A stretch of 64,000 nt of DNA from Myxococcota bacterium (GTDB lineage: Bacteria; Myxococcota_A; UBA9160; SZUA-336). Location of the stretch: contig JBBDXF010000029.1 in assembly GCA_040902485.1 (NCBI GenBank), forward strand, positions 244,318-308,317, given 5' to 3'. Under the pieces are notes generated by a model. That model worked only from the letters and a program-made list of their open reading frames with translations, was not told the origin of the DNA and ran no database searches. How positions within the stretch are numbered: position 1 is the first letter of the stretch; each line of letters opens with the position of its first letter. The translations under genes and the position numbers were made by a program. Positions 1 to 64,000 of this stretch are shown here, piece after piece.

Positions 1-229
1 GATCGCGTTCGGAGCGACCGCGGCCGCGCACGTCCAGCGCGAGAACGCGGCGCGAGCGCGCGAGACGCGGCGCGAGATCCTCGAAATCCTTCGAGTTCCG
101 CGTGAGGCCGTGCAGGCAGAGGGCCGTCACACCCCCCGGTGTCGACGCCGCGTAGTCGCGGTAGAAGAGCCGCAGCCCGTCGCGCGTGACGAAGGATCGC
201 TCGCCGAAATCGGGATTCTCGTGCGCCAT
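1..229 (-). CDS. alpha/beta hydrolase, N-terminal part (gene continues beyond the window start)
   Basis: Minus-strand translation from the ATG at 229-227 gives MAHENPDFGERSFVTRDGLRLFYRDYAAS...ALCLHGLTRNSKDFEDLAPRL, a typical alpha/beta-hydrolase N-terminus with an HG oxyanion motif; it runs off the window. Confidence 0.4.
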   Translation of the reverse strand, partial: MAHENPDFGERSFVTRDGLRLFYRDYAASTPGGVTALCLHGLTRNSKDFEDLAPRLARSRRVLALDVRGRGRSERD

Positions 230-256
230 GCGCGCGATTCTACGCGCGCGCGATCG

Positions 257-1228
257 TCATTGGAACGGCGTGTCCGTCACTCCGCCCGTGATCGGCCGCA
301 CCACCAGGTCGTCCCAGAACGTCACGCCGCTACCGGTGTGGAAGAGCGCGAACACGCTGCTGTCGTGCGGGTCCGGCTGGCTCGTCCAGCAATCGGCCTG
401 CCAGCTGCTCGGCTCCAGGTCTCTCGAGTTCCAGACCTTCGCGCGCAGACGCACCCGGCCCCCGGGGTCCGTGTAGCGCAGGCGGAATCGGTTCCACTGG
501 AAGCGCACGAGCTGAACGTCGGTCGAGTCCCCGTCTTCGCAGGTCAGCCCCGGCTTCCCGACCTGGTCGAGGACGAAGACTCCGTCGGATCCGGCGCCGA
601 GCAGGAACGCCGATCGCAGGTCGCCGTAGGCGACGCGCGCCGCGATTCCGGCGACGGTGCCGCCGACGAGCGTGAGCAGTCGTCCCTCGATCTCGTGCGG
701 ACCCCACGATCGGCTCGCGCTTCCGAGGAAACTCGAAGCCGAGAGGCGGCCGGTCGACACCTCGGGCGAGGCCAGGGCCGGCCCGCCGCCGTAGAACTCG
801 TCGACGCTGAAATCTCCGCCGTAGTCGAAGAAGCCGGGCGGAGACGATCCCAAGCTTTGATTGCCGAAGTCACTCGACCACAGTGGAGTACCCGTGGTCT
901 CGCCATCTCCGGGCAGCGTCACGCGGTTCGATCGCGCGGACTCGCGTCCGGACGCATCGTACGCGGTCATCTCGATCGCGAGACGCGGCGCCGTCAGATC
1001 GAGCTCCGTGAAGACCACGCGCGCGACGCCCTGCGCGTCGAGCGGCGGGCGGCCCACGTCGATCGGCCGCGCATCGAGCGGTCCTGCGCCCGCGCGACCC
1101 ACGTAGACCTTGTAGCCCACGACGGTGGCGCTGGCGGACGGATACCAGCTGACCCGAACCCCGCGCGCGACGACGTCGCCGGGAATGAAAGCGAGAACGA
1201 CCAGAAGACACAACGAGCGCAAACCCAT
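257..1228 (-). CDS. secreted hypothetical protein with fibronectin type III-like domain
   Basis: Start chosen at the internal MGLRSLCLLVVLAFIP signal peptide. The VRVSWYPSASATVVGYKVYV...TAYDASGRESARS segment looks like FN3. The opposite-strand ORF 110..1264 looks like a GC artifact. Confidence 0.45.
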   Translation of the reverse strand: MGLRSLCLLVVLAFIPGDVVARGVRVSWYPSASATVVGYKVYVGRAGAGPLDARPIDVGRPPLDAQGVARVVFTELDLTAPRLAIEMTAYDASGRESARSNRVTLPGDGETTGTPLWSSDFGNQSLGSSPPGFFDYGGDFSVDEFYGGGPALASPEVSTGRLSASSFLGSASRSWGPHEIEGRLLTLVGGTVAGIAARVAYGDLRSAFLLGAGSDGVFVLDQVGKPGLTCEDGDSTDVQLVRFQWNRFRLRYTDPGGRVRLRAKVWNSRDLEPSSWQADCWTSQPDPHDSSVFALFHTGSGVTFWDDLVVRPITGGVTDTPFQ

Positions 1229-1395
1229 GTTCGACACGACACCCCACCATCGGAACACGATTGACCGGCACCATGGTTCAGGGAGCGCCGAACCGCCGAT
1301 TGGTGGCGCACGTTCGCACGGCCCCTCGGCACGAGCCGTGCCTCGGGTCACAGTTCGAGAATTTCCTCGGTCGCTCCTTCCGTCGACGACGGAAG

Positions 1396-2586
1396 TCAGA
1401 CGAGCAGGGAGAGGGGATCCTCGAGGCGTGCGCGCACCGCGCCGAGGAATTTCGCACCGAGCGCACCGTCGACGACGCGGTGATCCGCGGAAAGCGTGAG
1501 CTGAGTCACAGGCTCGACGACGATGGCGCCGTCTCGCGCAATCGGCCGCGGATGCACGCGTCCAACGCCGAGGATCGCGACCTGTGGCGGATTCACGATC
1601 GCGTACAGATTGTCGACACCAAACGTTCCCAGATTCGACACCGTGAACGTCCCGCCCTGGTACTCGTGCGGTGCGAGGCGGCCGTCCCGAGCGCGTGCGA
1701 CGAGCGCTCGCGCCTCGTCGGAAGTCTCCGCGAGGCTCTTGCGGGCGGCCGAACGGACGATCGGCGTGACCAGACCCGTGGACGATGCGACCGCGATCGC
1801 CACGTCCACGTCGGCGTGCACCCGCAGCTCGCCGTCGACGATGCTCGCGTTCAGCTCCGGCACCTCGCGCAGCGCGAGCGCCGCGGCGCGCACGACGAAG
1901 TCCGTCAAGCTGAAGCGTCGCGCGCGACTGCGCGCGTTCAGCTGCTCGCGCAGCGAGACGGTCGCTCCCATCTCACACTCGACACTCAGATAGAAGTGGG
2001 GAATGTCGCGCTTCGCGGCACTGAGTCTCTCGGCCGTCGTCCGCCGCGCGCGCGACAGACGCTCGACGCGGAACGACTCGGCGGCGGGCTCCGCCGGCTC
2101 GGCCTCGCGGACGGCTCGGGGCACCAGGAGTCGGCCGAGCGCGCGCTCGACGTCCGAGCGCAGGATGCGGCCGTCGGCGCCGCTGCCCGTGATCGCCTCG
2201 ATGTCGATCCCTGACTGAGCGGCCATCCGCCGCGCCAGCGGACTCGCACCGCGCGGGGCCGCGGCGCGTCGAGGCGCCTCGCGATGCGCGGCGGTCTGCT
2301 CGGTTCGCGCGACGACCACCGTCGTCTCGTCCCGCTCGCCGGCGACGCGCAGGATCGCGAGCACCTGTCCGATCGCGATCGCCTGCGCGCCCGCGTGCAC
2401 GACGATGCGCTCGAGCGTGCCGTCCGCGGGGGCCTCGAGCTCGACGGTGGACTTGTCCGTCTCGATCTCCGCGATCGGCTCGCCAGCGCGAAGCTTCGCG
2501 CCCTCCGGCACGAGCCACGCGACGAGGTCCCCTTCGGTCATCGTCTCCGAGAGCTGCGGCATCACGATCTCGCGAGGCATCTCCAT
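1396..2586 (-). CDS. dihydrolipoamide acyltransferase (E2 component of 2-oxoacid/pyruvate dehydrogenase complex)
   Basis: N-terminal lipoyl domain (EIETDKSTVELEAP), an E3-binding segment, and a catalytic domain with DHRVVDG near the C-terminus. Lies 6 nt downstream of E1. Confidence 0.85.
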   Translation of the reverse strand: MEMPREIVMPQLSETMTEGDLVAWLVPEGAKLRAGEPIAEIETDKSTVELEAPADGTLERIVVHAGAQAIAIGQVLAILRVAGERDETTVVVARTEQTAAHREAPRRAAAPRGASPLARRMAAQSGIDIEAITGSGADGRILRSDVERALGRLLVPRAVREAEPAEPAAESFRVERLSRARRTTAERLSAAKRDIPHFYLSVECEMGATVSLREQLNARSRARRFSLTDFVVRAAALALREVPELNASIVDGELRVHADVDVAIAVASSTGLVTPIVRSAARKSLAETSDEARALVARARDGRLAPHEYQGGTFTVSNLGTFGVDNLYAIVNPPQVAILGVGRVHPRPIARDGAIVVEPVTQLTLSADHRVVDGALGAKFLGAVRARLEDPLSLLV

Positions 2587-2592
2587 CCTTCC

Positions 2593-4920
2593 CTAGGCGC
2601 GTCGCTCCAGCAGCACGCGTGCGGCCGCGTCGAGGATGGCGTCCTCGTCGATCCCGCACACGCGGTACAGGTCGGGCACGTCGCCGCTCTGGCCGAAGTC
2701 GCGCACGCCGAGCGCAGCGATGCGGTGTCCGGCGACGGCGCCGAGCCAGGACAGCGCGGCCGGGTGCCCGTCGTGAACGGTCACGAGCCCGGCGCTGCGC
2801 GGCAACGCGCCGAGCAGCGTGTCGATCCACGCCCGACCGGGCTTCGCTTCCAGCCAGTCCGCGTGCAGCCGTCCGGGCGAGGTCAGTGCGAGCAGCCCGG
2901 CGCCCGGCAGGTCCTCGCGCAGCGCTTCGAGCGCCGCGCGCGCCTGGTCGACGACCACGCCGCAGTAGACGAGCGCCAGCTCGGCGCCGGGCGCAGGCGG
3001 AACCAGCCAATAGCCGCCGCGCAGGATCGCGTCTTCGAGCTCGGGCGTGCGCTCGCGCGCAGGCTGCGCGACCGGGCGCGTGGAGAGCCGCAGGTACACC
3101 GACGAGCCGTCGTCGGCCTGCACGTGCTGGAAGGCGAAGCGCATCAGCGCGGCCAGCTCGTCGGCGAAGGCCGGCTCGTACGCGACCAGCCCCGGCTGGC
3201 CGATCCCGACCAGCGGCGTCAGCACCGACTGGTGCGCGCCGCCCTCGGGCGCGAGCGAGACACCGGACGGTGTCGCCACCAGGAGAAAGCGCGCGTCCTG
3301 GTAGCAGGCGTAGTTCAGCGCGTCGAGCCCGCGGCTGATGAACGGGTCGTAGAGCGTGCCGATCGGCAGCAGACGCTGGCCGAACAGCGGGGCCGAGAGA
3401 CCGAGCGCCGCGAGCAGGAGAAACAGGTTGTTCTCCGCGATCCCGAGCTCGACGTGCTGGCCGGTCGGCGAGATCCGCCACTTCTGTGCGGACGCGGAGC
3501 TCTCCTCGCCCGCTGGATCGCCGCGCTCCCGCCGGTCGAAGACGCCGCGCGTGTTGATCCAGCCACCGAGGTTGGTCGAGACGGTGACGTCGGGTGACGC
3601 GGTCACGATGCGCGCGGCCAGCGCCTCGTGGCGGCGCGCAACGTCGCGCAGGATCCGGCCGAACGCCTCCTGCGTGGACAGCAGGTCGCCCGGCGGCGTG
3701 GCGATCGCATCCGGAACCGGCACCGGTGCGGCTTCGCGGTCGCGGCTGCCGGAGCGCGCGAGCGGACGCGTGGCGAGGAACTCGCGCAGCTCCGACTCAG
3801 GCCGGCGCAGGCCCTCGAACGGCTCCCACTCGCGGCCGGGCGCGACGCCCAGCTCGGCCTGGAAGCGCGCCATCTGCTCGGGACTCATCAGACCCGCGTG
3901 GTTGTCCTTGTGACCGGCGAACGGCAGGCCGTGACCCTTGATGGTGTAAGCCAGGAAGCAGGTCGGGAGCTCGTCGTCCACGGAGTGGAAGGCCTCGAGC
4001 ACCGACGCCATGTCGTTGCCGGCCAGGTTCGTGAGCAGGCGCGCGAGCCGCGGGTCGTCGTGCTCGTCGAGCAGCTCCTTGATCCCGGACGTGTCGCCGA
4101 GCTCGCGCAGGAGCTGCGAGCGGAACGCGCCGCCGCCCCGGTACACGAGCGACGAGTAGAGCGAGTTCGGGCAGGCGTCGATCCAATCGCGCAGCGCGTC
4201 GCCGCCCTTGCGCGCGAAAACCGCCTCGAGCTCGCGCCCGTACTTCAGCGTGACCACGCGCCAGCCCATCGCCGAGAACAGCGTGTCGATGCGCTGCCAG
4301 AGCCGGTCCTCGACGACCGCGTCGAGGCTCTGCCGGTTGTAGTCGACGATCCACCAGACATTGCGCGCGTCGTGCTTCCAGCCCTCGAGCAGCGCCTCGA
4401 ACACGTTGCCCTCGTCGAGCTCCGCGTCGCCGGCGAGCGCGATCATGCGGCCCGGCGGCTCGGACTCGGGCAAGAGCGCGTGCGCGCGCAGGTAGTCCTG
4501 CGCGAGCGACGCGAACAGCGTCATCGCCACGCCGAGCCCGACCGAGCCGGTCGAGAAGTCGACGCCGTCCGCGTCCTTGGTGCGCGACGGATACGACTGC
4601 GCGCCGCCGAGCGCGCGGAAGCGCTCGAGCGCCTCGCGCGTCTGGTTGCCGAGCAGGTACTGCAGCGCGTGGAAGACCGGGCTCGCGTGCGGCTTCACCG
4701 CGACCCGGTCCGACGGGCGCAGCGCGTCGAGGTACAGCGCCGAGAGCAGCGTCACGACCGAGGAACAGGACGCCTGGTGCCCACCGACCTTCAGCCCGTC
4801 GCGCTTGGGCCGCAGATGGTTCGCGTGGTGGATGGTCCAGCTCGACAGCCACAACACCTTGCGCTCGAGCTCGCGGAGCAGGTCGAGGCGCTCGAGATCC
4901 ATGGCGACAGGATAGTCCAT
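2593..4920 (-). CDS. pyruvate/2-oxoacid dehydrogenase E1 component, homodimeric (AceE-like)
   Basis: 775 aa with thiamine-diphosphate enzyme motifs and AceE-like architecture (…GHQASCSSVVTL…, IAENNLF…). Directly upstream of E2. Confidence 0.8.
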   Translation of the reverse strand: MDYPVAMDLERLDLLRELERKVLWLSSWTIHHANHLRPKRDGLKVGGHQASCSSVVTLLSALYLDALRPSDRVAVKPHASPVFHALQYLLGNQTREALERFRALGGAQSYPSRTKDADGVDFSTGSVGLGVAMTLFASLAQDYLRAHALLPESEPPGRMIALAGDAELDEGNVFEALLEGWKHDARNVWWIVDYNRQSLDAVVEDRLWQRIDTLFSAMGWRVVTLKYGRELEAVFARKGGDALRDWIDACPNSLYSSLVYRGGGAFRSQLLRELGDTSGIKELLDEHDDPRLARLLTNLAGNDMASVLEAFHSVDDELPTCFLAYTIKGHGLPFAGHKDNHAGLMSPEQMARFQAELGVAPGREWEPFEGLRRPESELREFLATRPLARSGSRDREAAPVPVPDAIATPPGDLLSTQEAFGRILRDVARRHEALAARIVTASPDVTVSTNLGGWINTRGVFDRRERGDPAGEESSASAQKWRISPTGQHVELGIAENNLFLLLAALGLSAPLFGQRLLPIGTLYDPFISRGLDALNYACYQDARFLLVATPSGVSLAPEGGAHQSVLTPLVGIGQPGLVAYEPAFADELAALMRFAFQHVQADDGSSVYLRLSTRPVAQPARERTPELEDAILRGGYWLVPPAPGAELALVYCGVVVDQARAALEALREDLPGAGLLALTSPGRLHADWLEAKPGRAWIDTLLGALPRSAGLVTVHDGHPAALSWLGAVAGHRIAALGVRDFGQSGDVPDLYRVCGIDEDAILDAAARVLLERRA

Positions 4921-4944
4921 AGCTCAAGGCAGATCCTTGCGATC

Positions 4945-4988
4945 ATTCCACGATCATGGGATATTCGCGCAATTAAATAGCGTGGAAT
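4945..4988. promoter_or_regulatory. inverted repeat ATTCCACG-N28-CGTGGAAT in the AT-rich E1/Lrp divergent intergenic region (candidate Lrp-type operator)
   Basis: The sequence cATTCCACGatcatgggatattcgcgcaattaaatagCGTGGAATtc is the only AT-rich stretch in the region and sits between divergent E1 and lrp starts. Confidence 0.3.
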
Positions 4989-4992
4989 TCCC

Positions 4993-5469
4993 GTGACACA
5001 GATCGACCCGATCGACCGGAACATCCTCTCCATCCTGCAGGAGGACGCGCGCATCTCGAACCTGGACCTGGCGCGGCGCGTCGGGCTCTCGCCCTCGCCC
5101 TGCCTGCGCCGGGTTCGCGAGCTCGAGCGCTCGGGCCTGGTGCGCCGGCACGTGACGTTGCTCGACCCGCAGGCGCTCGGGCTCGGCGTCTCGATCTTCA
5201 TCCAGGTCCGGCTCGACCGTCAGATCGAGCGCAGCCTGGAGACCTTCGAGGCCGCCGTGCTGCTTCGCCCCGAAGTGATGGAGTGCTACCTGATGACCGG
5301 CGACTCCGACTACCTGCTGCGCGTGGTGGTGCCGGACGTGCCGGCCTTCGAGCGCTTCCTGGTCGAGCACCTGACGCGCGTTCCCGGCGTCGCGAACCTG
5401 CGCTCGAGCTTCGCGCTCAAGCAAGTGAAGTACACGACCGCGCTGCCGCTGCCGGCGGCTGCGCCGTAG
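4993..5469 (+). CDS. Lrp/AsnC family transcriptional regulator (BkdR-like)
   Basis: N-terminal HTH ([38 protein letters not shown]) plus a C-terminal RAM domain. GTG start. Divergent from E1. Confidence 0.8.
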
Positions 5470-5479
5470 CGTTGCGCGC

Positions 5480-5947
5480 TCAGGGCTTTCCGGGCGGGCC
5501 GAACAGTCCGAGGAACGCGCGCTCGAGCGGCTGCACCGGCTCCTCGTCCTCGGCCGCGGAGCCGCTCGCGCGCTCGTCGAGCGCCGTCAGTGAAGCATCG
5601 AGCTCCTGCAGCGCGCCGTGCAGCCACTCGTCGAGCCGCGCGAGCTGCTGCTCGAGCTCGCCGACGCGCGACGCCACGCGCGCGCGGTGCTCGCGCAGCA
5701 CGGCGAGCGCCGCCGGGCTCTCGGGATCGCTCATCACGTTCACCACGTCGGGCAGCGGCATCTCGAGCGCGCGCAGCAGGCGCACGCGCAGCGCGTCCGG
5801 AAGCTGCTCGGGCCGATAGAAGCGGTAGCCGCTGCCCGGGTCGACGCGCCCCGGCACCAGCAGCCCCAGGCTCTCGTAGTGCCGCAGCGCGCGCACGGTG
5901 AAGCCCGAGAGCTGGGCGAAGCGACCGATCGGGATCCACTGGCTCAT
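5480..5947 (-). CDS. MerR family transcriptional regulator
   Basis: MSQWIPIGRFAQLSGFTVRALRHYESLGLL is a MerR HTH, followed by a coiled-coil dimerisation region. Confidence 0.7.
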   Translation of the reverse strand: MSQWIPIGRFAQLSGFTVRALRHYESLGLLVPGRVDPGSGYRFYRPEQLPDALRVRLLRALEMPLPDVVNVMSDPESPAALAVLREHRARVASRVGELEQQLARLDEWLHGALQELDASLTALDERASGSAAEDEEPVQPLERAFLGLFGPPGKP

Positions 5948-5976
5948 GCGCTGCTCATGGTACAAGAGTGCCCGCG

Positions 5977-6780
5977 ATGAACCGCGTGCACCTGTTCGAG
6001 CTCGAGGATCAGCCGTGGTTTCCGCCCGTCCTGCGCGACGCGGGCACCGCGTACCTCGAGTTCGCCGCGCGCGTCGCCGGGCACTCCGCCGCGCTCGCGC
6101 CCAAGCTCGAGCAGGCGCTCGCGCGCGCCGGCGAGAAGCGCATCGTCGACCTGTGCTCCGGCGGCGCGGGCCCGGTCGCGGAGGTCGTCGACGTGCTGGC
6201 GGCCCGCGGCACGGAGGTGCACGCGCTGCTCACGGACTTCTATCCGAACGAGGGCTCGCTCGCCCGCGTCTCCGCGCGCTCCGCGGGGCGCATCGACTGG
6301 GAGCGCGAGCCCGTCGACGCCACGCGCGTGCCCAAGCGGCTGGCGGGCCTGCGCACGCTCTTCAACGCCTTCCACCACTTCCGACCGGCGATGGCGCGCG
6401 GCATCGTCGCCGACGCGGCCGAGGCGGGGCGGCCGATCGCGATCTTCGAGATCGTCGGGCGCGATCCGATCCCGATGCTCGGGATCGTGTTCGCGCCGCT
6501 CAGCTTCGCGCTCGCGCTGCCATTCCTGCGCCCGTTCCGCTGGCTGTGGATCCCGTTCACCTACCTGGTGCCGATCCTGCCGTTGTTCGTGCTGTGGGAC
6601 GGGATCGTGTCGTGCCTGCGCGTGTACTCGCCGCGCGAGCTGCAGGCGCTGGTCGACTCGCTCGAGCCCCGACACCGAGCTGCGTACGATTGGGAGATCG
6701 GGCGCATCCGGCTGCCGGGACCGCCCGTGTACGCGACCTATCTGGTGGGCATGCCGCGCTCGGCTCAGAGCCCCTCGTAG
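5977..6780 (+). CDS. hypothetical protein, possible SAM-dependent methyltransferase-like fold
   Basis: IVDLCSGGAGPV resembles methyltransferase motif I, and the C-terminal part is hydrophobic. Divergent from the MerR gene. Weak assignment. Confidence 0.35.
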   Translation: MNRVHLFELEDQPWFPPVLRDAGTAYLEFAARVAGHSAALAPKLEQALARAGEKRIVDLCSGGAGPVAEVVDVLAARGTEVHALLTDFYPNEGSLARVSARSAGRIDWEREPVDATRVPKRLAGLRTLFNAFHHFRPAMARGIVADAAEAGRPIAIFEIVGRDPIPMLGIVFAPLSFALALPFLRPFRWLWIPFTYLVPILPLFVLWDGIVSCLRVYSPRELQALVDSLEPRHRAAYDWEIGRIRLPGPPVYATYLVGMPRSAQSPS

Positions 6781-7922
6781 AGCGCGTCGAGCAGCGCGCG
6801 CGGCCGCGGATCCGCGAGCCACGCGCCGGTGTGCATCAGGTTCATCACGTAGCCGAAGCCCACGTTGGCTTCGGGGTCCGCGACGCCAAGCGACCCGCCC
6901 GCGCCGCCGTGCCCGAACGTGCGCGGGTTCGGACCGAGCGGCTCGTTCTCGGGCGGCAGGAAGAAGCCGAGACCGATGCGCGTGGTCAGCGTGAGCACGC
7001 GATCCGGCCCGTACGACTCCTCGGTGCGCGCGCGCTCGATCGTCTCGGGCCGCAGGAGGCGCACGCCGTCGAGCTGCCCGCCGTTCGCGAGCGCCGCGTA
7101 GATGCGCGCGAGCGCGGGCGCCGTCGTGTGTCCGTTCGCCGCCGCGAGCTCCGCGGCGCGCCACGCGCGCGTGTTGGGGCTGATCAACAGGACCGGCGGA
7201 TTGCCGAACGCCTTTGCAAGCACGCCCTCCGGCTCCGCGGTCATGCGCTCCATCAGGTTCGGCCCGTCGGTCGAGATGGGGCCCTGGATCAGCTCGGCCG
7301 TGCGCGCGTCGAGCTCTTCCGGCAGACCGATCCAGAACTCCGCGCCGAGCGGCGCGGCGATGTGCTCGCGCACGTAGCGGCCGACGCCCATGCCGCTGAC
7401 GCGTCGGATCAGCTCGCCGACCAGCCAGCCGTAGGTGAGCGCGTGGTAGCCGTGCTCCTCGCCCGGCTTCCACCACGGCGCCTGCTCTTCGAGCGCGCGC
7501 GTCATCTTCGCCCAGTCGTACAGATCGTCGGGCGCGAGCGGCTTCGCGACCGCGGCGAGCCCGGCGCGGTGGTTGAGCAGCATGCGCACCAGGATCTCCG
7601 CCTTGCCGTTCTGCGCGAACTCGGGCCAGTAGCGCGCGACGGGCGCGTCGAGATCGAGCTCGCCGCGTTCGACCAGCTGGTGCGCGGCGATCGCGGTGAT
7701 GCCCTTGGTGGTCGAGTACACGTTCGCGAGCGTGTCGCGGCGCCAGGGTCGCGTGCGATCCTTGTCCGCGAAGCCGCCCCACAGGTCGATCACCTCGCGC
7801 CCGTCGACGACCACGTTCAAGCCCGCGCCGAGTTCTGCGCCGCTCTCGAAGCCGGCCTCGAAGAGCTCGCGCACGCGCTTGAAGCGCGCGTCGCAGCGGC
7901 CCTCGATCTCCACTCTCGCCAT
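6765..7922 (-). CDS. serine hydrolase, beta-lactamase/esterase (EstB-like) family
   Basis: VYSTTKGITA (SxxK motif), YxN-like and GHGG motifs. Start placed at MARVEIEGR. The six-frame track fuses this gene with upstream antisense junk into an 859-aa ORF. Confidence 0.75.
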   Translation of the reverse strand: MARVEIEGRCDARFKRVRELFEAGFESGAELGAGLNVVVDGREVIDLWGGFADKDRTRPWRRDTLANVYSTTKGITAIAAHQLVERGELDLDAPVARYWPEFAQNGKAEILVRMLLNHRAGLAAVAKPLAPDDLYDWAKMTRALEEQAPWWKPGEEHGYHALTYGWLVGELIRRVSGMGVGRYVREHIAAPLGAEFWIGLPEELDARTAELIQGPISTDGPNLMERMTAEPEGVLAKAFGNPPVLLISPNTRAWRAAELAAANGHTTAPALARIYAALANGGQLDGVRLLRPETIERARTEESYGPDRVLTLTTRIGLGFFLPPENEPLGPNPRTFGHGGAGGSLGVADPEANVGFGYVMNLMHTGAWLADPRPRALLDALYEGL

Positions 7923-7969
7923 GGCTCGTCCTCCTCGCGGCATCGGGTCGTTCGCCACCGCGAAGTGTA

Positions 7970-9643
7970 CTACTCGGCGACGAACGGATTCTCGGCCGTG
8001 CCGGTCAGCACGTTCTTCAGCACCTTGCCGGTGGCGTTGCGCGGCAGCGGGTCGGCGCGCAGCTCCCAATGCGCCGGGATCTTGAACGCGGCGAGCGTCG
8101 CGCGCACCCACTCGCCGAGCTCGGCCGGCGTCGCGCGCGCGCCGGGCCGCAGCACCACGATCGCCTTCACTTCCTGGCCGAGCTCCTCGTGCTCGACGCC
8201 GACGACGGCGGCCTCGAGCACGTCGGCGAGCGCCTCGAGGCGCTGCTCGATCTCGACCGGGTAGATGTTCTCGGCGCCGCGCAGGATCAGATCGCGCGCG
8301 CGCGAGTCGATGTACAGGCGGCCGTCGACGAGCCGGCCGACGTCGCCGGTGCGCAGCCAGCGATCGGCGACGAGCGAGGCCGCGCTGGCCTGCGGATTGC
8401 GCCAGTAACCGGCCATCACCAGGGGGCTCTGCACGTGGATCTCGCCGGTCTCGCCCTCGTGCAGGGCGCAGCCGTCGGCGTCGCGAATCTCGAGCTGCAC
8501 CGTCGGCAGCGGCCGGCCGGCCGAGTGTGGGTGGCGCGCCAGGTCCTCGCCGAACGCGAGCGTGGCCAGCGCCGTGCACTCGGTGAGCCCGTAGCCCAGG
8601 CCGAAGCTCGAGCGCGCCGACGGGAACGTCGCGCGGATCCTGTCCTGCAGCTCGGGGCTGGTCGGCGCTCCGCCCGAGCCGATGTTGGTGACGCTCGACA
8701 GGTCGTACCTGGCGACGTCCGGATGGTGCACGACGCGGTAGGCCATCGTGCCCATCGGTCCCCACGACGTGACCTGCTCGCGTTCGATCAGACGCAGCGC
8801 GTCGACGGGATCGAAGCGGCCGCCGCGCCAGACCGTCTTCGCGCCGCTCGCGAGCATCATGACCGCGCCGGTGTAGAGCCCGGAGACGTGGAAGAGCGGC
8901 GTGGTGACGAGCGCGCAGGTCGGGCGCGGCGGGCCCGCGGGCACGCGCCCGTCGGCTGCCGCGGCGAGCATCATGCGCGCGCCGTGGAAGAACTGGATGC
9001 CGAGCAGCGCCAGGATGTTGCGCTGCGTGTTGACCGCGCCCTTCGGCCGTCCGGTCGTGCCGCTCGTGTACAGGATCGCAGCCGGGTCGTCTTCGGAGAT
9101 CGCGACCTCGGGCAGTGTCGCCTCGCGGTCGTGCGAGGCGAGCTTGTCGAACTCGCTCTCGATCTCGACGACGGGCACGCCGAGCTCGGCGCGCGACACA
9201 CGCTCGAGCCGGCGCCGATCCGCGATCAGAACCTTCGGATCGCAGTCGCGCACGCCGTAGGCGATCTCGTCGCCGGCCCACCAGCCGTTCAGTCCGACCG
9301 CGACCGCGCCGAGCGCCTGCGCGGCCCAGAACGAGACGATCCACTCGGGGCAGTTCGCGGCCAGGATCGCGACGCGGTCGCCGGTCCCGACTCCGAAGCG
9401 CGCGCGCAGCGCACTCGCGACGCTCGCGACCAGGCGCAGGTGCTCGGCGTAGCGGATGCGCCGGTCCTCGTAGACGAGGTACTCCTTCGCGCCCTGCGCG
9501 GCCGACGCTTCGAGCAGCGCGCGCAGCGAGCGCAGCCGGTTCTTGAATACCCGCGTGCGCGCGCCGAGCACGTCCTCGACGACCGTCTCGAACGGGCCGC
9601 CCGGGCCCGTGAGCCGCGCCTCGATCGCGTCGAAGTCCGCCAT
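7970..9643 (-). CDS. acyl-CoA synthetase (AMP-dependent synthetase/ligase, FadD-like)
   Basis: AMP-binding motif LYTSGTTGRPKGAV and a C-terminal …TGKVLK. Start at MADFDAIEARL. Overlaps the upstream LLM gene by 1 nt (TGATG). Confidence 0.85.
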   Translation of the reverse strand: MADFDAIEARLTGPGGPFETVVEDVLGARTRVFKNRLRSLRALLEASAAQGAKEYLVYEDRRIRYAEHLRLVASVASALRARFGVGTGDRVAILAANCPEWIVSFWAAQALGAVAVGLNGWWAGDEIAYGVRDCDPKVLIADRRRLERVSRAELGVPVVEIESEFDKLASHDREATLPEVAISEDDPAAILYTSGTTGRPKGAVNTQRNILALLGIQFFHGARMMLAAAADGRVPAGPPRPTCALVTTPLFHVSGLYTGAVMMLASGAKTVWRGGRFDPVDALRLIEREQVTSWGPMGTMAYRVVHHPDVARYDLSSVTNIGSGGAPTSPELQDRIRATFPSARSSFGLGYGLTECTALATLAFGEDLARHPHSAGRPLPTVQLEIRDADGCALHEGETGEIHVQSPLVMAGYWRNPQASAASLVADRWLRTGDVGRLVDGRLYIDSRARDLILRGAENIYPVEIEQRLEALADVLEAAVVGVEHEELGQEVKAIVVLRPGARATPAELGEWVRATLAAFKIPAHWELRADPLPRNATGKVLKNVLTGTAENPFVAE

Positions 9644-10515
9644 CAGCCGCGCGTCTTGCGGATCACGCGCTCGGCGTAGCCCTCGAGGTAGCGGCGCTTG
9701 TCCGCGAGCGACGACGTCGGACCGAGCGTGTACAGGAATGGGTAGCTGACGGTGCCGTGCGCGCCCTGGTCTTCGAGCCGGCGCAGCACGTCGGGATCGG
9801 GCGGCGTGGTGAGTGGAACCACGGCTTCGAAGGGCAGCCGCTCGCGGCCGGCCTCGCGCCGCAGCCGCGCGATCTCGCCGAGGATGCGCGACGCCTCGGC
9901 GGGGTCCGAGCCGTTGCCGAGCCAGCCGTCGCCGGAGCGCGCGGCGCGGCGCAGCGCGATGTTGCTCGCGCCACCGACGTAGATCGGCACGGGACGCGCG
10001 GGCGCGGGGCTCATCTGCAGGCGCGGGAAAGCGAAGAAACGCCCCTGGTGCTCGACCATGCCGCCGGCCCACAGCTTGCGCAGCACCGCGATCGACTCGT
10101 CGAAGCGCGCACCGCGGGTTTGGAAGTCGACGCCGAGCTGGTCGAACTCCTCCTTCATCCAGCCCGCGCCCACGCCCAGGATGAATCGACCGCCGGAGAG
10201 CACGTCGAGCGTGGCGGTCGCCTTGGCGACCTCGAGCGGCTGCCGCAGCGGCAGGATGTAGACCATGGTCGCGAAGCGCAGGCGCTTCGTGACCGAGCTC
10301 ATCGCGCCGACCAGCGAGAACGGCTCGGGCCAGGCGGTCTCGGCGCTGAAGCCGGGAACACCGTCCGGTGTGTAGGGATACTTCGAGCGCAGCTGCTCGG
10401 GGAAGAACAGGTGGTCCGAGACCAGGATGCCGTCGAAGCCGACCTCTTCCGCGATCCTGGCGATCTCGACCAGCTGATCGGGCTCGGTGAACGAGACGGC
10501 CTGCCAGAACTTCAT
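9643..10515 (-). CDS. LLM class flavin/F420-dependent oxidoreductase (luciferase-like monooxygenase family)
   Basis: MKFWQAVSFTEPDQLVEIARIAEEVGFDGILVSDHLF is a luciferase-like TIM-barrel signature. ATGA overlap with the upstream secreted-protein gene. Confidence 0.75.
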   Translation of the reverse strand: MKFWQAVSFTEPDQLVEIARIAEEVGFDGILVSDHLFFPEQLRSKYPYTPDGVPGFSAETAWPEPFSLVGAMSSVTKRLRFATMVYILPLRQPLEVAKATATLDVLSGGRFILGVGAGWMKEEFDQLGVDFQTRGARFDESIAVLRKLWAGGMVEHQGRFFAFPRLQMSPAPARPVPIYVGGASNIALRRAARSGDGWLGNGSDPAEASRILGEIARLRREAGRERLPFEAVVPLTTPPDPDVLRRLEDQGAHGTVSYPFLYTLGPTSSLADKRRYLEGYAERVIRKTRG

Positions 10516-11156
10516 GGTCCTTGCTCCTTCGCTCCGGGCTTGCCCGGATCGACGACCGCGAGCGGCCTCGGCGCGGGGCTGTAGATCCGGTCGCCCTCCT
10601 TCGAGCCGTCGAGATTCGAGGCGTTGCCCGCGCCGTAGAACGCGATGCGGCCGACCGCGGGCGCGGGCGCGATCCAGTCGAAGGTCCACGCGTGTCCGCC
10701 GGCTTCGCCGACGCCGGTGCCGAAGTACGAGTGGCTCACGTACTCGCGGTTGCCGACGGTGCCGCGGATCAGCTGCGTGTTGGGGTTGTCGGTGACGACG
10801 AACGCGCCCGCGCCGGCGAGCGACTTCGCGCCGACGGCGGTGAGCTGGAAGCCCCAGCGTCTGCGCTCGTCGTCGGGGTGCCGCACTTCGAGCGTCAGCG
10901 TGTAGCGCTCACCGGGGACGTAGCGCTCGGGCAGTCCCGAAAGCGCGAGCACGCCGCGCCCGTCGGAGTTGATCGGGAAGCCCGTGTGACACGACGTGCA
11001 GGTGGGCTCGGCGTCGAAGCCGCCGCCGCCGGGCACCCCCGCCGAGCCGGGTTGCGGAGCGGTCGACGACGAAGACGCCGGTGCCGCCAGAGTGAGGACG
11101 AGCGCTGCAATCCCCGGGGCGATCCGCGCGAGACGCAAGCGGATTCGATCCCTCAA
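10512..11156 (-). CDS. secreted hypothetical protein with a single CxxCH motif
   Basis: TTG start at 11156, preceded by GGGAGGGAG 7 nt upstream. Signal peptide MRDRIRLRLARIAPGIAALVLTLAAPASS. CTSCH motif present. First gene of a four-gene minus-strand operon. Confidence 0.45.
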   Translation of the reverse strand: MRDRIRLRLARIAPGIAALVLTLAAPASSSSTAPQPGSAGVPGGGGFDAEPTCTSCHTGFPINSDGRGVLALSGLPERYVPGERYTLTLEVRHPDDERRRWGFQLTAVGAKSLAGAGAFVVTDNPNTQLIRGTVGNREYVSHSYFGTGVGEAGGHAWTFDWIAPAPAVGRIAFYGAGNASNLDGSKEGDRIYSPAPRPLAVVDPGKPGAKEQGP

Positions 11157-11240
11157 TGAGACGCTCCCTCCCGGATCCTCTCTGGCGCACTCCTCGACTC
11201 CGCCCCTTCCCGTGCGGCACCGACGCCTTCGTCGCGGCGA

Positions 11241-11256
11241 TTGGAACACGTTCCAG
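11241..11256. promoter_or_regulatory. KstR-like palindromic operator TTGGAACACGTTCCAG, upstream of the secreted protein / LLM / acyl-CoA synthetase / hydrolase operon
   Basis: Imperfect palindrome matching TnnAACnnGTTnnA. The same motif recurs at 31386, 35745 and 35791. Confidence 0.5.
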
Positions 11257-11318
11257 TTAGCGCGACAAGCGTCTTCTCACGTCGGTGGGACGCGCGGCCG
11301 TCCGCGCGCCGCGACCCA

Positions 11319-12146
11319 TCAGAATTTCAGGCCGTAGTCGAGCCAGATGCACATGGAATGGGCGGTGCGCATGCCGGCGCGCTCCATGTTGGCCTGGCTA
11401 GTGCCGCCGAACGGCGTGGTGCTGATCACGTGACGGCAGCCCGCCGCTCTTGCATCGCGCCATCGACGCGAGATCAGCGCGGCTTGCGCGCCGCGCCCGC
11501 GCGCTTCGGGCAGCGTCGCCGACACGCACAGGTAGCCGACGTCGCCGTGCAGGTAGAGTCCGCCGCACGCGATCGGCTCGCCGTCGAGCAGCGCCAGGTA
11601 GCGCTCCATGCCGGGCACGCTGAACCAGGCCGCGCGCATGCGCTTCACGTCGCTCATCAGGAATTCGGGCAGCGCGAAGCCGCGCGCCCACAGCTCGAGG
11701 AACAGCTCCAGCTCCTCGAAGGGCGACGACCGCACCAGCACCGCCGAAGCGCGCGGCGCGATCAACGCTTCGATCGGCGCGTGCACGGCGCTCTCGATGC
11801 GCTCGACGCCGACGCGCTCGATCGCGAGCTGCAGCGCGAGCGCGGAGGTGAGCTCCGCGGGTCCGATCTCGAAGCGCGCGCGGATGCCGCGCGAGCGGAA
11901 GAAGTCGAGGATCTCGGGAATCGCGCGCGCGTCCTGCAGCTCGAGCCCGACCACGCGGTTGTACCACTCGACCATCGCGAGCTTGGCCGAGAGCGTGGCG
12001 GTCGCGCGGCCGAAGCGTTGGATCTCGACCTCGAACGGATTGCCCTCGAGGGCGGCCGTCGCGCGCATGCCCTCGACGTGCAGCGCCTCGTGCGCGAGCG
12101 CGAGCTTGCGCGCGAGGGCGATCGAGCTGACGGGCGCGTCGGCCAT
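11319..12146 (-). CDS. GNAT family N-acetyltransferase
   Basis: C-terminal acetyl-CoA binding region (…RGRGAQAALISRR…). Start at MADAPVSS. The upstream part of the 564-aa track ORF is Arg-rich antisense junk. Confidence 0.6.
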   Translation of the reverse strand: MADAPVSSIALARKLALAHEALHVEGMRATAALEGNPFEVEIQRFGRATATLSAKLAMVEWYNRVVGLELQDARAIPEILDFFRSRGIRARFEIGPAELTSALALQLAIERVGVERIESAVHAPIEALIAPRASAVLVRSSPFEELELFLELWARGFALPEFLMSDVKRMRAAWFSVPGMERYLALLDGEPIACGGLYLHGDVGYLCVSATLPEARGRGAQAALISRRWRDARAAGCRHVISTTPFGGTSQANMERAGMRTAHSMCIWLDYGLKF

Positions 12147-12169
12147 CGCTTGCCGGGCCGCGCCGGGCG

Positions 12170-12844
12170 TCACTCGAGCTCGAAGTTGATCTTGGTCTGG
12201 CGCAGCGCCGGGAGTGCGCTGCGATCGGTCAAGCCGAGCATGGTCGGGTCGATGCGCGCGCGCGAGATGGCATCGATCGCGGCGCCGCCGAGCAGCGGGT
12301 GCGGCGCGGAGAGCACACGGATCTGTGTCGCCTGGCCGTCCTCGTTCACCTGGAACGCGACCACCACGGTTCCGCCCACACCCAGGCCGAGCGCGAGATC
12401 CGGATAGCGGATGTCGGGATACTCGAGCACGACCTCCTCGAGGAAGCCCCACTCGGCCAGGTCGTCGCCACCGGCCTCGGGCGCGTTCGCGGCCGCGTCG
12501 ACGTCGAGCCGCTGCACCGCCGCGCGCGCCTGCGCGACCAGCTCGCTGGTCGGGTACTGATCGACGACGTAGCGGTAGTGCGCCTCGGCCGGCTCGCGCT
12601 GCCCGAGCGCCTCGAGGCAGCGTCCGCGCAGCACGAGCGCCCGGGCCGCGACCTGCGGGTCGAGATTCGCGCTGGCTTCCGCGAGCTCGGTCGCCTGCAG
12701 CGCCTTCGCGTAGCGGCCCGCGTCGTAGAAGCGCTGTGCCTTGGCCAGCGCGGCCTGGCGCGGGTCGCGAACGGTCGCGCAGCCGGCGCACAGAAGCGCG
12801 AGAACCGAGACCAGTACGCCGGTGGCGAGGATGCGTGTCTTCAT
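12170..12844 (-). CDS. lipoprotein with TPR-like region and TonB C-terminal domain
   Basis: MKTRILATGVLVSVLALLCAGC is a lipobox. The C-terminus (YPDLALGLGVGGTVVVAFQVNEDGQATQIRVLSAPHPLLGGAAIDAISRARIDP) resembles the TonB_C fold. Confidence 0.6.
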   Translation of the reverse strand: MKTRILATGVLVSVLALLCAGCATVRDPRQAALAKAQRFYDAGRYAKALQATELAEASANLDPQVAARALVLRGRCLEALGQREPAEAHYRYVVDQYPTSELVAQARAAVQRLDVDAAANAPEAGGDDLAEWGFLEEVVLEYPDIRYPDLALGLGVGGTVVVAFQVNEDGQATQIRVLSAPHPLLGGAAIDAISRARIDPTMLGLTDRSALPALRQTKINFELE

Positions 12845-13113
12845 GGTGGGCGGCCTCCGCGACTCGATCGCGAAGCGTATCGGTGTCACCCCGCCGCGGC
12901 TTTTGCGCGCGGGCGCGCGCGTCGCGCCCGGCCGCCAGCGTCGGTTGACAAGCGCGACGATGATGAACAGCTGCGGCCGATCGCGACCGGGCGTTTCCGC
13001 CGAGAACGTCCATGCGCTGCGCTCGCTCGGCGTGACCGCGATGCGGCTCGACGCGAAATTCGGCGGGCTCGGCATGGGTCCCGAGGCGCTACGCTGGCGG
13101 GTCCCGCGGGGAC

Positions 13114-14268
13114 CTAGGCGCGCCGCTCCGGCAGCTCGACACCGAGCTGCGTCAGGACCTCGGTCGCGTAGCTGCCGGCGGGGAGCGCGAAGCGGAGCCA
13201 GAGCGTCTGCGCGTCGATCTCGAGCTGCGGCGCTTCGAGGAACGGAACCAGCAGCGCGCGGCGATCGCCCCGGCTCGCGAGCGGGCCGCGCCCCGCGAGG
13301 GCGTCCCAGTCGACGCCGGTGGGGGCGCTAAACGACCGTTCCTCCGCGGCGATCGCGGCGCTCGGCGCGTACATCTCGCCGCCGGGCAGCGGCCCGGTCG
13401 CGAAGATCTCGAGCGCGCCGGGAGCCGCGCGCGCGTTCAGCGCCTCGACCTCCTCGGGCAGACAGCGGAACACACCGCCCATGCGCCGGCGCGCGACGTC
13501 GCCCGCGCGAAGCGTGTGCAAGAGGCCCGCGCGACTGCGCGCGTCGAGCACGGAGTTGAAGACCGCACTCTGCGCCGCCGACGCGATCAGCTTCGCGAAG
13601 CGCGAGCCCGCGGCTCGCAGCGCCCCTGCTGCGTCGTCGGGCGCGCGGCGCAGCGCGCCGAGCACGCGCCCGGTCGGCCCCGGTCGGAAGCCCGAGGGCA
13701 GCGCCTGGCCGGGACGCCAGGCCCCCGACGCATCGACACACAGCGACGCCGCGTGCGCGAAATCGCCGCGCGCCCAGGCGTTCGCGATCGCCACGTTCGC
13801 ACCGGCATGGCCGAAGCGCTGCGCTCCGAAGCGGTTCTCGACACCGAAGCGCGTCAGGCGCTCGAGCCGATCGCGCAACGTCGCCGGCTCGCTCGGGTCT
13901 GCGAGCCCCTCGAGCCCGAGTCGGAAGCGATTGCCGCGGAGCTGCCCGAGGCGCAGCTTGCCGCGGTCGCGCGAGACCTCGAGCACGGAGACCCGCCCGC
14001 CGGAAGGCGCCGTCACGCGGCGCAGCGCGGCCTCGTCGGCGAGTCGCACGCTGAACCACTGGCGCGCGATGGCCGCGCGATCCTTGCGCCCGGCGTAGCC
14101 GACGTCGCGCGGCGGCCGGCCGGTGGCGCGGCACAGCGCCTCGACCACCTGCTCCGAGTCGACGCCCTCCTTCTCGATCCACGCGTACAGGTGCTCGCCC
14201 GATCCCGCCGGGTCGTAGGTCGGAAGCTCGGTGACCTCGAAGTGTCTCGCGCCGGCGCGGAGTCGCAT
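13114..14268 (-). CDS. truD: tRNA pseudouridine(13) synthase TruD
   Basis: VGYAGRKDRAAIARQWFSV matches the TruD catalytic GxKD motif. Length (384 aa) fits. Confidence 0.6.
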   Translation of the reverse strand: MRLRAGARHFEVTELPTYDPAGSGEHLYAWIEKEGVDSEQVVEALCRATGRPPRDVGYAGRKDRAAIARQWFSVRLADEAALRRVTAPSGGRVSVLEVSRDRGKLRLGQLRGNRFRLGLEGLADPSEPATLRDRLERLTRFGVENRFGAQRFGHAGANVAIANAWARGDFAHAASLCVDASGAWRPGQALPSGFRPGPTGRVLGALRRAPDDAAGALRAAGSRFAKLIASAAQSAVFNSVLDARSRAGLLHTLRAGDVARRRMGGVFRCLPEEVEALNARAAPGALEIFATGPLPGGEMYAPSAAIAAEERSFSAPTGVDWDALAGRGPLASRGDRRALLVPFLEAPQLEIDAQTLWLRFALPAGSYATEVLTQLGVELPERRA

Positions 14269-14284
14269 CCGCCGGCACGATAGC

Positions 14285-15553
14285 TCAGCCGCGCGACGGC
14301 CGGGTCTGCGCCTGCTGCTGCTGTTGCTCGTGCCGGAGTCGCTGCGCCTTCAGGAACGTCAGATAGCTCTCGGCCGCGCGCCGGACCTTCTCGTCGCCCG
14401 AGGCCACGCGGAACGCGCGCTCCGCTTCGTCGAAGCGATCGGAGCCGAGCTGCGCGACGCCGATCAGGAGCTGAACCGAGCCGCGCTGGTCGGGCTTCGA
14501 CTTGGCGAGCGCCTTCTCGAGCGCCTCGATCGCGGGCGCGAAGCGCTCGCGCTGCAGGTACATCTGGCCGAGCAGCATGTACATGTCGCCGTCGGTCGCG
14601 AGCTCGCCCGCCTTCGCGAGTGGCTCGAGCGCCTTGTCGTTGTCGCGCGCCGCGATGTAGCAGTTCGACATCAGCTTGTACGACTCGGCGTCGGGCTTCA
14701 CCACCTCAGACGCCATGCCCATCTCGATCACCTGCGCGCACTCGTAGGGCTGCTGGCGCAGGAAGAGCAGGCGCGCGAGCTGGCGCACTTCCTTGTCCTC
14801 GCGCAAGAGCTTCGCTTCGTTGGCGAGCTGCAGCGTCGCCAGCGCCCTGGCCTCGCGCTCGAGATGCTTCTGCACCGCGGCGAGCTGGACCCAGTACTGC
14901 GGCTTGCCGGGCGAGATCGCGATCAGCTGCTCGAGCGTCGCCGCCACGTTCGGGTAGTCCTTCTGCTGGCTGTAGATCACGACCAGCAGCGCCACCCAGC
15001 TCTCGCGCGGCTCGGGGCTGAGCTCGACCGCTCGTCTCGCGGGCTCGACGGCCTCGGCGAAGCGCTCCTGCTGCACCAGGATCATCGCCTTCAGGTAGTA
15101 CGCGTCGGGCTTCGGGCTCTGCGCCGCCTGGAACCAGATGTTCATCAGCGCCAGCGCGGAGTCGTACCGGCCGACCTGGGTGTAGATCTGCGCGAGCGAG
15201 TAGATCATCACCTGCTCGGCTTGCGGATCGAGCGCCTTCTGCGCGAGTGACTTCTCGAACTCGGCGGCGGCCTGCTCGCTCATGCCCTTGTTCACGTAGA
15301 TGTAGCCGCGGAAGCGGTGGATCTGCGCGATCTCGGGGGCCTTGAGCCGGCGGCGCTCGGCGAGGTCGTTCACGAGCGCGAGCGACTCGTCGTACTCGTC
15401 GTTCTGCAGCAGCTCGTAGGCCGCGAGCAGCTTCTCCGCGACCGGCTTGCTGATCCCGGTGCCCTTGGCCTTGGCGTCCGCGCGCGCCGCCGTCGGCGCG
15501 AGGAGCAGAGCCAGCGCGAGCGCGGCCACGCCGAGGATCCTGGAGCCCGTCAT
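14285..15553 (-). CDS. TPR-repeat protein (TtpD-like, last gene of the TonB2-type cluster)
   Basis: Signal peptide followed by multiple TPR-like helical repeats. Immediately downstream of tonB. Confidence 0.7.
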   Translation of the reverse strand: MTGSRILGVAALALALLLAPTAARADAKAKGTGISKPVAEKLLAAYELLQNDEYDESLALVNDLAERRRLKAPEIAQIHRFRGYIYVNKGMSEQAAAEFEKSLAQKALDPQAEQVMIYSLAQIYTQVGRYDSALALMNIWFQAAQSPKPDAYYLKAMILVQQERFAEAVEPARRAVELSPEPRESWVALLVVIYSQQKDYPNVAATLEQLIAISPGKPQYWVQLAAVQKHLEREARALATLQLANEAKLLREDKEVRQLARLLFLRQQPYECAQVIEMGMASEVVKPDAESYKLMSNCYIAARDNDKALEPLAKAGELATDGDMYMLLGQMYLQRERFAPAIEALEKALAKSKPDQRGSVQLLIGVAQLGSDRFDEAERAFRVASGDEKVRRAAESYLTFLKAQRLRHEQQQQQAQTRPSRG

Positions 15554-15557
15554 GTCC

Positions 15558-16202
15558 CTACCCCTTCATCTTGAAGCGCACGACCACCTGCTGGCCCGGA
15601 GCCTCGGTGGGCTTGCCCGCCTGCATCTGCGGCTGGTATTTCCACTTGTTCACGGCCTGCAGCGCGTTGCGCTCGAACACCGCGTCGCTCGACTGGATCA
15701 CGGCCGCGTCCTTGACCGAGCCCGCGGTCGAGATCGTGAAGCGCACCTGCACCCAGCCCTCGAGCTTGCGACGCTGCGCCTGCGGCGGGTACTGCGGCTC
15801 GACGCGCACGAGCGGGAGCGGCGCGCGATCGGCGAGCCCGGCGTTGAAGCCGAGTCCGCCCATGCCGGTGCCGTCCCCACCGCCGCCGCCAGCAGAGCCG
15901 AACTCGGCGCCGAGCCCCGCGGCTAGCGCTTGCACGTCGAGCGCGGCGTCGAAGCCCTCCTCCTTCGCGACCGACAGCGTCGGCGTGACCGGCGCCTGTT
16001 GCGGCTTCTCGCGCTCGGGCTTCTCGCGCTTCTTCTCCTCGATCTCGGTCTCGCGGCGCAGGCGCACGAACTCGACCTTGGTCACGGCCGACGCCTGGTC
16101 GTGCGCGCCGCGCGCGTTGGTCAGCGCGCGCATGAAGCCGAACAGTCCCACCGTCACGAGGAACGCGAGCGCGAGCGCGATCGGGAAGCGGAGCATCGCC
16201 AC
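15558..16202 (-). CDS. tonB: energy transducer TonB
   Basis: N-terminal TM segment, a Pro/Glu/Lys-rich spacer (EKKREKPEREKPQQAPV), and a C-terminal TonB domain (EGWVQVRFTISTAGSVKDAAVIQSS). Confidence 0.75.
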   Translation of the reverse strand: MAMLRFPIALALAFLVTVGLFGFMRALTNARGAHDQASAVTKVEFVRLRRETEIEEKKREKPEREKPQQAPVTPTLSVAKEEGFDAALDVQALAAGLGAEFGSAGGGGGDGTGMGGLGFNAGLADRAPLPLVRVEPQYPPQAQRRKLEGWVQVRFTISTAGSVKDAAVIQSSDAVFERNALQAVNKWKYQPQMQAGKPTEAPGQQVVVRFKMKG

Positions 16203-16205
16203 GCC

Positions 16206-16622
16206 TCACTCGCCCCCCACGCTGGCCGCGCCGATCGCGACCTGCTTGATGCCGCCGAGCGTGACCTCGTCCATCACCTGCGCGAGCAGGCCGCTCTTGG
16301 CGGCCTTATCGGCGATCACCACCACGGTGTCCTCGGGCCGCTCGATGTGCAGCCGCTCGATCAGCGGCCGCACCTCGCGCAGGTCGACCTGGCGCCAGTC
16401 CATCCAGACCTCGCCGTTGGAACGGATCGCGATCAGGATGTTGCCGGAGTCGTCGTGCGTCGCGGTGAGCGCTTCCGCGCGATTCACCGTGACGCCCGCC
16501 TCGCGCACGAACGAGGTGGTGACGATGAAGAAGATCAAGAGGTTCAGGACGAAGTCGAGCATCGGCGCGAGGTCGATGCCGTGTTCGTCAGCGGAGCTGT
16601 CGGCGTGCCGGCGCGAGCGCAT
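16206..16622 (-). CDS. exbD: biopolymer transport protein ExbD/TolR
   Basis: DLAPMLDFVLNLLIFFIVT is a canonical ExbD TM motif. 138 aa. Confidence 0.8.
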   Translation of the reverse strand: MRSRRHADSSADEHGIDLAPMLDFVLNLLIFFIVTTSFVREAGVTVNRAEALTATHDDSGNILIAIRSNGEVWMDWRQVDLREVRPLIERLHIERPEDTVVVIADKAAKSGLLAQVMDEVTLGGIKQVAIGAASVGGE

Positions 16623-16625
16623 GAC

Positions 16626-17039
16626 TCACCTCGATGAGGTTCCGAAGGACACGTTCTCGACGCCACCCTGGCGCACCTGATCGATCACCGCGACCAAGAG
16701 CCCCGTCTCGGCGTTCTGCTCGGCCGTGACCCTCACGCCCCAGTCCGGTCTTTGGGCGTGCAGGCGCTCGACGTTGGCGCGCACCGCGCGCACGTCGACC
16801 TCGCGGCTGTCGACGAGCACTTCGCCCGACTGCTTGACGACGACGGAGATGCTGCCGGTCTCCTTGCCGACGGCCGGCCCGCCCGCGCCGCCGCCGTGGC
16901 GGCCGACGTTCATGCCGACCTCCTTCACGAAGACGGCCGTGATGATGAAGAAGATCAGCAGGTTCAGGACGAAGTCGAGCATCGGCGCGAGGTCGATGCC
17001 GGTCGAATCCTCGTGATCGAAGTGTCTGCGCAGCCGCAT
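16626..17039 (-). CDS. exbD: biopolymer transport protein ExbD/TolR (second copy)
   Basis: Paralog with the same DLAPMLDFVLNLLIFFI motif. 137 aa. Confidence 0.8.
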   Translation of the reverse strand: MRLRRHFDHEDSTGIDLAPMLDFVLNLLIFFIITAVFVKEVGMNVGRHGGGAGGPAVGKETGSISVVVKQSGEVLVDSREVDVRAVRANVERLHAQRPDWGVRVTAEQNAETGLLVAVIDQVRQGGVENVSFGTSSR

Positions 17040-17040
17040 G

Positions 17041-17577
17041 TCAGTACACCAGCCGGTCGCCGAGCAGCTCCGTCTCCCGGCGGATGCGCGACGTGAAGTA
17101 GTAGACGGGATACAGGCCGGTGATGCTGACCATCAGCCCGGTGAGCGTGCAGATCATCGCCATCGAGACGCCGCTGGCCATCGCGCGCGCGTCTGCGGAG
17201 CCGCGGATCGCCATCGAGTCGAACACCTCGAGCATGCCGCTCACCGTGCCGACCAGGCCGAGCAGCGGCGAGAGCGGCACCAGCACGCGCAGCAGCACCA
17301 GGTTCGCGTTCATCGCCGTGTTGACGCGCGAGATCGTCGCGCGGCGGATCTGGCGCGCGCACCACGAGCGGTGCTCGCCGCGCGCCTGCCAGGCGGCCAG
17401 CGCGTCGCGCGCCTGCTTCGGCAACACCAGCGCGAAGTACCAGGCGCGCTCGATCACGAGCGTCCACATCACGAAGCCGCACAGGAAGATGCCGACGACG
17501 AACGGACCGCCCTCGTCGATCAGGCTCGCGACGGCGCCGAGCGGCCAGAGCAGCGCCTCGACGGCGTTCTCAAGCAT
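17041..17577 (-). CDS. exbB: MotA/TolQ/ExbB proton channel protein
   Basis: Three TM segments and the conserved LGLVGTVSGM motif. 178 aa. Confidence 0.8.
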   Translation of the reverse strand: MLENAVEALLWPLGAVASLIDEGGPFVVGIFLCGFVMWTLVIERAWYFALVLPKQARDALAAWQARGEHRSWCARQIRRATISRVNTAMNANLVLLRVLVPLSPLLGLVGTVSGMLEVFDSMAIRGSADARAMASGVSMAMICTLTGLMVSITGLYPVYYFTSRIRRETELLGDRLVY

Positions 17578-18937
17578 GCTGCGTCACTTCGCGGTGTCGC
17601 TCGAGACTCTCCGCCAGCAGCCCCGTGCTCTGCTCGTCGAGGATCTGCACGACCTGGCGCGAGAGCGAGGCGAGGCCCGCGTTCATGAACAGGAGCGGCA
17701 CGGCGATGCCGAGACCGAGCACCGTCGCGATCATCGCCTGACCGATGCCGTCGGCCATCAGCCGCGGATCGCTCGAGCCCGACTCGGTGATGCTCTGGAA
17801 GGTGATGATCATGCCGACGACCGTGCCGACCAGTCCGAGCAGCGGCCCCGCCGCCACCGCGAGGCGCAGGAAGGCCTGGAAGCGCTCCAGGCTCGGCACC
17901 TCGCGCAGCACCGCTTCGGAGATGCGCAGCTCGACCACCTCCGCGTCGGCCTCGATGTTCGCCGGGTCCGCTTTCACCGACGCCAGCACGCGGCCGAGCG
18001 GGTTGTCGTTCGAGAGCTGGTCGAGCCGGCCGAGCTGGCGCGTGACCGCGAGGCGCGTGCGGGTGAGGAAGAACGCCTGGTACGACGCGAGCAGGAAGCC
18101 GAGCACGCCGACGGCGATGATCACGTAGCCGACCGCCTCGCCCTTCTCGATGCGCTCCCACAGGTTCGGCCGCTGCACGATCATCGAGAGCAGCACGCCG
18201 CGCGACGGATCGACGGCCGCTGCCACGTAGCCTGCCTTTGCGGCCTGCAGGTTCCTCGCGAAGCTCACCAGGTCCGCGCCCGGCTGTCGCGAGAGCACGC
18301 TGAGTGAGCCGACGCTGGGCAGATAGCTGAGATAGCGGCCCTCCGACATGGCGATGAAGCCGCCGATGCGCACGACCTCGGCGTCCTGCGGCTTGCCGTC
18401 GGCGTCGACGATCGTGGTGCGGAAGCGCACGACCTGACCGCTCTCGGTCATCTCGCGCTGGATCTCGTACCAGAGCCGCTCGAGCTCCGCGATCGACGGC
18501 AGCTCCTTGGCCTTGCCGAGCCCCGCGAAGAACTCGTCGCGCTTGGGGAACTGCGCGCTCAAGAGCGAGTTGTACAGGATCGCCGAGCCGTCGCCGGCCA
18601 CCTGGCGCACCACGCCGAACAGCTCGCCGAGGCTGCCGAGGCGCTGGGTCATGCGCTCCTCGAGCTCCGCGAGCTTGACCTCGTTCGCGTCGAAGGTCGT
18701 GGAGAGCGCCTTGCTGCGCGCCTCGGCCGCGTCGCGCTCGCGCACGGCCTCGGCGAGCAGCGAAGCTTGTTTCTCGCGATTGGCGAGGAACGCCTTCTCG
18801 CGCGCGGCGTTCTCGCTCGCCTTGGCCGCGCGCGTGGTGCGCGTCTGCTCGAGCAGCTCGTCGAGGGATTCGACGGCGAAGGCGCGGCTCTCACCGAGCG
18901 CGAGCAGCAGCGCGATCGCGAGCGCGAGGGCCGACAT
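17570..18937 (-). CDS. MotA/TolQ/ExbB family protein with large N-terminal periplasmic coiled-coil domain (TtpC-like)
   Basis: Signal peptide MSALALAIALLLALG, a ~260-aa coiled-coil region, then the ExbB core (LGLVGTVVGMIITF). The upstream part of the 711-aa track ORF is rejected. Confidence 0.7.
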   Translation of the reverse strand: MSALALAIALLLALGESRAFAVESLDELLEQTRTTRAAKASENAAREKAFLANREKQASLLAEAVRERDAAEARSKALSTTFDANEVKLAELEERMTQRLGSLGELFGVVRQVAGDGSAILYNSLLSAQFPKRDEFFAGLGKAKELPSIAELERLWYEIQREMTESGQVVRFRTTIVDADGKPQDAEVVRIGGFIAMSEGRYLSYLPSVGSLSVLSRQPGADLVSFARNLQAAKAGYVAAAVDPSRGVLLSMIVQRPNLWERIEKGEAVGYVIIAVGVLGFLLASYQAFFLTRTRLAVTRQLGRLDQLSNDNPLGRVLASVKADPANIEADAEVVELRISEAVLREVPSLERFQAFLRLAVAAGPLLGLVGTVVGMIITFQSITESGSSDPRLMADGIGQAMIATVLGLGIAVPLLFMNAGLASLSRQVVQILDEQSTGLLAESLERHREVTQHA

Positions 18938-18942
18938 GCGCT

Positions 18943-19725
18943 TCACGACTTCGCCTCCTTCGGCGCGGGCACGGGCAGGATCAGCAGCTCGGGCGCGCGC
19001 GTCTTGCGCGCCACCGCGAGGCCTTCCTCGAAGCTGTGGCCGTAGTCGTCGTCGACGACCCAGGTCTGCGCGCGCGCGTCCCAGTAGCCGGTCTCCCGGC
19101 CGTCGAGCGTCTGGTACAGAAGCGCCGCGCGGCCGACGCGCAGGAACTGCACCGTGCGTGCATCGGCCGCGTCGCCGAGCTTCGCCTCGTAGGCCTCGAT
19201 CGTGCGCCCGTAGTCCATCTCCACCTGATACGCCTCGACGATGCGGCGGAACTTCTCGGAGATCGTCACGTCCGCGCGGCTCATCATCTGCTCGAGCCTC
19301 GCGACGCGATCGCGACGCTCCTCGAGCAGGAACGGCACGTCGAGCGCCACGAACTGCTCGAGCGTCGCGAGCATGCGCGTCATCAGCGGCGCGACCTCGC
19401 GCGAGGTCGTCTCGACCTCCACCAGCTGCGCTTGCATCCCGTTCATCTCGGTTTTCTGCGATTCGACCTGCGCCTCGAGCTGCCTGGCGTAGATCGTGTA
19501 GCTCTCGGCGTCCGCGAGCGCGCGCCGATACTCGGAGAGCAGCTTCTGGGTCTCGTCGTCGAGCTGGTTGATGCGCTCCTGCGACGCGCGCGCGGCCGCG
19601 TCGGTCGCGATCTGCTCCTTCACGACGCGGTCGAGCGCGTCCGCCGCCTGGGCGCCCGCGTGCATCGGTGCCAGCCAGAGCGCGCAGAGCAGCGCGATCC
19701 CCCACTTCATCGCCTGGTACTCCAT
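18943..19725 (-). CDS. DUF3450-like periplasmic coiled-coil protein (TtpB-like)
   Basis: Signal peptide, coiled-coil region, and a C-terminal DGRETGYWD…WVVDDDY segment. First gene of the TonB2-type cluster. Confidence 0.6.
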   Translation of the reverse strand: MEYQAMKWGIALLCALWLAPMHAGAQAADALDRVVKEQIATDAAARASQERINQLDDETQKLLSEYRRALADAESYTIYARQLEAQVESQKTEMNGMQAQLVEVETTSREVAPLMTRMLATLEQFVALDVPFLLEERRDRVARLEQMMSRADVTISEKFRRIVEAYQVEMDYGRTIEAYEAKLGDAADARTVQFLRVGRAALLYQTLDGRETGYWDARAQTWVVDDDYGHSFEEGLAVARKTRAPELLILPVPAPKEAKS

Positions 19726-19828
19726 CTACGAATGGTCGGTCGGAACGTAGGCGGATCGCTTGGCGTCGGAGGCTCGGATCCGTGGAGAAATCGTGAGCAA
19801 CCGTGACGGAACGACGACGATCTCGCGG

Positions 19829-20605
19829 TCAGTGCCCGGCGGCTCCCGGCGCGGACGCCGTGGTGGCGGCAAAGGCGACGTCGAGCGCGGCCGAAAGCTC
19901 CGCCGTGACGTCCGGGCTCCACGCGCGCTCGAGCAGCACGCGGCCCTCGCGGGTCAGCAGGACGACCGCGGGAACCTTCACACCGTCTTTCAGAAGCGAA
20001 CGCGTGTACGACTCGGAGAGGTGGTCGTACACGAAGGGCACCGTCCACTTCAGGGCCCGGAGCTTCTCCCGCAGCGCCGGATCGGGGTGCTCGCCCTGCG
20101 GAAACAGGATGGTGGCCAGGCCGTGGCGCTCGTGGAGCGGTGACAGCGCGGCGACGATCGAGGCGAACTCGGCCTGGCCCGGATCGGCGAACACGCACAC
20201 GAACCCGGGCTTCTCCGCGACGGTCGCGAACGGGTACGGTCGCAGCTCGTCGGAGCCGGAGTCGACGAGCCGTGGACCGAGGGCGAGCACGAAGTTCGGA
20301 GCGGCCTTCTCGAGCAGGCCGGTGCGAATCTGATTTGCGCGGACGACCAGATCCGTGTCCGACACCGGAATGGTTCGCTTGCCGTCGCGCCCGAAGTCGA
20401 GCCGCGCGAGGCCACCCTGTTCGACGCGGATCAGCACGCCCAGCGAGCCATCCGCAGTGAGCGCCGTCTGGTAAGGCCAGAAGCGCTCGTTCTCGAGCAG
20501 CGTCGCCTCCGTGACGACCGGCGCTCGCGGGTCGGCGACGAGATGCTCGGGCAGCTCCGTGACGACTGGAGCTGTCGCGAGCGCGAGCAACAACAGGCTA
20601 CGCAT
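19829..20605 (-). CDS. secreted hypothetical protein
   Basis: Start at the MRSLLLLALATAPVVT signal peptide. No recognisable catalytic motif. Confidence 0.4.
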   Translation of the reverse strand: MRSLLLLALATAPVVTELPEHLVADPRAPVVTEATLLENERFWPYQTALTADGSLGVLIRVEQGGLARLDFGRDGKRTIPVSDTDLVVRANQIRTGLLEKAAPNFVLALGPRLVDSGSDELRPYPFATVAEKPGFVCVFADPGQAEFASIVAALSPLHERHGLATILFPQGEHPDPALREKLRALKWTVPFVYDHLSESYTRSLLKDGVKVPAVVLLTREGRVLLERAWSPDVTAELSAALDVAFAATTASAPGAAGH

Positions 20606-20681
20606 CTTCGAACTCCAGCGCAGAAATGGGAACCGCCACCCCGAAGGGTGGCGGCTCCGCAGTTCCGGAAGGTGTCGGGGA

Positions 20682-21488
20682 TCAGGCCTTGCGGCGGCCA
20701 ACGGCCGCGAAGGCCGCGAGCGCCGTGCCGAGCAGGATGGCGGTGCCGGGTAGCGGCACCGGCACCACCGTGCCGTTGATCGCCACGTTGTCGATGCGGG
20801 TGTTGCTTCCGGTCGGATCGACGTTGAAGCGCACGTACGCAGCCTCGGACGGAAGACCGCCGAGGTTGATCACGAACTGCGTGTCGATGTTGGTGATCGA
20901 CTGCGTGCCGAACGGCACGTAGACGATCCCGTCGGTCGAGAACTCGATGCCGATCGACGACGTGCCGCTGTCGGTCTGTCCGCCGAAGCTGACCGACCAA
21001 TCGCTGCCGAGGCCGGGGATCGTGTTCGTGTAGGCCGCGAACACGAAGCTGACGGCGTTCCGGATCTGAAGCGAGTAGAAGCCCTGGAAACTCTGGCCTT
21101 CGTCCGCGAGAACGGTGTGCGAGTCGAACTCCACGAGCCCCCCGCCCAGGACCGGTGCGTCGAAATTCGAGGCCAGGGACGGCGCGCTCGGATCCACCTG
21201 CGAGTCGGGCGCGTCCGGCACGACGAGCGTCGAACCGTAGCTCCCGTCGAAGAACAGGGTCCCGTACGCGGCGGACTCCGCACCGGCTCCGAAGGTCGGG
21301 TCGAGCGCGGAGTAGTTCGCACTCAGCACGTTGGTGTAGCCCACACCATCGACGCTGAGCTCACCGTCAGAGACGTACTGAGAAAAGTCCCAGCCGGCGA
21401 TCATGACGGCTTGTGCGGAGCCGGTGAGCGCCGTGAACAGCGCGAGTACACCGAGAGCGGTCTTGAGAAATGCAGTCTTCATGAGCAT
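20682..21488 (-). CDS. PEP-CTERM sorting domain-containing secreted protein
   Basis: N-terminal signal peptide. C-terminal VPVPLPGTAILLGTALAAFAAVGRRKA (PEP motif variant, TM helix, basic tail). Confidence 0.65.
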   Translation of the reverse strand: MLMKTAFLKTALGVLALFTALTGSAQAVMIAGWDFSQYVSDGELSVDGVGYTNVLSANYSALDPTFGAGAESAAYGTLFFDGSYGSTLVVPDAPDSQVDPSAPSLASNFDAPVLGGGLVEFDSHTVLADEGQSFQGFYSLQIRNAVSFVFAAYTNTIPGLGSDWSVSFGGQTDSGTSSIGIEFSTDGIVYVPFGTQSITNIDTQFVINLGGLPSEAAYVRFNVDPTGSNTRIDNVAINGTVVPVPLPGTAILLGTALAAFAAVGRRKA

Positions 21489-21577
21489 TCAACCTTTTTC
21501 GTCTTGTGGTTCTGGTTCCGGAAGGCCTCGGATCGGACGAGACGCTTCCAGATCGTCGTTCGAGTCAGCGCCCGATC

Positions 21578-23275
21578 TCAGTCAGCGAGGACTCCGCCGA
21601 TGTTCAGCGCGGTCCAGGGGGTGGTCCAAAGCGTGACCGCCGTGCTGGCGAAGGCTCCGCGGTAGTTCACCTTGGAGAGCGCTGGATTCGGGGGGAAGAC
21701 GCAGCCAGCGGTTCCGGTCAGGCCTCCCAGGGGTCGCGGGTTGATCGGCGCCGGCTTGATGCTCGGGTCGAGCTTACCGTCGGCGTTGCCGGTCGGGTCG
21801 AACGTCGTGTCCTCGTTGGTGAGACCGGGATACGCGGCCACGTTGATCGTGTTCGCGGAATTGGCCGCACCACCCCAGCTGGCCTGGAGCGTATTGCCGT
21901 TCGTCGAAGCAAGCAGCTCCGTCGCGTCCAGCGTGCCGGTGTTGTCGAAGGTCGTGCAGGCGAAGGCGATCAGGCCGTTGGTGGTGTTGGTCACCACGTC
22001 GAAGCCCGGGGTCTCGACCGCGGACGGACCGACCTCGAAACCCTCCTCCGTTCCCGTGTTGATCACGACGCTGTTGGAGACCAGGCCCGCGAAGCCGTTG
22101 CGCGCCTGGATGCCGCGATTGACCGAGGCCACCGACGCGGGCGTGAAGAACTGCGGCGCGTCGGGCGTGGAGCCGATCAGCGTCATGTTGAACATCGCCG
22201 GGTTGGAGAGCGGCCAGGGAGTCGGCTCCGAGGCGGGAAGCGCGTCGATGCCCCGTCGGATGTTGACGTTGTTGTTGAGGTCGGTGTTGTCCGGGCGGTA
22301 GTTGTCGCCGTCGAACTCGCCCGCCTTGTCTCCGGACACGGAGCCGTACGGCGTGCCGCCGTTCTCGTTGAAGAACGGCATGATGCCGAACAGGAACTGG
22401 TTCGTTCCGGTGTAGCCCTCGTCGAGGTCGAACACGTCGTCGCCGACGTAGGCGACGAACAGGTTCTTGCCGTTCACGGTTCCGCCGAACCACTCGACGC
22501 CGTCGTCGAAGTTGCAGTAGACCTCGATGTTCTCGACCGTCGTGCCGTCGCCGACGCCGCCGAGCGAGAGCCCGTTCAGCTCGTTGCCCAAGCCGAGCTC
22601 GTCGCCCGCGTGCCGGATCGAGATGAAGCGCAGGCTGCCGGAGTTGTCGTGCGGCTCGACGCCGCCGTAGCTGGCGTCCTCGTCCAGGAAGCCGGGTACG
22701 GTGAGACCCTCGACGAGCGTCTTGCCGTAGCCGACGCCGGCCTTGTCCGCGTTGTTGGTCGGCGCGTTGCCGAGCACCACCAGGCCGCCCCAGAGCGCGA
22801 CGTTGCTGAAGCCGTCCTTGTTGAGCGGAGCGAGCGGCGCGGTCGTCGGCGTGTCATCCAGGAAGAGGTCGCCGGGCACCCATTCCTTCTCGAAGCCGCC
22901 GACCAGGTCGGCGACGCCGTCGTCGTCGTTGTCGACCGCGGCCGTGGTCATGACGATCGGCGCCGCGGCCGAGCCGTTGGCGACGATGCGGCCGGTCTGC
23001 GTGACGATCAGCGCGCCCGGAGTGCCGACGGTCGAGCCCTCCACGACGGGGCCGGAGCGGGGCTGCCCGCGCACGATCGTGCCGGGCAGGATCGTGAGCG
23101 TGGCGCCCGACTTCACGAAGATCGGGTTCTGGAGAATGATCGGGCTCGGATTCGCTGCGCCACCCCAGGTCGTATTGGTCGTGACGTTGGCGGAGACGAC
23201 CGTTTGCGCGTTCGCGCCTGCTGCGGCGAGGCCGACGACCGCGATGGTCAGTGCGGCGAGACGGAGTTTCTGCAT
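21578..23275 (-). CDS. secreted hypothetical protein, Gly/Asn/Thr-rich (possible beta-helix/adhesin-like)
   Basis: Start at the MQKLRLAALTIAVVGLAAAGANAQ signal peptide. Repetitive G/N/T/D-rich sequence. Sits between a PEP-CTERM gene and a TonB-dependent receptor. Confidence 0.5.
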   Translation of the reverse strand: MQKLRLAALTIAVVGLAAAGANAQTVVSANVTTNTTWGGAANPSPIILQNPIFVKSGATLTILPGTIVRGQPRSGPVVEGSTVGTPGALIVTQTGRIVANGSAAAPIVMTTAAVDNDDDGVADLVGGFEKEWVPGDLFLDDTPTTAPLAPLNKDGFSNVALWGGLVVLGNAPTNNADKAGVGYGKTLVEGLTVPGFLDEDASYGGVEPHDNSGSLRFISIRHAGDELGLGNELNGLSLGGVGDGTTVENIEVYCNFDDGVEWFGGTVNGKNLFVAYVGDDVFDLDEGYTGTNQFLFGIMPFFNENGGTPYGSVSGDKAGEFDGDNYRPDNTDLNNNVNIRRGIDALPASEPTPWPLSNPAMFNMTLIGSTPDAPQFFTPASVASVNRGIQARNGFAGLVSNSVVINTGTEEGFEVGPSAVETPGFDVVTNTTNGLIAFACTTFDNTGTLDATELLASTNGNTLQASWGGAANSANTINVAAYPGLTNEDTTFDPTGNADGKLDPSIKPAPINPRPLGGLTGTAGCVFPPNPALSKVNYRGAFASTAVTLWTTPWTALNIGGVLAD

Positions 23276-23467
23276 GTGTTTGAACCTTCCTCTGGTTTGT
23301 TCTGGCTTGCCGTGGGTGACCAGCGGAGCGAGACGCCAGCACCGATCGACGAGCAAGATGGCAGGCCGGAATTACAGACAGGGTTCGAACCGGCTACATG
23401 TGCGTGGCGAATCAGAGGGTTCGCCCGACACCGTCCGCACACATCTCCTTCGCTCGAACCGGCTCGC

Positions 23468-26400
23468 TCAGAACGACAGCGAGTAGGTGAGCGAGATCGA
23501 GTAGTCCAAGCCGAGCTTTAGCGAGCGCTCCACCACCGTCCCGCGGGTCTGTTCCTCGTCGTAGATCACGCGCCGCTCGGAGTCGGTGAGGTTCTTGACG
23601 TTGCCCTTCAGCGTGACGTCGCCGCCGAGGGCGTTGACCTGCCAGGTCTGGCTGACGACGAGATTGAGCTGGTCGAACGAGTCGAGGTAGCGGTCCAGCG
23701 TGAGAGACAGGATCTCGCCGTTCTGCGAGGTCGCCGCGCTGCCCGCGGCGTCGAGGATCTCGCTGATCGCGAAATAGCTCAGCGTGATCTTCGTACCCCA
23801 ATCGGGATTGTCGTAGGAGAGGTCGACGTTCGCGATCCACTCCGGCTGGCCGAACAAGCGCCGGTCCTTCTCGTAGCTCGAGAACCTCACCGGAACCCCG
23901 TCGGGCGCGCCGAAGAAAGCGTTCGCGCGCGCGAGCTCGGCGTCGGTCCGGTCGACCTTGGCGTCGATGTAGGTGAAGTTCCCGCCGATCGAGAAGTACT
24001 GCGCGAAGTCGGGGCCGAGGAAGCCCAGGTTCTTGCGGCCCTCGACCTCGACGCCGTACAGCCTCGCCTCGGAGGGGTTGTTGAAGAAGGTGCGGAACAG
24101 CGCGCTCGACGAGCCTTCGGAGTTCAGCGGATTGCGAATGATGATGCTCTCGATCGGATCGTCGATCGTCTTGTAGAACACGCTGAAGGCCGCGAGGTCG
24201 CCCGTCTCGCCCCAGCTGTACTCGGTGCGGAGGTCGTAGCTGACCACGTCGGAGAGCTGGAGCTGAGGGTTGCCGACGATCAGATCGTCCGAGCCAGGCT
24301 CGACCGAAACGTAGTAGCCCAGCTCGCGGAACGACGGCCGGGCAACCGTCTGGGAGTAGGCGCCGCGAAGATTGAGCCCTTCGAGCGGACGGTAGGTGAA
24401 GCCGAACGCGGGCAGCACGCGATGCTCGTCGATCTCGCCGTCGATGAACGAGCGGATCTCGTCCTCGTCCGCCAGATCCACGAGACCGGTCGACGGATCG
24501 ATCGGCACCGCGATCCCCAGCAGCTGATCGTTGTAGGTCGCGTCCGCGTTCGGAGTTCCCTCGCCGCGAGCCGGATTGTCGAGCCGGTCGAAGAAGAGGT
24601 ACTTGGTCGGGAAGATCGCGGGCGTACCGTCCAGCGCGGGCTCGCCGGTGAACGGGTCGTTGTTCGACTCGATCAGGATCGATTCCCAGCGAGCCCCGGC
24701 GAGCAGATCCAGGTCATCCCAGATCGTGAGCTTCGCCCCGAAGTTGCCTGCCTGGATGTCGCGCGAGGAGTCGTTCTCGGAGTCGCGCGCCCCGCTGAAC
24801 TGGCCATTGGGCTCCAGGTCGAGATCGGTGCCAATGGTGCTGCCGAGACACTCGGCGGTCTCGCATGAGAGCGCGAACTGCGAGCTGCCCGAGACGGTCG
24901 GGCTCTCCAGAAAGTCCGACTCCACGTCCCGCTTCGCGTGCTCGTACCAGTATCCGCCGTCGAGCTTCAAGCGGAGCGCGCTCGAGAGATCGAACTCGTA
25001 GGCGACGTCGGCGCGCGCGAAGCTCTGCTTCTCGTGGACGTCGTTGCTGCTCGCGAAGATGCCATCGTTCACGTAGAAGCGGCCGGGGCCGAGTGAGTCG
25101 ACGGTGGAGGGGAACGTGGTGGGAACCTGCGACAGGTCGTCCGGCTCGTAGAAGTAGCGCGCGCCGAGCGATTCTTCCGTCTGGCTGGTTCTCGCGGTGT
25201 TCGCGGCCCAGCTCAGGTGAAGACCGTCGAGCGCGCCGATCGAGTGATCGCCGTTCAGCTGGTAGACGACGAGATCGCGCGTCACGTCGAACGAATCGCT
25301 CTCCGCAAAGCTGTCCCCGAACAGCGGGCCGCGGGTGACCGGCTCGCCGGTGTTGGCGCGAATCGACCGCGCGATCCAGGAGGACCTCGTCGCGGTCCCG
25401 TCGAAGGACGAAACGAAGACGTCATCGTTGTTGGCCTGCCGCTCCGCGAGCGGGCCGTAGTCGAAGCCCTCGAACCAGCCGTTCTGGTACAGCTGGACGG
25501 TCTTGTCCTTCTTCTCGGTGTAGAAGTAGTTCGCGTCGATCGTGTGCGCCCCGTCGGGATCGAGATCGAACCCGAGCCCCGCGTAGCCGGTCTTCTGCTT
25601 CGACTCCTCGCTCTCGGTCAGGTCGAAGGTGCCGTCGGAGAGCGCGAGCTCGCCGAGCGAGAGCCCTCCGGGGATGGGGACCGGAGCGGTGGCCGCGCGC
25701 TGCGGCTCGGCGGCGCTCTCCGTGCCCTCGCCGGTCTGGTAGTCGACTTCGCTGGCGCCGATCGCCTTGAAGCGGATCTCGCGCTCGAAGAGCGAGCCGC
25801 GGCCGCCGATCGACATGCCGAAGTCGCTCTCGGCCGTGTCCCAGCCGTCGGTCTGGCTGCCCGTCGGCGACCCGCCGTTGAGCTCGTAGAAGTCGTCGAC
25901 CGCGTTCGAGTTCCAGCCGCTGCCGGCGCTGAACTTGATCTCGAAGGACTCGGGGTACTCGTTGGTGAGGATGTTGATCGAGCCGCCGGAGGAATTGCTC
26001 GGCAGGTTCGGCCCGAAGGTCTTGGCGACGACCAGGTTCGTGACGATGTCGGAGGGGAACAGGTCGAGCTGCACCGACTGGCTGTCCGGGTCGGGGCTGG
26101 GCACGACCGCGGAGTTGTAGAGCGTGCTTGAGTAGCGGTCCTCCAGCCCGCGGATGATCGCGAACTGGCCCTCGACCACGTTCACGCCCGGCACGAACTT
26201 CAGCGCGTCGGCCACGTCGGACGCGGCGAACTTCGCGAACTCGGCGGCGTTCAGCGTGTTCAGGAGCTCGTCCGACTCCATGCGCGACGCGGCCAGGATC
26301 TCCTCCATCGGCGAGGCCTCGACCACGAACTCCTCGAAGCCCGGCATCTCTTCGGTCGCCTGCGGCGGCAGCGGCGGCAGCGGGAAGTCGGCGCGGTTCA

Positions 26401-26746
26401 CCTCGCCCGCCGTCACGGCGAAGCTCGTCATCAGCGAGACGCGGTAGCCCGACTTGGTGAACTTCACGCTGTAGCTGCCCGCGGGAACCCGCGGGAACTC
26501 GTAGGCGCCGGTCGCATCGGTGACCTGCTCCAGCTCGCGCGCAGCTCCTCCCGCGGCGCCGGGCGAGGGCGAGAGCGTCACCTTCACGCCCTCGATCGGC
26601 GCGGCGGACTCGCTGTCGATCAGCTGGCCGCGGATGCTGCCGGGAGCGGGTGGGGCTTCTTGCGCCCACGCCCGCGGCGCGAGCACGAGCGCGCACGCGA
26701 GCAAGAGAAGCCCGATGCGTGGGAGGGGAAGCTGGGTCGTCATCAC
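23468..26746 (-). CDS. TonB-dependent receptor with N-terminal carboxypeptidase-regulatory-like domain
   Basis: 1092 aa. Signal peptide, a CarbopepD_reg-like region (GQLIDSESAAPIEGVKVTL…TDATGAYEF), a plug domain, a long beta-barrel, and a C-terminal aromatic residue. Confidence 0.8.
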   Translation of the reverse strand: MMTTQLPLPRIGLLLLACALVLAPRAWAQEAPPAPGSIRGQLIDSESAAPIEGVKVTLSPSPGAAGGAARELEQVTDATGAYEFPRVPAGSYSVKFTKSGYRVSLMTSFAVTAGEVNRADFPLPPLPPQATEEMPGFEEFVVEASPMEEILAASRMESDELLNTLNAAEFAKFAASDVADALKFVPGVNVVEGQFAIIRGLEDRYSSTLYNSAVVPSPDPDSQSVQLDLFPSDIVTNLVVAKTFGPNLPSNSSGGSINILTNEYPESFEIKFSAGSGWNSNAVDDFYELNGGSPTGSQTDGWDTAESDFGMSIGGRGSLFEREIRFKAIGASEVDYQTGEGTESAAEPQRAATAPVPIPGGLSLGELALSDGTFDLTESEESKQKTGYAGLGFDLDPDGAHTIDANYFYTEKKDKTVQLYQNGWFEGFDYGPLAERQANNDDVFVSSFDGTATRSSWIARSIRANTGEPVTRGPLFGDSFAESDSFDVTRDLVVYQLNGDHSIGALDGLHLSWAANTARTSQTEESLGARYFYEPDDLSQVPTTFPSTVDSLGPGRFYVNDGIFASSNDVHEKQSFARADVAYEFDLSSALRLKLDGGYWYEHAKRDVESDFLESPTVSGSSQFALSCETAECLGSTIGTDLDLEPNGQFSGARDSENDSSRDIQAGNFGAKLTIWDDLDLLAGARWESILIESNNDPFTGEPALDGTPAIFPTKYLFFDRLDNPARGEGTPNADATYNDQLLGIAVPIDPSTGLVDLADEDEIRSFIDGEIDEHRVLPAFGFTYRPLEGLNLRGAYSQTVARPSFRELGYYVSVEPGSDDLIVGNPQLQLSDVVSYDLRTEYSWGETGDLAAFSVFYKTIDDPIESIIIRNPLNSEGSSSALFRTFFNNPSEARLYGVEVEGRKNLGFLGPDFAQYFSIGGNFTYIDAKVDRTDAELARANAFFGAPDGVPVRFSSYEKDRRLFGQPEWIANVDLSYDNPDWGTKITLSYFAISEILDAAGSAATSQNGEILSLTLDRYLDSFDQLNLVVSQTWQVNALGGDVTLKGNVKNLTDSERRVIYDEEQTRGTVVERSLKLGLDYSISLTYSLSF

Positions 26747-26890
26747 GGCGTGCGCGGATCAGAGCGCAGCGATGCGAGGGTGCCAGGACGACCTCGTGAG
26801 AGATCCGAGGCGATTCGACGACGAGCCGGAGAGCGAGCGCACGGTGACGATCGCGTGACGCCGCGGACCGCCGTGCCCGCGCGCCCTCGC

Positions 26891-26916
26891 GAGATTCACA
26901 TCATTGCTTCACAGAG
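26891..26916. promoter_or_regulatory. direct repeats TGTGAA-N5-TGTGAA (read on the opposite strand) upstream of the response-regulator/ppk genes; possible Pho-box-like site
   Basis: gagATTCACAtcattgcTTCACAgag lies about 20 nt upstream of the response-regulator ATG, with 11-bp periodicity reminiscent of PhoB boxes. Confidence 0.25.
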
Positions 26917-26934
26917 CTGCAACGCCGCGATGCT

Positions 26935-27639
26935 ATGCCTGACACCGTGGTGCGAGTTCTGGTCGTCGATTCCGATCCGACGGGCCGGCAGGAGATCTGT
27001 CGCGCGCTCGAGCGCAGCGGCTTCGAGCTGCTCGAGACGAGCTCCGCCGCGCAGGCGAGCGAGGTGCTGCGCGGCGAGCCGCCCGCTGCGGTCGTGGTCG
27101 ACACGCTGCTCAGCGACCAGTCCGGCTTCGCGGTCTGCCGCACGATCCGCGAATCGCCCGAGACGAAGGACGTGCCGGTGCTGATGCTCTCGCGCTCGAG
27201 CTCGGACATGGATCGCATCCTCGCGCTCGAGGCCGGCGCCGACGACGTGCTGGCGCGTCCGTTCTTCCCGCGCGAGCTCGCGCTGCGCGTGCGCTCGGTG
27301 CTGCGCCGCAGCGGCCCCGCGCCCGGCAGCGCGCGCGAGGCCGCGCCGCTCGAGTACGGCCCGCTGCGCCTCGACGAGCTGCGCCGCTCGGTCACCGCCG
27401 GCGGAATTCCGGTCGAGCTGACGGGCACGGAGTTCGCGGTGCTCGCCCTGCTCATGAGCAAGCCGGGGCGGGCCTTCACGCGCGAGGAGATCCTGGCCGA
27501 CCTCTGGTCGGGGGGTGGCGGCCGCACGCTTCGCGTCCTCGACACCCATGTGAAGGGAATTCGCCGAAAGCTCGGCGAGTGCGCCTGGATCCTGGAAAGC
27601 GTCCACGGGGTCGGCTATCGGCTCGCGGGCTTGCCGTAG
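26935..27639 (+). CDS. OmpR/PhoB family response regulator
   Basis: Receiver domain (VLVVDSD…D…K) plus a winged-helix DNA-binding domain (…VLDTHVKGIRRKL…GVGYRL). No adjacent kinase. Confidence 0.85.
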   Translation: MPDTVVRVLVVDSDPTGRQEICRALERSGFELLETSSAAQASEVLRGEPPAAVVVDTLLSDQSGFAVCRTIRESPETKDVPVLMLSRSSSDMDRILALEAGADDVLARPFFPRELALRVRSVLRRSGPAPGSAREAAPLEYGPLRLDELRRSVTAGGIPVELTGTEFAVLALLMSKPGRAFTREEILADLWSGGGGRTLRVLDTHVKGIRRKLGECAWILESVHGVGYRLAGLP

Positions 27640-27748
27640 AACGATCCCAAGCTTTGCCGGCAGCTTCGGTGGGACACGCGACCACACGCGTATGTCACCG
27701 AAATGTAATATGATTCTCGCCCCCACCCGTTACGTTTGGGACGCCGAG

Positions 27749-29869
27749 ATGGATGCCATCGAAGATTCTCGGCCGGGGGCGGCTCCGCCCCCGGCCGAAT
27801 TCGCGCCCAGCTTGTTCCTGAATCGAGAGCTGTCGTGGCTCGATTGGAATCGTCGCGTGCTCGCGCTGGCCGAGGATCCCGCGCAGCGCCTGCTCGAGCG
27901 CGTGAAGTACCTGGCGATCGTTTCCGCCAATCTCGACGAGTTCTTCCAGGTGCGCGTGGCCGGTCTGCGCGCGCGCGTCGACGCGGGCATCACGACGCCG
28001 GCGTCGGACGGGCGCACGCCGCGCGAGCAGCTCGCCGAGATCCGCATGCAGGTGCTCGAGCAGCTGCGCGTGCAAGAGGGCGTGCTGCACAAGGAGGTCC
28101 TGCCGGCGCTGGCCGAGCGCGGCATCCGCCTGGTCGCCTGGGCGGAGCTCGACGAGATCGAGCGCGCGCGCCTGCAGCAGGTGTTCGAGGAGCAGATCCT
28201 GCCGGTGCTGACGCCGCAAGCGGTCGATCGCGCGCATCCGTTCCCGTACGTCTCGAACCTGTCGCTGAACCTCGCGGTGGTGGTGCGCGACGCCAGCGCC
28301 GGCGAGAGCCGCTTCGCGCGCGTGAAGGTGCCGGGCCTGCTGCCGCGTTTCTACGCGCTGCCCGATGGCGTGCGCTTCGTGCCGATCGAGCAGGTGATCG
28401 CGGCGCACCTCGACGCGCTGTTCCCGGGCATGGAGATCGTCTCGCACCACCCGTTCCGGCTCACGCTCGACGCGAACCTCGCGCTCGACGAGGACGACGC
28501 CGACGACCTGCTCTCGGCCATCCAGTCCGGCCTGCAGCGGCGGCTGCGCATGAACGACGCCGTGCGGCTCGAGATCGACCGCAGCATGTCCACGCGCGTG
28601 CGCGACCTGCTGATCGCGGAGCTCGAACTCGAGCACGACGAGGTGTACGTGCTCGACGGGCCGCTCGGCCTGAACAGCCTGTGGTCGATCTACGGGCTCG
28701 ACCGCCCCGATCTGAAGGACGATTTGTGGCTGCCGCAGACGCCGCCGCGGCTGCTGTCGAGCGAGGGCGCGCCGGATCTGTTCGCGGTGCAGCGCGAGGG
28801 CGACGTGCTCGTGCACCACCCCTACGACTCGTTCCGCACCTCGGTCGAGGCGTTCCTCACGCAGGCCGCGACCGATCCCGACGTGCTCGCGATCAAGCAC
28901 ACGCTCTACCGCACGTCGGGCCGCGACAACCCCATCGTGCGCGCGCTGATCCGCGCCGCGCAGACCGGCAAGGAGGTCGTCGCGCTGATCGAGCTGAAGG
29001 CGCGCTTCGACGAGGGCTCGAACATCGAGTGGGCGCGGCGCCTGGAGCAGGCCGGCGTGCACGTCGTGTACGGCATCGTCGGGCTGAAGACCCACGCGAA
29101 GATCGCGCTGGTCGTGCGCCGCGAGGGCAACCAGATCCGGCGCTACTGCCACATCGGCACCGGCAACTACAATCCGACCACCGCGGACACCTACGAGGAC
29201 GTCGGTCTGTTGTCGGCGCGGCCGGAGCTCGGCGCCGACATCTCCGAGGTATTCAACTACCTGACCGGCTGCGGCCGGCCGAGCGGCTACCGGCGGCTGC
29301 TGGTCGCGCCCGCCACGCTGCGCGCGCGCCTGCTCGAGGAGATCCGCCGCGAGGCCGAGTCCGGCCAGGGCCGGATCGCGATCAAGGTGAACAACCTGTC
29401 CGACGACGGGATCATCGAGGCGCTGTACGCGGCGTCGCGCGCGGGCACCGAGATCGATCTGGTCGTGCGCAGCATCTGCTGCCTGCGCCCGGGCGTGGTC
29501 GGACTCTCCGACCGGATCCGCGTGCGCTCGACGCTCGGCCGCTTCCTCGAGCACTCGCGCATCTTCCGCTTCGGACATCCCGATCACACGCCGCGCTACT
29601 TCATCGGCTCGGCCGACCTGATGAACCGGAATCTCGATCGGCGCGTCGAAACGCTCGTGCAGATCGACGACCGCGCGCTGCAGCAGCGGCTCGAGGAGAT
29701 CCTGGTCGTGAACCTGGAGCCGAATGCGCTCGCCTGGACGCTCGGTCCCGACGCGGTCTGGCGGCGCGAGGGCCCGACCGGACCGCCGACCTCGCACGAA
29801 CGCTTCCAGGCCCTCGCGCGACAGCGCGCAATCACCGAAGATAAGTCTCTGTTGCGCGCGGCTTCGTAG
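27749..29869 (+). CDS. ppk: polyphosphate kinase 1
   Basis: Full-length PPK1: N-terminal LFLNRELSWLDWNRRVL and the tandem PLD-like HxK motifs (LKTHAKIALVV…). Start taken at MDAIED; 27692 is an alternative. Confidence 0.9.
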   Translation: MDAIEDSRPGAAPPPAEFAPSLFLNRELSWLDWNRRVLALAEDPAQRLLERVKYLAIVSANLDEFFQVRVAGLRARVDAGITTPASDGRTPREQLAEIRMQVLEQLRVQEGVLHKEVLPALAERGIRLVAWAELDEIERARLQQVFEEQILPVLTPQAVDRAHPFPYVSNLSLNLAVVVRDASAGESRFARVKVPGLLPRFYALPDGVRFVPIEQVIAAHLDALFPGMEIVSHHPFRLTLDANLALDEDDADDLLSAIQSGLQRRLRMNDAVRLEIDRSMSTRVRDLLIAELELEHDEVYVLDGPLGLNSLWSIYGLDRPDLKDDLWLPQTPPRLLSSEGAPDLFAVQREGDVLVHHPYDSFRTSVEAFLTQAATDPDVLAIKHTLYRTSGRDNPIVRALIRAAQTGKEVVALIELKARFDEGSNIEWARRLEQAGVHVVYGIVGLKTHAKIALVVRREGNQIRRYCHIGTGNYNPTTADTYEDVGLLSARPELGADISEVFNYLTGCGRPSGYRRLLVAPATLRARLLEEIRREAESGQGRIAIKVNNLSDDGIIEALYAASRAGTEIDLVVRSICCLRPGVVGLSDRIRVRSTLGRFLEHSRIFRFGHPDHTPRYFIGSADLMNRNLDRRVETLVQIDDRALQQRLEEILVVNLEPNALAWTLGPDAVWRREGPTGPPTSHERFQALARQRAITEDKSLLRAAS

Positions 29870-29912
29870 CCCGAGCGCGCGCGCGTCGTCCGCACTACTC
29901 TAGCCACCGAGG

Positions 29913-31376
29913 GTGGGAGTGAAGGTCTATCTGGTTCGCCATGCGAAGGCGCAGCGTCGCCTCGGCTGGGAACATGCCGACGGCATGCGTCCGCTCTCGC
30001 CCGCCGGTCAGGACCAGGCGCTCGGTCTGGTCGAGCGCTTCGACGGGGTTCCGGTCGAGCGCGTGGTCTCGAGCCCGGCGCTGCGCTGCCGTCAGACGGC
30101 CGAGCCGATCGCGGCGCGCTTCGGCCTGGCTGTCGAAGTCGACGCGCGCATCGCCGAGGGGGCGAGCTTCTCCGGCGCGCTGTCGCTCGTGCGCTCGCTC
30201 GACAGCGCGCCCGCGGTGCTGTCGTGTCACGGCGATCTGATTCCGGCGCTGGTCGAGAAGCTCGTACCCGGCGCGCTCGAGATGGAGGGCGGCGCCGGCT
30301 GCCCGAAGGGCTCGACCTGGCTCTTGCAGGACGGCGCCAGCGGACGCGCGCGCGCCTCGTACCTTCCGCCGCCGCGCGCCGGCGCCGCGACGCCCGATCT
30401 CGACACCAAACAGCGTATCGCGATCGTCGACCTCGGCAGCACCTCGTTCACGCTGCTGGTCGCGGACGTCACCGCCGACGGTCACATCGTGCGCGTCTCG
30501 CGCGAGCGCGAGATGCTGCGGCTCGGCTCCGCGCTCGCTCAGGACTCGAAGTTCTCGGACGAGCTGTGCGACAAGGCGGTCGAGGGCGCGCGCAGGCTCG
30601 GCCGGCTCGCGGATCGCGCGGGCGCCCAGGAGCTGGTCGCGGTCGCGACGTCCGCGATGCGGGATGCGAAGAACGGACGCAAGCTCGCCGAGCGCATCAG
30701 CCGCGCAATCGGCAGCGAGGTGCGGATCCTGCCCGGCGAGGAGGAGGCGCGCCTGATCTTCACCGCCTTCCGGCGCCGCGTCGGTCTGGGCGAGGAGAAC
30801 GCGCTCGGCCTCGACCTGGGCGGGGGGAGCCTCGAGCTCGCGGTCGGCAACGCCTCGGGGCTGCGCTTCGAGACCACGCTGCGGCTCGGCGTCACGCGCC
30901 TGCACGGGGAGCTGGTGAGGTCCGACCCCATGACCGCCGGGGAGGTGCGCGCGGTGCGCGCGCGCGTCGAGGACGCGCTCGACCCGATCGCCGGTCGCTT
31001 GCGCGCGCTCGGCGCGGTGCGCTGCATCGGGGCGGGCGGCACCGTGCGCGCGCTCGCGCGGCTCCTGCTCGGCATTCCCGACGATGCGCCCGCCGCGGAT
31101 CTGCGCGGACTGCTGGTCTCGGCGGACGACTTCGACGGGCTGGCCAAGCGCCTGTCGCGCTCGAGCCACGACGAGCGGCTCGAGCTCCCGGGCATCGACG
31201 AGAAGCGCGCGGACCTCTTGCCGACCGGTGCGGTGATCATGTCGAGCCTGCTCTCGCGGCTGTCGCTGCAGGGCCTGATGATCTGCGACTGGGGGCTGCG
31301 CGAGGGCGTGATCCTCGACGCGCTGGCGGCGCGCGCGTTCGAGCAGCCGCGCGGAGGCGTGTTCCAAGCCGGTTGA
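29913..31376 (+). CDS. fusion protein: SixA-like histidine phosphatase domain + Ppx/GppA exopolyphosphatase domain
   Basis: N-terminus VYLVRHAKA…CHGDL (RHG phosphatase family, SixA-like). Residues ~165-487 are a Ppx/GppA ASKHA fold (IAIVDLGSTSFTLLVAD…LGGGSLELAV). GTG start. Confidence 0.75.
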   Translation: MGVKVYLVRHAKAQRRLGWEHADGMRPLSPAGQDQALGLVERFDGVPVERVVSSPALRCRQTAEPIAARFGLAVEVDARIAEGASFSGALSLVRSLDSAPAVLSCHGDLIPALVEKLVPGALEMEGGAGCPKGSTWLLQDGASGRARASYLPPPRAGAATPDLDTKQRIAIVDLGSTSFTLLVADVTADGHIVRVSREREMLRLGSALAQDSKFSDELCDKAVEGARRLGRLADRAGAQELVAVATSAMRDAKNGRKLAERISRAIGSEVRILPGEEEARLIFTAFRRRVGLGEENALGLDLGGGSLELAVGNASGLRFETTLRLGVTRLHGELVRSDPMTAGEVRAVRARVEDALDPIAGRLRALGAVRCIGAGGTVRALARLLLGIPDDAPAADLRGLLVSADDFDGLAKRLSRSSHDERLELPGIDEKRADLLPTGAVIMSSLLSRLSLQGLMICDWGLREGVILDALAARAFEQPRGGVFQAG

Positions 31377-31385
31377 CCGGCGCGT

Positions 31386-31401
31386 TTGGAACACGTTCTA
31401 A
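31386..31401. promoter_or_regulatory. KstR-like operator TTGGAACACGTTCTAA, upstream of the acyl-CoA dehydrogenase alpha/beta pair
   Basis: Same motif as at 11241 and 35745/35791, about 28 nt upstream of the ATG at 31429. Confidence 0.5.
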
Positions 31402-31402
31402 T

Positions 31403-31425
31403 GCGGGTCTTCTCGAGGAGAAGAC
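31403..31425 (+). promoter_or_regulatory. perfect 10-bp-stem hairpin (GGGTCTTCTC-GAG-GAGAAGACCC) enclosing the GAGGAG Shine-Dalgarno of the downstream acyl-CoA dehydrogenase gene
   Basis: Seen directly in the sequence. The stem ends 3 nt before the ATG at 31429. No U-tract follows, so it is unlikely to be a terminator. Confidence 0.4.
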
Positions 31426-31428
31426 CCG

Positions 31429-32607
31429 ATGTACATCGATCTCACGCCCGAGCTCAAGATCCTGCGTGAGCAGCTGCGCGGCTACTTCGCGAAGCTGATG
31501 ACCAAGGAGCTGCAGGCGGAGCTCTCCGCTGGCGGCGAGGGCGGCGGGCCCGAGTACCGCAAGGCCATGAAGACGATGGGCCGCGACGGCTGGCTCGGCA
31601 TCGGCTGGCCCAAGGAGTACGGCGGCCAGGACCGCACGCCGCTCGAGCAGTTCCTGTTCGCGGACGAGGTGCAGCGCGTCGGCTTCCCCCTGCCCTTCCT
31701 GACGCTCGGCACCGTCGGCCCGACGCTGATGGCGTACGGCGACGCCGAGGTGAAGACGGAGATCCTGCCGCGCATCCTCGCTGGCGATCTGCACTTCGCG
31801 ATCGGCTACTCCGAGCCGGGCGCGGGCACGGACCTGGCGTCGCTCACCACCAGCGCGGTGCGCGACGGCGACGAGTGGGTGATCAACGGGCAGAAGACCT
31901 TCACCAGCCTGGCCGACTTCGCAGACTTCATCTGGCTCGCGGCGCGCACGGATCCCGACGCGAAGAAGCACCGCGGGATCTCCATCTTCATCGTGCCGAC
32001 CACCGCGCCGGGCTTCAAGCTGACGCCGATCTGGACGATGGCGGACGTGCGCACGAACGCGACCTACTTCGACAACGTGCGCGTGCCGGCGCGCTACCTG
32101 ATCGGCGGCGAGAACAACGGCTGGGGACTGATCACCAACCAGCTCAACCACGAGCGCGTGTCGCTGTTCCCGATCGGCCCGTTCGAGCGCCTGCAGGCCG
32201 ACGTGCAGCGCTGGGCGAAGGCGACCCTGCTCGCCGACGGGCGGCGCGTGATCGACCAGCCGCACGTGCGCCGCAACCTGGCGAGGTGCCACGCGGGCGC
32301 GGAGGCGTTGAAGCTGATGCTCTGGAAGCAGGCGTGGACGCTCACGCACTCGCGCCTGCACCCGGCCGAGGCGTCGACCGTGAAGGTGTACGCGTCGGAG
32401 TTCTTCGTCGAGGCGTACCGGCTGCTGATGGACGTGTTCGGCGCCATCGGCAAGCTCAAGCCGCGCTCGCCGGGCGCGGTGCTCGCGGGCCGCGTCGAGC
32501 GCAGCTACCGCGCCGCGCTGATCCTGACCTTCGGAGGTGGCACCAACGAAGTCCAGCGCGACATCATCGCGATGGCCGGCCTGCAAATGCCGCACTACAA
32601 GGCCTAG
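31429..32607 (+). CDS. acyl-CoA dehydrogenase family protein (alpha subunit-like)
   Basis: ACAD N-terminal, middle and C-terminal domains (…GISIFIV…, …FGGGTNEVQRDIIA…). Confidence 0.85.
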   Translation: MYIDLTPELKILREQLRGYFAKLMTKELQAELSAGGEGGGPEYRKAMKTMGRDGWLGIGWPKEYGGQDRTPLEQFLFADEVQRVGFPLPFLTLGTVGPTLMAYGDAEVKTEILPRILAGDLHFAIGYSEPGAGTDLASLTTSAVRDGDEWVINGQKTFTSLADFADFIWLAARTDPDAKKHRGISIFIVPTTAPGFKLTPIWTMADVRTNATYFDNVRVPARYLIGGENNGWGLITNQLNHERVSLFPIGPFERLQADVQRWAKATLLADGRRVIDQPHVRRNLARCHAGAEALKLMLWKQAWTLTHSRLHPAEASTVKVYASEFFVEAYRLLMDVFGAIGKLKPRSPGAVLAGRVERSYRAALILTFGGGTNEVQRDIIAMAGLQMPHYKA

Positions 32608-32614
32608 TGTCGAG

Positions 32615-33733
32615 ATGAACTTCGCCTACAGCGACGACCAGAAGGCGCTCTCGGAGCTCGCGCGCAAGATCCTGGCCGACAAGGCCACGCACGAGCGGAT
32701 CGGCGCGATCGAGAAGAGCGAGCACGGATTCGATTCCGAGCTGTGGGCCGAGTTGGCCAGGGCGAACCTGCTCGGCGCGTGCCTGCCCGAGGAGTTCGGC
32801 GGCAGCGGGCTGGGCGTGATCGAGCTGTGCCTGCTGCTCGAGGAGATCGGCCGAGCCGTCGCGCCGGTTCCCTACTGGGCCACGCTCACGCTCGGCGCGC
32901 TGCCGATCGCGGAGTTCGGCAGCGCTGCGCAGAAGGCCGCGTTCCTGCCGGGCGTGAGCGCGGGCGAGCTCGTGCTCTCGGGCGCGTTCGAGGAGGCCGA
33001 CGCCGACGACCCCGCGCGGCCGTCCACGCGCGCGCTGCGCGACGGCACGGCGTGGCGCCTCTCGGGCACGAAGATCTGCGTGCCGGCGGCACAGATCGCC
33101 GCACGCGTGCTGGTGCCGGCGAGCGTCGGCCGCGGGCGCGTCGGTCTGTTCCTGGTCGATCCGAAGGGACCGGGCGTGAAGCTCGAGATGCAGCGCGCGA
33201 CCAGCCGCGAGCCGGTCGCGACGCTCCGGCTCACGCGCGCGCGCGTGAAGGCCGAAGACGTGCTCGGCACGCTCGCACGCGGGAAAGAGATGCTCGCGTG
33301 GATCTGCGAGCGCGCGATCACGGGGCTGTGCGCGATGCAGGTCGGCGTGGCCGATCGCGCGCTGCGCATGACCGCGCTCTACACGAGCGAGCGCAAGCAG
33401 TTCGACCGGCCGATCGGCAGCTTCCAAGCCGTGCACCAGCGCGCGGGCGACGCCTACGTGAACATCGAGGCGATGCGGCTGACCATGCAGCAGGCCGCGT
33501 TCCTGCTCGCCGAGGGCCGGCCGGCCGCGGATGCGGTCTCGGTCGCGAAGGTCTGGGCGGCCGACGGCGGCAACCAGGTGACCTACGCGGCGCAGCACCT
33601 GCACGGCGGCATCGGCATGGACAACGACTACCCGCTGCACCGCTCCTATCTGTGGACGCGGCAGATCGAGCTCACGCTCGGCTCCGCCTCGCGCCACCTC
33701 GAGCGACTCGGCGACGCCATCGCGGAGGCCTGA
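32615..33733 (+). CDS. acyl-CoA dehydrogenase family protein (beta subunit-like, adjacent paralog)
   Basis: ACAD fold (…QFDRPIGSFQAVHQRAGDAYVNIEAMRL…YAAQHLHGGIGMDNDYPLHR). Start 8 nt after the stop of the previous ACAD. Adjacent ACAD pairs suggest a heterotetrameric enzyme. Confidence 0.8.
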   Translation: MNFAYSDDQKALSELARKILADKATHERIGAIEKSEHGFDSELWAELARANLLGACLPEEFGGSGLGVIELCLLLEEIGRAVAPVPYWATLTLGALPIAEFGSAAQKAAFLPGVSAGELVLSGAFEEADADDPARPSTRALRDGTAWRLSGTKICVPAAQIAARVLVPASVGRGRVGLFLVDPKGPGVKLEMQRATSREPVATLRLTRARVKAEDVLGTLARGKEMLAWICERAITGLCAMQVGVADRALRMTALYTSERKQFDRPIGSFQAVHQRAGDAYVNIEAMRLTMQQAAFLLAEGRPAADAVSVAKVWAADGGNQVTYAAQHLHGGIGMDNDYPLHRSYLWTRQIELTLGSASRHLERLGDAIAEA

Positions 33734-33740
33734 CTCTCCG

Positions 33741-34925
33741 TCAGGCCTTGCCGCGCTCCGAGAGCCCGAGCGCGTTCTCGCGCATGATCATGCGCACCTC
33801 CTTTGCCGAGAAGCCCTCGAGCTCGTGCACGAAGGCGGCGGGCTCGGCGATGCCCTCGGCGTGCGGGAAGTCGGAGCCCATGATCATGCGGTCGGCACCC
33901 ACCAGCCCCGCCATGCCGCGCAGGTCCTCTTCCTGGAACGGTGACACCCAGACGTGTCGGCGGAAGGCCTCGACCGGATCCACCGCGTACGCGCGGGGCG
34001 ACTGGCCGTAGCTCTTGGCGAGCTTGCGCAAGAGCTCCCGCACCCAGTCGGAGCCCATCTCGATCGTCGCCATGCGCAGGCCCGGGAAGCGGTCGAAGAC
34101 GCCGTGGCAGATCAGCGCCGCGAAGGTGTCGAAGGGCGCACGGTCGGCGGTGATCAGGCCGCGCAGCGGCGTGCTGACGAAGGCGCGGAAGTCCGCTCCC
34201 TCGCCCCAATCCTCGGCGTAGCGGTTGTAGCCGCTGTCGCCGCCGTGGAAGGCGACCACGACGCCGGCCTCCTGCGCGCGCGCCCAGAACGGGTCGAAGA
34301 GCGGATCGCCGAGCGAGCGGCTGCCGTCGCGTGTGGCCACCGGCGCCGCGCGCAGGCACACCAGCCGCGCGTCGCGCTCGAGCGCCCATTCGAGCTCGGC
34401 CACGGCGTTCCTCACGTCGGCCAGCGTGATCATCGGCGCGCCGTACAGGCGCTCGCGGTAGCTGAAGCCCCAGTCGTCGTGCAGCCACTGGTTGAAGGCG
34501 TGGAACGCCGCGCACAGCGCCTCGGTGTCCGCCTTCAGCGCCTCTTCCATGCCGACGCCGAGCGTCGGGAACAGGAACGCGCGCTCCAGACCCTGCGTGT
34601 CCATCACCCGCAGCCGCTCGTCGCGTTTGCGGTAGGCGGGGTCGATCGGCTCGAGCTCGCCGAACAGCTCGCGCATCGAGAGACCCTGCGGATTGCGGCC
34701 GCGGTAGAACTGGTCGAGGCAGCCGGGCTTCGCGACCGGATCGAAGGTCGGATTCGGGATGAAGCGGTTCAGCTTGCCCGCGACCAGCAGGCTCTTGCGA
34801 CCGTCGACCGTCGCCCACTGCACGGCGCGCTTCGCCATGCGTGGGTCGATGTGACGCGTGAACGCGTCCTCGGCCTCGTAGTAGTGGTTGTCCGCGTCGA
34901 AGATGCCGAAGTCGAGCTGGGCCAT
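33741..34925 (-). CDS. amidohydrolase-2 family protein (metal-dependent hydrolase/hydratase, ACMSD-like)
   Basis: Start at MAQLDFGIFDADNHYYE (the Amidohydro_2 N-terminal DxHxH-type motif), HGGD, and a C-terminal GSDFPH. The upstream part of the 670-aa track ORF is rejected. Confidence 0.7.
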   Translation of the reverse strand: MAQLDFGIFDADNHYYEAEDAFTRHIDPRMAKRAVQWATVDGRKSLLVAGKLNRFIPNPTFDPVAKPGCLDQFYRGRNPQGLSMRELFGELEPIDPAYRKRDERLRVMDTQGLERAFLFPTLGVGMEEALKADTEALCAAFHAFNQWLHDDWGFSYRERLYGAPMITLADVRNAVAELEWALERDARLVCLRAAPVATRDGSRSLGDPLFDPFWARAQEAGVVVAFHGGDSGYNRYAEDWGEGADFRAFVSTPLRGLITADRAPFDTFAALICHGVFDRFPGLRMATIEMGSDWVRELLRKLAKSYGQSPRAYAVDPVEAFRRHVWVSPFQEEDLRGMAGLVGADRMIMGSDFPHAEGIAEPAAFVHELEGFSAKEVRMIMRENALGLSERGKA

Positions 34926-34936
34926 CGCCACTCCCG

Positions 34937-35737
34937 TCAGCGTCCCTTGTACACCGCTTTGCGTTTCTCGGCGAAGGCGCGCGGGCCCTCCTTCGCGTCC
35001 TCGCTGGCGAAGATCGGCCAGCCGAGCTCGAGCTCCTTCTCGAGCGCCTCGCCTTCCGGCATGCTCTGGTCGTACAGGCGCAGCGACTTCAGGATCGCCT
35101 GCACCGAGAGCGGGCCGTTCTCGCACAGCGTCTCCGCGATCTTGCGCGCCTCCGCGAGCGCGCTTCCGGTCGGCACGACGCGGCCGATCAGACCGAAATC
35201 CCTGGCCTCCTGCGCGGTCACGTGGCGCGCGGTGAGCAGGATCTCCGCCGCCAGCGTGTACGGGATCTGCCGGCGCAGGCGGATCGTCGAGCCGCCGAGC
35301 GGGAACAGGCCGCGCTTCGCCTCGGTCACGCCGAACACCGCGGACTCGCCGGCCACGCGGATGTCGGTGCCCTGCAGGATCTCCGTGCCGCCCGCGACCG
35401 CGTAGCCCTCGACCGCAGCGATGATCGGCTTCATTGGCCGGTTGTGGCGCAGCAGCGCCTGCCAGTGCAGGTCGGGCACCTCCTGCATGCGCTTCTGCAT
35501 CTCCTCGTCGGGCTTCTGCTCGCGGCCCATCGTCTTCAGGTCGGCGCCGGCGCAGAACGTGCCGCCCGCCCCGGTCAGGATCGCGCAACGCAGATCTGCG
35601 TCGCGGTCGAGCCGTCGCCAGGCCTCGTACATGCGCCAGAGCATGTCGGGCGAGAGAGCGTTCTTCGCCTCGGGTCGGTTCATGGTCACGACCAGGACGT
35701 GACCCTCCTGCTCGACGATGGCGTGGGGCGAGCTCAT
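34937..35737 (-). CDS. enoyl-CoA hydratase/isomerase (crotonase family)
   Basis: [15 protein letters not shown]…[16 protein letters not shown]…[15 protein letters not shown] is the crotonase signature. Start at [10 protein letters not shown]. Confidence 0.85.
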
Positions 35738-35744
35738 CGCGCGA

Positions 35745-35805
35745 TTGGAACACGTTCCAAACAGGCGCTCAACCGTGTTGCGAGCCCGGATAGAACGTGT
35801 TCTAA
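35745..35805. promoter_or_regulatory. two KstR-like operators (TTGGAACACGTTCCAA at 35745-35760 and TAGAACGTGTTCTAA at 35791-35805) in the divergent enoyl-CoA hydratase / P450 intergenic region
   Basis: The second site matches the mycobacterial KstR consensus TAGAACGTGTTCTA exactly. Both sit between divergent starts at 35737 and 35813. Confidence 0.55.
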
Positions 35806-35812
35806 TCGGCGC

Positions 35813-37024
35813 ATGAAGCTCGAGGACATCGACCTCAACGATCCCGACAACTTCGTGAACGGAACGCCGCACCACTGGTTCAAGGAGCTGCGCGCCAGCG
35901 ACCCCGTGCACTGGCACGAGGAGAAGAACGGGCCCGGCTTCTGGTGCATCACCAAGTACGAGGACGTGAAGACGATCTCGCGCAATCCCATGCTGTTCTC
36001 GTCCTGGATCGGCGGCACGAACATCGAGGATCGCGACGAGGCGGGTCTCGCGGGCCTGCGCATGATCATGCTCAACATGGACCCGCCGCAGCACGTGAAG
36101 TTCCGGCGCATCGTGCAGCGCGGCTTCACGCCGCAGATGGTCGCGAAGCAGGAGACCTACCTGCGCGCGCTGGCCAAGCGCATCGTCGACGCGGTCGCGC
36201 ACCGCGGCGAGTGCGAGTTCGTCGAGGAGCTCGCCGCCGAGCTGCCGCTGCAGGTCATCTGCGAGCTGATGGGCGTGCCGCAAGAGGACCGCAAGCTGAT
36301 CTTCGAGCTCTCCAACAAGCTGATCGGCTTCGACGATCCCGAGTACCGCAACACCGAGGCCGACGCGCGCGACGCGTCGGCGCAGATGTTCGGCTTCGCG
36401 ATGAAGCTCGCGGAGAAGTACCGCAAGGAGCCGGCCGACAACCTGACCACGGCGCTCCTGCTGACGGAGATCGACGGCGAGAAGCTGACGGAGATCGAGT
36501 ACTGCTCGTTCTTCCTGCTCCTGCTCGTGGCCGGAAACGAGACCACGCGCACGGTCACGACCAACGGCATGAAGGCGCTGCTCGACCATCCCGATCAGCT
36601 GCGCCGGCTGGCCATGAATCCCGCGCTGGTGCCGCAGGCCGTCGAGGAGTTCGTGCGCTTCGATCCCGCGGTGCACTACTTCCGGCGCACGGCCACCGAC
36701 GCGACGGAAATCCGCGGGCGCAAGATCGCCAAGGGTCAGAAGGTCGTGATGTGGTACCCGTCGGTGAATCGCGACGAGGAGGTGTTCAGCGACCCCGATC
36801 GCTTCGACGTCGGCCGCGAGAACAACCAGCACCTCGCGTTCGGCATCGGCGAGCACTTCTGTCTGGGCGCGAACCTCGCGCGCCTGGAGCTGGTGGTGAT
36901 CTTCCAGGAGCTGCTGAAGCGCCTCGAGAACCCGCGGCTGGCGGCGCCGCCGCGGCGCCTGCGCTCGAACTTCATCAACGGCGTGAAGGAGATGCGCATC
37001 GAGTTCGAGCCCGAGCGCGGCTGA
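35813..37024 (+). CDS. cytochrome P450, CYP125/CYP142-like (steroid/lipid terminal hydroxylase-like)
   Basis: Heme-binding [17 protein letters not shown], the ExxR motif (EEFVRF), and the I-helix AGNETTR. 403 aa. Confidence 0.85.
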
Positions 37025-37033
37025 GCGCTCGCT

Positions 37034-37669
37034 TCACTCGCTGCGCGAGAACGAAGCCTCGCCCCGGATCGCGTCCGCGAGCAGCGCAAGGTAGCGCGCG
37101 CGCGGAATCTCGACGCAGCCGAAGCGCTCGAGGTGCGGGGTCGTGAACTGCGTGTCGAGCAGCGTGAAGCCGCCGCTGCGCAGGCGCGTCACCAGCTCGA
37201 CCAGACACACCTTCGAGGCGTCCGTGCCGCCGAGCGTTGGGCGGCTGAACATGCTCTCGCCGAAGAACGCGGCGCCGATCTGCACGCCGTACAGGCCGCC
37301 CACCAGCCGGCCGTCGCGATAGGCCTCTACGCTGTGCGCGAGCCCGTGCGCGTGCAGCTCGACGTACGCCTCGATCAGGCGCTCGTCGAGCCAGGTCTCG
37401 CGCCGGCCCGGCCGCGTCTCCGAGCAGGCGCGGATCACGCGCTCGAACGCGCTGTCGGTGCGCAGCTCGAACACGCGCCTGGCGACCACTCGCGCGAGGC
37501 TCTTCGGCACGTGAAAGCGCTCCAGCGGGATCACCGCGCGCGGATCCGGGCTGTAGTACTCGATCGCGCCGGTACGCGGATCGACCATCGGAAAGATGCC
37601 GCTCGCGTACACGCGCAGCAGCAGCTCCGCGCTCGGCCGCTGCGGGTCCAGCGCCGGCTTGCGCGTCAC
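37034..37669 (-). CDS. aat: leucyl/phenylalanyl-tRNA--protein transferase
   Basis: GIFPM…DPRTG…WYSPDPRAV and the overall 211-aa architecture match Aat. Confidence 0.8.
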   Translation of the reverse strand: MTRKPALDPQRPSAELLLRVYASGIFPMVDPRTGAIEYYSPDPRAVIPLERFHVPKSLARVVARRVFELRTDSAFERVIRACSETRPGRRETWLDERLIEAYVELHAHGLAHSVEAYRDGRLVGGLYGVQIGAAFFGESMFSRPTLGGTDASKVCLVELVTRLRSGGFTLLDTQFTTPHLERFGCVEIPRARYLALLADAIRGEASFSRSE

Positions 37670-37734
37670 GACTCGCTCGAGCCCGGCGCGCGTTGCGGTT
37701 GACCGCCTTCTCGCATTGGTTTAAACGGTATCTC

Positions 37735-38040
37735 ATGCTGGGATCGAGCGCGCGCAGGTCCATCGGCCGCCGCACGGCGGCGCTCGCCGCCTCGCTCGCC
37801 GTCGTCGCGCTGCTCGCGCTCGTCGCGCACGCCCACGACGAGGTCCAGCCCGACGCGAAGGCCTGCGCGGTCTGCGCGGTCGCGCACCACTCCGGCGCTC
37901 CGATTCCGACCCAGCCGCTGGTCTCGACTCCGACGTCGTTCGCTCCGCTCGCCGCACCGGCCGAGCCCGTGCTCGCCTCGCAGCTCGAAGGCGCAAAGCC
38001 GACCGCGCGCGCTCCCCCGCTCCGCACGCCCGACGCCTAG
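37735..38040 (+). CDS. small secreted protein with CAVCAVAHH motif (DUF2946-like), upstream of a TonB-dependent receptor
   Basis: Signal peptide followed by a Cys/His-rich segment (AHAHDEVQPDAKACAVCAVAHH). Sits in the position typical of DUF2946 genes next to TBDRs. Confidence 0.35.
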   Translation: MLGSSARRSIGRRTAALAASLAVVALLALVAHAHDEVQPDAKACAVCAVAHHSGAPIPTQPLVSTPTSFAPLAAPAEPVLASQLEGAKPTARAPPLRTPDA

Positions 38041-38130
38041 GAAAGCAGCGCCGCCGCGCGTGGGCCGATGGCCGCCGCGGTGGCTGACCATTCCTTGTCG
38101 TCGCGGCGCAGGCCGCGGCGTGGAGCGCGC

Positions 38131-40197
38131 ATGTTCCGATCCTCCGTTCGTTCTTCCGTTCGACGCTTTGCAGCCGTCTCGATCCTGTGTCTCGCGTCGG
38201 CCCCGTTGGCCTCTGCCGAGGACGATCCTCCGCCGGGCGCCGAGGACCACCGCGAGCCGGGCCACCAGGTCGAGGAGATCGTCATCACGGGCAGCCCGCT
38301 GGCCAAGAGCGTGGACGACCTGTCGCAGCCCGTGAACGTGCTCGGCGGCGACGAGCTGCTGATCTCGACCGAGCCGACTCTCGGTGAGACGCTCGCCGAC
38401 GAGCCGGGTCTCAGCTCGAGCTATTTCGGCCCGGGCGCGAGCCGCCCGATCATCCGCGGTCTCGACGCCGATCACATTCGCGTCTTGCGCAACGGCCTGG
38501 GCGCGATGGACGCCTCGGCCGCGAGCGCCGACCACGCGGTCACGATCGATCCGCTCGCGGTCGAGCGCATCGAGGTCGTGCGCGGGCCGAGCGCCCTGCT
38601 GTACGGTCCGACCAGCGTCGGCGGCGTGGTCAACGTGATCGACAATCGCATTCCCGACGAGCCGATCGACGGGGTCACCGGCCTGTTCGAGGGCTCGCTC
38701 GATTCAGTCGATCGCGGCACCAACGGCGCGGTGGTGCTCGAGGGCGGCGTGGGCGGGTTCCAGATCCACACCGATGGCCTGGCGCACCGCTCGCGGAATC
38801 TCGACATCCCGTCGTACGCGCGCTCGTCGAAGCTGCGGAGTACGGATCCGCTTCCGCCCGGAGAGCCGGAAGAGAAGGGGTCGCTCGAGAACAGCCAGAT
38901 CGACACCTACGCGAGCTCGATCGGCATCTCCTACGCCGGCGAGCGTGGCTTCATCGGCGTCGCACCCTCCGCCTTCGACAGCGACTACGGCACGGTCGCC
39001 GAGAAGGAGGTCACGATCGACATGCACGAGCGCCGCTGGGACTTCGCGGGGGGACTCCATCGACCGATCGACGGCGTCGAGAGCGTGCGCGGCAAGTTCG
39101 CGCTGTCCGACTACCAGCACATCGAGTTCGAGGGCGCGGAACAGGGCACGGTGTTCAAGCGGCGCGCCTACGAGGGCAGGCTCGAGGCGCTGCACGGCGC
39201 GCTCGGCCCGGTCAAAGGGGCGATCGGCGGACAGCTCTTCCGCAGCGACTTCTCGGCGCAAGGCGAGGAGGCATTCCTGCCGCCGTCGCTCACGCGCGGT
39301 TACTCGGCGTTCGTGCTCGAAGAGCTGCACGCGCCGTCGCTCCTGTTCCAGTTCGGCGGGCGCCTGGACTGGACGGACATCCGCACGGACTCCAGCGCGG
39401 ACTTCGGTCCGTCGCAGAAGCGCGACCGGCGGACGGGCAGCGGCGCGATCGGCGCGAGCTACGAGATCGACGACGAGTACACGCTCGCCGCAAACTACGC
39501 CTACACGCAGCGCCCGCCGCTTGCGCAGGAGCTGTTCGCGAACGGCCCGCACGTGGCGACCGACGCCTTCGAAATCGGCGATCCGGATCTCGATGTCGAG
39601 GAGTCGCTCGGCTTCGACCTGACGCTGCGCAAGGACGCGGGCTTTGTCACCGGCAGCCTCTCCGGCTTCTACCTGTACTTCGACGACTTCATCGCGCTGC
39701 AAGCCACGGGGCTGGTCGACCCGGTCGACGGCCTGCCGATCTTCCAGTACGTGAACATGCCGGCGACGTTCCTGGGCGGCGAGGCGGAGCTCACCTTGCA
39801 TCTGATCGAGACGGGCGAGCAGAGCCTGCACCTCGACCTGCGCGCCGACTACGTGCGCGCGCGCGATCGCGACAGCGGCGATCCGCTGCCGCGCATTCCG
39901 CCCTTCCGCTTCGGCGCGGAGCTCGCGTACCACGCCGGGCCGTTGCACGCGTCCGCGGGCGTGCTGCACGCGGCCGGCCAGAGCCGCACGGCCGACTTCG
40001 AGTTCTCGACCGACGAGTACACGCTGCTCGACGCGCGCGTCTCGTACGAGCTGCTGGTGCGCACGACCAAGGTCGTGTTCTTCGTGGTCGGCTCGAACCT
40101 CGCGAACCAGACCGCGCGCAACAGCGCGTCGTTCCTGAAGGAGGTGGCCCCGCTGCCCGGCCGCGGCGTGCGCGGCGGCGTCCGGCTCGCGTTCTAG
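38131..40197 (+). CDS. TonB-dependent receptor (metal/siderophore-type, 22-strand barrel)
   Basis: Signal peptide, a TonB box region, a plug (…VVRGPSALLYGPTSVGGVVNVI…), a beta-barrel, and a C-terminal …VRGGVRLAF. Confidence 0.8.
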   Translation: MFRSSVRSSVRRFAAVSILCLASAPLASAEDDPPPGAEDHREPGHQVEEIVITGSPLAKSVDDLSQPVNVLGGDELLISTEPTLGETLADEPGLSSSYFGPGASRPIIRGLDADHIRVLRNGLGAMDASAASADHAVTIDPLAVERIEVVRGPSALLYGPTSVGGVVNVIDNRIPDEPIDGVTGLFEGSLDSVDRGTNGAVVLEGGVGGFQIHTDGLAHRSRNLDIPSYARSSKLRSTDPLPPGEPEEKGSLENSQIDTYASSIGISYAGERGFIGVAPSAFDSDYGTVAEKEVTIDMHERRWDFAGGLHRPIDGVESVRGKFALSDYQHIEFEGAEQGTVFKRRAYEGRLEALHGALGPVKGAIGGQLFRSDFSAQGEEAFLPPSLTRGYSAFVLEELHAPSLLFQFGGRLDWTDIRTDSSADFGPSQKRDRRTGSGAIGASYEIDDEYTLAANYAYTQRPPLAQELFANGPHVATDAFEIGDPDLDVEESLGFDLTLRKDAGFVTGSLSGFYLYFDDFIALQATGLVDPVDGLPIFQYVNMPATFLGGEAELTLHLIETGEQSLHLDLRADYVRARDRDSGDPLPRIPPFRFGAELAYHAGPLHASAGVLHAAGQSRTADFEFSTDEYTLLDARVSYELLVRTTKVVFFVVGSNLANQTARNSASFLKEVAPLPGRGVRGGVRLAF

Positions 40198-40198
40198 G

Positions 40199-41554
40199 CT
40201 AGCCCGGCACGGGCGTGCGCATGGTCACGAACTCCTCCGCCGCGGTCGGGTGGATCCCGAGCGTTGCGTCGAAGTTCGCCTTGGTCGCACCGCATTTGAT
40301 CGCGATCGCGATGCCCTGGATGATCTCGCCCGCCTCGGGTCCGACCATGTGCGCACCGACCACGCGCTGGCTGGCGCGGTCGACGACCAGCTTCATCATC
40401 GTCTTCTCGTCGCTGCCGGTGAGCGTGTGGCGCAGCGGACGGAAGCTCGTGCGGTACACGTCGAGCGCGCCGTAGCGCTCGCGCGCGGCGCTCTCGGTGA
40501 GCCCGACCGTGCCAACCGACGGCTGACTGAACACCGCCGTCGGCACGTCCGCGTGATCGGGCGAGGTCGGCCGGCCCGCGAACAGCGTCGCCGCGACCGC
40601 CATGCCCTCGTGGATCGCGACCGGCGTCAGGTTCAGGCGGTCCGTCACGTCGCCGATCGCGAGGATGCTCGGCACGGAGCTGCGCAGGTACGCGTCGACG
40701 ACGACCGCGCCCGCGCGATCGAGCGCGACGCCGGCCTGTTCGAGCCCGAGCCCCGCGACGTTCGGCGCGCGGCCGGTCGCGTACAGGATCTGGTCGGCCT
40801 CGAGCTCGGCGCCGTCGTCGAGCCGCGCCGAGAGCTTCGAGCCGTGCTTCTCGATCCGCGCGACGTTGGCGCCGAAGCGCAGGTCGACGCCCTTCTTGCG
40901 CATCTCCTCGGCGAGCGTGCGCCGCACGTCGTCGTCGAAGCCGCGCATGAACAGCTCGCCGCGGTACAGCTCGGTGGTGCGCGAGCCGAGGCCGTTGAAG
41001 ATGCCGGCGAACTCGACCGCGATGTAGCCGCCGCCGACCACCAGCACGCTGCGCGGCAGCTGCTTCAGGTGGAAAGCCTCGTTCGACGAGATCGCGTGCT
41101 CGATGCCGGGGATCTCCGGCAGCGTCGGCCAGCCGCCCGTCGCCACCAGCAGGTTCGCGGCGCTGAAGCGGCGGCCGCCGATCTCGACCGTGTGCGGATC
41201 GACGATCCGCGCCCGGCCCTCGAAGCGCTTCACGCCGGCCTCGTCGAGCAGGCGCGCGTACACCGTATTGAGTCGAGCGATCTCGCGGTCCTTGTTCTCG
41301 ATCAGGCGCGCCCAGTCGAAGCTGCGCTCGCCCACGGTCCAGCCGAAGCCGGCGGCGTCCTCGAAGTCCTCGCGGTAGTGCGCGGCGTAGACGAGCAGCT
41401 TCTTGGGAATGCAGCCGACGTTCACGCAGGTGCCGCCGAGGTAGCGCTCCTCGGCGACCGCCACCCGCGCGCCGTAGCTCGCCGACATGCGGCTCGCGCG
41501 CACGCCTCCCGAACCCGCGCCGATCGTGAACAGGTCGAAGTCGTAGTTCGCCAC
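40199..41554 (-). CDS. gor: glutathione-disulfide reductase
   Basis: FAD motif GAGSGG, the redox-active [13 protein letters not shown], the NADPH site, and C-terminal HPTAAEE. Confidence 0.85.
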
Positions 41555-41564
41555 GCGCGCGATT

Positions 41565-41939
41565 CTAGCGGGCTAGCCCCTCGAAATCGCCGAGCGAGAA
41601 CGCCACTCCGCCGTGCAGCCCGTCGATCGGCGGGCGCAGCTTGGTGGCGCGCAGCCAGAGCTCCGCGCCTTCGGGCACGAGCGGCCGCAGGCGCCCGAAC
41701 AGCTCGTGTGCGAGCCGCTCGACCAGCCGGAACTCGCGCCCCGCGCAGGCCTTGCGCGCGGCCTCGATCAGCTCGGCGTAGCAGAGCGTGTCCTCGAGCC
41801 GGTCGCTCGTGCAGGCGGCCGGCAGCTCCTTGAAGCGCACGGCCAGATCCAGATCGACGGGCTGCGGCCTGGCGCGCTCCTCGGCGGAGCAGCCCAGCCG
41901 CACCTCGAGTCGTGCTCCGCGGAACTCGAGAACGCTCAC
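41565..41939 (-). CDS. folB: dihydroneopterin aldolase
   Basis: [35 protein letters not shown] aligns with FolB (D..SYADIAE…FALVERVAEE). GTG start at 41939 with no in-frame ATG nearby. 124 aa. Confidence 0.6.
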
Positions 41940-42002
41940 GCCACCTCCGGCCAAAGGCTCGCCGGGGATTCTAGCGGGACTCTGGTAGATTAGGCGAGCC
42001 GA

Positions 42003-42932
42003 ATGTTCCGGCGAGTTCGTCCAGTGAATCTTGACAAGGTGGATCTCAACAAGCTGCGCACCTTCGCCGAGGTCGCCTCGGCCGGCGGCGTGAGCCGGGC
42101 GGCGCGCCAGCTCTCGCTGACGCGCTCCGCGGTGAGCCAGAGCCTCGCGTCGCTCGAGGCATCGCTCGGCGTGCGGCTCTTCGACCGCGTCGGGCGGCGG
42201 CTCGTGCCCACCCAGGAGGGGCGCACGCTCGCCCGCCACTTCGGGCGCGTGCGCGAGGAGCTGCGCGACGCGCTCGCCGAGGTGGTCAACGTCGAGCGCG
42301 CGGTGCGCGGCGTGGTGCGCCTCGGGCTCTTCCCGGGCGCGTCGCGCACGCTGGTCGCGCGCGCGGTCGCGTCGTTCTCGGCCCGCAACGCGGGCGCGCA
42401 GGTGAGGCTCGGCTTCGGCTCCCATGCCGAGCTGCGCGCGGGCCTGGTCGGCAACCGCCTGGACTTCGCGCTGAGCGTGCAGCGCGGACGTGATGCCTCG
42501 ACGCGAATCCGCTCGACGGTGCTGATGCGCCAGACGCTGGTATTGGTCTCGAGCACGCCGCCGCCGCGCGGGGGCGTCGATCCTGCTTTCCTCGCCGGCC
42601 AGGCCATCATCGACTACTACCCCGCCCGTACGCTGATCCGGCGCTGGCTCGCGCACCACTTCCCGCGCAGGCGCGCCGCGCCGGACGTTCGCGTCTGGGC
42701 CGCGACGACGGATCTCGCGCTCGAGCTGGCGCTGCTCGGGGCCGGTGCGGCGGTGGTGCCGCGCTCGCTCGCGGCGCCGCTGGTGCGCAACGGACGGCTG
42801 CACGAGCTGCGCGGCCCGCGCGCCGAGCTCGACGACACGGTCTGGCTGGAGGAATCGGCGGGCGCCTGGCGGAACGCGACGCTCGAGGCGTTCCGCGCGA
42901 CGTTGGTCGCCGAGCTGGGCGAGGCGAAGTGA
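42003..42932 (+). CDS. LysR family transcriptional regulator
   Basis: N-terminal HTH (LNKLRTFAEVASAGGVSRAARQLSLTRSAVSQSLASLE) and a C-terminal substrate-binding domain. Confidence 0.75.
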   Translation: MFRRVRPVNLDKVDLNKLRTFAEVASAGGVSRAARQLSLTRSAVSQSLASLEASLGVRLFDRVGRRLVPTQEGRTLARHFGRVREELRDALAEVVNVERAVRGVVRLGLFPGASRTLVARAVASFSARNAGAQVRLGFGSHAELRAGLVGNRLDFALSVQRGRDASTRIRSTVLMRQTLVLVSSTPPPRGGVDPAFLAGQAIIDYYPARTLIRRWLAHHFPRRRAAPDVRVWAATTDLALELALLGAGAAVVPRSLAAPLVRNGRLHELRGPRAELDDTVWLEESAGAWRNATLEAFRATLVAELGEAK

Positions 42933-43735
42933 CGTCGTTCGGTGTCGCGCTCGAGATCACACCGCCGCGCGAGGACCGCCCCGACGTTCTGCTGCGCCGG
43001 GCGCGCCTGCTCGGCCGGTGCGCGGACGCGGTGCACGTGATCCAGCGCCCGGGGCGACAGCCCAGCCTCGACGCGTCGCTCGTGCTGGAACGCGCCGGGA
43101 TCGCGGCGGTCTGGCACGTCACCAACCGCGGCCGGGCTCGTGCGGAGCTCGAGCTCGAGATCGAGCGCGCCGCGGGCGAAGGTCTGCGCGCCGCCCTGGT
43201 CGTGCGCGGCGAGGGCGGCGCCGCCGACCGCGAAGACACGCCGACCCTGCGCGCGCTCGTGGCCCGGATCGGCGCGGCGATCCCGGGAGCGCGGATCGGC
43301 GTCACGCTGAATCCGTACCTCGACCCGGAGCGGGCGCTCGCGAACCTGTGGCCGAAGCTCGAGGCCGGCGCGGCGTTCATCCAGACGCAGCCCGTCTTCG
43401 AGCTCGCGTCGCTGCGCGCCGTCGCGGAGCGGATCCGCGTGCGGGCGCCGGCGGTCGCGATCCTGCCGATGGTGATTCCGCTGCTCTCCGCAGCGGCCGC
43501 CGAGAAGCTCGCGCTGCGCCTGCGCCTGCCGCTCCCTGCGAGCTTCGTCGAGCGTCTCGCGCGCGGCCGGGAGGCGGCCGGCTGGCGGCTCTTCAGCGAA
43601 GCCGTACGCGAGCTGCGCGCGTCGGGCCTCGCCGACGGCGTCGCGGTGATGACCCAGGAGATGGACCCGCCCGCCGCGTTCGGCGATCAGGTGCGCGCGG
43701 CGCTCGAGCGCAGCGCCGCGTGCGCGCCGACCTGA
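42929..43735 (+). CDS. methylenetetrahydrofolate reductase-like (MetF family) protein
   Basis: FIQTQPVFE resembles the MTHFR signature. TIM-barrel-like pattern. ATGA overlap with the LysR gene. Confidence 0.5.
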   Translation: MTSFGVALEITPPREDRPDVLLRRARLLGRCADAVHVIQRPGRQPSLDASLVLERAGIAAVWHVTNRGRARAELELEIERAAGEGLRAALVVRGEGGAADREDTPTLRALVARIGAAIPGARIGVTLNPYLDPERALANLWPKLEAGAAFIQTQPVFELASLRAVAERIRVRAPAVAILPMVIPLLSAAAAEKLALRLRLPLPASFVERLARGREAAGWRLFSEAVRELRASGLADGVAVMTQEMDPPAAFGDQVRAALERSAACAPT

Positions 43736-43747
43736 CGCGCGCGCCGC

Positions 43748-44596
43748 TCAGCCCGTCGGGAGCAGCGAATCCAGGAACGCCTCGACGACCTTCACGAACT
43801 CGTCGGGCTTGTCGCCCGCGACCGAGTGCCCCGCCCCCGCGATGCTCACCAGCTCCACGCACGGCAGGCCGGCGGCAAAGCGCTCGGCCATCTCGCGCGT
43901 GAGCACCGGGCTCGCGGCGCCGTGCACCAGCAGCGTCGGACAGCGCAGCGCGGTCGCGACTTCGCACAGCGCGTCGCGCGCTTCGGCCACGCCGCCGAAG
44001 CCCTGGCGGAAGCGCTCGTCGTACTGCTTGGCGAGCTTCCCGTCCGCGGTCTCGCGCAGCTAGACCGCGAGCCGCGCGCGGATGCGCTCCTTCGAGCGCC
44101 AGGGGTAGTAACGGTGCGTGTGCTCGACCCAGGCGTCGAGCGATTCGAGCTGGTACGGGCCCGCGACGAAGGCGCCGACCTCGCGCGCGCCGTCGACGCT
44201 GACCTCGGGTCCCACGTCCACCAGCACGAGCGCGCGCACGAGCGCAGGGTTGCGCGCCGCGAAGGTCATCGCGTTCATGCCGCCCATGCTGTGGCCGATC
44301 ACGACGAGGCGCTCGAGACCGAGCTCGCGCACCGCCCCCTCGACGTCCGCGACCATGTTCTCGCGCGTGTAGTCCTCGACGCGCGCAGCCCGGTCGGAGA
44401 GGCCGTGGCCGCGCTGATCGAAGGCGAGCAGTCGAACGCGCGAGCGCAGACGCGGCGCGACCTCGTCCCAGCTGTGGCAGTTCAGCGCGAAGCCGTGCAG
44501 CGCGATCGCGTGCGTTCGGCTCGGTCCGCCCCAGTCGAGGTAGTGCAGATCGAGCGCGTTCGCGCGCACGCTGCGGTCGACGGGACCCTCGGTCAT
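43748..44596 (-). pseudogene. alpha/beta hydrolase interrupted by an in-frame TAG stop (at 44060-44062, minus strand)
   Basis: The N-terminal ORF (HGFALNCHSW…GHSMGG nucleophile elbow) and the C-terminal ORF (…AGHSVAGDKPDEF) share one frame, separated only by TAG. The spacer LRETADGKLAKQYDERFRQGF reads as normal hydrolase sequence. Confidence 0.55.
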
Positions 44597-44606
44597 CGAG
44601 CCGCGT

Positions 44607-45278
44607 TCAGGCGCGGCGGCGGTACAGCGCGAGCAGGGCGACTCCGAGCGCCGAGAGCGCCGCGGTCGACGGCTCCGGCACGCTCGGCACGCTCCACTCG
44701 ACGATCATGCCGATGATCTGCGCGGTCGAGGGCGAGAGATCCTTCTCGTCGTTCCACTTGCCGCGCAGATCCTGCCCGGCCTCGTAGTAGTGGACCCACA
44801 TCGTGAGGAAGCGCTCGTCGATGTCGCCTTCATTGCTCGGCTCGTTCTCGGTGAGCCAGTTCGTGTAGCTCCACGACTCGGGCGCGATCTCGACGTTCAC
44901 GATCCACTGCCAGCCGGCTGCGGCGGTGGCGGCGCTCGGGCTGCCTTCCGGATCCTGCCGGCCGCCGATCCAGACCTGATTCTTGTTCACGCCGAAGCTC
45001 GGGAGCACCGCGCTCTGGATGAACGCCTGCTCCTCGGCCGAGGTGACCGTCGCGAGGTAGCCGACGCTGCCGTCGTCGAGCGTCGAGTCGTCCGCCTCCG
45101 CGTTGGCCTGGTCCCACGTCGCGGCGCTTTCGAGCCTGATGAACTCGTACGTGTGTCCATTGCCGCCGGAAGCGGTGCTCCACACGACGGGCGTCGCGAA
45201 GCCCTGCGACGCGAGCAACCAGAGCGCACCGACGACGGGCACCACTCTCGACACGAGACCGATCATCCGCGCGAACAC
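44607..45278 (-). CDS. PEP-CTERM protein with C-type lectin-like domain
   Basis: Signal peptide. CTLD-like pattern (NGHTYEF…TWDQANAEA…GYLATVTSAEEQAFI…VWIGG…WQW…YTNW…EP.N…GKWND). C-terminal VPSVPEPSTAALSALGVALLALYRRRA. Confidence 0.6.
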   Translation of the reverse strand: MFARMIGLVSRVVPVVGALWLLASQGFATPVVWSTASGGNGHTYEFIRLESAATWDQANAEADDSTLDDGSVGYLATVTSAEEQAFIQSAVLPSFGVNKNQVWIGGRQDPEGSPSAATAAAGWQWIVNVEIAPESWSYTNWLTENEPSNEGDIDERFLTMWVHYYEAGQDLRGKWNDEKDLSPSTAQIIGMIVEWSVPSVPEPSTAALSALGVALLALYRRRA

Positions 45279-45337
45279 TTCCGGACTCCCCTGCGAGGCA
45301 TTTTCCCCATCCTACCACAACCGCGCTGAGGGCATTT

Positions 45338-46042
45338 TCAGCGGCAGCGGCGGACCAGACCCAGCAGGGCCATGCCGAACGCGGACAGCAGCGCGGTCGC
45401 CGGTTCCGGCACGTCGATCGTGTCGAACTCGACGATCATGCCGAGGATCTTCGGGAGCGGGAACTGCGGTGGGCCGTTGTCGCAGCCATCTTGCTCGCTG
45501 TGTCCGTTCCCGTTCTTGTCCCACTTCGAGAGAAAGCGCTTCTCGATCAACCCGTGGTGGTCCGGCTCGTTCTCGCTCTGCCACTTCCCCCACTTCCAGT
45601 GCTCGGGCGCAACCGCCGAGGGCAGGTTCTTACCCAGCGGGAGCTGCCCGTTCGACGAAGGATGGTTGTCGTTGACGAGCATGTACTGGTTCTCGGGCGC
45701 GACCCAGACGGCGCTGATGGGGTTTGCCCAGTCGTCGGGAAGTACTTGCTCGCGGATGAAGGTGCGCTCTTCGTCCGACTCGATCGTGGTGAGGTAGCCC
45801 TTCGTTCCGTCGGGGAGCGTGATCGTCTCGGCCTCGGCGTTGGCCGCAGACCAGGACGTCGTGTACGGCAGGGGCACGAACAGATACGTGTGGCCGGTGC
45901 CTCCGTCGGCTGTGTCCCACACGACCGGCTGGATCGGCGCGACCTGCATGGCGGACCCGACCGGGGCGAGCAGCGACGCGATGCCGCCGACGAACGCGGC
46001 GAGCGCCGCCCTGCGCATGCGGAGGCTGATGTTCACGACCAT
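45338..46042 (-). CDS. PEP-CTERM protein with C-type lectin-like domain (tandem paralog)
   Basis: Same architecture as 44607..45278 (TGHTYLFV…SWSAANAEA…GYLTTIESDEERTFI…GKW…). C-terminal DVPEPATALLSAFGMALLGLVRRCR. Confidence 0.6.
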   Translation of the reverse strand: MVVNISLRMRRAALAAFVGGIASLLAPVGSAMQVAPIQPVVWDTADGGTGHTYLFVPLPYTTSWSAANAEAETITLPDGTKGYLTTIESDEERTFIREQVLPDDWANPISAVWVAPENQYMLVNDNHPSSNGQLPLGKNLPSAVAPEHWKWGKWQSENEPDHHGLIEKRFLSKWDKNGNGHSEQDGCDNGPPQFPLPKILGMIVEFDTIDVPEPATALLSAFGMALLGLVRRCR

Positions 46043-46329
46043 GCTGAAGCTCCCGGCCGAGGCGATTTCCCCAGCCTACTACAGAGCGTGGATCGATACA
46101 TGAACTAGTGGCGGTAAAATTCGCCCTTGCGGGCGTCGTTCCGCCTCTGCCAAGCGCCGTTCCCACCGACCGACGAACGCGCAACTCCTCGATAAAGCAA
46201 GGGAAAGTGCGATGGAATGCCACCCGGGCGGCAACTTCGAACGGCCCTCTGCACGCTTTCATGACGGTTCGATGGACGAACGATGGGGGTATTCCCAATC
46301 CCCACTTACGGGTTCGCGCCGTCCTGCCG

Positions 46330-47835
46330 ATGTTGCAGCAACCCATGCCCAACTCGCCGCAGCCCGACCCGACCGACCAGCTTCTCGGTCGCGTAGCCGT
46401 CGCCGCCAAGCTGATCAGCATGGAGCAGCTCGCGATCGCGACGCGCGACCAGGGCCGGAAAGGGCTCGCCAAGAGCCTGGGCGAGACGCTCGTCGAGCTC
46501 GGGTTTCTGACGCCGGCGGCGCTCGCCAAGGTGGTCGAGCTGCAGAAGTCGGTGATGGAGAAGGCCAAAGCCAAGCAGGCCTCCGCCGCTGAGCCCGCGC
46601 CTGCCGGCACGCCCAAGGCGCCGACGCCCGCGCGCGAGCTCGGCGTGGAGACCGACGGGCGCGCGATGCGTGCACACGCGCAGTCCGCGGTCGCCTCGGG
46701 CGTCGCGCCCCGCGCCGCCGCGGCGGGACCGGTGCCCGCCAGGTCCGGGCCGACCGGCAATGGACCGATCGCGCTCGATCGCGGCCTCGACAATCTGCTG
46801 ATCGAAGCCTCGGGCCGCCTCGCGAGCGACGTGCACCTGCACAGCGGCGCGAGCCTGCGCGTCCGCGTGCGCGGAGCGCTGGTCGAGGTGCCGGATACGA
46901 AGGTCACGCAGGCCGACGCCGAGCGTCTGATCCTGCCCATGCTCTCCGCCGACGAGAAGGCGCTGCTCGAGGCCAACGGCGAGCTCGACCTCGCCTACAC
47001 CGTGAAGGGCCTCGCCCGCTTCCGCGTGAACGTGTACCGCCAGCTGCGCGGGCTCGACGCGACGCTGCGCCGGATCTCGCTCAAGCCGCCGACGCTGGCC
47101 GATCTGAACCTGCCCAGCGCCTTCGCGAAGTTCACGAACTTCCACCAGGGCATGGTGCTGATCACGGGTCCCTCGGCGTGCGGCAAGTCGTCGACGATGG
47201 CGGCGCTGGTGAATCTGGTGAACGAGGAGCGCGCCGAGCACATCCTGACCGTCGAGGATCCGATCGAGTACCTGCACAGCTCGAAGCGCTGCATCGTGAA
47301 CCAGCGCAACGTCAGGCGTCACACCGAGTCGTTCGCGCGCGCGCTGCGCGCCGCCCTGCGCGAGGACCCGGACGTGATCGTGATCGGCGAGCTGCGCGAC
47401 CGCGAGACCATCTCGCTCGCCATGACCGCCGCCGAGACCGGCCACTTCGTGCTCGCGACGCTGCACACCGACAACGCGGTTCGCACCGTGAACCGGATGA
47501 TCGGCTCGTTCCCGCCCGACCAGCAGGAGCAGGTGCGCGCGATGCTCTCCGAGTCGCTGCGCGCGGTGATCTCGCAGCGGCTGCTGCCGCGCGCGAACGG
47601 GATCGGCATGGTGCCCGCCGTCGAGGTGCTGGTCACCAACCGCGCCGTCGGCAACCTGATCCGCAAGAACGAGACCGTGCAGATCCGCTCGACCATGCAG
47701 ACCGGCGCGGCGCAGGGCATGAACCTGCTCGACATGTCGCTCGCGCAGCTCGTGAAGGCCGGCACGGTGAAGCGCGAGGACGCGCTGATCCACGCCGAAG
47801 ACCCGAAGCTGATCCCGGCGGCTCCGGCGGGATAG
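46330..47835 (+). CDS. PilT/PilU-family type IV pilus retraction ATPase with ~170-aa N-terminal extension (GspE-N/PilB-N-like)
   Basis: Walker A GPSACGKSST, AIRNLIRE-like NLIRKNE, His box. The N-terminus (VAVAAKLISMEQLAIATRDQG…LGFLTPAAL) resembles the T2SSE N-terminal domain. Start may be 46330 or 46345. Confidence 0.75.
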   Translation: MLQQPMPNSPQPDPTDQLLGRVAVAAKLISMEQLAIATRDQGRKGLAKSLGETLVELGFLTPAALAKVVELQKSVMEKAKAKQASAAEPAPAGTPKAPTPARELGVETDGRAMRAHAQSAVASGVAPRAAAAGPVPARSGPTGNGPIALDRGLDNLLIEASGRLASDVHLHSGASLRVRVRGALVEVPDTKVTQADAERLILPMLSADEKALLEANGELDLAYTVKGLARFRVNVYRQLRGLDATLRRISLKPPTLADLNLPSAFAKFTNFHQGMVLITGPSACGKSSTMAALVNLVNEERAEHILTVEDPIEYLHSSKRCIVNQRNVRRHTESFARALRAALREDPDVIVIGELRDRETISLAMTAAETGHFVLATLHTDNAVRTVNRMIGSFPPDQQEQVRAMLSESLRAVISQRLLPRANGIGMVPAVEVLVTNRAVGNLIRKNETVQIRSTMQTGAAQGMNLLDMSLAQLVKAGTVKREDALIHAEDPKLIPAAPAG

Positions 47836-47849
47836 GGACGAGGCAGGCG

Positions 47850-48914
47850 ATGGCACAGATCGACGAGCTGCTCCGCTACTTGAAGCAGCACAAGGGCTCG
47901 GATCTCCACCTGGTGGCCGGCCTCGAGCCGCGCGTGCGCGTGAACGGCGAGCTGCGCGCGATCGAGAAGGCGACACCGCTCGACGACGCCGGCCTGCGCA
48001 AGCTGATGCGCGAGATCATGACCGACGCGCAGTGGCAGACCTTCTCGAGCACGAAAGACCTCGACTTCGCCTACGGGCTGGAGGGCGTGGCGCGCTTCCG
48101 CGCGAACTTCTTCGTGCAGGAGCGCGGCGCGGGCGCCGTGCTGCGCATGATCCCGGAGAAGATCGTGTCGCTCGAGGAGCTGAAGCTCCCGAAGGCGATC
48201 GAAGGGCTCGCGCACCTGCGCAAGGGGCTCGTGCTCGTGACCGGACCGACCGGCTCGGGCAAGTCGACGACGCTCGCCGCGATCATCGACAAGATCAACC
48301 GCACCTACTGCAAGCACATCCTCACGCTCGAGGATCCGATCGAGTTCGTGCACCAGAACGTGAAGAGCGTGATCTCGCATCGCGAGGTCGGCTCGCACAC
48401 CAACGGCTTCGGACCCGGCCTGCGCGGCGCGATCCGCGAGGACACCGACGTCGTGCTGGTCGGTGAGATGCGCGACTACGAGACGATCTCGCTGGCGCTC
48501 ACCGCCGCCGAGATGGGGCTGCTCGTGTTCGGGACGCTCCACACCAACAACGCGCCGAAGACGATCGACCGCATCGTCGACAGTTTCCCCGCCGAGGAGC
48601 AGCAGCAGGCGCGGCTCTCGCTGGCCGAGTCGCTGGCCGCGGTGGTCTCGCAGCTCCTGCTGCCCACTGCCGACGGCAAGGGCCGCGTGGCGGTGAACGA
48701 GATCATGCTCAAGACCAAGGCGCTGCCGAACATCATCCGCGAGGCGAACGTGTCGATGCTCGGCTCGTTCATCCAGCAGGGCAAGCAGGACGGCATGCAG
48801 CTGATGGACGACGCGCTCTTCGAGCTGGTGCAGAGCAAGCGCGTCGCGCCCTACGACGCGTTCATGAAGGCGGGCGACAAGCCGCGCTTCGAGGTCCTGC
48901 TCCCCAAGGAGTGA
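47850..48914 (+). CDS. pilT: twitching motility protein PilT
   Basis: 354 aa. Walker A GPTGSGKSTT, Asp box, His box (TLHTNNAPKTIDRI), and C-terminal GMQLMDDAL. Confidence 0.85.
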   Translation: MAQIDELLRYLKQHKGSDLHLVAGLEPRVRVNGELRAIEKATPLDDAGLRKLMREIMTDAQWQTFSSTKDLDFAYGLEGVARFRANFFVQERGAGAVLRMIPEKIVSLEELKLPKAIEGLAHLRKGLVLVTGPTGSGKSTTLAAIIDKINRTYCKHILTLEDPIEFVHQNVKSVISHREVGSHTNGFGPGLRGAIREDTDVVLVGEMRDYETISLALTAAEMGLLVFGTLHTNNAPKTIDRIVDSFPAEEQQQARLSLAESLAAVVSQLLLPTADGKGRVAVNEIMLKTKALPNIIREANVSMLGSFIQQGKQDGMQLMDDALFELVQSKRVAPYDAFMKAGDKPRFEVLLPKE

Positions 48915-48944
48915 GCCCCGCCCGCGCGTGGTAGGCTCGCGTTC

Positions 48945-49559
48945 ATGGTCGTCCTGAACGTCTGGTCGGACTACCTCTGACCGTGGTGCCACGTCGCAGC
49001 GGTCCGGCTGCGAGGAATCGAGCAGGAGTTCGGCGACACCGTCGAGCTGCGCTGGAAGAGCTTCCTGCTGCGGCCGCGGCCCGAGCCGGGCCGCGACCTC
49101 GAGAAGTTCCGCCGCTACACCGAATCGTGGCGGCGGCCCGCGGAAGAGGAGCCGAGCGCGGTGTTCCGGGTCTGGCAGAGCGACGAGGGACCGCCGTCGC
49201 ACAGCATTCCGGCGCACCTGCTCGCGAAGGCCGCCGCGGCGCTCGGCCGCGACGCGTTCGAGCGCGTGCACCGGGCGCTCTTGCGCGGGTACTTCGAGGA
49301 CAACCGCGACATCTCGAACGCGAAGACGCTGCGGGCGATCTGGCTCGAGCAGGGACTGCCCGAGGGCGAGTTCGCGCGCGCCGACGACCCCGCGCTCCTC
49401 GCGCAGGTCATCGAAGAGCACGACCAGGCGGTCGAGCTCGACGTCGGCGGCGTGCCCGCCGTGCAGATGGAGGGCAGCGACGCCGCCATCACCGGCGCGC
49501 ATCCCGCGGAGCTCTATCGGCGCTGGCTGAAGAAACGACTCACGGAGGAATCGCCATGA
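48945..49559 (+). CDS. DsbA/FrnE-like thiol-disulfide oxidoreductase with in-frame TGA (codon 12) at the first position of the CxxC motif: candidate selenoprotein (UPWC) or disrupted gene
   Basis: ATG at 48945 gives MVVLNVWSDYL-[TGA]-PWCHV…, matching the DsbA N-terminal VxSDxLCPWCY. The same frame continues through EEEPSAVFRVWQSDEG… to the cis-Pro motif GGVPAVQMEG. A 7-bp hairpin (TCGCAGC-GGTCCG-GCTGCGA) lies 13 nt after the TGA. The ORF track shows only a truncated 49161..49559 fragment. Confidence 0.5.
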
Positions 49560-50437
49560 GAATCGGCTTGCAGGTTCCGAGCTTCAGCTGGCCCGGCGGC
49601 GCGGGCGAGATCGGCGCGCGCTTCGCCGAGATCGCGCGCACGGCCGACGACGCCGGCTTCTCGAGCTTCTGGGTCATGGACCACTTCTTCCAGATCCCCA
49701 TGGTGGGACCGGCCGAGCAGGAGATGCTGGAGGGCTACAGCGCGCTCGCATTCGCGGCCGGCGTCACCAAGAGGATCGGTCTCGGAGCGCTGGTCACGGG
49801 CGTCACCTACCGACACCCCGGAGTGTTGGTCAAGACCGCCACCACGCTCGACGTGCTGTCGCGCGGGCGCGCGTACCTGGGCATCGGCGCGGCCTGGTTC
49901 GACCGCGAGCACGCGGGCCTGGGCGTGCCCTTCCCTCCCCTGGCGGAGCGGTTCGAGCGCTTGGAAGAGACGCTGCGCATCGCGCAGCAGATGTGGTCGC
50001 CGGAGAGCGGCCCGTTCCAGGGCAAGCACTACCAGCTCGCCGAAACGCTCTGCTCTCCCCCGCCCGTCTCGAGCCCGCGGCCGAGGATCCTGATCGGGGG
50101 GCTCGGCGAGAAGAAGACGCTGCGCTTGGTCGCGCGCTACGCCGACGCCTGCAACCTGTTCGAGTTCCTCGGCCCCGAGGGCATCGCGAAGAAGCTCGAC
50201 GTGCTGCGCCGCCACTGCGACACCGAGAAGCGCGACTTCGCCTCGATCGAGAAGACGACGCTCGGCACGGTCTGGCTCGCGCCCGGCAAGCACAGCGCGG
50301 CGTCGGTGATCGCGAGCTGTCGCGCGCTCGCCGCGATCGGCGTCGATCAGGCGATCTTCAACCTGCCCAACGTGCACGAGCTCGCGCCGCTCGAGCTGTT
50401 CGGCAAGGAGATCATCCCCGCGCTCGCGGAGCTGTAG
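49556..50437 (+). CDS. LLM class F420/flavin-dependent oxidoreductase (luciferase-like)
   Basis: MRIGLQVPSFSWPGG…FSSFWVMDHFFQ…RIGLGALVTGVTYRHPGVL is a typical luciferase-like TIM barrel. ATGA overlap with the DsbA-like gene. Confidence 0.75.
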   Translation: MRIGLQVPSFSWPGGAGEIGARFAEIARTADDAGFSSFWVMDHFFQIPMVGPAEQEMLEGYSALAFAAGVTKRIGLGALVTGVTYRHPGVLVKTATTLDVLSRGRAYLGIGAAWFDREHAGLGVPFPPLAERFERLEETLRIAQQMWSPESGPFQGKHYQLAETLCSPPPVSSPRPRILIGGLGEKKTLRLVARYADACNLFEFLGPEGIAKKLDVLRRHCDTEKRDFASIEKTTLGTVWLAPGKHSAASVIASCRALAAIGVDQAIFNLPNVHELAPLELFGKEIIPALAEL

Positions 50438-50441
50438 TCGG

Positions 50442-51764
50442 CTACAGCAGCGTGCCGCGCAGGATCAGGCTCGCCGAGCCGAAGTAGATCACCAGCCCCG
50501 ACACGTCGACCAGCGTGGCGACGAACGGGGCGCTGGCGCTGGCGGGGTCGACGCCCAGTCTTCGGAACAGGAACGGCAAGAGCGACCCCGCGATCGTTCC
50601 GAACAGCACCACGCCGAGCAGGCTGATGCCGACGGTCGCGCCGAGCAGCGCCGCGTGCTCGCCGTACACCGGCCAGATCGCCTGCCACAGCACCACGCGC
50701 AAGAAGCCGAGCGCGCCGAGCAGCCCCCCGAGCGCGAGCCCCGCGCCGAGCTCGCGCTGCACCACGCGAAACCAGTCCGACAGCCGCACCTCGCCGAGCG
50801 ACATCGCGCGCACGACCAGCGTCGAGGCCTGCGAGCCGGAGTTGCCGCCGCTCGAGATGATCAGCGGCACGAACAGCGAGAGCACCAGCGCGCGTGCCAG
50901 CTCGTCCTCGAAGTACGCCATCGCCGAGGCCGTGAGCAGCTCCCCCACGAACAGCACCGCGAGCCAGCCGCCGCGGCGCCGCAGCATGCGCGTGAACGCG
51001 ATCTCCAGGTACGGCTGGTCGAGGGCCTCCATGCCGCCGAGCTTCTGGATGTCCTCGGTGGCTTCCGCCTGCACCACGTCGACGATGTCGTCGACGGTGA
51101 CGATGCCCTTCATGCGGCCCTCGGAGTCGACGACCGGCAGCGCGATCAGGTCGTGCTGCGCGAGGATGCCGCTCACCTCTTCCTGATCCTGGTCGTCGCG
51201 CACCGTCACGACGTCGGTGCGCATCACCTCGCGCACGGTGCGCTCGGGCCGCGAGCCGAACAGCTCGCGGAACGAGACCACGCCGAGCAGGCGCTGCTCG
51301 TCGTCGATGGCGTAGAGGTAGGAGAGCAGCTCCATGTTCGTGCGCGCCTGCCTGCGCAGGTAGCCGATCGCCTCGTCGACCGTCATCTCCGGGCGCAGGC
51401 GCGCGTAGCGCGGATTCATCAGCCCGCCAGCCGCGTCCTGCGCGTAGGCGAGCAGCGCGACCACCTCGTGCCGGCTCGCTTCGTCGAGCAGCCCGAGCAG
51501 CCCCTCGCGCTCCGCCTCCGGAACCTGCTGGATCAGGTCGGCGGCGTCGTCGGGCGGCAGCAGGCGCATCCACGCGCGCCGCTCGTTCTTGGGGAACTCG
51601 AGCATCAGGCTCGCGAGGTCCTTGCGCGCGAGGCTCAGGAAGAACTCCTCGGCGTCGTCGTGCCGCAGCAGCCGGAAGCCCTCCAGCCGCTCGTCCGGGG
51701 AGAGGATCCGCCACAGCTTGTGCAGATCCTCGCGGGTGAAGGCGGGCTCGCTCTCGGCCGCCAT
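50442..51764 (-). CDS. mgtE: magnesium transporter MgtE
   Basis: N-terminal MgtE_N, tandem CBS domains, and a C-terminal 5-TM MgtE domain (…GNSGSQASTLVVRAM…). Confidence 0.85.
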   Translation of the reverse strand: MAAESEPAFTREDLHKLWRILSPDERLEGFRLLRHDDAEEFFLSLARKDLASLMLEFPKNERRAWMRLLPPDDAADLIQQVPEAEREGLLGLLDEASRHEVVALLAYAQDAAGGLMNPRYARLRPEMTVDEAIGYLRRQARTNMELLSYLYAIDDEQRLLGVVSFRELFGSRPERTVREVMRTDVVTVRDDQDQEEVSGILAQHDLIALPVVDSEGRMKGIVTVDDIVDVVQAEATEDIQKLGGMEALDQPYLEIAFTRMLRRRGGWLAVLFVGELLTASAMAYFEDELARALVLSLFVPLIISSGGNSGSQASTLVVRAMSLGEVRLSDWFRVVQRELGAGLALGGLLGALGFLRVVLWQAIWPVYGEHAALLGATVGISLLGVVLFGTIAGSLLPFLFRRLGVDPASASAPFVATLVDVSGLVIYFGSASLILRGTLL

Positions 51765-51767
51765 GCC

Positions 51768-52208
51768 TCAGTGCTCCGGCGATTGCGCGCGGATCCAGGT
51801 CGCGGGCGTGAACTTGGCCTCGCTGAGCTCCTCCCACTGCTGGCGAAGCTCGGTCAGCTCGACCTCGTCGCGGCTCGAGCTCTTGATCGCGTCCGCGCGC
51901 GCGGACAGGAAGAACAGCTGCGCGCTGGTCTCGCGCGCGCTCGTGGAGCCGTCGCCGAAAACGATCGCGTTGTGCAGCTCGAGGAACTCCGTCGAGAGCG
52001 CCTTCCAGTCCTCGTCGGAGAGCGCGTCCGTGGAGTAGAGCAGGGCCTCGGCCGCCTCGATGCTCGCTCGGTACGGCGCGGGATCGAGCCGGCCCAGGCT
52101 GTCGGGCGCGGGGGCCGCGACCGGCGCCGAGGGCGCGACGGCGTCGGGCTCCGCGGGCCCGCAAGCGAGCACGAGGCCGAGGCCGACGAGCAAGCGAGCG
52201 AGCTGCAT
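51768..52208 (-). CDS. hypothetical lipoprotein
   Basis: MQLARLLVGLGLVLACGP lipobox. Stop overlaps the mgtE start. No recognisable domain. Confidence 0.4.
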   Translation of the reverse strand: MQLARLLVGLGLVLACGPAEPDAVAPSAPVAAPAPDSLGRLDPAPYRASIEAAEALLYSTDALSDEDWKALSTEFLELHNAIVFGDGSTSARETSAQLFFLSARADAIKSSSRDEVELTELRQQWEELSEAKFTPATWIRAQSPEH

Positions 52209-52215
52209 CGCCCGG

Positions 52216-52890
52216 CTAGTAGGCGTCGATCGCGTCCTCGGGGAAGACGCCAAGGTAGGCGAGCGCGGCATGCGAGAGCTCCTCGACGAGCGAGACTCCC
52301 GGATTCTCCAGGTTTGCGGTGAGCGGGAACAGCAGCCGCTGCAGCATCACCCCGCCGATCAGCCGGCCGGCGAACGCCGCCGCCACCACGGGGACCGGGT
52401 GCAGGATCTCGTGCCTGCGCGCCACGACCAAGCGCGTGAACAGCTCCTCCATGTGCCGCGACATGCGCAGGCCGCGCGCCTGGAACTCCGCGCTCTCCGT
52501 GGCGCGCACCGCGATCGCGCGCCACAGGCCGGCGTGCTGATCCTGGAGCCGCACCTGGAACGCGACCAGCTCGCGCACGATCTCGCAGATCGACGCGTTC
52601 GCCCAGCGCTGCTCGTTCATCGCGGTGTCGGCGGTGGCGATCGCCTCCTCGATGAAGCGCTCGTGCAGCGCGGAGAGCAGCGCGTCCTTGTCGCGGAAGC
52701 GCGTGTAGAAGGCGCCCACCGAGGAGCCGGCGCGGCGCGCGATCTCGGCGACCGAGGCGTCCTCCCAGCGCTTCTCGCGCAGCAGCGATTCGGCGGCGTC
52801 GAGGATCCGGCCGAGCGTCAGGTGACTGCGCGCCTGCCGTGGAGGGCGGACCCATTCGAGCTCGGTCGGTTGAAGCTGGGGGGCGGCCAT
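52216..52890 (-). CDS. TetR/AcrR family transcriptional regulator
   Basis: HTH LGRILDAAESLLREKRWEDASVAEIARRAGSSVGAFYTRFRDKDALL. Lies downstream of an ACAD gene (FadR-like context). Confidence 0.7.
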   Translation of the reverse strand: MAAPQLQPTELEWVRPPRQARSHLTLGRILDAAESLLREKRWEDASVAEIARRAGSSVGAFYTRFRDKDALLSALHERFIEEAIATADTAMNEQRWANASICEIVRELVAFQVRLQDQHAGLWRAIAVRATESAEFQARGLRMSRHMEELFTRLVVARRHEILHPVPVVAAAFAGRLIGGVMLQRLLFPLTANLENPGVSLVEELSHAALAYLGVFPEDAIDAY

Positions 52891-52996
52891 CTCGCGTCTC
52901 CAATCAGAAAAGGGGTGCCGGAATGAGAATTCCGGTTCTGTTCCGCTTGAATACCCGCGGAGGCCCGCGCCGGTCAAGAGGATTTTCAGCGCCCGG

Positions 52997-54190
52997 TCAG
53001 CGCAGCCCGAAGTCCCAGCCGTCCCCGATCTTGTACGAGCCGAGCACGCGCCGGGCGGTGGTGGTGACGTGCACCTCGTCCGGCCCGTCGTAGATGCGGG
53101 CGAAGCGCGCGTGCCGGTACATCCGCTCGAGCGGCGTGTCTTCGGTGACTCCCTTCGCGCCGAACACCTGGATCGCGCGGTCGATCACGTTGTGCAGCAT
53201 CTGCGCGCCGACCACCTTGATGATGCCGATCTCGACGCGCGCCTCCGTGCCCTGGTCGATCTTGTGCGCGGCGTGCAGCGTGAGCAGCCGGCTTCCTTGA
53301 ATCTCGGCGAGGCTGTCGAAGATGAACTTCTGGATCTGCTGGTGCTGGCCGAGCGTCTTGCCGAACGCGACTCTGGTGTTCGCGCGCTCGCACATCAGGT
53401 CGAACGCGCGCTGCGCCTGACCGAGCCAGCGCATGCAGTGGAAGATGCGGCCCGGGCCGAGCCGCCGCTGTGCGATCTTGAAGCCCGCGCCGCGCGGCCC
53501 GAGCAGGTTCTTGGCCGGCACGCGCACGTCGTCGTACGACACTTCGCAGTGTCCGCCGTGCTGACCCATCACGCGCACGTCGCGCACGATGTTGTAGCCC
53601 GGCGTGTTGGTCGGCACGATGATCATCGAGAACGAGTCGTGCGCGGGCACGTCCGTCTCGGTCTTGCACATCACCGTGGTGTAGGCCGCGCGGTCCGCGC
53701 CGCTGGTGAACCACTTGCGGCCGTTGATCACCCAGGTGTCGCCCTCGAGCACGGCGCGGGTCTGCAGCTGCGTCGGGTCCGAGCTCGCGACGTCGGGCTC
53801 GGTCATGCCGAAGCTCGGGAAGATCTCGCCGTCGACCAGGGGCTTCAGGTACTTGTCGCGCCACTCGTTGTCGGCGAACTCGTGGAGCATGATCGAGTCC
53901 TGCAGCGAGTGCGTGCCGAGCGCGACCATCGCCACGCCCGAGCGGCCCACCACCTCGTTCACGTACACGTAGTCCAGGAACGGCAGCCCCTGCCCGCCGA
54001 TCTCCTTGGGGTGCCCGAGCGCCCACAGCCCCTCTTCCTTGGCTTCCTGCATCAGCCGCCGCATGGCGTCGCGGCCCTCCGTGGAGTCGCGGTCTTCGAT
54101 CAGCGGCTCGACCGGGTAGCAGCGCTCCTCGACGAAACGCTCGACGCGCGCGCGGATCGGCTTCACGTGCTCGGGGACTTCGAAGCTCAT
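52997..54190 (-). CDS. acyl-CoA dehydrogenase (FadE-like)
   Basis: FGMTEPDVASSDP…WVINGRKWFTSGA… and a C-terminal FGAKGVTEDTPLERMYRHARFARIYDGPDEVH. Start at MSFEVPEHVK. Confidence 0.8.
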   Translation of the reverse strand: MSFEVPEHVKPIRARVERFVEERCYPVEPLIEDRDSTEGRDAMRRLMQEAKEEGLWALGHPKEIGGQGLPFLDYVYVNEVVGRSGVAMVALGTHSLQDSIMLHEFADNEWRDKYLKPLVDGEIFPSFGMTEPDVASSDPTQLQTRAVLEGDTWVINGRKWFTSGADRAAYTTVMCKTETDVPAHDSFSMIIVPTNTPGYNIVRDVRVMGQHGGHCEVSYDDVRVPAKNLLGPRGAGFKIAQRRLGPGRIFHCMRWLGQAQRAFDLMCERANTRVAFGKTLGQHQQIQKFIFDSLAEIQGSRLLTLHAAHKIDQGTEARVEIGIIKVVGAQMLHNVIDRAIQVFGAKGVTEDTPLERMYRHARFARIYDGPDEVHVTTTARRVLGSYKIGDGWDFGLR

Positions 54191-54283
54191 GGCGGTGGGG
54201 TGCTCCTCTCGAAGGGGCACCCAGCGTATTCCCCGCGCCCGGGGCTGGGCAAGCGATGGGCTTTGGGCTACCCAACGCGTCGA

Positions 54284-56653
54284 ATGGCGACCCCAGCCAC
54301 CCCTGCCTGGCGGGAAGGCAGCAAGCTCGTCCACCCCTTCAATCCCGAGCTTGGGGTGGGACTCGTTCGGCGCGTCGAAGGCCGGTATCTCGTGGTGTAC
54401 TTCCCGGCCGTCGAGCGCGAGGTGACGCTGGCCGCGCAGGGCGCGGGGCTCACGCCGCTGATCCTGCCGCCGGGGTCGCTCGCGGTGGAGCTCGAGGCCG
54501 GCCGCGAGGTGCGGATCGACCGCTGGGACGGCGACGCGTACCTGCTGGCCGACGGGCGGCGCGTGCCGGACGCGGAGCTGTGGCCGGTCGAGGGCAACGC
54601 CGGACCGATCGAGCGGCTGGCGCTGTTCAAGCTCGATCGGCTCGGCTCGTGGCGCAACCGCGTCGACGGCCTGCAGCTGCGGCGCGTGCGCGAGGCCGGC
54701 GGGCTCGGCTCGTTCCTGGGCGGGCGCATCAGCCTGTTCCCACACCAGCTCCACACGGCGCTCGCGGCGGTGCGCATGGATCCGGTGCGCTGGCTGCTCG
54801 CCGACGAGGTGGGGCTCGGCAAGACGATCATGGCCTGCCTCACGCTGTCGGCGCTGGTGCGCACCGGCCGCGCGTCGCGGGCGCTGGTGATCGCGCCGTC
54901 GACGCTCACCGTGCAGTGGCTGGGCGAGCTGTACCGCAAGTTCCACCAGGTGTTCGTGCTGCTCGACGAGGCGCGCATCGAGAGCGTCGAGCGCGACTAC
55001 GGCGAGGGCAACAACCCCTTCGACGTGCACCCGTTCGGTGTGATCTCGATGGAGGAGCTGGCGGCCGACCCGTCTTTGGCGCGCAAGGCGCGGCAGGTCG
55101 ATCTGGATCTCGTGGTCGTCGACGAGGCGCACCGGCTCGCGCTCGAGGACGTGGACGCGGCGATCGCGCCGCTGGTCGCGCGCGCGAAGCACGCGATCCT
55201 GCTCTCGGCGACGCCGCTGCAGGCGGACCGGCGCGGCTTCTTCCACCTGCTCCAGCTGCTGCATCCGGACCGCTTCCCCGCCTTCGACGCGTTCGACGCG
55301 GCGGTCTCCGAGGGGCGGGCGACGTTCCCGTGCACCAGCGCCGTGCGCCGCGCCGATCTCGGCGGGCTGCCGCCGCGGCGGCCGGTGCCGATCGACCTCG
55401 GCCCCGCGATGAAGGACCCGAAGAAGGATCCACGCGCCGAGTGGCTGACCCGGAACGTGCGCGCCTGGCACGAGCAGAAGGAGAAGGCGCTGGTCTTCGT
55501 GCACGACGTCGAGCGGCTCGAGAAGCTGCGCAAGCAGCTCGAGACCGCCGCGCACCTACACGTCGCGGTGTTCCACGAGGCGCTGACCGCGGCGCAGCGC
55601 GCCCTCGAGGTCGCGCGCTTCCGCGAGACGAACCTGCCCGTGCTGCTGTGCACCGAAGCCGCGACCGAGGGCCGCAACTTCCAGTTCTGCGATCGCATGG
55701 TCCACTACGACCTGCCGCTCGATCCGGTCGCGCTCGAGCAGCGCATCGGGCGGCTCGACCGAATCGGCCGCAGCAAGGACGTCGAGATCGTCTACTTCCG
55801 CTGCGAGCGCTCGAAGCCCGACGTGGCGAGCCTGTACGAGCGGCTCGATCTGTTCGCGCGCCCGTCGGCCGGGCTCGACCTCGCGCTCTCCGGCGTGCGC
55901 GACGCGCTCGAGCGCGCCGAGCGCGAAGGCGAAGCCGTCGACGAGGAGGCGCTGGTCGCTTCGATCGAAGCCGCGCGCGCGAAGACGATCGCCGACATCC
56001 CGCGCGTGCTCTACCAGGACGCCTACGAAGCAAAGCAGGCCGAGAAGATCCTCGCGCTGGTGCCGCCCGAGCTGGAGCACCTGACGCGGCGCTACTCGCT
56101 CGGCGCGGCCAACGACCTGGGGCTCAAGATCGTCGACAAGGGCGGCACCGCGCTCTACTACCTCGAGCTCGGCACGTCGCTCACCGTGGAGTCGATCCCG
56201 GGCGTGCCCGACGAGAGCCGCTGGCTCGGCACCTTCGACCGCGTCGAGGCCTTGCAGAAGGACGAGTTCGACTTCTTCGCCAACGGCCACCCGCTGGTCG
56301 AGGGGCTGCTGCTCGAGCTGGAGGACGGCGCGCGCGGCCGCACGGCCATGTTCACGGTGCCCTCGCCCGATCTGCGCGGCGCCGGCGTGATCTGCATCTT
56401 CAAGGACGGCGCGACCCTGCAGCCGGTCGTGTTCGACACCAAGGGCGAGCACCGCCCCGAGTGGGCACCCGTGATAATCGAGTCGCTGGGACGCGCGCGG
56501 CCCGCCAAGCCCGAGGAGCTCAAGCTCGACGCGCGCGCGGCGGACGGCATTCGCGAGCTCGGCAGCATGTGCGAGCTCGAGGTGGCCGAGACGGCGGTGC
56601 TCGAGTGCGCCGCGTTCTTCCGTTTCGTGCCGGACGAGGCGGTCGCCGCCTAG
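54284..56653 (+). CDS. SNF2/RapA-like superfamily 2 helicase
   Basis: LFPHQL (Q motif), LADEVGLGKT (motif I), DEAHRL (motif II), SATP, and helicase-C motifs (…LLCTEAATEGRNFQ…QRIGRLDRIGR). Confidence 0.75.
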   Translation: MATPATPAWREGSKLVHPFNPELGVGLVRRVEGRYLVVYFPAVEREVTLAAQGAGLTPLILPPGSLAVELEAGREVRIDRWDGDAYLLADGRRVPDAELWPVEGNAGPIERLALFKLDRLGSWRNRVDGLQLRRVREAGGLGSFLGGRISLFPHQLHTALAAVRMDPVRWLLADEVGLGKTIMACLTLSALVRTGRASRALVIAPSTLTVQWLGELYRKFHQVFVLLDEARIESVERDYGEGNNPFDVHPFGVISMEELAADPSLARKARQVDLDLVVVDEAHRLALEDVDAAIAPLVARAKHAILLSATPLQADRRGFFHLLQLLHPDRFPAFDAFDAAVSEGRATFPCTSAVRRADLGGLPPRRPVPIDLGPAMKDPKKDPRAEWLTRNVRAWHEQKEKALVFVHDVERLEKLRKQLETAAHLHVAVFHEALTAAQRALEVARFRETNLPVLLCTEAATEGRNFQFCDRMVHYDLPLDPVALEQRIGRLDRIGRSKDVEIVYFRCERSKPDVASLYERLDLFARPSAGLDLALSGVRDALERAEREGEAVDEEALVASIEAARAKTIADIPRVLYQDAYEAKQAEKILALVPPELEHLTRRYSLGAANDLGLKIVDKGGTALYYLELGTSLTVESIPGVPDESRWLGTFDRVEALQKDEFDFFANGHPLVEGLLLELEDGARGRTAMFTVPSPDLRGAGVICIFKDGATLQPVVFDTKGEHRPEWAPVIIESLGRARPAKPEELKLDARAADGIRELGSMCELEVAETAVLECAAFFRFVPDEAVAA

Positions 56654-56699
56654 AAGCCGGAGTGTACGGGCACCCTACACCGCGCCGGGTTGCCGGCCG

Positions 56700-57164
56700 A
56701 TGAACCCGAACATGAAGACGCAGCGAATACTCCTGGCGATCGCCCTGGCCTCGAGCTTCGAGCTCGCGCGCGAAGCGCTTGCGGACGGCGACGTGGGTCT
56801 CGATGTGCAGACGCAGGTCCAGCCGGCTGAAACGGACGTCGATGACGACAGCGACGACAGCCGCGAAATGGACGTCGACGAGGCCGGCGACTCGAGTCGC
56901 GAACAGGACGTCGATGACGCGGCTGACGAGGACCGCGAGCTCGATGTCGACGACGCGGACGACGCGAGCCGCGAACAGGAGCTCGACGACGCCGACGATC
57001 CCGACCGCGAGGTCGACGTCGACGAGGCCGGCGATCCCGACCGTGAAGAGGACGTCGACGACGTGACCGACGAGTCGCCCGGCTCGCTGGATGGCGACGA
57101 AGGCGAGAGCGACGAGGAAGTCGAAGCCGTACCGGTCGACGAGGACGAGGACGAAGAGAACTAG
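56700..57164 (+). CDS. secreted highly acidic repeat protein (Asp/Glu-rich, ~12-aa repeats)
   Basis: Signal peptide MKTQRILLAIALASS, then about six repeats of SRExDVDDAxDE. Roughly 45% D+E, consistent with possible Ca2+ binding. Confidence 0.5.
   Translation: MNPNMKTQRILLAIALASSFELAREALADGDVGLDVQTQVQPAETDVDDDSDDSREMDVDEAGDSSREQDVDDAADEDRELDVDDADDASREQELDDADDPDREVDVDEAGDPDREEDVDDVTDESPGSLDGDEGESDEEVEAVPVDEDEDEEN
56836..57074 (+). repeat. about 6.5 tandem 36-bp coding repeats (GACGTCGAYGAsgcnGAcgannnnCGCGAaca-like)
   Basis: Seen directly in the sequence; encodes the acidic repeats of 56700..57164. Confidence 0.5.
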
Positions 57165-57883
57165 GCGGACTGGCGCAGCCGCTCGGTCGCGATCGCGGAC
57201 ACCGCCGCCTGCAGGTTGTAGCAGGGGATGAAGCCCGCCATCGGCACGCGGATCGACGCGTCGCAGCGGGCGAGCAGCTCCGGCGGGATGCCGCCGTTCT
57301 CGCCACCCACCACGAACACGCGCGGTCCGGTCAGATCGACCTGCCAGGGCGCGTGCTCGCCCGACTCGTCGAGCGCGATCACGCGGTGGCCGTGCGCGCG
57401 CGCGGCGTCGAGCACCTCGAGCGCCTTGCGCCAGTAGACCGGCATGAACTTGTCGGCGCGCATGGCGGCGCGCAACGCCGAGCGCTTGGCCTCGTGGTCG
57501 AAGCTACCGTCGATCGCGATCGCATCGGCGCCCGACACTTCGGCGGTTCGGACGACCATGCCGATGTTGCCCGGATAGGCGACGCCGACCAGCAGCCAGA
57601 GCGCGCCGCCGCGCGCGAGTGTGGCCTCGAGATCGGCGTCCGGGTCGCGGCCTACCAGCGCCAGGATCTCCTGCGCGGGGCGCACGTGACACAGGCGCGT
57701 GACGACGTTGCGCGTCGCCAGCCGCACCTCGATCCCGAGCTCGCGCGCGCGCGTGACCAGCGGCGCCACCTCTTCGTGGCGGGCGTCCTCCTGCACCAGC
57801 AGGAGGCGCACGTCCTCACCCGCGCGCAACGCGGCCGCGATCGCTTCGGGACCGGCGAGCTGTCGCACGCGAGGCTCTTTCAC
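57161..57883 (-). CDS. TrmH/SpoU family RNA 2'-O-methyltransferase (RlmB-like)
   Basis: N-terminal substrate-binding domain, then SPOUT motifs (…LLVGVAYPGNIGMVVRTAEVSGADAI…, …VFVVGGENGGIP…RVPMAGF…SLNLQAAVS-like). GTG start with no upstream in-frame ATG. Confidence 0.65.
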   Translation of the reverse strand: MKEPRVRQLAGPEAIAAALRAGEDVRLLLVQEDARHEEVAPLVTRARELGIEVRLATRNVVTRLCHVRPAQEILALVGRDPDADLEATLARGGALWLLVGVAYPGNIGMVVRTAEVSGADAIAIDGSFDHEAKRSALRAAMRADKFMPVYWRKALEVLDAARAHGHRVIALDESGEHAPWQVDLTGPRVFVVGGENGGIPPELLARCDASIRVPMAGFIPCYNLQAAVSAIATERLRQSA

Positions 57884-57894
57884 TTTGCCGGAGC

Positions 57895-59667
57895 TTACGG
57901 GAGAAACGGCGCGCAGACATGCGCGATGCCGGATGCGGCGCCCGCGAGGGCCCGGCGCAGGCGCACGGCGTCGATCAGGTCGCAGCCGGCCGATCCGCCC
58001 ACGTCGCACTTCTCGGGCGCGGGCAGCGCTCCGAGCGAGCCGGCCAGGAAGGCGCGCAGCGCGTCGACGTCGTCGCCGTCGACAATGCCGTCGTCGCTCG
58101 GATCGCCGCACTGGCAGCCGTCGCCGATCCCGTCGGCCAGCGGCGTCGCGACCCCGCCGGAGTCGAGCTGACCGCTGGTCGCGTCCACGGGGCACACGTC
58201 GAGCGCGTCCTCGACGCCGTCGCCGTCCCAGTCGCCGGTCGCGGCCGGCACGGTTCCGCCGAGGTGCCCGCGCACGACGTAGCCGGTCGGGCTCCCGGTC
58301 GCGAACAGCAGATCGCTGCCCGCCAGTCCGCCCGCGCTGTTGCCGTGCAGGAGCATCGGGCCCGGACAGCACTCCACGCCAATCTGCCCGGCCGGTGCCG
58401 TGGCCGCCAGCGTCTGGGCGACACCGAAGCGCGACGGCAGCAGCGGATGGGGCCGCGACAGGTTGCGCGGGTCGAACGCGAGCAGCGCGAGACCCCCGTC
58501 GTTGAACGAGGTGGCGGCCAGGAAGTCGCCCGACGCGCCAAAGCGCACCTGCGGCACGTACGAGTAGATCCCGCTCGAGCCGGGCGGCGGCGCGAGCACG
58601 ATCGGGTTCGCGCCGCCGCGGATCACGCGCTCGCGCAGGCACGGCACGCCGCCGGCGCTCGGGTCGCTGGTGCCGTTGCACGTCGGCCGCTGCAGGCGCG
58701 CGTCGACGGGCGCGGTCGGAAGCGCCGCCACGTCGCGCACGTCGACCGCGACGAGCTGGCGCAGCGTGGTCGAGCCCGCCACCGCGACGGAGCCCGTCGG
58801 GTCGAGCGCGAGCGAGCGCCCCGCAGGATTGCCGGGTCCGAGCGGGATCGAGCCGACCAGCAGACCCGTCGCTACCTCGACCACGTCGATGCTCCCCTGC
58901 CCCGTCACGAGCGGCGGAAAGCTCACGTCGAAGAGCCCCGCGTTCGTCACCGCGACGCGTCCGCCAGGAAGCTCGGTGAGCGCGATCGGATTCGGGTCGG
59001 ACGTGATCGCGTAGAACGGGCTCGCCGGCGCGACCGTCGTGGTCGGGCCGGAGTCGTCGATGCTGAAGAACAAGAGCGTTCCGGGATTCCAGATCGGGCT
59101 CGAGCCGGACTGCCGGATGTTCGAGGTGGCGACGACCAGGCGATTGCCGATGCGCAGCGCGGCGCTGGTGAAGTTGGTGGTGAAGCTCGCGATCGAGAGC
59201 GGCGCGCCGCTGCTCGGATAGGTGGTGAAGCTGCCCGCGATCACGTGCCGCGCCGGCACCGAGCTGCGGCTCGCGCCCGAGTAGAGCAGCGGCCAGCCCG
59301 CGCCAGTCGCGTAGTCGAACGGCACCACGAGCTCGCACACCGACGTCGTGAGCCAGCCGCGTGTCTCGCCGGTTCCGCGCTCGAGCGAGAAGTTCCCCAC
59401 CTTCGGCACGAGCTGCACGGGATTCACGAAGCAGCTGGCGGGCTCGTAGGCGAGCACGTAGTACGCGCCGGCCCAGCCGAGCGGGTGGGCCGGGGTCATC
59501 TGCAGCTGGTACACGCCGGGCGCACCGACCGGCGCCGCGACGAACGCGCGGTTCGGATCGGTCGGGTGCGCCTCGAGCCCGGCCGGGAACTGCACGACCT
59601 GCAGCGCGTCCATCGAAGCGGAGCCGACCGTGAGCGTGGCGGCGAGCAGCACGGCGGCGGCGCTCAC
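57895..59667 (-). CDS. secreted repeat protein (beta-propeller-like) with Asp/Cys-rich C-terminal module, co-transcribed with the BtuB-like receptor
   Basis: GTG start in a GTGA overlap with the receptor stop. Signal peptide VSAAAVLLAATLTVGSAS. Internal repeats (…RLVVATSN…, …GRVAVTNAG…, …GSVAVAGST…). C-terminal DWDGDGVEDALDVCP…GDGCQCGDPSDDGIVDGDDVDALRAF is TSP3/dockerin-like Ca-binding sequence. Confidence 0.5.
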   Translation of the reverse strand: MSAAAVLLAATLTVGSASMDALQVVQFPAGLEAHPTDPNRAFVAAPVGAPGVYQLQMTPAHPLGWAGAYYVLAYEPASCFVNPVQLVPKVGNFSLERGTGETRGWLTTSVCELVVPFDYATGAGWPLLYSGASRSSVPARHVIAGSFTTYPSSGAPLSIASFTTNFTSAALRIGNRLVVATSNIRQSGSSPIWNPGTLLFFSIDDSGPTTTVAPASPFYAITSDPNPIALTELPGGRVAVTNAGLFDVSFPPLVTGQGSIDVVEVATGLLVGSIPLGPGNPAGRSLALDPTGSVAVAGSTTLRQLVAVDVRDVAALPTAPVDARLQRPTCNGTSDPSAGGVPCLRERVIRGGANPIVLAPPPGSSGIYSYVPQVRFGASGDFLAATSFNDGGLALLAFDPRNLSRPHPLLPSRFGVAQTLAATAPAGQIGVECCPGPMLLHGNSAGGLAGSDLLFATGSPTGYVVRGHLGGTVPAATGDWDGDGVEDALDVCPVDATSGQLDSGGVATPLADGIGDGCQCGDPSDDGIVDGDDVDALRAFLAGSLGALPAPEKCDVGGSAGCDLIDAVRLRRALAGAASGIAHVCAPFLP

Positions 59668-61754
59668 GGCGTCGCCCCGCGCAGGCGCACCAGCCAGAGC
59701 GTCTGGTTCGGCAGCGGCTGGCCGATCGAGTCGTAGCGCTGCTCGTGGTTCAGGTTCGCGGCCTCGATCGAGAGCGCGACGCTCGGGGGAAGGAACTCGA
59801 AGCCCGGCACGCGCTGCGGGCGCAAGATCACACCCGCATCCACCTGGAAGCCCGCCTCGGCTAGCGTCGGGTTGCCCACCTGGTACGAGACCTCGCTCTC
59901 GTAGCGGATCTCGGTCCACGGCTCGACGGGCCCCAGGTCGAGCGAAGCGGAGAGCGCCACCCGGTCCTCCGGCACGTGCGGGAATACGCGCTCGACGCCG
60001 CTCGCGAACGCCGCCCCGCTGCCCGTCCCGCCGAGGTAACGCGTGTCGGTGTAGGTGTAGCCGACGCCGAGCTGCAAGCGTTCGAAGAGCCGAGCGCCCA
60101 CGCCGAGCTCGAAGCCCAGCGCGCGCGTCGGACCGGTGTTGACCGGCATGAAGGCGTTGCTGGCGGTGAACATCCACTCGATGCCCTCGTCGATCTCGCG
60201 CTGGAACACGTCGGCCGAGAAGTGCAGATCGCGAACCGGTCCCACGCCGCGGCTTGCGAGCTCGAAGCCGAGGTCCGCGTTCCAGCCGCGCTCGGAGAGC
60301 AGCGCCGGATTGCCGCGGATGAAGCCCCAGTCGGGATGGAACAGGTCGGTGAACGTGGGCCGCCGCGCCACGCGCTTCCAGTTCGCCTTGGCGCGCAGGC
60401 CGGGGGCGAGCTGCCAGATCGCGCCCACCGACGGCAGCCAGGCATTCTCGTCGCGCGGCGACACTTCGACGAGCGGCTGCGACGCGGCCGAGCGCGCCAG
60501 CCCGTCGCTGGTGTCCGCGCGCTCGAAGGCGAGCGCCGGGAAGATGCGCAGCTCGCCGCCGAAGAAGCTGAGCTCCGACGCGACCGAGACCAACACCGTC
60601 GTGCGTCGGTGGATCTCCGCGTCCGAGGAGTCGACGCGCGCGTAGCGCAGGCTCGAGGCCGCGCGGCCGCCCAGCTCGACCCAGTCGAACGAGAGCGGAT
60701 CTGCCACCCAGCGCGTGTCGAGCGACGACTCGGATTCGCGGATGACTGCGGAGTCGCGCCCGCCCGTCACCAGCGGATTCACGAACTCGCAGGCACCGGC
60801 GGGATCGTCGAGCCGGTCCTCTTCGGCGCGGAACGCTCCTGCCACCTCGAAAGCGCCGCCGAGCGCGCGCTCGTGGCTCCAGCCCAGACGCAGGAGGCCT
60901 CGCTCGTACGACTCGTCCGAAGTGGTGCACGAGAGCGGGTCGTCGGTGATGAAGAACGGCTTTGCCCAGGTGCTGCCCGGCTCGCCGCCGTCCTTCTGGT
61001 ACAAGTCGAGCGTCGCGTCGAGCCGCGAGCGCGCGCCGGTCGCGAGCGTGCCGCGCAGGAGACCCGCGTTCTCGACGAAGTCCGCGTTGAGACGCGTGTG
61101 CGAGATCGTGCCGATCGGCACCGGCTGGCCCGGAAGCGGGTTGGGGACGAACTCGGGCGCCTCGACTTCGAAGCGGTAGTCGTTGTCGCTGCGCAGGCGC
61201 GAGAAGGTCGCGAGCGCCTGCCCGCGCTCGCCGCCGCCGGAGAGCGTGAGATCGCCGCCGAGCGTCTCGTACGTGCCGGCGCTGAGCGACGCGTCGGCCG
61301 CGGGATCGGCGCTCTCCGGCTTGCGCGTGGTGATCGCGATGACGCCGCCCTCGGCGCCGCTGCCGAAGCGCGCCGAGCCGCCCCCGCGCAGCACCTCGAT
61401 GCGCTCCACCTGGCGCAGCGGGATCGTCGACAGATTCACCGCTCCGCGCTGCGCGCTGTTGAGCCGCACGCCGTCGACCAGCACGAGCACCTGCTCGGCC
61501 TTCGAGCCGCGGATCGAGGCGGTGCTGGCCGAGCCGAGCCCGCCGTAGCGCTGCACGCGCACGCCCGGAACCTGGTCGAGCAGCTCGGCCACGGTCGCGA
61601 AGCGCTCGTCGTAGTCGCGCGCTTCGATCACGGTCGAGAACGCCGAGGGATCCTCGGCCGATTCGGACAGCTCGCCGGCTACACCGTACGGTGCAACCGC
61701 GAACAGAGCTGCGAGGACCGCATTGCCTGCGATCCGGTTGGATTTTCGTCGCAC
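59664..61754 (-). CDS. TonB-dependent receptor, BtuB-like (cobalamin/corrinoid outer-membrane transporter candidate)
   Basis: Signal peptide, TonB box region, plug (…VERIEVLRGGGSARFGSGAEGGVIAITT), 22-strand barrel, and a C-terminal aromatic residue. Immediately downstream of a cobalamin riboswitch on the same strand. Confidence 0.8.
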   Translation of the reverse strand: MRRKSNRIAGNAVLAALFAVAPYGVAGELSESAEDPSAFSTVIEARDYDERFATVAELLDQVPGVRVQRYGGLGSASTASIRGSKAEQVLVLVDGVRLNSAQRGAVNLSTIPLRQVERIEVLRGGGSARFGSGAEGGVIAITTRKPESADPAADASLSAGTYETLGGDLTLSGGGERGQALATFSRLRSDNDYRFEVEAPEFVPNPLPGQPVPIGTISHTRLNADFVENAGLLRGTLATGARSRLDATLDLYQKDGGEPGSTWAKPFFITDDPLSCTTSDESYERGLLRLGWSHERALGGAFEVAGAFRAEEDRLDDPAGACEFVNPLVTGGRDSAVIRESESSLDTRWVADPLSFDWVELGGRAASSLRYARVDSSDAEIHRRTTVLVSVASELSFFGGELRIFPALAFERADTSDGLARSAASQPLVEVSPRDENAWLPSVGAIWQLAPGLRAKANWKRVARRPTFTDLFHPDWGFIRGNPALLSERGWNADLGFELASRGVGPVRDLHFSADVFQREIDEGIEWMFTASNAFMPVNTGPTRALGFELGVGARLFERLQLGVGYTYTDTRYLGGTGSGAAFASGVERVFPHVPEDRVALSASLDLGPVEPWTEIRYESEVSYQVGNPTLAEAGFQVDAGVILRPQRVPGFEFLPPSVALSIEAANLNHEQRYDSIGQPLPNQTLWLVRLRGATP

Positions 61755-61789
61755 CGAGTGACTCCCTCCGCGGAGAGCGGGACTCCCAT

Positions 61790-61965
61790 CCCGATCACTC
61801 GGCAGGTCTCCTGGCTCAGGGGTCTGGCGCCGGAATCGAGCCTTCCCCGGGATCGCTCCCGAGTGGCGTCTTTCGATCCGACTCCCCCATCACAGTGGCG
61901 GGACCGCGGCCGATTTTCACGGCCTTCCCTCTTAGGTCCGCGACGCGGACACCGAGTGCCGCCAT
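61790..61965 (-). ncRNA. cobalamin (B12) riboswitch in the 5' leader of the BtuB-like receptor
   Basis: The minus-strand read contains AGGGAAGGCCGTGAAAATCGGCCGCGGTCCCGCCACTGTGATGGG (GGGAA…GGTG.AA..CC…CCCGCCACTG B12 box) and the 3' AGCCAGGAGACCTGCC element. Ends about 40 nt before the receptor start. Confidence 0.7.
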
Positions 61966-62059
61966 CGGTATCACCCGCTGCGCAACGCTGTCAACCTCTT
62001 CAAGCACTTGACGTCGGGGCTTGACGTGTCGGCGGCGAGCGCGTACTTCTCGCCACGTA

Positions 62060-62225
62060 CGAGTCGCGGAAGGTGTCGGGAAGCCGGTGTGAATCCGGCG
62101 CGAGCCCGTCGCTGTAACCGGGGACGAACGCCGCACTCCGAGCCATCGGAGCGGAGCCACTGGGATCGCAGGATCCTGGGAAGGCGCGGCGTGAGGACGA
62201 TCCGGGAGCCAGAAGACCGGCCTTC
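62060..62225 (+). ncRNA. cobalamin (B12) riboswitch in the 5' leader of the PEP-CTERM protein gene
   Basis: The plus-strand read contains GGGAAGCCGGTGTGAATCCGGCGCGAGCCCG…, the B12 box GCCACTGGGA, and the 3' AGCCAGAAGACCGGCC. Followed by AAAGGAA and the ATG at 62270. Upstream TTGACG-N17-TACTTC is a plausible promoter. Confidence 0.7.
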
Positions 62226-62269
62226 CGCAGGGAAAGAAAACTTCTCCGGCAGCGAGAAAGGAATCCACC

Positions 62270-63076
62270 ATGCGAGTCCTCGGTCTTCTATTGCTCTGCG
62301 TCTTCGCGCGCCCCGCTTTCGCGTCGTCGTTCGCCACGCAGGTCGTGAGCTACACGGCCGGCACGAACGTTCTCACCGGCTACGACGATCCGCTCTCGTC
62401 GCTCGGCGAGCCCGCGCGCTCGACGGGCACGGGCCCGTTCGACGGCGACGTGACGCCGTTCAACGCGCCCTACACCGCCGATCAGGTCGTGGGAGTCGGC
62501 GCCGGCGGCGAGCTGGTGCTGCGCTTCGATCACCAGGTGACCGACGATCCTGAGAACCTGTACGGCATCGACCTCTTGATCTACGGCAACGCGTTCCTCG
62601 GCCTCTCCTTCGAGACCTTCCTCGCCGACGGCACGGTGTTCGGCGAGCCGGCGCGCGTCGCCGTGAGTCAGGACGGATCGCTGTGGATCGACGCGACCGG
62701 GCTGTTCGCGGACGATCTCTTCCCGACGCTCGCGTACCAGGATCCGCCGGGTCCGTTCTCGAGCGGCGGCACGATCCCGACCAGCTTCACGCGCCCGGTC
62801 GATCCGTCGCTCGACGCGTCGGACTTCAACGGTCTCGACACCGCGCAGATCGCGGCGCTCTACGGCGGCGGCGCGGGCGGGCTCGGCATCGACCTCGGCG
62901 CGCTCGGACTGCCGTGGATCGAGTACGTGCGCATCTGGCAGCCGAGCGGCGACGGCTACGCGTCCGAGATCGACGCCATCGCCGACGTGCCGGAGCCCGC
63001 TTCGCGGACACTGCTCGGCGTCGCCGCGCTCGCGCTCATTTCGCGTCGAGCGCGAACACGCCGTCCCAGTCGCTAG
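62270..63076 (+). CDS. PEP-CTERM sorting domain-containing secreted protein (B12-riboswitch controlled)
   Basis: Signal peptide MRVLGLLLLCVFARPAFA. C-terminal DVPEPASRTLLGVAALALISRRARTRR. No known catalytic motif. Confidence 0.6.
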   Translation: MRVLGLLLLCVFARPAFASSFATQVVSYTAGTNVLTGYDDPLSSLGEPARSTGTGPFDGDVTPFNAPYTADQVVGVGAGGELVLRFDHQVTDDPENLYGIDLLIYGNAFLGLSFETFLADGTVFGEPARVAVSQDGSLWIDATGLFADDLFPTLAYQDPPGPFSSGGTIPTSFTRPVDPSLDASDFNGLDTAQIAALYGGGAGGLGIDLGALGLPWIEYVRIWQPSGDGYASEIDAIADVPEPASRTLLGVAALALISRRARTRRPSR

Positions 63077-64000
63077 GCGGCGGATCGGCCCCGTAGGCGC
63101 TTCCGCGCGCCTGGAGCATGCGCGCGGGGGCGTCGTCGGGAGCGAGCTGGAGCAGCCGCGCGAGCGCGCGCGCGGACGCGTCCCAGTCGCGGGCGCGGTA
63201 GGCCGCGAGCGCCTCGGCGTAGTGCGCGAGCACGTTCAGCGTGCGCGCGTCGACCTCGCCGGCCAGGCCGACCAGCTCGAAGATGCGCACCTCGGCGCGC
63301 CGGCCCAGCACGCGCACGGTGTCGAGCTCGCGCGTGACGAAGCCCTCGCCGGCCCGCGCGCGCGTCGCTTCCGAGATCAGTACGCGCGTGCCGTACGCCT
63401 TGTTCGCGCCCTCCAGGCGACTCGCCAGGTTCATGCCGTCGCCGACCACGCCGTAGGTGCCCCGCTCGACGGAGCCGATCTCGCCGGCGACGAGCTCGGC
63501 CGTGTGCAGACCCATGCGATAGCGCGGAGCGAGCACGCCGCGCTCCGACCAGCGCGCGCACAGCGCGTCGAGCCGGATCGACGCGGCCAGCGCGGCGCGA
63601 CAGGCGCGGGGCGCGTGGTCCGGCTGCTCGATCGGCGCGCCCCAGAACGCCACCACGCCGTCGCCCTGGAACTCCTTGACGGTGCCGTCGTGCTCGAGCA
63701 CCGCCCCGCAGACCGCCTCGAAGTACTCGTTCAGGTGCGCGACCACCGCCTCGGGCTCGAGCTCCTCCGCGAGCTCGGTGAAGCCGCCGAGGTCGACGAA
63801 CAGCACCGTCAGCTCGCGACGCACGCCCGCGAGCGCCGCTCGGCCCGGCGCGCGCAGCAGCTCCGCGGCCACGCCCTTCGAGACGTAGCGCTCGAGCGTC
63901 TGCTTGATCAGCTCGCGCTCGGCGAGTCCCGACGCCATCTCGTTGAAGGCTGCGCCGAGCGCCTCGAGCTCGTCGCCGGTCCCGATCTCGACGCGCGTCT
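63036..64000 (-). CDS. class III adenylate/guanylate cyclase catalytic domain protein (N-terminus beyond the window)
   Basis: LTVLFVDLGGFTELAE…FQGDGVVAFWGAP…GLHTAELVAGEIGS…YGVVGDGMNLASRLEG is the CYTH-unrelated class III cyclase core. The ORF is open to the window edge. Confidence 0.7.
   Translation of the reverse strand, partial: TRVEIGTGDELEALGAAFNEMASGLAERELIKQTLERYVSKGVAAELLRAPGRAALAGVRRELTVLFVDLGGFTELAEELEPEAVVAHLNEYFEAVCGAVLEHDGTVKEFQGDGVVAFWGAPIEQPDHAPRACRAALAASIRLDALCARWSERGVLAPRYRMGLHTAELVAGEIGSVERGTYGVVGDGMNLASRLEGANKAYGTRVLISEATRARAGEGFVTRELDTVRVLGRRAEVRIFELVGLAGEVDARTLNVLAHYAEALAAYRARDWDASARALARLLQLAPDDAPARMLQARGSAYGADPPPSDWDGVFALDAK

Follow-up and report, generated by a model that had tools for sequence, protein, structure and literature searches.

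Organization of the locus

The window, by which we mean the whole 64-kb stretch of DNA analysed here, comes from an uncultured soil Myxococcota lineage, an assignment that supports the Gram-negative host claimed in a preliminary description. Four short palindromes, all of them intergenic, lie upstream of genes in the window, and the genes that they precede are spread among the housekeeping genes ppk, ppx, aat and truD. These boxed genes are as follows.

6765-7913, minus strand: beta-lactamase-fold serine hydrolase/esterase, LipL-like, closing the operator-1 operon (251 bits on the LipL model, below cutoff)
7970-9643, minus strand: acyl-CoA synthetase resembling steroid-CoA ligases of CasG/FadD19 type (NF052580, 709.6 bits; cutoff 750)
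9643-10515, minus strand: luciferase-like oxidoreductase, F420-dependent LLM class TIGR03619 (235.6 bits; cutoff 166.9)
10512-11156, minus strand: secreted 'choice-of-anchor V' domain protein, first gene of the operon (NF041895, 86.8 bits; cutoff 42)
31429-32607, plus strand: ChsE4 (FadE26)-type acyl-CoA dehydrogenase subunit (4x28_A, 466 bits, full length)
32615-33733, plus strand: ChsE5 (FadE27)-type acyl-CoA dehydrogenase subunit (6wy8_A, 316 bits; 4x28_D, 206 bits)
33741-34931, minus strand: Amidohydro_2 metal-dependent hydrolase, mycobacterial-type, in an operon with the hydratase (4dzi, 388 bits)
34937-35737, minus strand: enoyl-CoA hydratase, EchA19-like (PRK07799, 400.1 bits; cutoff 316)
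35813-37024, plus strand: cytochrome P450, CYP125 family (steroid C26-monooxygenase type), assigned by bit scores

In the operon behind operator 1, the LLM gene and the gene upstream of it share 4 nt, at the start of the former and the stop of the latter. That upstream gene, which lies directly behind site 1, was absent from the preliminary description; its 'choice-of-anchor V' product carries a signal peptide and a CTSCH motif and matches Reeler weakly. The TIGR03619 match places the LLM oxidoreductase in the Rv2161c class, and the Rv3520c class was ruled out. The earlier account of a FadD-like operon with an LLM oxidoreductase and a serine hydrolase thus stands as to those genes, with the LLM class and the extra first gene corrected.

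The palindromes match the KstR operator

The 14-bp palindrome TDGAACRYGTTCHA is matched exactly four times in the 64-kb window and never with one mismatch; two mismatches give only two matches, both within coding DNA. From the base composition of the window, about 0.001 exact matches would be expected by chance. GAACNNGTTC occurs six times against 0.75 expected, and none of 100 shuffles reached six or more. We then scored the window with a position weight matrix (PWM) derived exclusively from 47 published mycobacterial KstR sites. It gave the four palindromes 23.8-27.0 and the next best site in the window 11.0; the median for true mycobacterial sites is 24.0 and their maximum 27.0. In random 64-kb Markov sequences, 0.04 sites reached a score of 15 or more.

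Operator 1, 11242-11255, minus strand: TGGAACACGTTCCA, PWM score 23.8
Operator 2, 31387-31400, plus strand: TGGAACACGTTCTA, PWM score 25.4
Operator 3, 35746-35759, minus strand: TGGAACACGTTCCA, PWM score 23.8
Operator 4, 35791-35804, plus strand: TAGAACGTGTTCTA, PWM score 27.0

At the PWM level, the four palindromes are indistinguishable from the KstR operator (core TnnAACnnGTTnnA, GAAC-N2-GTTC). The preliminary description had placed four near-identical palindromes in promoter regions, with coordinates that proved right within 1 base, and its KstR-like identification is borne out by an external matrix that selects exactly these four. It had singled out the site at 35791 as the one fitting the consensus; that site does fit TnnAACnnGTTnnA, but so do the other three.

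The operators lie within predicted promoters

All four sites share a predicted promoter of the form TTGnnn-N17/18-TCYAAT, in which the box covers the spacer and the -10 element.

Promoter 1, minus strand: TTGTCG 11263-11268, N17, TCCAAT 11240-11245, predicted, operator 1 inside
Promoter 2, plus strand: TTGACC 31373-31378, N18, TCTAAT 31397-31402, predicted, operator 2 inside
Promoter 3, minus strand: TTGAGC 35767-35772, N17, TCCAAT 35744-35749, predicted, operator 3 inside
Promoter 4, plus strand: TTGCGA 35778-35783, N17, TCTAAT 35801-35806, predicted, operator 4 inside

A consensus scanner with a stricter rule called no promoter in 35650-35900. The -10 elements of promoters 3 and 4 each end 6 nt before an ATG (at 35737 and 35813, respectively), and the echA19-like and cyp125 mRNAs are therefore predicted to be leaderless. 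The position of the operators over the -10 of these predicted promoters is consistent with repression, and in mycobacteria too the KstR palindrome overlaps the putative -10 region (Kendall et al. 2007, PMC1995591). With both the spacer and the -10 of a sigma-70-type promoter occupied by the operator, a bound dimer would be expected to block RNA polymerase, as promoter anatomy and the mycobacterial precedent suggest.

The boxed genes resemble those of sterol side-chain catabolism

The P450 scores 488 bits against CYP125MRCA, 320 against CYP125A1, 295 against CYP124 and 240 against CYP142, so that by bit scores it appears to fall with CYP125 rather than with CYP124 or CYP142; its CYP125A1 score is only modestly above that of CYP124, a methyl-branched-lipid hydroxylase. 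An earlier P450 survey (PMC9148083) had noted CYP125 in deltaproteobacteria. The two adjacent acyl-CoA dehydrogenases (ACADs) are each closest to a different subunit of ChsE4-ChsE5, and fatty-acyl ACADs score 152 and 132 or less, versus 466 and 316 for the steroid-specific alpha2beta2 enzymes. The pair is of ChsE4-ChsE5 type and may form a heterotetramer.

The ligase misses the equivalog cutoff of NF052580 (CasG, steroid-24-oyl-CoA synthetase; 709.6 vs 750 bits), and its next model, a generic long-chain ligase, lies far below at 362.5 bits. The hydratase passes PRK07799 and would therefore work like EchA19, with its score on the EchA19 equivalog NF051848 below cutoff (364.4 vs 400 bits) and membership there not established. 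These scores agree with the preliminary description on the paired FadE behind operator 2, whose closest relatives are ChsE4-ChsE5/FadE26-27, and on the enoyl-CoA hydratase and amidohydrolase behind operator 3. Of its CYP125/CYP142-like P450, the CYP125 part holds (488 and 320 bits) and the CYP142-like part is rejected (240 bits).

Sites and gene order are conserved in related genomes

At least 12 related genomes or contigs retain the site positions and the gene order. The order ppk-ppx-box-ACAD-ACAD-(amidohydrolase, hydratase)-box-box-CYP125-aat recurs in L002-L008, L020, L076 and the metagenome contigs L119 and L136, and the hydratase/CYP125 junction with its boxes is found again in two further contigs (L140 and L146); the P450s of these order-keeping relatives and junction contigs are 66-95% identical to that of the window. 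L009 and L010, with P450s 72% and 63% identical, retain one box. Column conservation is 0.92-0.97 in the operators (0.92 in operator 3, 0.97 in operator 4), compared with 0.85 in flanking coding DNA and 0.71-0.73 in the rest of the spacer. Similarly, in the operator-2 intergenic region the -35 hexamer and the box form conserved islands in 8 genomes, and L076 has the site-1 box in front of its orthologue of the secreted-protein gene. In three actinobacterial loci (L021, L026 and L029), cyp125 is preceded by this box as well. The system has been stably retained in the Myxococcota lineage.

A probable KstR-type regulon in Myxococcota

The motif, its statistics, its conservation, its overlap with predicted promoters and the enzyme family assignments are demonstrated above. 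We regard as real and conserved a regulon of KstR type that serves the activation of sterol side chains; its regulator, its inducer, its sterol substrate and how far the pathway is complete, degradation of the steroid rings included, are inferred. The best explanation, to which we give a probability of roughly 0.7, is that the palindromes are the operators of one TetR-type repressor of KstR specificity, most likely a member of the KstR family (TetR_C_20) whose gene lies outside the window, acting on sterol side-chain entry genes. In such a regulon, CYP125 would carry out terminal (C26) oxidation of the sterol side chain, the FadD19/CasG-like ligase CoA activation, the ChsE4-ChsE5-type heteromeric dehydrogenase alpha,beta-dehydrogenation and the EchA19-like hydratase hydration; the amidohydrolase, LLM oxidoreductase, esterase and secreted myxobacterial-type protein would be accessory products. 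Steroid-CoA thioesters (3-oxo- or 3-hydroxy-cholest-en-26-oyl-CoA) release M. tuberculosis KstR, and by analogy a steroid-26-oyl-CoA made by CYP125 and the ligase may free the repressor here. In favour of this explanation, two FadD genes and a family-III CoA-transferase (racemase family) follow the boxed P450 at the more distant Myxococcota locus L010, as would suit a methyl-branched acyl-CoA substrate.

A bolder version, possible but tentative, is that this lineage runs a complete KstR-box-controlled sterol catabolism rebuilt for a Gram-negative envelope. Its genes would be scattered singly among housekeeping loci, secreted or outer-membrane uptake (e.g., the boxed 'choice-of-anchor V' protein) would replace Mce4, and the regulator might not be a KstR orthologue. 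If true, predatory or saprophytic myxobacteria would be unrecognised sterol degraders, and an entire cis-regulatory code would have been carried across phyla.

The substrate could instead be a methyl-branched or isoprenoid lipid (phytanate-like acids, hopanoid or carotenoid side chains, long-chain fatty acids), only omega-oxidation and the first beta-oxidation cycle being cholesterol-like. The closeness of the CYP124 and CYP125A1 scores, the ligase and hydratase scores below equivalog cutoffs and the presence of general lipid genes in the mycobacterial KstR regulon all point this way. In the window and related loci, moreover, no thiolase, hydroxyacyl-CoA dehydrogenase, Ltp2/ChsH or ring-opening KshA, KstD or Hsa was seen. 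We nevertheless consider a non-sterol substrate unlikely: the reconstructed CYP125 ancestor outscores every other match of the P450 by far, the ACAD pair fits ChsE4-ChsE5 and Tcur3481/3483 far better than fatty-acyl enzymes, and among models for the ligase the steroid-24-oyl-CoA synthetase scores highest, at nearly twice the bits of the generic long-chain model (362).

As to the regulator, a search of the 64-kb window revealed no KstR-family gene of the PF00440+PF17925 (NF033703) type, nor did one turn up in the ~20 kb surrounding the P450 in 11 Myxococcota relatives or in four shorter metagenome contigs, and database protein searches for the family gave no match attributable to Myxococcota. 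The TetR at 52216 was rejected as KstR, being of a different family with HTH-level similarity only; the preliminary description was right that no cognate TetR is adjacent. The repressor might therefore not be a KstR orthologue, another TetR or HTH family having converged on or inherited GAAC-N2-GTTC specificity. TetR_C_29/CecR_C-like regulators, with a GAAC half-site, adjoin CYP125 at six loci (L011-L014, L023 and L027) in non-actinobacterial MAGs (Binatia, Chloroflexi and 'Deltaproteobacteria'), and the L014 regulator and CYP125 are divergent genes whose common intergenic region contains a perfect TAGAACACGTTCTA. However, their operator, ACGAAC-N4-GTTCGT, has a 4-nt rather than a 2-nt spacer, the KstR box is absent from five of the six loci, and no member of the family occurs in the window or the related Myxococcota loci. 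At loci showing box and regulator together, moreover, the regulator is always PF17925/KstR-like, which makes a non-KstR repressor improbable.

That the palindromes are non-regulatory, arising by chance or as a dispersed repeat (REP-like element or terminator remnants), is effectively refuted: the scanner that called no promoter in 35650-35900 favours it, but there are four exact matches where ~0.001 is expected, all upstream of genes with identical predicted promoter geometry and conserved in position despite diverged flanking spacers, no T-runs follow them, and the window holds no further copies.

Comparison with known systems

Systems of this kind are already known; the phylum, Myxococcota, is unexpected. 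EMSA-positive KstR sites in M. tuberculosis flank Rv3503c/Rv3504 (fadE26), Rv3515c (fadD19)/Rv3516 (echA19), Rv3520c/21 and Rv3545c (cyp125)/Rv3546 (Kendall et al. 2007, PMC1995591). By bit-score comparison, the boxed genes belong to the same families as these validated targets, which upholds the earlier likening of the gene set to the KstR side-chain regulon. The M. tuberculosis/M. smegmatis regulon and the window share the operator (at the PWM level), its overlap with the -10, two boxes in one divergent intergenic region, and cyp125, fadE26/27 (chsE4/5), echA19, a fadD19-type ligase and an LLM oxidoreductase. Whereas the mycobacterial genes form one large catabolic island, those of the window are scattered among housekeeping genes in a Gram-negative host, lacking mce4 and a nearby kstR. 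One operon opens with a secreted myxobacterial protein, the LLM oxidoreductase is of the Rv2161c rather than the Rv3520c class, and the cyp125 and echA19 promoters are predicted to be leaderless.

In Candidatus Binatus (L204/L205, L208) and the MAG L206, TetRs of the KstR family (PF17925) belong to operons that are themselves preceded by this box; against the NCBI KstR model, with its cutoff of 280, the Binatus regulator scores 140.6 bits. The hydratase of these operons is 57% and their P450s 45-47% identical to those of the window, and the L206 ACADs 51% and 37%. These boxed operons have the regulator gene in cis, at their end; the window lineage has none in cis. The KstR/box pair is thus not confined to Mycobacteriales and occurs in a Gram-negative phylum as well.

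KstR2, FadR (Bacillus/Thermus) and PsrA also belong to the TetR type; they repress lipid or steroid catabolism, are released by acyl-CoA ligands and target C/D-ring or general beta-oxidation genes; the KstR2 box (AnCAAGnnCTTGnT) and the PsrA box (AAAC-N2-4-GTTT) both differ from the KstR operator. Compared with ChsE4-ChsE5 (PDB 4X28), Tcur3481/3483 (6WY8) and CYP125A1 (2X5W and others), the window proteins show full-length, high-scoring similarity, and their sequences are nearer to a reconstructed ancestor than to any characterised enzyme.

Four palindromes match the mycobacterial KstR operator

Motif search of the window found four palindromes in the places the preliminary description had assigned to them, and all four match the KstR consensus TnnAACnnGTTnnA.

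KstR-type palindromes (boxes) in the window
Operator 1: 11242-11255, TGGAACACGTTCCA
Operator 2: 31387-31400, TGGAACACGTTCTA
Operator 3: 35746-35759, TGGAACACGTTCCA
Operator 4: 35791-35804, TAGAACGTGTTCTA

The degenerate pattern TDGAACRYGTTCHA had four exact matches in the window; allowing one mismatch added none, and allowing two added two, both intragenic. About 0.001 exact matches are expected by chance (calculated; window 70% G+C). GAACNNGTTC occurred 6 times in the window against 0.75 expected, a count reached by no shuffle. In M. smegmatis and M. tuberculosis, 47 instances of the KstR motif have been published, many validated by EMSA or RT-qPCR (Kendall et al. 2007, PMC1995591). A weight matrix (PWM) built from those 47 sites alone picked out these four palindromes and nothing else in the window, scoring them 23.8-27.0 bits; for its mycobacterial source sites the median is 24.0 and the highest score 27.0. 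The runner-up in the window scored 11.0, and random sequences gave 0.04 sites per 64 kb at 15 or above. The matches GAACTGGTTC and GAACAGGTTC at 22394 and 22457, which are intragenic and have low PWM scores, were treated as chance.

The operators precede a probable sterol side-chain gene set

Genes were called from codon-position G+C and named by Pfam, NCBIfam and PDB sequence searches, with families assigned by best-match scores.

Genes behind the operators
Operator 1: operon on the - strand with overlapping stop and start codons
10512-11156, -: secreted 'choice-of-anchor V' protein (NF041895, 86.8 bits), heading the operon
9643-10515, -: F420-class luciferase-like oxidoreductase, LLM (TIGR03619, 235.6 bits)
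7970-9643, -: acyl-CoA synthetase; steroid-24-oyl-CoA synthetase CasG model best by far
6765-7913, -: beta-lactamase-fold esterase, last gene of the operon
Behind operator 2, gene 1: acyl-CoA dehydrogenase (ACAD); M. tuberculosis ChsE4/FadE26 (4x28_A), full length, 466 bits
Behind operator 2, gene 2: ACAD; Tcur3481 (6wy8_A), 316 bits; ChsE5/FadE27 (4x28_D), 206 bits
Left of operators 3 and 4: EchA19-like enoyl-CoA hydratase (ECH); PRK07799, 400 bits, above cutoff
Left of operators 3 and 4: Amidohydro_2 protein; closest structure 4dzi, 388 bits
Right of operators 3 and 4: P450; best match the reconstructed CYP125 ancestor, 488 bits

This is the gene set that had been read from the sequence: a CYP125-type P450, an ACAD pair, an ECH with an amidohydrolase, and a FadD-like operon with LLM and hydrolase. 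The P450 had been called CYP125/CYP142-like; the first half of that name stands and the second falls, as beyond the ancestor (488 bits) it scored 320 bits with CYP125A1, 295 with CYP124 and 240 with CYP142. Ordinary fatty-acyl dehydrogenases reached 152 and 132 bits or less with the two ACADs. The CasG model gave the synthetase 709.6 bits, narrowly under its cutoff of 750, and the EchA19 model narrowly missed the hydratase (364 bits against a cutoff of 400). Operators 3 and 4 share one divergent intergenic region of 75 bp, and the housekeeping genes ppk, ppx, aat (Leu/Phe-tRNA protein transferase) and truD lie between the regulon units.

We take Rv3545c to be cyp125, its established annotation. 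EMSA-positive sites in M. tuberculosis flank Rv3503c/Rv3504 (fadE26), Rv3515c (fadD19)/Rv3516 (echA19), Rv3520c/21 and Rv3545c/46 (PMC1995591). These sites flank the same families, so the window and the mycobacterial regulon agree family by family.

The 'choice-of-anchor V' protein (10512-11156, -) carries a CTSCH motif. Its family comprises surface proteins of myxobacteria and is not known to be linked to lipid catabolism; the protein may serve in the envelope or in uptake. That its product is such a secreted protein excludes the first gene of the operon as a hidden regulator. A second luciferase-like oxidoreductase lies at 49568-50437 (+); the boxed one (9643-10515, -) is of the F420-dependent class TIGR03619, so F420 may be made or used in this Myxococcota lineage. 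Between truD and ppk, at ~14285-26900, the window holds ~12.6 kb of extra genes, among them one for a TonB-dependent receptor of 1092 aa that has a CarboxypepD_reg domain; truD abuts ppk in the related locus L076 (1861-5299). The stretch reflects an insertion or rearrangement, specific to the lineage, between two regulon units.

The operators are embedded in predicted promoters

A relaxed search gave the same predicted promoter geometry, TTGnnn-N17/18-TCYAAT, at every site.

Predicted promoters, read toward the gene
Site 1: TTGTCG-N17-TCCAAT
Site 2: TTGACC-N18-TCTAAT
Site 3: TTGAGC-N17-TCCAAT
Site 4: TTGCGA-N17-TCTAAT

At each of them the palindrome spans the predicted spacer and its 3′ end forms most of the -10. 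The mycobacterial palindrome likewise overlaps the putative -10 region (Kendall et al. 2007, PMC1995591). In operator, promoter placement and targets the window system matches the KstR regulon. Judging from the predicted geometry, an operator lying over spacer and -10 would repress by promoter occlusion. A strict sigma-70 consensus scanner requires A at -10 position 2 and for that reason gave no promoter call in 35650-35900. At cyp125 and echA19 the predicted -10 ends 6 nt ahead of the ATG (35801-35815 and 35735-35749) and no Shine-Dalgarno sequence was seen at either start; leaderless mRNAs are therefore predicted for both genes. In L004-L008 and L020, which are more distant relatives, cyp125 carries a GGAGG leader.

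A perfect 10-bp hairpin, GGGTCTTCTC-GAG-GAGAAGACCC (31405-31427), separates operator 2 from the start codon of the ChsE4-like gene and encloses the Shine-Dalgarno sequence GAGGAG. Only the closest MAGs, L002, L003 and L076, retain it, each differing at 1-2 positions. It might modulate translation or terminate the ppx transcript.

Operators and gene order are conserved among relatives

The P450 shares 81-95% identity with relatives in Myxococcota, 'Myxococcales' and 'Deltaproteobacteria' MAGs (L002-L008 and L076), 72%, 63% and 59% with the more distant L009, L010 and L020, ~50-57% with P450s of Binatia, Chloroflexi and Acidimicrobiia MAGs, and ~43% with those of Streptomyces; a Logan contig from run SRR27977660 encodes an identical protein. 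Myxococcota loci retain the order ppk-ppx-box-ACAD-ACAD-(amidohydrolase, ECH)-box-box-CYP125-aat with the boxes in the same positions. The full order recurs on metagenome contigs L119 and L136, and the boxed ECH/CYP125 junction on the shorter L140 and L146. In all, scanning metagenomes with TRGAACRYGTTCYAATCG gave at least 4 contigs of the cyp125 locus, with no regulator gene among the matches listed.

When the ECH/CYP125 spacers, which vary in length, were aligned, operator columns were 0.92 and 0.97 conserved against 0.85 for flanking coding DNA and 0.71-0.73 for the rest of the spacer. Conservation in the ppx/ACAD spacer is concentrated in islands formed by the -35 GTTGACC and by the box plus its -10. 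L076 retains site 1, again ahead of the orthologue of the secreted-protein gene. A box also stands ahead of cyp125 in the actinobacterial loci L021, L026 and L029 and in a deep-sea 'Deltaproteobacteria' MAG (L014).

The CYP125 frame is broken into fragments in two long-read MAGs (L020 and L076; P450 region 10001-11210), probably by assembly indels rather than pseudogenisation. The 18-mer TAGAACATGTTCTAATCG was found on at least about 90 low-GC contigs (37-49% G+C; L083-L202, e.g. Ga0056108_*, Ga0209259_*) from a few related metagenomes, and is apparently a dispersed repeat of an unrelated genome.

KstR-family regulators accompany the box in other lineages

The M. tuberculosis KstR query is identical to PDB 5AQC. 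Neither phmmer nor HMM searches found a KstR homologue in the window or the fetched Myxococcota loci. That no cognate TetR adjoins the boxes was borne out: the window TetR at 52216-52977 has HTH-only similarity, no KstR model hit and no upstream box, and was rejected.

A wider search combined the M. tuberculosis query with a representative library, a distant KstR-like profile, a Binatus homologue, clusters and contexts. Searches of large protein collections with KstR, the profile and the Binatus homologue returned thousands of PF17925 proteins, of which those with a named organism belonged to Actinomycetota or Candidatus Binatus; no hit in the protein-collection, cluster and context searches was assignable to Myxococcota. 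A box was present at 5 of the 7 loci of KstR-like hits examined, in 3 of them in the regulator's own promoter. In Candidatus Binatus (L204/L205:6180-6330 and 10001-10618) a KstR-like TetR closes a P450-CoA-transferase-TetR operon behind GAGAACGTGTTCTA and TAGAACGCATTCTA, divergent from an ECH 57% identical to that of the window. In L208, TAGAACCGATTCTA is followed by a P450-TetR operon (4745-6633); in L206, TAGAACATGTTTCA precedes an ACAD-ACAD-TetR operon and TAGAACACGTTCTA a P450 (5886-8594 and 16018). In Candidatus Binatus and other uncultured lineages, boxed P450 or ACAD operons therefore end with a PF17925 TetR gene at these loci.

Such operons outside Mycobacteriales make the pairing of KstR and box much wider than that order. 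In the contexts where a box was found with its regulator (L204/L205, L206 and L208), that regulator belongs to the KstR family, and the pair reaches a Gram-negative phylum. Because the pairs seen are all KstR-family, we infer by analogy that the Myxococcota boxes would be bound by a repressor of this family whose gene lies elsewhere.

In MAGs of Binatia, Chloroflexi and 'Deltaproteobacteria', CYP125 is genetically linked to another TetR family, TetR_C_29/CecR_C-like. Its members adjoin CYP125 in L011, L012, L013, L014, L023 and L027, share 36-59% identity with one another and have ACGAAC-N4-GTTCGT in their own promoters (L011:4430-4460, L027:9258-9300, L012:8134-8152, L013:8138-8160 and L014:2331-2349). 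This motif shares its half-site with the KstR box, which has a spacer of 2 nt against 4 nt here. A KstR box occurs at only one of the six loci, L014, and the family is absent from the window lineage among the fetched loci; with that spacer and that absence, it is unlikely to bind the box.

Function and substrate

The boxed genes would oxidise a sterol side chain at its terminus, activate it with CoA, and dehydrogenate and hydrate it. Behind the boxed P450 of L010, a more distant Myxococcota locus, lie genes for two FadDs, SnoaL-fold proteins and a CoA-transferase of family III, to which alpha-methylacyl-CoA racemase belongs; this set fits a methyl-branched acyl-CoA. No hydroxyacyl-CoA dehydrogenase, thiolase, Ltp2/ChsH, Mce4 or ring-opening enzyme was seen in the window or the relatives' loci, so the evidence falls short of complete sterol mineralisation. 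That the substrate is instead a branched lipid other than a sterol seems improbable to us. Mycobacterial KstR is released by cholest-en-26-oyl-CoA thioesters. Such a thioester would be the product of CYP125 and the ligase, so that derepression would be feed-forward; by analogy, the same induction logic plausibly applies in the window lineage.

Comparison with the mycobacterial regulon

Aerobic cholesterol side-chain catabolism and its control by KstR are textbook traits of mycolic-acid actinobacteria. The window system differs from the mycobacterial regulon in its host phylum, Myxococcota, in the scattering of its genes among housekeeping genes, in lacking a cis-encoded regulator and mce4 at the window loci, in its predicted leaderless promoters, in the class of its LLM, and in having one operon headed by a secreted protein of myxobacterial type. 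Two large genomic/metagenomic surveys of steroid degraders make no mention of Deltaproteobacteria or Myxococc* (PMC4810484, PMC5790920), a P450 survey had already recorded CYP125 in deltaproteobacteria (PMC9148083), and a 2025 study described CYP125 as dispersed within Actinobacteria. In the literature searched, no paper linked CYP125 to Myxococcota, and those naming both KstR and myxobacteria did so in unrelated contexts.

With a conserved KstR-type regulon, soil Myxococcota would join the organisms that take part in sterol turnover, and the PWM with the gene set is a ready tool for mining MAGs for the remaining pathway. The regulon would also offer a natural experiment, having retained its operator code after a move to another phylum, with another type of promoter and another cell envelope. 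The predicted leaderless, operator-embedded promoters are of minor mechanistic interest.

Follow-up and report, generated by a model that had tools for sequence, protein, structure and literature searches.

Selenoproteins of the DsbA-like type, with selenocysteine (Sec) in the first position of a UxxC motif (COG2761, PF01323), were first described in 2005, when nine sequences were reported from the Sargasso Sea metagenome (PMC1088965). They were subsequently listed for Anaeromyxobacter dehalogenans, Desulfovibrio desulfuricans and Desulfotomaculum reducens (PMC1794560), and had been counted in 41 organisms by 2016 (PMC5029168). A 2026 review names them as 'DsbA-like protein form 1' (PMC13188914).

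Here we analyse a DsbA-like gene with an in-frame TGA, found in a 64-kb stretch of DNA (the whole of which is referred to as the window). An earlier note on this DNA had proposed that the gene encodes a selenoprotein missed by open reading frame calling and had placed it in an established bacterial family; the four reports above bear out the latter statement. The window gene shares with DsbA-like form 1 the PF01323 domain, a UxxC motif with Sec first, the widespread occurrence of Cys homologs and a SECIS hairpin located just 3' of the UGA. The carriers of the window family differ, being uncultured and mostly soil MAGs. We infer that the window gene belongs to the same subfamily as published form 1 members (e.g. 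NIP15863.1). It is a previously undescribed member of a known DsbA-like selenoprotein family, and neither a new class of system nor a new mechanism is involved. UGA-12 very probably encodes Sec, making this a genuine DsbA/FrnE-like selenoprotein gene as far as can be judged from sequence comparison.

Results

A DsbA-like gene interrupted by TGA

The gene and its surrounding features are listed in Table 1. The frame opens with MVVLNVWSDYL, meets the TGA and continues as PWCHVAAVRLRG, and the next stop is found only at the end of the gene. This is exactly the frame described in the earlier note (204 codons from the ATG, with a single internal TGA), and the GGVPAVQMEG motif to which that note had assigned the cis-Pro of a thioredoxin fold is present at residues 168-177. 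In a window of 70% GC, GC3 reaches 1.0 over the 15 codons before the TGA and 0.92 after it. The first in-frame ATG, GTG or TTG past the TGA is the GTG at 49161 (codon 73), which gives rise to a 132-aa ORF in the mechanical list. Public gene calls for relatives with TGA at the same codon (here termed Sec forms) also begin 3' of the TGA, and the splitting of the gene by ORF finders is thus as had been claimed. These public calls are truncated to 177 aa (P0093), 163 aa (P0115) and 185 aa (P0042); their start points differ between loci, are non-homologous and all lie downstream of the redox motif.

Table 1 Features of the DsbA-like gene and of the remainder of the window
Feature	Position	Strand	Remarks
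PilT/PilU ATPase, first of tandem pair	46108-47835	+	N-terminal extension of ~225 aa
PilT/PilU family ATPase, upstream, second of tandem pair	47850-48914	+	Context only
Candidate selenoprotein CDS, DsbA/FrnE-like	48945-49559	+	Complete; 204 codons including proposed Sec-12; stop TGA 49557-49559
In-frame TGA, proposed Sec codon, residue 12	48978-48980	+	First position of U-P-W-C motif (48978-48989)
SECIS-like hairpin, within CDS	48994-49013	+	Stem 48994-49000 / 49007-49013; loop GGUCCG 49001-49006
cis-Pro loop, Val170-Pro171 of GGVPAV, thioredoxin fold	49452-49457	+	G169, V170, P171 and A172 invariant in homolog protein alignment
F420-dependent LLM-class oxidoreductase (TIGR03560), downstream	49556-50437	+	ATG overlaps stop of the DsbA-like gene (ATGA, 49556-49559)
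Overlapping antisense ORF, plus strand	52874-56653	+	1260 codons between stops; high GC3
Overlapping antisense ORF, minus strand	52997-55555	-	853 codons between stops; high GC3
Cobalamin riboswitch (RF00174), full-length	61784-61971	-	121 bits
Cobalamin riboswitch (RF00174), full-length	62054-62239	+	92 bits

With the TGA read as Cys, the Pfam DSBA profile (PF01323) matches residues 4-192 (E=1.5e-20; 74.2 bits against a cutoff of 25.6), spanning the TGA and covering profile positions 2-187 of 191. The nearest solved structures by sequence are Deinococcus radiodurans FrnE (E=1.4e-11) and SCO1869. An AF2 model of P0001, a Cys homolog 86% identical to the window protein, is confident (pLDDT 93.7) and has a strand at residues 2-8 directly preceding a helix at residues 13-32, with the redox motif placed between the two. 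When compared with the PDB using Foldseek, the P0001 model is closest to FrnE (5cnw, TM 0.82), followed by SCO1869, YjbH and the cytosolic reductase DsbM, and then by the classical DsbAs. The C/U-P-W-C motif is invariant across 74 homologous loci and the window, and the second Cys of this motif (C15) is the one cysteine of the window protein. A signal peptide is absent at the N-terminus, strand 1 beginning at residue 2.

Homologs are named 'predicted DsbA family dithiol-disulfide isomerase' by JGI, which we take to be the product name of COG2761. A search of NCBIfam found no selenoprotein model for the family and only a weak match to NF008198 (16 bits against a cutoff of 279); the gene goes unannotated because such a model is absent. 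The predicted product is a cytoplasmic DsbA-family (FrnE/COG2761-type) thiol-disulfide oxidoreductase of 204 residues, which appears more likely to act as a cytoplasmic reductase or isomerase than as a periplasmic oxidase.

The TGA codon is conserved among relatives

A protein search yielded ~1000 homologs, the close ones mostly of full length with CPWC, together with several truncated calls. DNA was obtained for the truncated calls P0093, P0115 and P0042, in the form of four metagenome contigs (L001-L004), and TGA was found at the same codon in all four, following a conserved MVVLNVWSDYL or PVVLHVWSDYL. A scan using one genome per species provided a further 70 loci, all from uncultured MAGs, labelled mainly Myxococcota or 'Deltaproteobacteria' and also Binatia, Thermoanaerobaculia, Acidobacteria and a few others. 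TGA is present in 15 of the 70, from several phyla (L005, L006, L008, L010, L019, L022, L028, L029, L032, L042, L044, L045, L057, L070 and L072), with L005 being 85% identical to the window; the remaining 55 have TGT or TGC. Including the window and the four metagenome contigs, the Sec forms total 20, and the WSDYL-U-PWC context is kept across phyla.

The position assigned to the TGA in the earlier note, at the first Cys of CPWC, holds in this alignment with the Cys homologs: the column is TGT or TGC at the 55 genome loci and corresponds to Cys in the closest protein matches. The concern raised alongside it, that a TGA unique to this locus would indicate a nonsense mutation or sequencing error, is answered by the 19 other loci sharing TGA at the same codon.

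In L001, L002, L005 and L006, the 11 codons preceding the TGA differ from those of the window by synonymous changes only, leaving MVVLNVWSDYL unchanged. The upstream segment is thus translated in frame with the rest, and both flanks of the UGA are under purifying selection. At gene junctions elsewhere in the window, TGA acts as a normal stop, and it follows that the codon is not reassigned genome-wide; a GC3-guided scan of the window identifies the TGA at 48978 as the sole credible in-frame case.

A covarying hairpin follows the UGA

The hairpin described in the earlier note is present as stated, with a 7-bp stem starting 13 nt past the UGA and a GGUCCG loop starting at 20 nt, and its spacing is compatible with a SECIS. 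Published bSECIS constraints comprise a loop of 3-9 nt, a stem of 4-16 bp, a G in the first two loop positions, a distance from UGA to loop of 16-37 nt and an MFE at or below -7.5 kcal/mol (PMC13188914). The window hairpin lies within all of these limits, with a 6-nt loop starting GGU, a 7-bp stem, a UGA-to-loop distance of 20 nt and a folding energy of -12.3 kcal/mol when folded alone. The fold of a single 66-nt sequence does not differ significantly from shuffles (z = -0.47), and 105 of the 1035 TGA trinucleotides in the window (~10%) are followed by a SECIS-like hairpin whose stem is 7 bp or longer. The hairpin alone is therefore not evidence, and support has to come from the relatives. An Rfam scan returned no family at the 48945-49559 locus.

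A fixed register is found in all 20 Sec forms, with nt +14 to +20 after the UGA paired with nt +27 to +33. The Sec forms keep 5-7 of the 7 register pairs (mean 6.4), as compared with a mean of 3.0 for the 46 Cys forms scored, the other 9 of the 55 having been recognised later (Mann-Whitney p=1e-9, a value that ignores kinship between sequences). The proportion of paired cells is 90.5% among the 18 distinct Sec sequences and falls to 21-48% if the 3' partner is shifted by 1-3 columns. Two-sided changes occur in four of the seven pairs (U-A/A-U, C-G/U-A, G-C/A-U and C-G/A-U), and the covariation score was reached by none of 500 shuffles. In L070, for example, CGA has become CAA on the 3' arm, which replaces Arg with Gln, and the matching change on the 5' arm, from GTC to GTT, is synonymous. 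Over the hairpin, the encoded amino acids are a near-fixed V-R-L-R in the Sec forms and freely variable in the Cys forms, a pattern expected when an RNA element constrains the coding region.

The nearest Cys forms, L077 (86%) and L078/L079 (80%), retain the VAAVRL sequence; synonymous changes have nonetheless reduced the register to 4 of 7 pairs, as counted manually from the sequences. Local folds of L077-L079 amount to -7.9 to -10.0 kcal/mol and use other registers, compared with -12.4 to -15.3 kcal/mol for close Sec forms. Across the aligned loci, the hairpin is conserved, covaries and is specific to the UGA forms. The earlier note had made its reading depend on a SECIS-like structure conserved among homologs, and such a structure is found in fixed register in 20 of 20 Sec forms, covarying, and largely absent from Cys forms.

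Three Cys forms still fold well in this region, L020 and L074 in the Sec register and L027 in another. L020 and L074 (TGC; about 10031-10070) have 7 of 7 and 6 of 7 Sec-register pairs intact and may be recent Sec-to-Cys conversions.

Sec and Cys forms are interleaved

A neighbour-joining tree of 67 proteins has Sec and Cys forms interleaved throughout, indicating repeated Sec/Cys interconversion, as has been described for bacterial selenoproteins (PMC1794560). Within the window's clade, the window and L005 (both Sec) group with L077 (Cys), and L002 (Sec) groups with L078 (Cys). As a separate observation, the Cys form L068 (about 10070-10130) contains a tandem in-frame duplication of nine residues, with RLRDEFEGR occurring twice just after helix 1.

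Sec machinery and further selenoprotein genes

tRNA-Sec was not found by ARAGORN in the window or in 16 Sec-form loci. A tblastn search with E. coli SelA, SelB and SelD identified no selA, selB or selD in the window or in the ~1.2 Mb of DNA obtained around the related loci; the sole match was to SelB residues 3-159 (the N-terminal part), in L023. In a scan of this flanking DNA for in-frame TGA codons, the candidates were gene junctions or unconvincing open frames, and none was credible as a second selenoprotein gene. The conserved UGA and SECIS would imply that the organism of the window is able to decode Sec. This is consistent with Anaeromyxobacter dehalogenans, a member of the Myxococcota for which both the Sec trait and a DsbA-like selenoprotein are documented (PMC1794560).

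Gene neighbourhood

The order PilT-PilT-DsbA-LLM is restricted to the window's own clade, where it is found for Sec and Cys forms alike; a convergent MgtE is also among the neighbours. Because synteny is confined to this clade, the neighbours do not define the function of the DsbA-like gene, and the neighbourhood was rejected as a functional clue. The extension of the first PilT/PilU ATPase contains an MshE-like motif for c-di-GMP binding that scores below threshold (NF053729, 34.6 bits; cutoff 38). Close Sec and Cys forms retain the pairing of the DsbA-like gene with the LLM gene, although L006 lacks the latter. The ATGA overlap suggests that the LLM gene could be translationally coupled to an upstream partner that itself would need inefficient Sec decoding.

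Four distant Sec-form loci, with a neighbourhood unlike that of the window, have a tRNA-Leu(GAG) on the opposite strand 0.1-6 kb 3' of the DsbA-like gene (L019 4118-4204, L029 12055-12142, L032 16447-16533 and L044 10024-10110, the last being the closest). Further along the window, the two cobalamin riboswitches point apart with ~80 nt between them, and each presumably controls a divergent B12-related operon. Of the two overlapping antisense ORFs, the minus-strand one has an acyl-CoA dehydrogenase domain match in its C-terminal ~390 aa only; this minus-strand ORF is probably over-extended owing to the high GC.

Discussion

The proposal that this gene encodes a selenoprotein is supported by the conserved TGA, by the Sec/Cys alignment and by a covarying hairpin specific to the TGA forms. 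Decoding of UGA codon 12 as Sec would place a redox centre, U-P-W-C, at the N-terminal end of helix 1. The 20-nt in-CDS hairpin is expected to act as a bacterial SECIS, its apical loop being bound by SelB loaded with Sec-tRNA(Sec) as the ribosome reaches the UGA. By analogy with the family, Sec-12 would be a solvent-exposed nucleophile forming a selenenylsulfide with Cys-15, the only Cys available, and this would be resolved by a thiol reductant.

The TGA could instead have arisen by a single-base hit on a TGC/TGT Cys codon, through nonsense mutation, pseudogene formation or an error of sequencing or assembly. TGC and TGT are indeed one substitution away from TGA, the closest protein matches P0001 (86%) and P0002 (80%) have Cys, and Sec machinery is not seen in the window or in the ~1.2 Mb of DNA around the related loci. 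However, 19 further loci, independent and drawn from different samples and species, share this TGA, the codon is flanked on either side by sequence with coding conservation and high GC3, and a covarying hairpin specific to TGA forms is not expected of a recurrent error or a decaying pseudogene. Together these observations effectively refute an origin by mutation or error, which we regard as scarcely credible. It is similarly hard to believe that the UGA is a true stop and that the product is a peptide of 11 residues, a protein that starts downstream and lacks its N-terminus, or both, even though automated pipelines do call such ORFs (P0093, P0115 and P0042). The window offers no in-frame ATG, GTG or TTG between the TGA and codon 73, and any restart would yield a protein without strand 1, redox motif or helix 1, and in the case of the window also without strand 2, according to the P0001 model. 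The differing, non-homologous positions at which the truncated calls begin also argue against a genuine restart, as does the peptide preceding the TGA, which corresponds to conserved strand-1 sequence and is present in Cys forms too.

Recoding of the UGA as something other than Sec, either by hairpin-stimulated near-cognate read-through (inserting Trp or Cys) or by insertion of Cys, deserves consideration, given that Sec insertion is deduced indirectly and that read-through might in principle be favoured by a hairpin past the UGA. This appears very unlikely when set against the position of the codon, at the catalytic Cys of CxxC in a typical Sec/Cys pair, where Trp would kill the enzyme. The hairpin is moreover within all bSECIS constraints, with a GGUC loop start and spacing that resemble E. 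coli fdhF, and the family is documented as a selenoprotein in Sec-using bacteria that include a Myxococcota member (PMC1794560). Decoding as Sec is thus the reading we adopt.

For annotation, the consequence is that public gene calls cut short both this gene and its Sec-form relatives. With TGA in 15 of 70 species, about one in five species of the family is probably mis-annotated at this gene. The short-distance interchange of Sec and Cys is well supported: the hairpin is kept by compensatory changes for as long as the codon is UGA and is eroded by synonymous changes after it becomes UGC, making the life-cycle of a SECIS visible. The gene illustrates cleanly how a SECIS is maintained and how it decays, albeit in a way that will not surprise a specialist.

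A broader interpretation is offered tentatively, as a possibility that we judge somewhat less likely than its converse. The gene may mark Sec use in uncultured, largely soil lineages (MAGs labelled Myxococcota, Binatia, Thermoanaerobaculia and other Acidobacteria) that lie outside the well-described groups rich in selenoproteins. Sister species would flip repeatedly between Sec and Cys, and after a switch to Cys the SECIS would decay by synonymous changes alone. If true, the family would be a compact natural system in which losses and gains of Sec could be dated and related to selenium supply, and it would also provide a minimal SECIS of 20 nt whose GGUC loop is like that of E. coli.

Comparison with known systems

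The E. coli fdhF SECIS is likewise an in-CDS hairpin, with a GGUC loop located 18 nt past the UGA, compared with 20 nt for the GGUCCG loop of the window. In contrast to fdhF, the window family conserves a shorter single stem, and the window hairpin lacks a bulged U on the 5' side. L001, L008, L010 and L019 may instead adopt a fold in which the loop is 3 nt long and a U bulges out on the 3' side.

At the protein level, the periplasmic DsbA of E. coli (PF01323) has in common with the window protein a thioredoxin fold with a helical insertion, a CxxC-type motif and the V-cisPro loop. The window protein differs in being devoid of a signal peptide and in having UPWC rather than CPHC. A closer resemblance is found with D. 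radiodurans FrnE (5cnw/5cp1), a cytoplasmic DsbA-like disulfide oxidoreductase to which SCO1869, Pseudomonas aeruginosa DsbM and YjbH are related. In FrnE, the CxxC motif also directly follows strand 1 and there is no signal peptide. However, FrnE uses Cys rather than Sec, is ~50 residues longer and shares an identity of only ~24% with the window protein. Its C-terminal tail contains Cys-239 (5cp1 being the C239S mutant), whereas the window protein ends at residue 204, and the FrnE-type tail with a second Cys pair is absent. The window protein is therefore FrnE-like in fold and not an ortholog of FrnE.

Follow-up and report, generated by a model that had tools for sequence, protein, structure and literature searches.

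A BtuB-like receptor, a propeller protein and a remote BtuH relative behind divergent cobalamin riboswitches in a Myxococcota genome

The locus described here lies in a 64,000-nt stretch of DNA from an uncultured Myxococcota bacterium (the window) and is built around two full-length cobalamin riboswitch aptamers in divergent orientation (Rfam RF00174, both spanning model positions 1-189). Aptamer 1 (61784..61971, minus strand) scores 121.2 bits and aptamer 2 (62054..62239, plus strand) 92.1 bits, both above the gathering score of 31.5. The 3' end of the former lies 29 nt ahead of the start codon of a gene for a BtuB-like TonB-dependent outer-membrane receptor (696 aa; 59664..61754, minus strand), and that of the latter 30 nt ahead of the ATG of a gene for a 268-aa PEP-CTERM protein (62270..63076, plus strand). 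This confirms the two riboswitches of an earlier note on this DNA, which had the second one control the PEP-CTERM protein. The gap of about 30 nt to the start codons and the lack of intrinsic terminators suggest, from the sequence, that both riboswitches repress translationally. The two promoters are presumably located in the 82-nt spacer between the aptamers (61972..62053, no strand given, a feature assigned from position only), where a scan with the sigma-70 consensus found no promoter match. The spacer contains two TTGACG hexamers.

Downstream of the receptor gene lies a gene for a 590-aa accessory protein (57895..59667, minus strand), whose GTG start overlaps the TGA stop of the receptor. 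The overlap is seen directly in the sequence gccGTGAgc, just as the earlier note had described it when proposing that the two genes are coupled. Next comes a gene for a SpoU/TrmH-type RNA 2'-O-methyltransferase (240 aa; 57161..57883, minus strand; Pfam SpoU_methylase and SpoU_sub_bind), which starts 11 nt past the stop of the propeller gene and is hence probably co-transcribed with it. In each of the 11 related loci whose flank is long enough, the methyltransferase gene directly follows that of the propeller, with an overlap of 4 nt between the two in one locus (L001). No btuFCD genes were found among the approximately 20 ORFs of the window that were scanned.

The receptor has the Plug (84 bits) and beta-barrel (TonB_dep_Rec_b-barrel, 106 bits) domains of its class in Pfam. 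Its top NCBIfam model is TIGR01779 (TonB-B12), yet the scores stay below the cut-offs of the BtuB equivalogs (129.5 against 599.7 bits for TIGR01779 and 89.4 against 836 for NF007926). The best solved relatives are BtuB of E. coli (5e-19) and BtuB proteins of Bacteroides; 8p98 (BtuB) and 8blw_A (BtuB1) are among the matches. The protein belongs to the TonB-dependent receptors, with BtuB as the nearest relative both by name and by solved structure, and the cobalamin riboswitch upstream of its gene suggests that it is specific for B12.

The 590-aa protein consists of a short signal-like N terminus, a seven-bladed beta-propeller (approximately residues 20-470), one thrombospondin type-3 (TSP3) repeat and a dockerin-like module. 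Its AlphaFold2 model (pLDDT 89, pTM 0.87) is nearly all beta-strand, and its Foldseek matches are YncE (3vgz, E 1.3e-8) and seven-bladed propellers of the WD40 type, at TM-scores near 0.7 when normalized to the target. These are generic propellers, and BtuG is absent from the top 50 matches. When two Bacteroides btuB1-btuG1 loci were translated in six frames and searched with a profile of the family, there was no match (E > 0.8). The propeller region is covered by a Pfam model in 0 of 39 relatives, and neither Pfam nor NCBIfam assigns the protein to an enzyme family. The calcium-binding TSP3 repeat (approximately residues 478-527; 58087..58236, minus strand) is matched by Pfam TSP_3 in 38 of 39 relatives (best 6e-8), with the window copy at 19.5 bits, under the cut-off of 25. 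The dockerin-like module (approximately residues 529-586; 57910..58083, minus strand) is matched by Pfam Dockerin_1 in 23 of the 39 (best 1.9e-7). When compared with PDB sequences, the family profile retrieves the cartilage protein COMP (3fby, E 4e-8), thrombospondins and also dockerin chains, including 8ajy_B at 0.0026. Hence, the assignment of the C-terminal 110 residues or so to TSP3 and dockerin, which the earlier note had called an Asp/Cys-rich TSP3/dockerin-like module, holds at the level of the family. We found 91 relatives of this protein, and all but one of those carrying an organism name are from Myxococcota.

The same note had called the 590-aa protein secreted and beta-propeller-like. 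The propeller is borne out by the model and the Foldseek matches, and the secretion of the window copy is made probable by its N terminus (MSAAAVLLAATLTVGSAS), which is short, uncharged and signal-like, together with the classical signal peptides present in more distant relatives. There is no visible lipobox in the sequence. With this and the short uncharged signal, the protein could reside either in the periplasm or at the cell surface.

The 268-aa protein combines a Sec signal peptide (residues 1-18), a beta-jellyroll domain (approximately residues 19-238) and a PEP-CTERM anchor (residues 239-268). The signal peptide (MRVLGLLLLCVFARPAFA/SS) has no lipobox, the anchor being of the PEP-CTERM type instead. 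The sorting signal (62984..63073, plus strand) comprises a VPEP motif followed by a hydrophobic helix and a tail rich in Arg, and its motif, transmembrane helix and basic tail are evident directly in the C-terminal sequence VPEPASRTLLGVAALALISRRARTRRPSR. The Pfam PEP-CTERM model gives it 15.6 bits, under the gathering score of 20.7, and matches 34 of 44 relatives (best 1.3e-7); TIGR02595 matches 19 of 41. Two more PEP-CTERM proteins are encoded within the window, which suggests that an exosortase system is present, although no exosortase gene was found in the approximately 20 of the window's 50 or so predicted ORFs that were scanned against Pfam. The protein had previously been described as domain-less. 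This description has to be corrected, since the AlphaFold2 model (pLDDT 89.9, pTM 0.85) contains a well-folded beta-jellyroll of about 215 residues, which simply has no Pfam or NCBIfam model covering it. The family is large, with 2,576 clusters at 50% identity.

Several methods relate this jellyroll to the BtuH-type B12-binding domains of Bacteroides thetaiotaomicron, which are known from BtuH1 (BT1488), BtuH2 (BT1956; 7BIZ) and the H-domain of BtuG1/BtuGH (BT1490; 8BLW chain B). The only Foldseek match of the model among PDB chains at E <= 0.001 is BtuG1 (8blw_B, E 1.3e-5), with low TM-scores of 0.36 and 0.17; BtuH2 (7biz) is not in the top 50, and the weaker matches are CBM32, discoidin and other carbohydrate-binding jellyrolls. 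A search of 177,635 PDB sequences with the family profile (hmmsearch) again retrieved only 8blw_B, at a borderline E of 0.01, and the matching residues 435-498 fall inside the BtuH-type B12-binding domain of BtuG1. In two Bacteroides btu loci, the same profile matched nothing but the three fragments of BtuH-type domains. Profile-profile alignment (hhalign) to BtuH-type domains gave probabilities of 95.5% (E 1.5e-8) and 94.9% (E 4.3e-8), with a comparison set that includes the solved BtuH2 and BtuG1 domains and alignments that span only 59-80 core columns. Two of the four comparison sequences had been stitched from frameshift-rich contigs; the outcome was unchanged once the two true PDB sequences were included. 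As a control, a profile of BtuH-type domains retrieved only 8blw_B and 7biz_A from the PDB. In the window, the BtuH-like domain corresponds to 62324..62983 (plus strand).

The conserved residues can be compared with the ligand and metal sites of BtuH2, i.e., Q333, F334, N399, F401, E406, Y475/H476, Y510/W511, D522, W577, S582 and E584, whose roles we took from PMC8941943 and PMC13616437 and whose numbering was verified on the 7biz_A sequence. In the hhalign alignment, N399, F401 and E406 are placed with the conserved N107, F109 and E126 of the 268-aa protein. In BtuH2, the first two contact the nucleotide loop and DMB, and E406 belongs to the metal site (PMC8941943). E584 may match E233, by eye only. 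The GQF motif with Q333/F334 has no counterpart in the family, and the other ligand residues lie beyond the confident alignment. The Foldseek, hmmsearch and hhalign results consistently indicate that the domain is a very distant relative of the BtuH-type domain, as far as models and alignments can tell, so that the 268-aa protein is not entirely novel in kind.

The arrangement of the locus is conserved. The divergent double riboswitch, followed by the receptor and propeller genes in one direction and by the jellyroll gene in the opposite one, was found in the window and in loci L001, L003-L008, L010, L011, L014, L016 and L024. Wherever the flanks of a related Myxococcota locus are intact, the three genes and both riboswitches recur, at propeller identities down to 45%. 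A counterpart of aptamer 1 is present in all related Myxococcota loci. The family to which the 268-aa protein belongs has members in Myxococcota, Planctomycetota and Omnitrophota. A cobalamin riboswitch-like element lies upstream on the same strand in 78 of the 86 loci of this family, from Myxococcota, Planctomycetota and others, and within 500 nt of the gene in 71 of them (median distance of 172 nt). The riboswitches of related loci were mostly called with a home-made nhmmer profile and not with Rfam. When 24 homologue loci were re-tested, Rfam verified the riboswitch in 16; the other eight are loci with no or a weak profile match, plus L035. The earlier note had asked whether these genes are conserved beside cobalamin riboswitches in related genomes, and the answer is positive in all related intact Myxococcota loci as well as for the wider 268-aa family.

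Fusions and neighbors of the jellyroll point in the same direction. In one relative (P0344), whose gene is directly 3' of a gene for a BtuF-CbiZ fusion, the jellyroll is fused to DUF4465, the BtuJ domain, for which B12 binding was proven experimentally (PMC13398666). Two others (P0353 and P0336) have a propeller and the jellyroll in a single protein, and a fusion of propeller and BtuH domain is known from Bacteroides BtuGH (PMC10404256). In dozens of Planctomycetota genomes, the jellyroll domain marks a riboswitch-controlled operon. These operons have the jellyroll and a DUF1559/N-methyl pseudopilin-like protein behind a cobalamin riboswitch and, in approximately 17 loci, a gene for a PQQ-type propeller after the jellyroll gene. 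This propeller is unrelated to the 590-aa one, but it also has a dockerin/EF-hand-like tail. No TonB-dependent receptor was found near the Planctomycetota operons, and the literature searched has no description of a B12 uptake route in this phylum.

We propose that the locus encodes a cobalamin-repressed module for corrinoid acquisition at the outer envelope, which follows the logic of BtuB-BtuG-BtuH but is built partly from different proteins, a reading that we hold to be somewhat probable. At low intracellular B12, both riboswitches would permit expression. The 268-aa protein would be exported by Sec, processed by an exosortase and held at the cell surface or matrix through its PEP-CTERM end, where the BtuH-like jellyroll could capture environmental corrinoids. 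Translational coupling would keep the 590-aa propeller in fixed proportion to the receptor. Once exported, the propeller could serve the receptor as a second partner that binds corrinoids or hands them over, in functional analogy to the lid formed by BtuG, with the calcium-binding TSP3 and dockerin-like tail as a tether. The BtuB-like receptor would then import the corrinoid with TonB energy. The earlier suggestion that the two accessory proteins are candidate extracellular corrinoid-capture factors of a non-canonical module gains support from the riboswitch-linked conservation and from the predicted structures.

The propeller could also be periplasmic rather than a lid at the surface, passing the corrinoid from the receptor to an inner-membrane transporter as a substitute or helper of BtuF, or assisting the receptor as in the YncE-YncD pair, with the 268-aa protein still a capture factor at the surface. 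This would fit the lack of a lipobox and of any outer-membrane sorting signal beyond a weak or Sec-type one, the periplasmic YncE as the closest solved bacterial fold, and the lack of btuFCD among the 20 or so ORFs scanned. Yet, dockerin and TSP3 modules typically occur in proteins that are secreted or at the surface, the analogous Planctomycetota propeller is paired with or fused to an exported jellyroll protein, and we regard a periplasmic propeller as unlikely. The only characterized precedent for a propeller gene directly after btuB is the BtuG-type lid (PMC10404256). A further possibility is that the propeller is no cobalamin carrier at all, either an enzyme that trims or remodels corrinoid precursors or a general accessory for the protection or assembly of the receptor. 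Many seven-bladed propellers are enzymes, the conserved Arg, Gln, Trp, Phe and cysteines of this family could form an active site, and there is no homology to BtuG. However, the match to no enzyme family, together with a translation strictly coupled to that of the BtuB-like receptor under riboswitch control, as expected of a stoichiometric partner, makes this quite improbable.

The jellyroll, for its part, could be a lectin- or CBM-like binder of polysaccharides in an exosortase-dependent matrix, not binding corrinoids and under B12 control for an indirect reason, e.g., surface remodeling when the vitamin is limiting. There is a general association of PEP-CTERM proteins with exopolysaccharide, the weaker Foldseek matches are carbohydrate-binding jellyrolls, CBM32 and discoidin among them, and the GQF motif of BtuH2 is not conserved. 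We nevertheless find this very unlikely, given the riboswitch linkage across phyla in 78 of 86 loci, the relative fused to the B12-binding DUF4465 within a btuF-cbiZ operon, and a best PDB match, in both structure and sequence, that is a BtuH-type domain with N399, F401 and E406 conserved.

Few microbes synthesize vitamin B12, and many scavenge it. To our knowledge, its capture at the outer envelope has been detailed only for E. coli, with BtuB alone, and for gut Bacteroides, with the BtuB-BtuG-BtuH-BtuJ relay. Under the surface-capture reading that we prefer, the Bacteroides idea of surface proteins feeding a receptor with a propeller partner would extend to soil and aquatic Myxococcota, in a version with a BtuH-like domain that has diverged beyond the reach of standard annotation, PEP-CTERM anchoring and an unrelated propeller. 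Since the riboswitches of the locus control a BtuB-type receptor with a propeller partner and a putative surface protein that is BtuH-like, the scavenging scheme of Bacteroides probably also exists in Myxococcota and Planctomycetota, in a different form. The BtuH-like domain and its linkage to riboswitches provide a testable annotation for approximately 2,500 protein clusters now labeled hypothetical, as well as candidate B12-binding scaffolds and a candidate function for one DUF1559 paralogue. One may go further and see the jellyroll family as the core of an unrecognized envelope system for B12 acquisition that is widespread outside Bacteroidota, with Planctomycetota taking up the vitamin through a pilus- or type II secretion-like fiber and the Myxococcota receptor having recruited an unrelated propeller as a non-lipoprotein, dockerin-tethered lid. 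This is a speculative and rather doubtful extension. If true, the fiber-type uptake would mean that, for the first time, a specific substrate is assigned to a member of the DUF1559 family, which is very large and uncharacterized.

How do these proteins compare with known systems? In the YncD-YncE pair of E. coli, a TonB-dependent receptor likewise neighbors a seven-bladed propeller, and among solved bacterial structures YncE (3vgz) matches the 590-aa protein best. It differs by having only 10-11% sequence identity and no TSP3 or dockerin tail. E. coli YncE is iron-regulated, periplasmic and not known to have a link to B12. The BtuJ/DUF4465 proteins (PF14717) resemble the 268-aa protein as secreted or surface jellyrolls of approximately 25-30 kDa in B12-riboswitch loci, and they also occur outside Bacteroidota, including in Myxococcota and the PVC group (PMC13398666). 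Still, PF14717 matches 0 of 44 members of the 268-aa family even at E 10, and hhalign aligns this family with the N-terminal domain of P0344 only, not with its DUF4465 part. We therefore rejected this assignment and consider the two to be different families.

In Bacteroidota, BtuB is capped by BtuG, a lipoprotein exposed at the surface and folded as a seven-bladed beta-propeller (PMC10404256). The 590-aa protein shares the seven-bladed YncE-like fold, which is generic, the position of its gene directly 3' of a riboswitch-controlled btuB-type receptor gene, and the coexistence with a BtuH-like protein. The BtuG1 chain 8blw_B is itself labeled "YncE family protein." The differences are the lack of detectable sequence similarity and of a lipoprotein signal, the extra C-terminal TSP3 repeat and dockerin-like module, and the overlap of the gene start with the receptor stop. 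A "BtuG-like" role is thus proposed from fold class and gene context only. The comparison of structures with BtuG and BtuH that the earlier note had advised speaks for its proposal: the 268-aa protein matches BtuG1 in its BtuH-type domain, and the 590-aa protein shares the fold class of BtuG, though no sequence kinship with it.

The relation of the 268-aa protein to BtuH, a protein described as mainly confined to Bacteroidota (PMC13616437), is one of remote homology. The identity is so low that neither Pfam and NCBIfam nor single-sequence searches detect it, the gene has its own riboswitch and promoter, and anchoring is through PEP-CTERM, or through dockerin in some relatives, whereas BtuH is a surface lipoprotein. 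Against these differences stand a similar domain size (approximately 220-270 aa), the colinear core motifs VSxGxGGxxxVxF, DxxxxGNAF and EPxxVxVSxD, a gene under cobalamin riboswitch control beside that of a btuB-type receptor, and relatives fused to beta-propellers, as in BtuGH.

The earlier note had read two riboswitches, a receptor gene joined by a GTGA overlap to a 590-aa ORF, and a 268-aa PEP-CTERM ORF at this locus, and all of these are present. In this region of about 71% G+C, two full-length cobalamin riboswitches lying back to back are the only RNA families that Rfam detects in the 64-kb window. The minus-strand element (61784-61971, 121.2 bits) ends 29 nt before the gene of a 696-aa TonB-dependent receptor with Plug and barrel domains (59664-61754, minus strand), whose TGA is overlapped by the GTG of the 590-aa ORF (57895-59667, minus strand). 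A SpoU/TrmH methyltransferase gene (57161-57883, minus strand) begins 11 nt past the stop of that ORF. The plus-strand element (62054-62239, 92.1 bits) ends 30 nt before the 268-aa ORF (62270-63076, plus strand), whose product starts with a classical signal peptide and ends in a PEP-CTERM tail. The top NCBIfam model of the receptor is TonB-B12, at a score far under the equivalog cut-off, and among solved structures it is closest to E. coli BtuB (5e-19) and to BtuB proteins of Bacteroides. Consensus scans of 57000-63300 found neither sigma-70 promoters nor intrinsic terminators, and the minimum free energy fold of the second leader, no more stable than folds of shuffled sequence (z = -0.59), is uninformative on the expression platform.

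The 268-aa protein, for which NCBI has a 100% identical entry from a metagenome-assembled genome (MAG) of Myxococcota, had been described as domain-less. This description does not hold: its AlphaFold2 model (pLDDT 89.9, pTM 0.85) predicts that some 215 residues, flanked by the signal peptide and the PEP-CTERM helix, fold as a beta-jellyroll. Pfam matched this domain in 0 of 44 relatives, and NCBIfam returned for the family only PEP-CTERM models and weak matches to a Leptospira lipoprotein family. When the model was compared with the PDB using Foldseek, the sole significant match was BtuG1 of B. thetaiotaomicron (8blw chain B, E 1.3e-5), with weaker matches to CBM32/discoidin jellyrolls. A narrow profile of the family (A2) found nothing among PDB sequences; a broader one (A3), run on 177,635 distinct PDB sequences, found 8blw_B alone, at residues 435-498 (E 0.01), which fall inside its BtuH-type domain. 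A 64-aa BtuG1 fragment returned just three short fragments from a large protein database, and BtuH-type sequences were recovered from the frameshifted contigs of these fragments and later from PDB alignments. In six-frame translations of Bacteroides btu loci, A3 matches just three fragments of BtuH-type domains, and the only PDB chains found by a BtuH-type profile are 8blw_B and 7biz_A (BtuH2), a search that also yielded their true sequences. Aligned profile to profile with BtuH-type domains, the 268-aa family reached a probability of 95.5% (E 1.5e-8), and of 94.9% (E 4.3e-8) with the solved sequences included. Membership of the DUF4465/BtuJ family was considered and rejected, with 0 of 44 relatives matched in Pfam at E 10 and no second hhalign match between the family and the DUF4465 part of P0344, a fusion protein described below.

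The alignment extends to part of the ligand site. The BtuH2 numbering was tested on the 7biz_A sequence, which has the expected residue types at all 13 positions listed (Q333, F334, N399, F401, E406, Y475, H476, Y510, W511, D522, W577, S582, and E584). In BtuH2, N399 makes contacts to the phosphate and to the metal site, F401 does so to the lower ligand, and E406 is a metal-site residue (PMC8941943, PMC13616437). All three pair with N107, F109, and E126 of the 268-aa protein in a shared GNAF...EP motif, and N107 and F109 are invariant or almost so within the family. The GQF motif (Q333/F334) is not conserved in the family, and the other BtuH2 ligand residues fall outside the confidently aligned region. 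Taken together, the Foldseek match, the A3 search, the profile-profile comparison, and the aligned ligand residues lead us to conclude that the jellyroll, as judged from sequence and predicted structure, belongs to the BtuH-domain superfamily as a very distant member.

The family is large: among 1.84 billion representatives, its profile recovers 2,576 clusters (50% identity) at E <= 1e-3, of which 1,116 pass E <= 1e-10. A scan of one genome per species gave 448 loci. Planctomycetota (Phycisphaerales, Pirellulales, and others) account for most of the best 80, Myxococcota for about a dozen, and Omnitrophota and other groups for a few. Four loci in MAGs named "Limnohabitans sp." (L022), "Ca. Kuenenia stuttgartiensis" (L035 and L046), and "Anaerolineales" (L066) are closely Planctomycetota-like, and L022 and L035 share a common layout with riboswitch and tRNA at corresponding positions. 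These contigs may be mis-binned or mis-assigned, and the taxonomic spread of the family could therefore be narrower than the names suggest. The linkage to riboswitches expected of relatives was found: a nhmmer profile built from 16 Rfam-verified riboswitches detects a same-strand cobalamin riboswitch-like element upstream of the gene at 78 of 86 homologue loci, within 500 nt in 71 of them (median, 172 nt). Among the eight loci lacking it, two are truncated at the 5' end of the gene and two others carry an operon-internal fusion gene. An Rfam re-test confirmed the riboswitch in 16 of 24 loci, the failures being loci with a weak or absent nhmmer match, plus L035. Some riboswitches before the BtuH-like gene in Planctomycetota-type loci are enlarged to about 310 nt by big insertions (L015 5495-5802, L022 5510-5825, and L035 5523-5809); they either score low in Rfam (44-47 bits) or, in L035, are missed entirely. 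At L063, where the BtuH-like gene has no riboswitch, two Acido-Lenti-1 sRNA matches barely over the Rfam gathering score lie immediately downstream (1318-1363, minus strand, and 1452-1499, plus strand).

In Planctomycetota, 55 loci have the riboswitch followed by the jellyroll gene and then by a DUF1559/N-methyl pseudopilin-like gene (examples in the range L015-L085 are L083 8510-12409 and L085 8546-12280). About 17 of them carry, between these two genes, a PQQ-type propeller (PQQ_2) with a dockerin/EF-hand-like tail. This operon may offer the first clue to what a DUF1559 family member has as its substrate. No TonB-dependent receptor lies close to the BtuH-like gene in the Planctomycetota loci, and this receptor-less version may work differently. 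Gene fusions give further associations. P0344 (841 aa, on three contigs; L086 1779-4304 and L087 161-2686) joins the jellyroll (hhalign E 1e-39) to DUF4465 (PF14717, E 1e-54), and its gene comes straight after one for a BtuF (Peripla_BP_2)-CbiZ fusion (L086 3-1697); no riboswitch was found on the short contigs L086 and L087. DUF4465 is the BtuJ domain, for which B12 binding was experimentally demonstrated in eight divergent members (PMC13398666). Two other relatives, P0353 and P0336, have a propeller and then the jellyroll in a single protein, an arrangement like that of Bacteroides BtuGH.

The architecture of the window recurs in every related Myxococcota locus with intact flanks, even where the propellers are only 45% identical. 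One side has the riboswitch, the receptor, the propeller, and the SpoU gene; the other has the second riboswitch and the jellyroll gene. Even the remotest locus has a recognizable relative as its divergent gene (hhalign 98%). The SpoU/TrmH-type RNA 2'-O-methyltransferase gene lies directly after the propeller gene in L004, L006-L008, L010, L011, L014, L016, and L024, and overlaps it by 4 nt in L001 (9791-10543). Because it always has this position, it appears to be part of the B12-riboswitch operon across the clade. Converging on it in the window, with a 4-nt overlap of 3' ends, is a gene (56700-57164, plus strand) for a secreted, extremely acidic (Asp/Glu-rich) 154-aa protein, which has no Pfam match and is made up of a 12-residue unit repeated about six times (in the DNA, a 36-nt tandem repeat with 73-76% matches). 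At the other end, an adenylate/guanylate cyclase gene with a TPR tail (63036-63938, minus strand) is convergent to the 268-aa gene, their 3' ends overlapping by about 40 nt. It is kept solely in closer relatives (L003, L008-L011) and is thus probably outside the B12 module.

Elsewhere, about 20 of the roughly 50 window ORFs were scanned, and none is a btuFCD, cob, or exosortase gene. Two further PEP-CTERM proteins, one with a C-type lectin domain, are encoded at 44607-45278 and 45338-46042 (both minus strand), adjoining a type II/IV secretion ATPase gene (46108-47835, plus strand); given these neighbors, exosortase-based sorting is probably present in the organism. The window also encodes two more TonB-dependent receptors (23468-26746, minus strand, and 38068-40197, plus strand), one of them carrying CarboxypepD_reg at its N-terminus. 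At 42003-43735 (plus strand), a gene for a LysR regulator precedes one for methylenetetrahydrofolate reductase. None of these genes is preceded by a riboswitch.

What could the 590-aa protein do? Its 91 relatives have nearly equal lengths and come from metagenomes or MAGs throughout, the named ones being Myxococcota save one. The beta-propeller and the TSP3/dockerin-like C-terminal module proposed earlier were both borne out. A confident AlphaFold2 model from 39 relatives (pLDDT 89, pTM 0.87) matches seven-bladed propellers in the PDB, the best-ranked being E. coli YncE and WD40 proteins. The C-terminal 110 residues or so consist of a single thrombospondin type-3 repeat and a dockerin-like module (TSP_3 in 38 of 39 relatives, Dockerin_1 in 23 of 39; a search with the family profile finds COMP at 4e-8, and also dockerins). 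The propeller part itself is covered by neither Pfam nor NCBIfam. BtuG shares the fold class, and sequence homology to it was not found: the family HMM has zero matches in two Bacteroides btuB1-btuG1 loci, so that the likeness is one of fold class and gene position rather than demonstrable homology. Homology to the Planctomycetota PQQ-type propeller was also rejected, as the dockerin-like tail alone aligns (4% probability). Its fold class, its strict translational coupling to a BtuB-like receptor under riboswitch control, and the repeated pairing of propellers with the BtuH-like domain suggest a BtuG-like extracellular partner, a reading that we hold tentatively and rate slightly short of even. 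The main rival is that the propeller acts in the periplasm. On the question of export, the N-terminus of the window copy (MSAAAVLLAATLTVGSAS) is short and uncharged, remoter relatives have ordinary signal peptides, and no relative has a lipobox.

The case for the propeller is weaker than that for the 268-aa family, which we consider likely to be an exported, PEP-CTERM-anchored corrinoid binder. Three mutually independent lines assign this family to corrinoid acquisition: riboswitches control it almost universally in different phyla, its jellyroll is remotely homologous to a domain proven to bind B12 and keeps part of the ligand site, and it has fusion or operon ties to DUF4465, BtuF, and CbiZ. 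Literature searches on the family, on PEP-CTERM or DUF1559 proteins with cobalamin riboswitches, and on BtuG-like partners in Myxococcota returned no earlier description. The Bacteroides relay (BtuJ, BtuH, BtuK, BtuG, and BtuB) has been described thoroughly, and homologues of BtuH are reported to come predominantly from Bacteroidota (PMC13616437). By analogy, the window locus would share the functional logic of this relay, whereas its capture domain is far diverged, its anchor is different, and its propeller is unrelated.

Follow-up and report, generated by a model that had tools for sequence, protein, structure and literature searches.

The window analysed here, a stretch of DNA of 64 kb, contains only two Rfam matches (cmscan, Rfam 15), both to the Cobalamin family RF00174. 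They are housed in a single 515-nt intergenic region, on opposite strands, between an operon headed by a gene for a BtuB-like receptor and a gene for a secreted protein of 268 amino acids (aa). The genes and features of the locus are the following.

57161..57883, minus strand: SpoU/TrmH-family RNA 2′-O-methyltransferase (Pfam SpoU_methylase, 2.5e-24; SpoU_sub_bind, 9.4e-8)
57895..59667, minus strand: secreted 590-aa protein, 7-bladed β-propeller with a C-terminal Cys-rich thrombospondin-3/dockerin-like Ca-binding region
59664..61754, minus strand: BtuB-like TonB-dependent outer-membrane receptor, 696 aa, GTG start at 61754
61752..61783, minus strand: expression platform, with a small hairpin, then a Shine-Dalgarno (SD) hairpin, then the GTG start (61754-61752)
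61971..61784, minus strand: cobalamin riboswitch aptamer (RF00174), head of the btuB-like operon, 121.2 bits, E = 7e-30
61972-62053: spacer between the 5′ ends of the two aptamers, 82 nt
62054..62239, plus strand: cobalamin riboswitch aptamer (RF00174), P2-less variant, head of the 268-aa gene, 92.1 bits, E = 1.5e-21
62240..62272, plus strand: expression platform, with hairpin CUUCUCCGnnAGCGAGAA, then the SD GAAAGGAA (62256-62263), then the ATG
62270..63076, plus strand: gene of the 268-aa secreted protein, ATG start at 62270
63036-63938, minus strand: convergent class-III adenylate cyclase gene, after the 268-aa gene

Each aptamer is aligned to model positions 1-189 of 189 and scores far above the RF00174 gathering score of 31.5 bits, so that the full cobalamin cores proposed for both strands by an earlier sequence-only reading are borne out by the covariance model; the twin riboswitches are real, lie at the coordinates listed above and are far beyond chance. 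The finer anatomy agrees with that reading in part. Its 3′ AGCCAG(G/A)AGACC(U/G)GCC elements are present as described, but the GGTG.AA.CC motif and the GCCACTG B12 box that it assigned to each strand do not hold for the minus copy. There, CGUGAAAAUCGG is found where GGUG.AA.CC is expected, GCCACUC (61867-61861) forms the canonical B12 box, the pairing of its last base being compensated in P5, and the literal GCCACTG (61899-61893) belongs to the J3/4-P4 region. The plus aptamer is devoid of the P2 hairpin, with 2 nt in place of 23 consensus positions in the alignment to the model, and carries an insertion of ~16 nt in the peripheral extension. No conserved L5-L13 kissing-loop complementarity was identified in the aptamers. 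Both are ordinary RF00174 members that any Rfam-based annotation would detect, and they resemble class I riboswitches of the AdoCbl type (e.g. the Escherichia coli btuB leader) in their full core, peripheral extension and 3′ AGCCAGGAGACCUGCC element, as well as in their location directly upstream of genes for B12 uptake (on the plus side, a predicted one). They differ from typical RF00174 representatives in that two independent copies stand head to head within one intergenic region, and in that the plus copy lacks P2. A literature search on divergent paired cobalamin riboswitches found nothing.

Each aptamer lies on the same strand as its own gene and ends ~30 nt before the start codon (61754 minus; 62270 plus). 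The SD hairpin of the minus platform is formed by CUCUCC (61777-61772)-GCG-GGAGGGAG (61769-61762), with the Shine-Dalgarno in its 3′ arm; the leader segment GCUCUCCGnGGAGGGAGU is invariant in nine of nine loci of the minus-leader alignment (A4) and is paired as a hairpin by both RNAfold and RNAalifold. On the plus side, the hairpin that directly precedes the SD is conserved according to the plus-leader alignment (A5) and the fold. Intrinsic terminators were sought in both leaders, and no terminator-like hairpin with a U tract was found. The short distance to the start codon, the SD-proximal hairpin and the lack of a terminator are shared with the E. coli btuB leader and fit translational control. 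Since B12 binding turns off btuB translation in E. coli, the same OFF control would be expected here, possibly with secondary effects of Rho or decay. Two other pairings were set aside, namely a helix between the P1 3′ arm and the btuB start codon, which is present in the window and in four related loci (L001, L002, L003 and L006 of the comparative set described below) but was not adopted as a switching mechanism because it is missing in three others (L008, L009 and L018), and a pairing predicted by RNAalifold between the GGGA core and a UCCC further downstream, which is uninformative because its columns are invariant. Both divergent promoters must sit in the 82-nt spacer, where -35-like hexamers occur on the minus strand (TTGACA, 61994-61989) and on the plus strand (TTGACG, 62008 and 62021). 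A strict sigma-70 promoter scan found none, and the spacer holds no consensus-grade -10 element; the promoters are putative and are placed from the hexamers.

The first gene on the minus side encodes a protein with the Plug and 22-strand barrel architecture of TonB-dependent receptors (Pfam Plug PF07715, 1.1e-23; TonB_dep_Rec_b-barrel PF00593, 5e-30). Its top NCBIfam family is TIGR01779 (TonB-B12), at 129.5 bits and below the cutoff of 599.7, while NF007926 is matched at 89.4 bits, below the equivalog cutoff of 836; in a search of PDB sequences, the best matches are E. coli BtuB (5e-19) and 8p98, entitled 'Vitamin B12 transporter BtuB'. The BtuB-like receptor read earlier from the bare sequence is upheld by these domains and matches, and the secreted repeat protein placed in the same unit proves to be the propeller with thrombospondin-3/dockerin-like repeats, the GTG start of which overlaps the TGA stop of the btuB-like gene (GTGA). 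The 7-bladed β-propeller encoded beside a btuB-like gene recalls BtuG in this respect, and the succession of a gene for a TonB-dependent B12 receptor and a gene for a secreted 7-bladed β-propeller under one cobalamin riboswitch is that of the BtuB-BtuG transporter-lid pair of Bacteroides (PMC10404256). The SpoU gene follows on the same strand, 11 nt past the stop of the propeller gene, and may be co-transcribed with the B12-regulated operon, in which case the methyltransferase would be an odd passenger. Further along, an ORF of 154 aa on the plus strand (56700-57164), assigned to no family, has a signal-peptide-like N-terminus and, after it, an extremely acidic repeat (…DVDD/E…DRE…). The window also harbours a TonB/Exb-type gene cluster; the TonB-system neighbourhood (13117-19725, minus strand) includes a TPR protein, TonB_C (15561-16205), small ORFs (16209-17583) and DUF3450 (18946-19725). 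Two further TonB-dependent receptors are encoded at 23471-26758 (minus strand) and 38041-40194 (plus strand), one of them with an N-terminal CarboxypepD_reg domain, and neither has an Rfam riboswitch in the cmscan of the window.

The 268-aa protein, identical to the product of NCBI locus tag WEF50_13635 from a Myxococcota MAG, consists of a signal peptide (residues 1-18, with cleavage between …ARPAFA and SS), a BtuH-like jelly-roll domain (~residues 20-238) and a PEP-CTERM sorting tail (residues ~239-268, with VPEP, a hydrophobic helix and RRARTRR). Its C-terminus, ...DVPEPASRTLLGVAALALISRRARTRRPSR, contains the complete tripartite signal (PEP motif, hydrophobic helix, basic cluster) and aligns with the tails of relatives. 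With the PEP-CTERM HMM (PF07589, TIGR02595), this copy scores 15.6 bits (E = 0.018), which is below the Pfam gathering score of 20.7 bits; among relatives, 46 of 63 match at E ≤1 (best 1.3e-7), and several full-length ones exceed the cutoff. The PEP-CTERM secreted protein announced for the plus side is thus recognized by its signal peptide and tail, with a subthreshold HMM score. When the 268-aa protein and 63 relatives were scanned with Pfam and NCBIfam, PEP-CTERM was the sole domain model to match, even at E ≤1, and DUF4465 was absent. No exosortase (EpsH/Xrt) was found among the ORFs scanned in the window. The unit is monocistronic, since the convergent adenylate cyclase gene comes next.

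The predicted fold of the 268-aa protein matches BtuH of Bacteroides, with BtuH2 (BT1956-57, PDB 7BIZ) and the H-domain of BtuG1 (PDB 8BLW) of Bacteroides thetaiotaomicron as reference structures; among the structure matches, two BtuH-type domains surpass all lectin modules, by Z as well as by identity. The link to BtuH is one of structure and context, because a 63-member profile searched against all PDB sequences did not hit 7BIZ or 8BLW at E ≤10 and gave no other relevant match. Positions invariant or nearly so in the 268-aa family include F64/N65, F86, N107, W139, Y198, the GGG loop at 203-204, D208 and D235; the B12 site of BtuH2 involves Y510, W511, W577, H476, N399 and Q333, alongside Ca sites. 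The BtuH family, defined by BLAST at E ≤0.03, was reported from gut Bacteroidetes and three Firmicutes (PMC8941943). The 268-aa protein shares with BtuH its fold, its secreted status and its genomic logic, that of a cobalamin-riboswitch-controlled locus with btuB, B12 binding being predicted for the 268-aa protein. Differences are numerous. Two features that define BtuH are lacking, since homology is not detectable by sequence and the protein is not a lipoprotein (its signal peptide ends in AFA followed by SS, with no lipobox cysteine at the cleavage site); a PEP-CTERM/exosortase anchor (dockerin in some family members) takes the place of the lipid anchor; the protein is single-domain, without PKD domains or a fused propeller; its gene is transcribed separately, behind a riboswitch of its own; and the family occurs in Myxococcota, Planctomycetota and others, not in gut Bacteroidetes. 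A further parallel is offered by DUF4465/BtuJ (PF14717; PMC13398666), a secreted accessory jelly-roll family from riboswitch-regulated loci of many phyla, for which B12 binding is known and which indicates that accessory B12 binders reach beyond Bacteroides. In three long members of the 268-aa family (P0339, 859 aa; P0333, 1003 aa; P0263, 633 aa), the BtuH-like domain is C-terminal to another region, which in P0339 is a PQQ_2 propeller, giving the domain order of Bacteroides BtuG1 (propeller and H domain); these three may be merged gene calls, as are most of the long 'multidomain' members, with a PEP-CTERM motif in mid-protein. A literature search for PEP-CTERM proteins together with cobalamin riboswitches, BtuH or B12 capture found nothing on point.

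From these features, the locus can be regarded with fair confidence as a corrinoid acquisition locus induced by B12 starvation, composed of two divergent units each with its own class-I RF00174 riboswitch, in which the 268-aa protein captures corrinoids for the BtuB-like transporter. When coenzyme B12 is scarce in the cell, both leaders would keep the Shine-Dalgarno accessible, so that the BtuB-like TonB-dependent transporter and the translationally coupled secreted β-propeller would be made, and the divergent unit would make the 268-aa protein, to be exported by Sec. An exosortase would then sort this protein via its PEP-CTERM tail to the cell surface or the exopolysaccharide layer, and its jelly-roll domain would capture corrinoids and pass them on to the transporter. 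Under B12-replete conditions, the ligand would lock the aptamers, the Shine-Dalgarno regions would be occluded and translation would be repressed, with secondary effects of Rho or decay likely.

The new element at the locus is the family of the 268-aa protein, the riboswitches and the receptor being of known types. A profile search of 1.84 billion representatives of 50%-identity clusters yielded 2611, 1134 and 500 proteins at E ≤1e-3, ≤1e-10 and ≤1e-30, respectively, that is, a family of at least 500 clusters at the last threshold; a scan of GTDB species genomes found at least 575 loci encoding it. A comparative set of 80 loci, with relatives 39-91% identical, was drawn from Myxococcota/'Deltaproteobacteria', Planctomycetota/Phycisphaerae, Omnitrophota and a few others (family alignments A1 and A2; Rfam run on 76 loci). 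Two kinds of surroundings are seen in this set. In nine loci (L001, L002, L003, L005, L006, L008, L009, L018 and L059), head-to-head twin riboswitches with a btuB-like gene occur as in the window, so that the twin layout is conserved in this lineage. Most Planctomycetota loci lack a TonB-dependent receptor next to the family gene, which is followed there by a PQQ-type propeller, a prepilin-like protein or both. The operon of Planctomycetota/Phycisphaerae (among L010-L080; L014:3273-7247, L011, L012, L019, L023, L034, L046, L063) is headed by a cobalamin riboswitch and begins with the BtuH-like gene, often followed by a gene for a ~550-aa PQQ_2-type β-propeller with dockerin (L014:4701-6356) and then by one for a ~290-aa protein with a prepilin-type N-terminal methylation motif (ORF cluster 2, 63 of 81 loci). 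BLASTP detected no similarity between the BtuH-like family and the ~550-aa downstream ORF, and their grouping as one cluster was an artefact of stop-to-stop segments spanning both genes. The arrangement suggests a B12 acquisition module of different design. It also speaks in favour of another role for the 268-aa protein, which could bind corrinoids independently of the adjacent BtuB-like transporter, whether to hoard them competitively or hold them in reserve, or else to remodel them or scavenge precursors (cobinamide); a reservoir role has been proposed for the DUF4465 protein BtuJ1 of Bacteroides in a preprint (bioRxiv 10.1101/2025.07.01.662609). Such independence is nevertheless unlikely at this locus, since without exception the window and the nine loci listed above have the gene facing the btuB-like operon head to head, a pairing that fits a functional partnership.

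The linkage to riboswitches extends over the whole family. In 64 of the 76 loci scanned, a plus-strand RF00174 match precedes the family gene or heads its operon, and the figure comes to about 64 of 70 because six of the 12 misses have <500 nt of upstream DNA. Among the other misses, L030 has a subthreshold RF00174 match (29.2 bits) at the expected place, and the sequences of L007 and L056 are truncated inside a tandem or operon array. Regulatory input clearly departs from the rule in one locus, L013, from a Desulfobacula MAG, in which a c-di-GMP-I-GGC riboswitch (RF03167, 64 bits, 794-877) lies ~900 nt before the family member (1796-2560) and there is no cobalamin riboswitch. Cobalamin riboswitches precede well under 1% of the genes of a genome, so that linkage at this frequency defines the family and, of the functional arguments for a role related to corrinoids, is the strongest. 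This bears on the reading of the 268-aa protein as a CBM32/discoidin-like carbohydrate-binding surface adhesin with no direct role in B12, the expression of which the riboswitch would tie to B12 status, for instance in a matrix or lifestyle programme. An adhesin is quite unlikely, given the retention of the riboswitch ahead of the gene across phyla, the rank of BtuH-type domains over all lectin modules, and the fact that genes behind cobalamin riboswitches are overwhelmingly those of B12 transport, biosynthesis or B12-independent isozymes. The 268-aa protein thus probably serves B12 capture itself, as opposed to being some unrelated surface protein incidentally under B12 control. As to local variation, tandem duplicates of BtuH-like genes are seen in four loci (L007:3-2634; L024:3069-4750; L025:2659-4756; L056:554-2301), with a single riboswitch heading the array in L024 and L025, and in a Pirellulales MAG (L044:1318-1499), two adjacent matches to the Acido-Lenti-1 sRNA (RF01687), just above threshold and on opposite strands, lie directly 3′ of the family gene.

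The age of the pair can be read from identities between aptamers. The minus aptamer is 70-83% identical to its positional orthologues in the same nine loci and the plus aptamer is 77-79% identical to its closest plus-side orthologues (L001, L002, L005 and L006), whereas identity between the two aptamers of the window is 56%. Hence the pair is of old standing, with co-evolution of each riboswitch and its own gene, and these identities led to the rejection of a recent inverted duplication. Judging from the aligned aptamers, the P2-less form is a lineage trait of the plus copy. That one riboswitch is a decaying product of inverted duplication that no longer regulates, as two opposite-strand copies 82 nt apart and the missing P2 could suggest, is hardly credible in view of the same identities, of full-model matches far above threshold for both copies, of the P2-less architecture conserved in the plus lineage and of plus-type linkage in phyla without a minus copy.

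Beyond the locus, it is proposed tentatively, as a possibility on which we would not insist, that the 268-aa protein founds an unannotated and widespread corrinoid-capture family with a BtuH fold, exosortase/PEP-CTERM or dockerin anchors and, in nearly all members, a cobalamin riboswitch of its own, and that the Planctomycetota operon, with its β-propeller and prepilin-like protein, may represent a route of B12 uptake without an adjacent BtuB. What is known to date of accessory B12 capture at the cell surface (BtuG, BtuH, BtuJ) comes mainly from gut Bacteroides. The present locus suggests that the same strategy is used by soil and aquatic Myxococcota and Planctomycetota, with a BtuH-fold domain that sequence methods have missed and with another anchoring system; this is not a new principle, but hundreds of 'hypothetical proteins' gain a predicted function that can be tested, and exosortase sorting would be linked to the scavenging of a micronutrient. 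The family also supplies a compact candidate B12 binder of ~220 aa, and in the riboswitch pair nature has placed two independent sensors of the same ligand around a shared promoter region, which is useful for comparing their dose-response within one cell.
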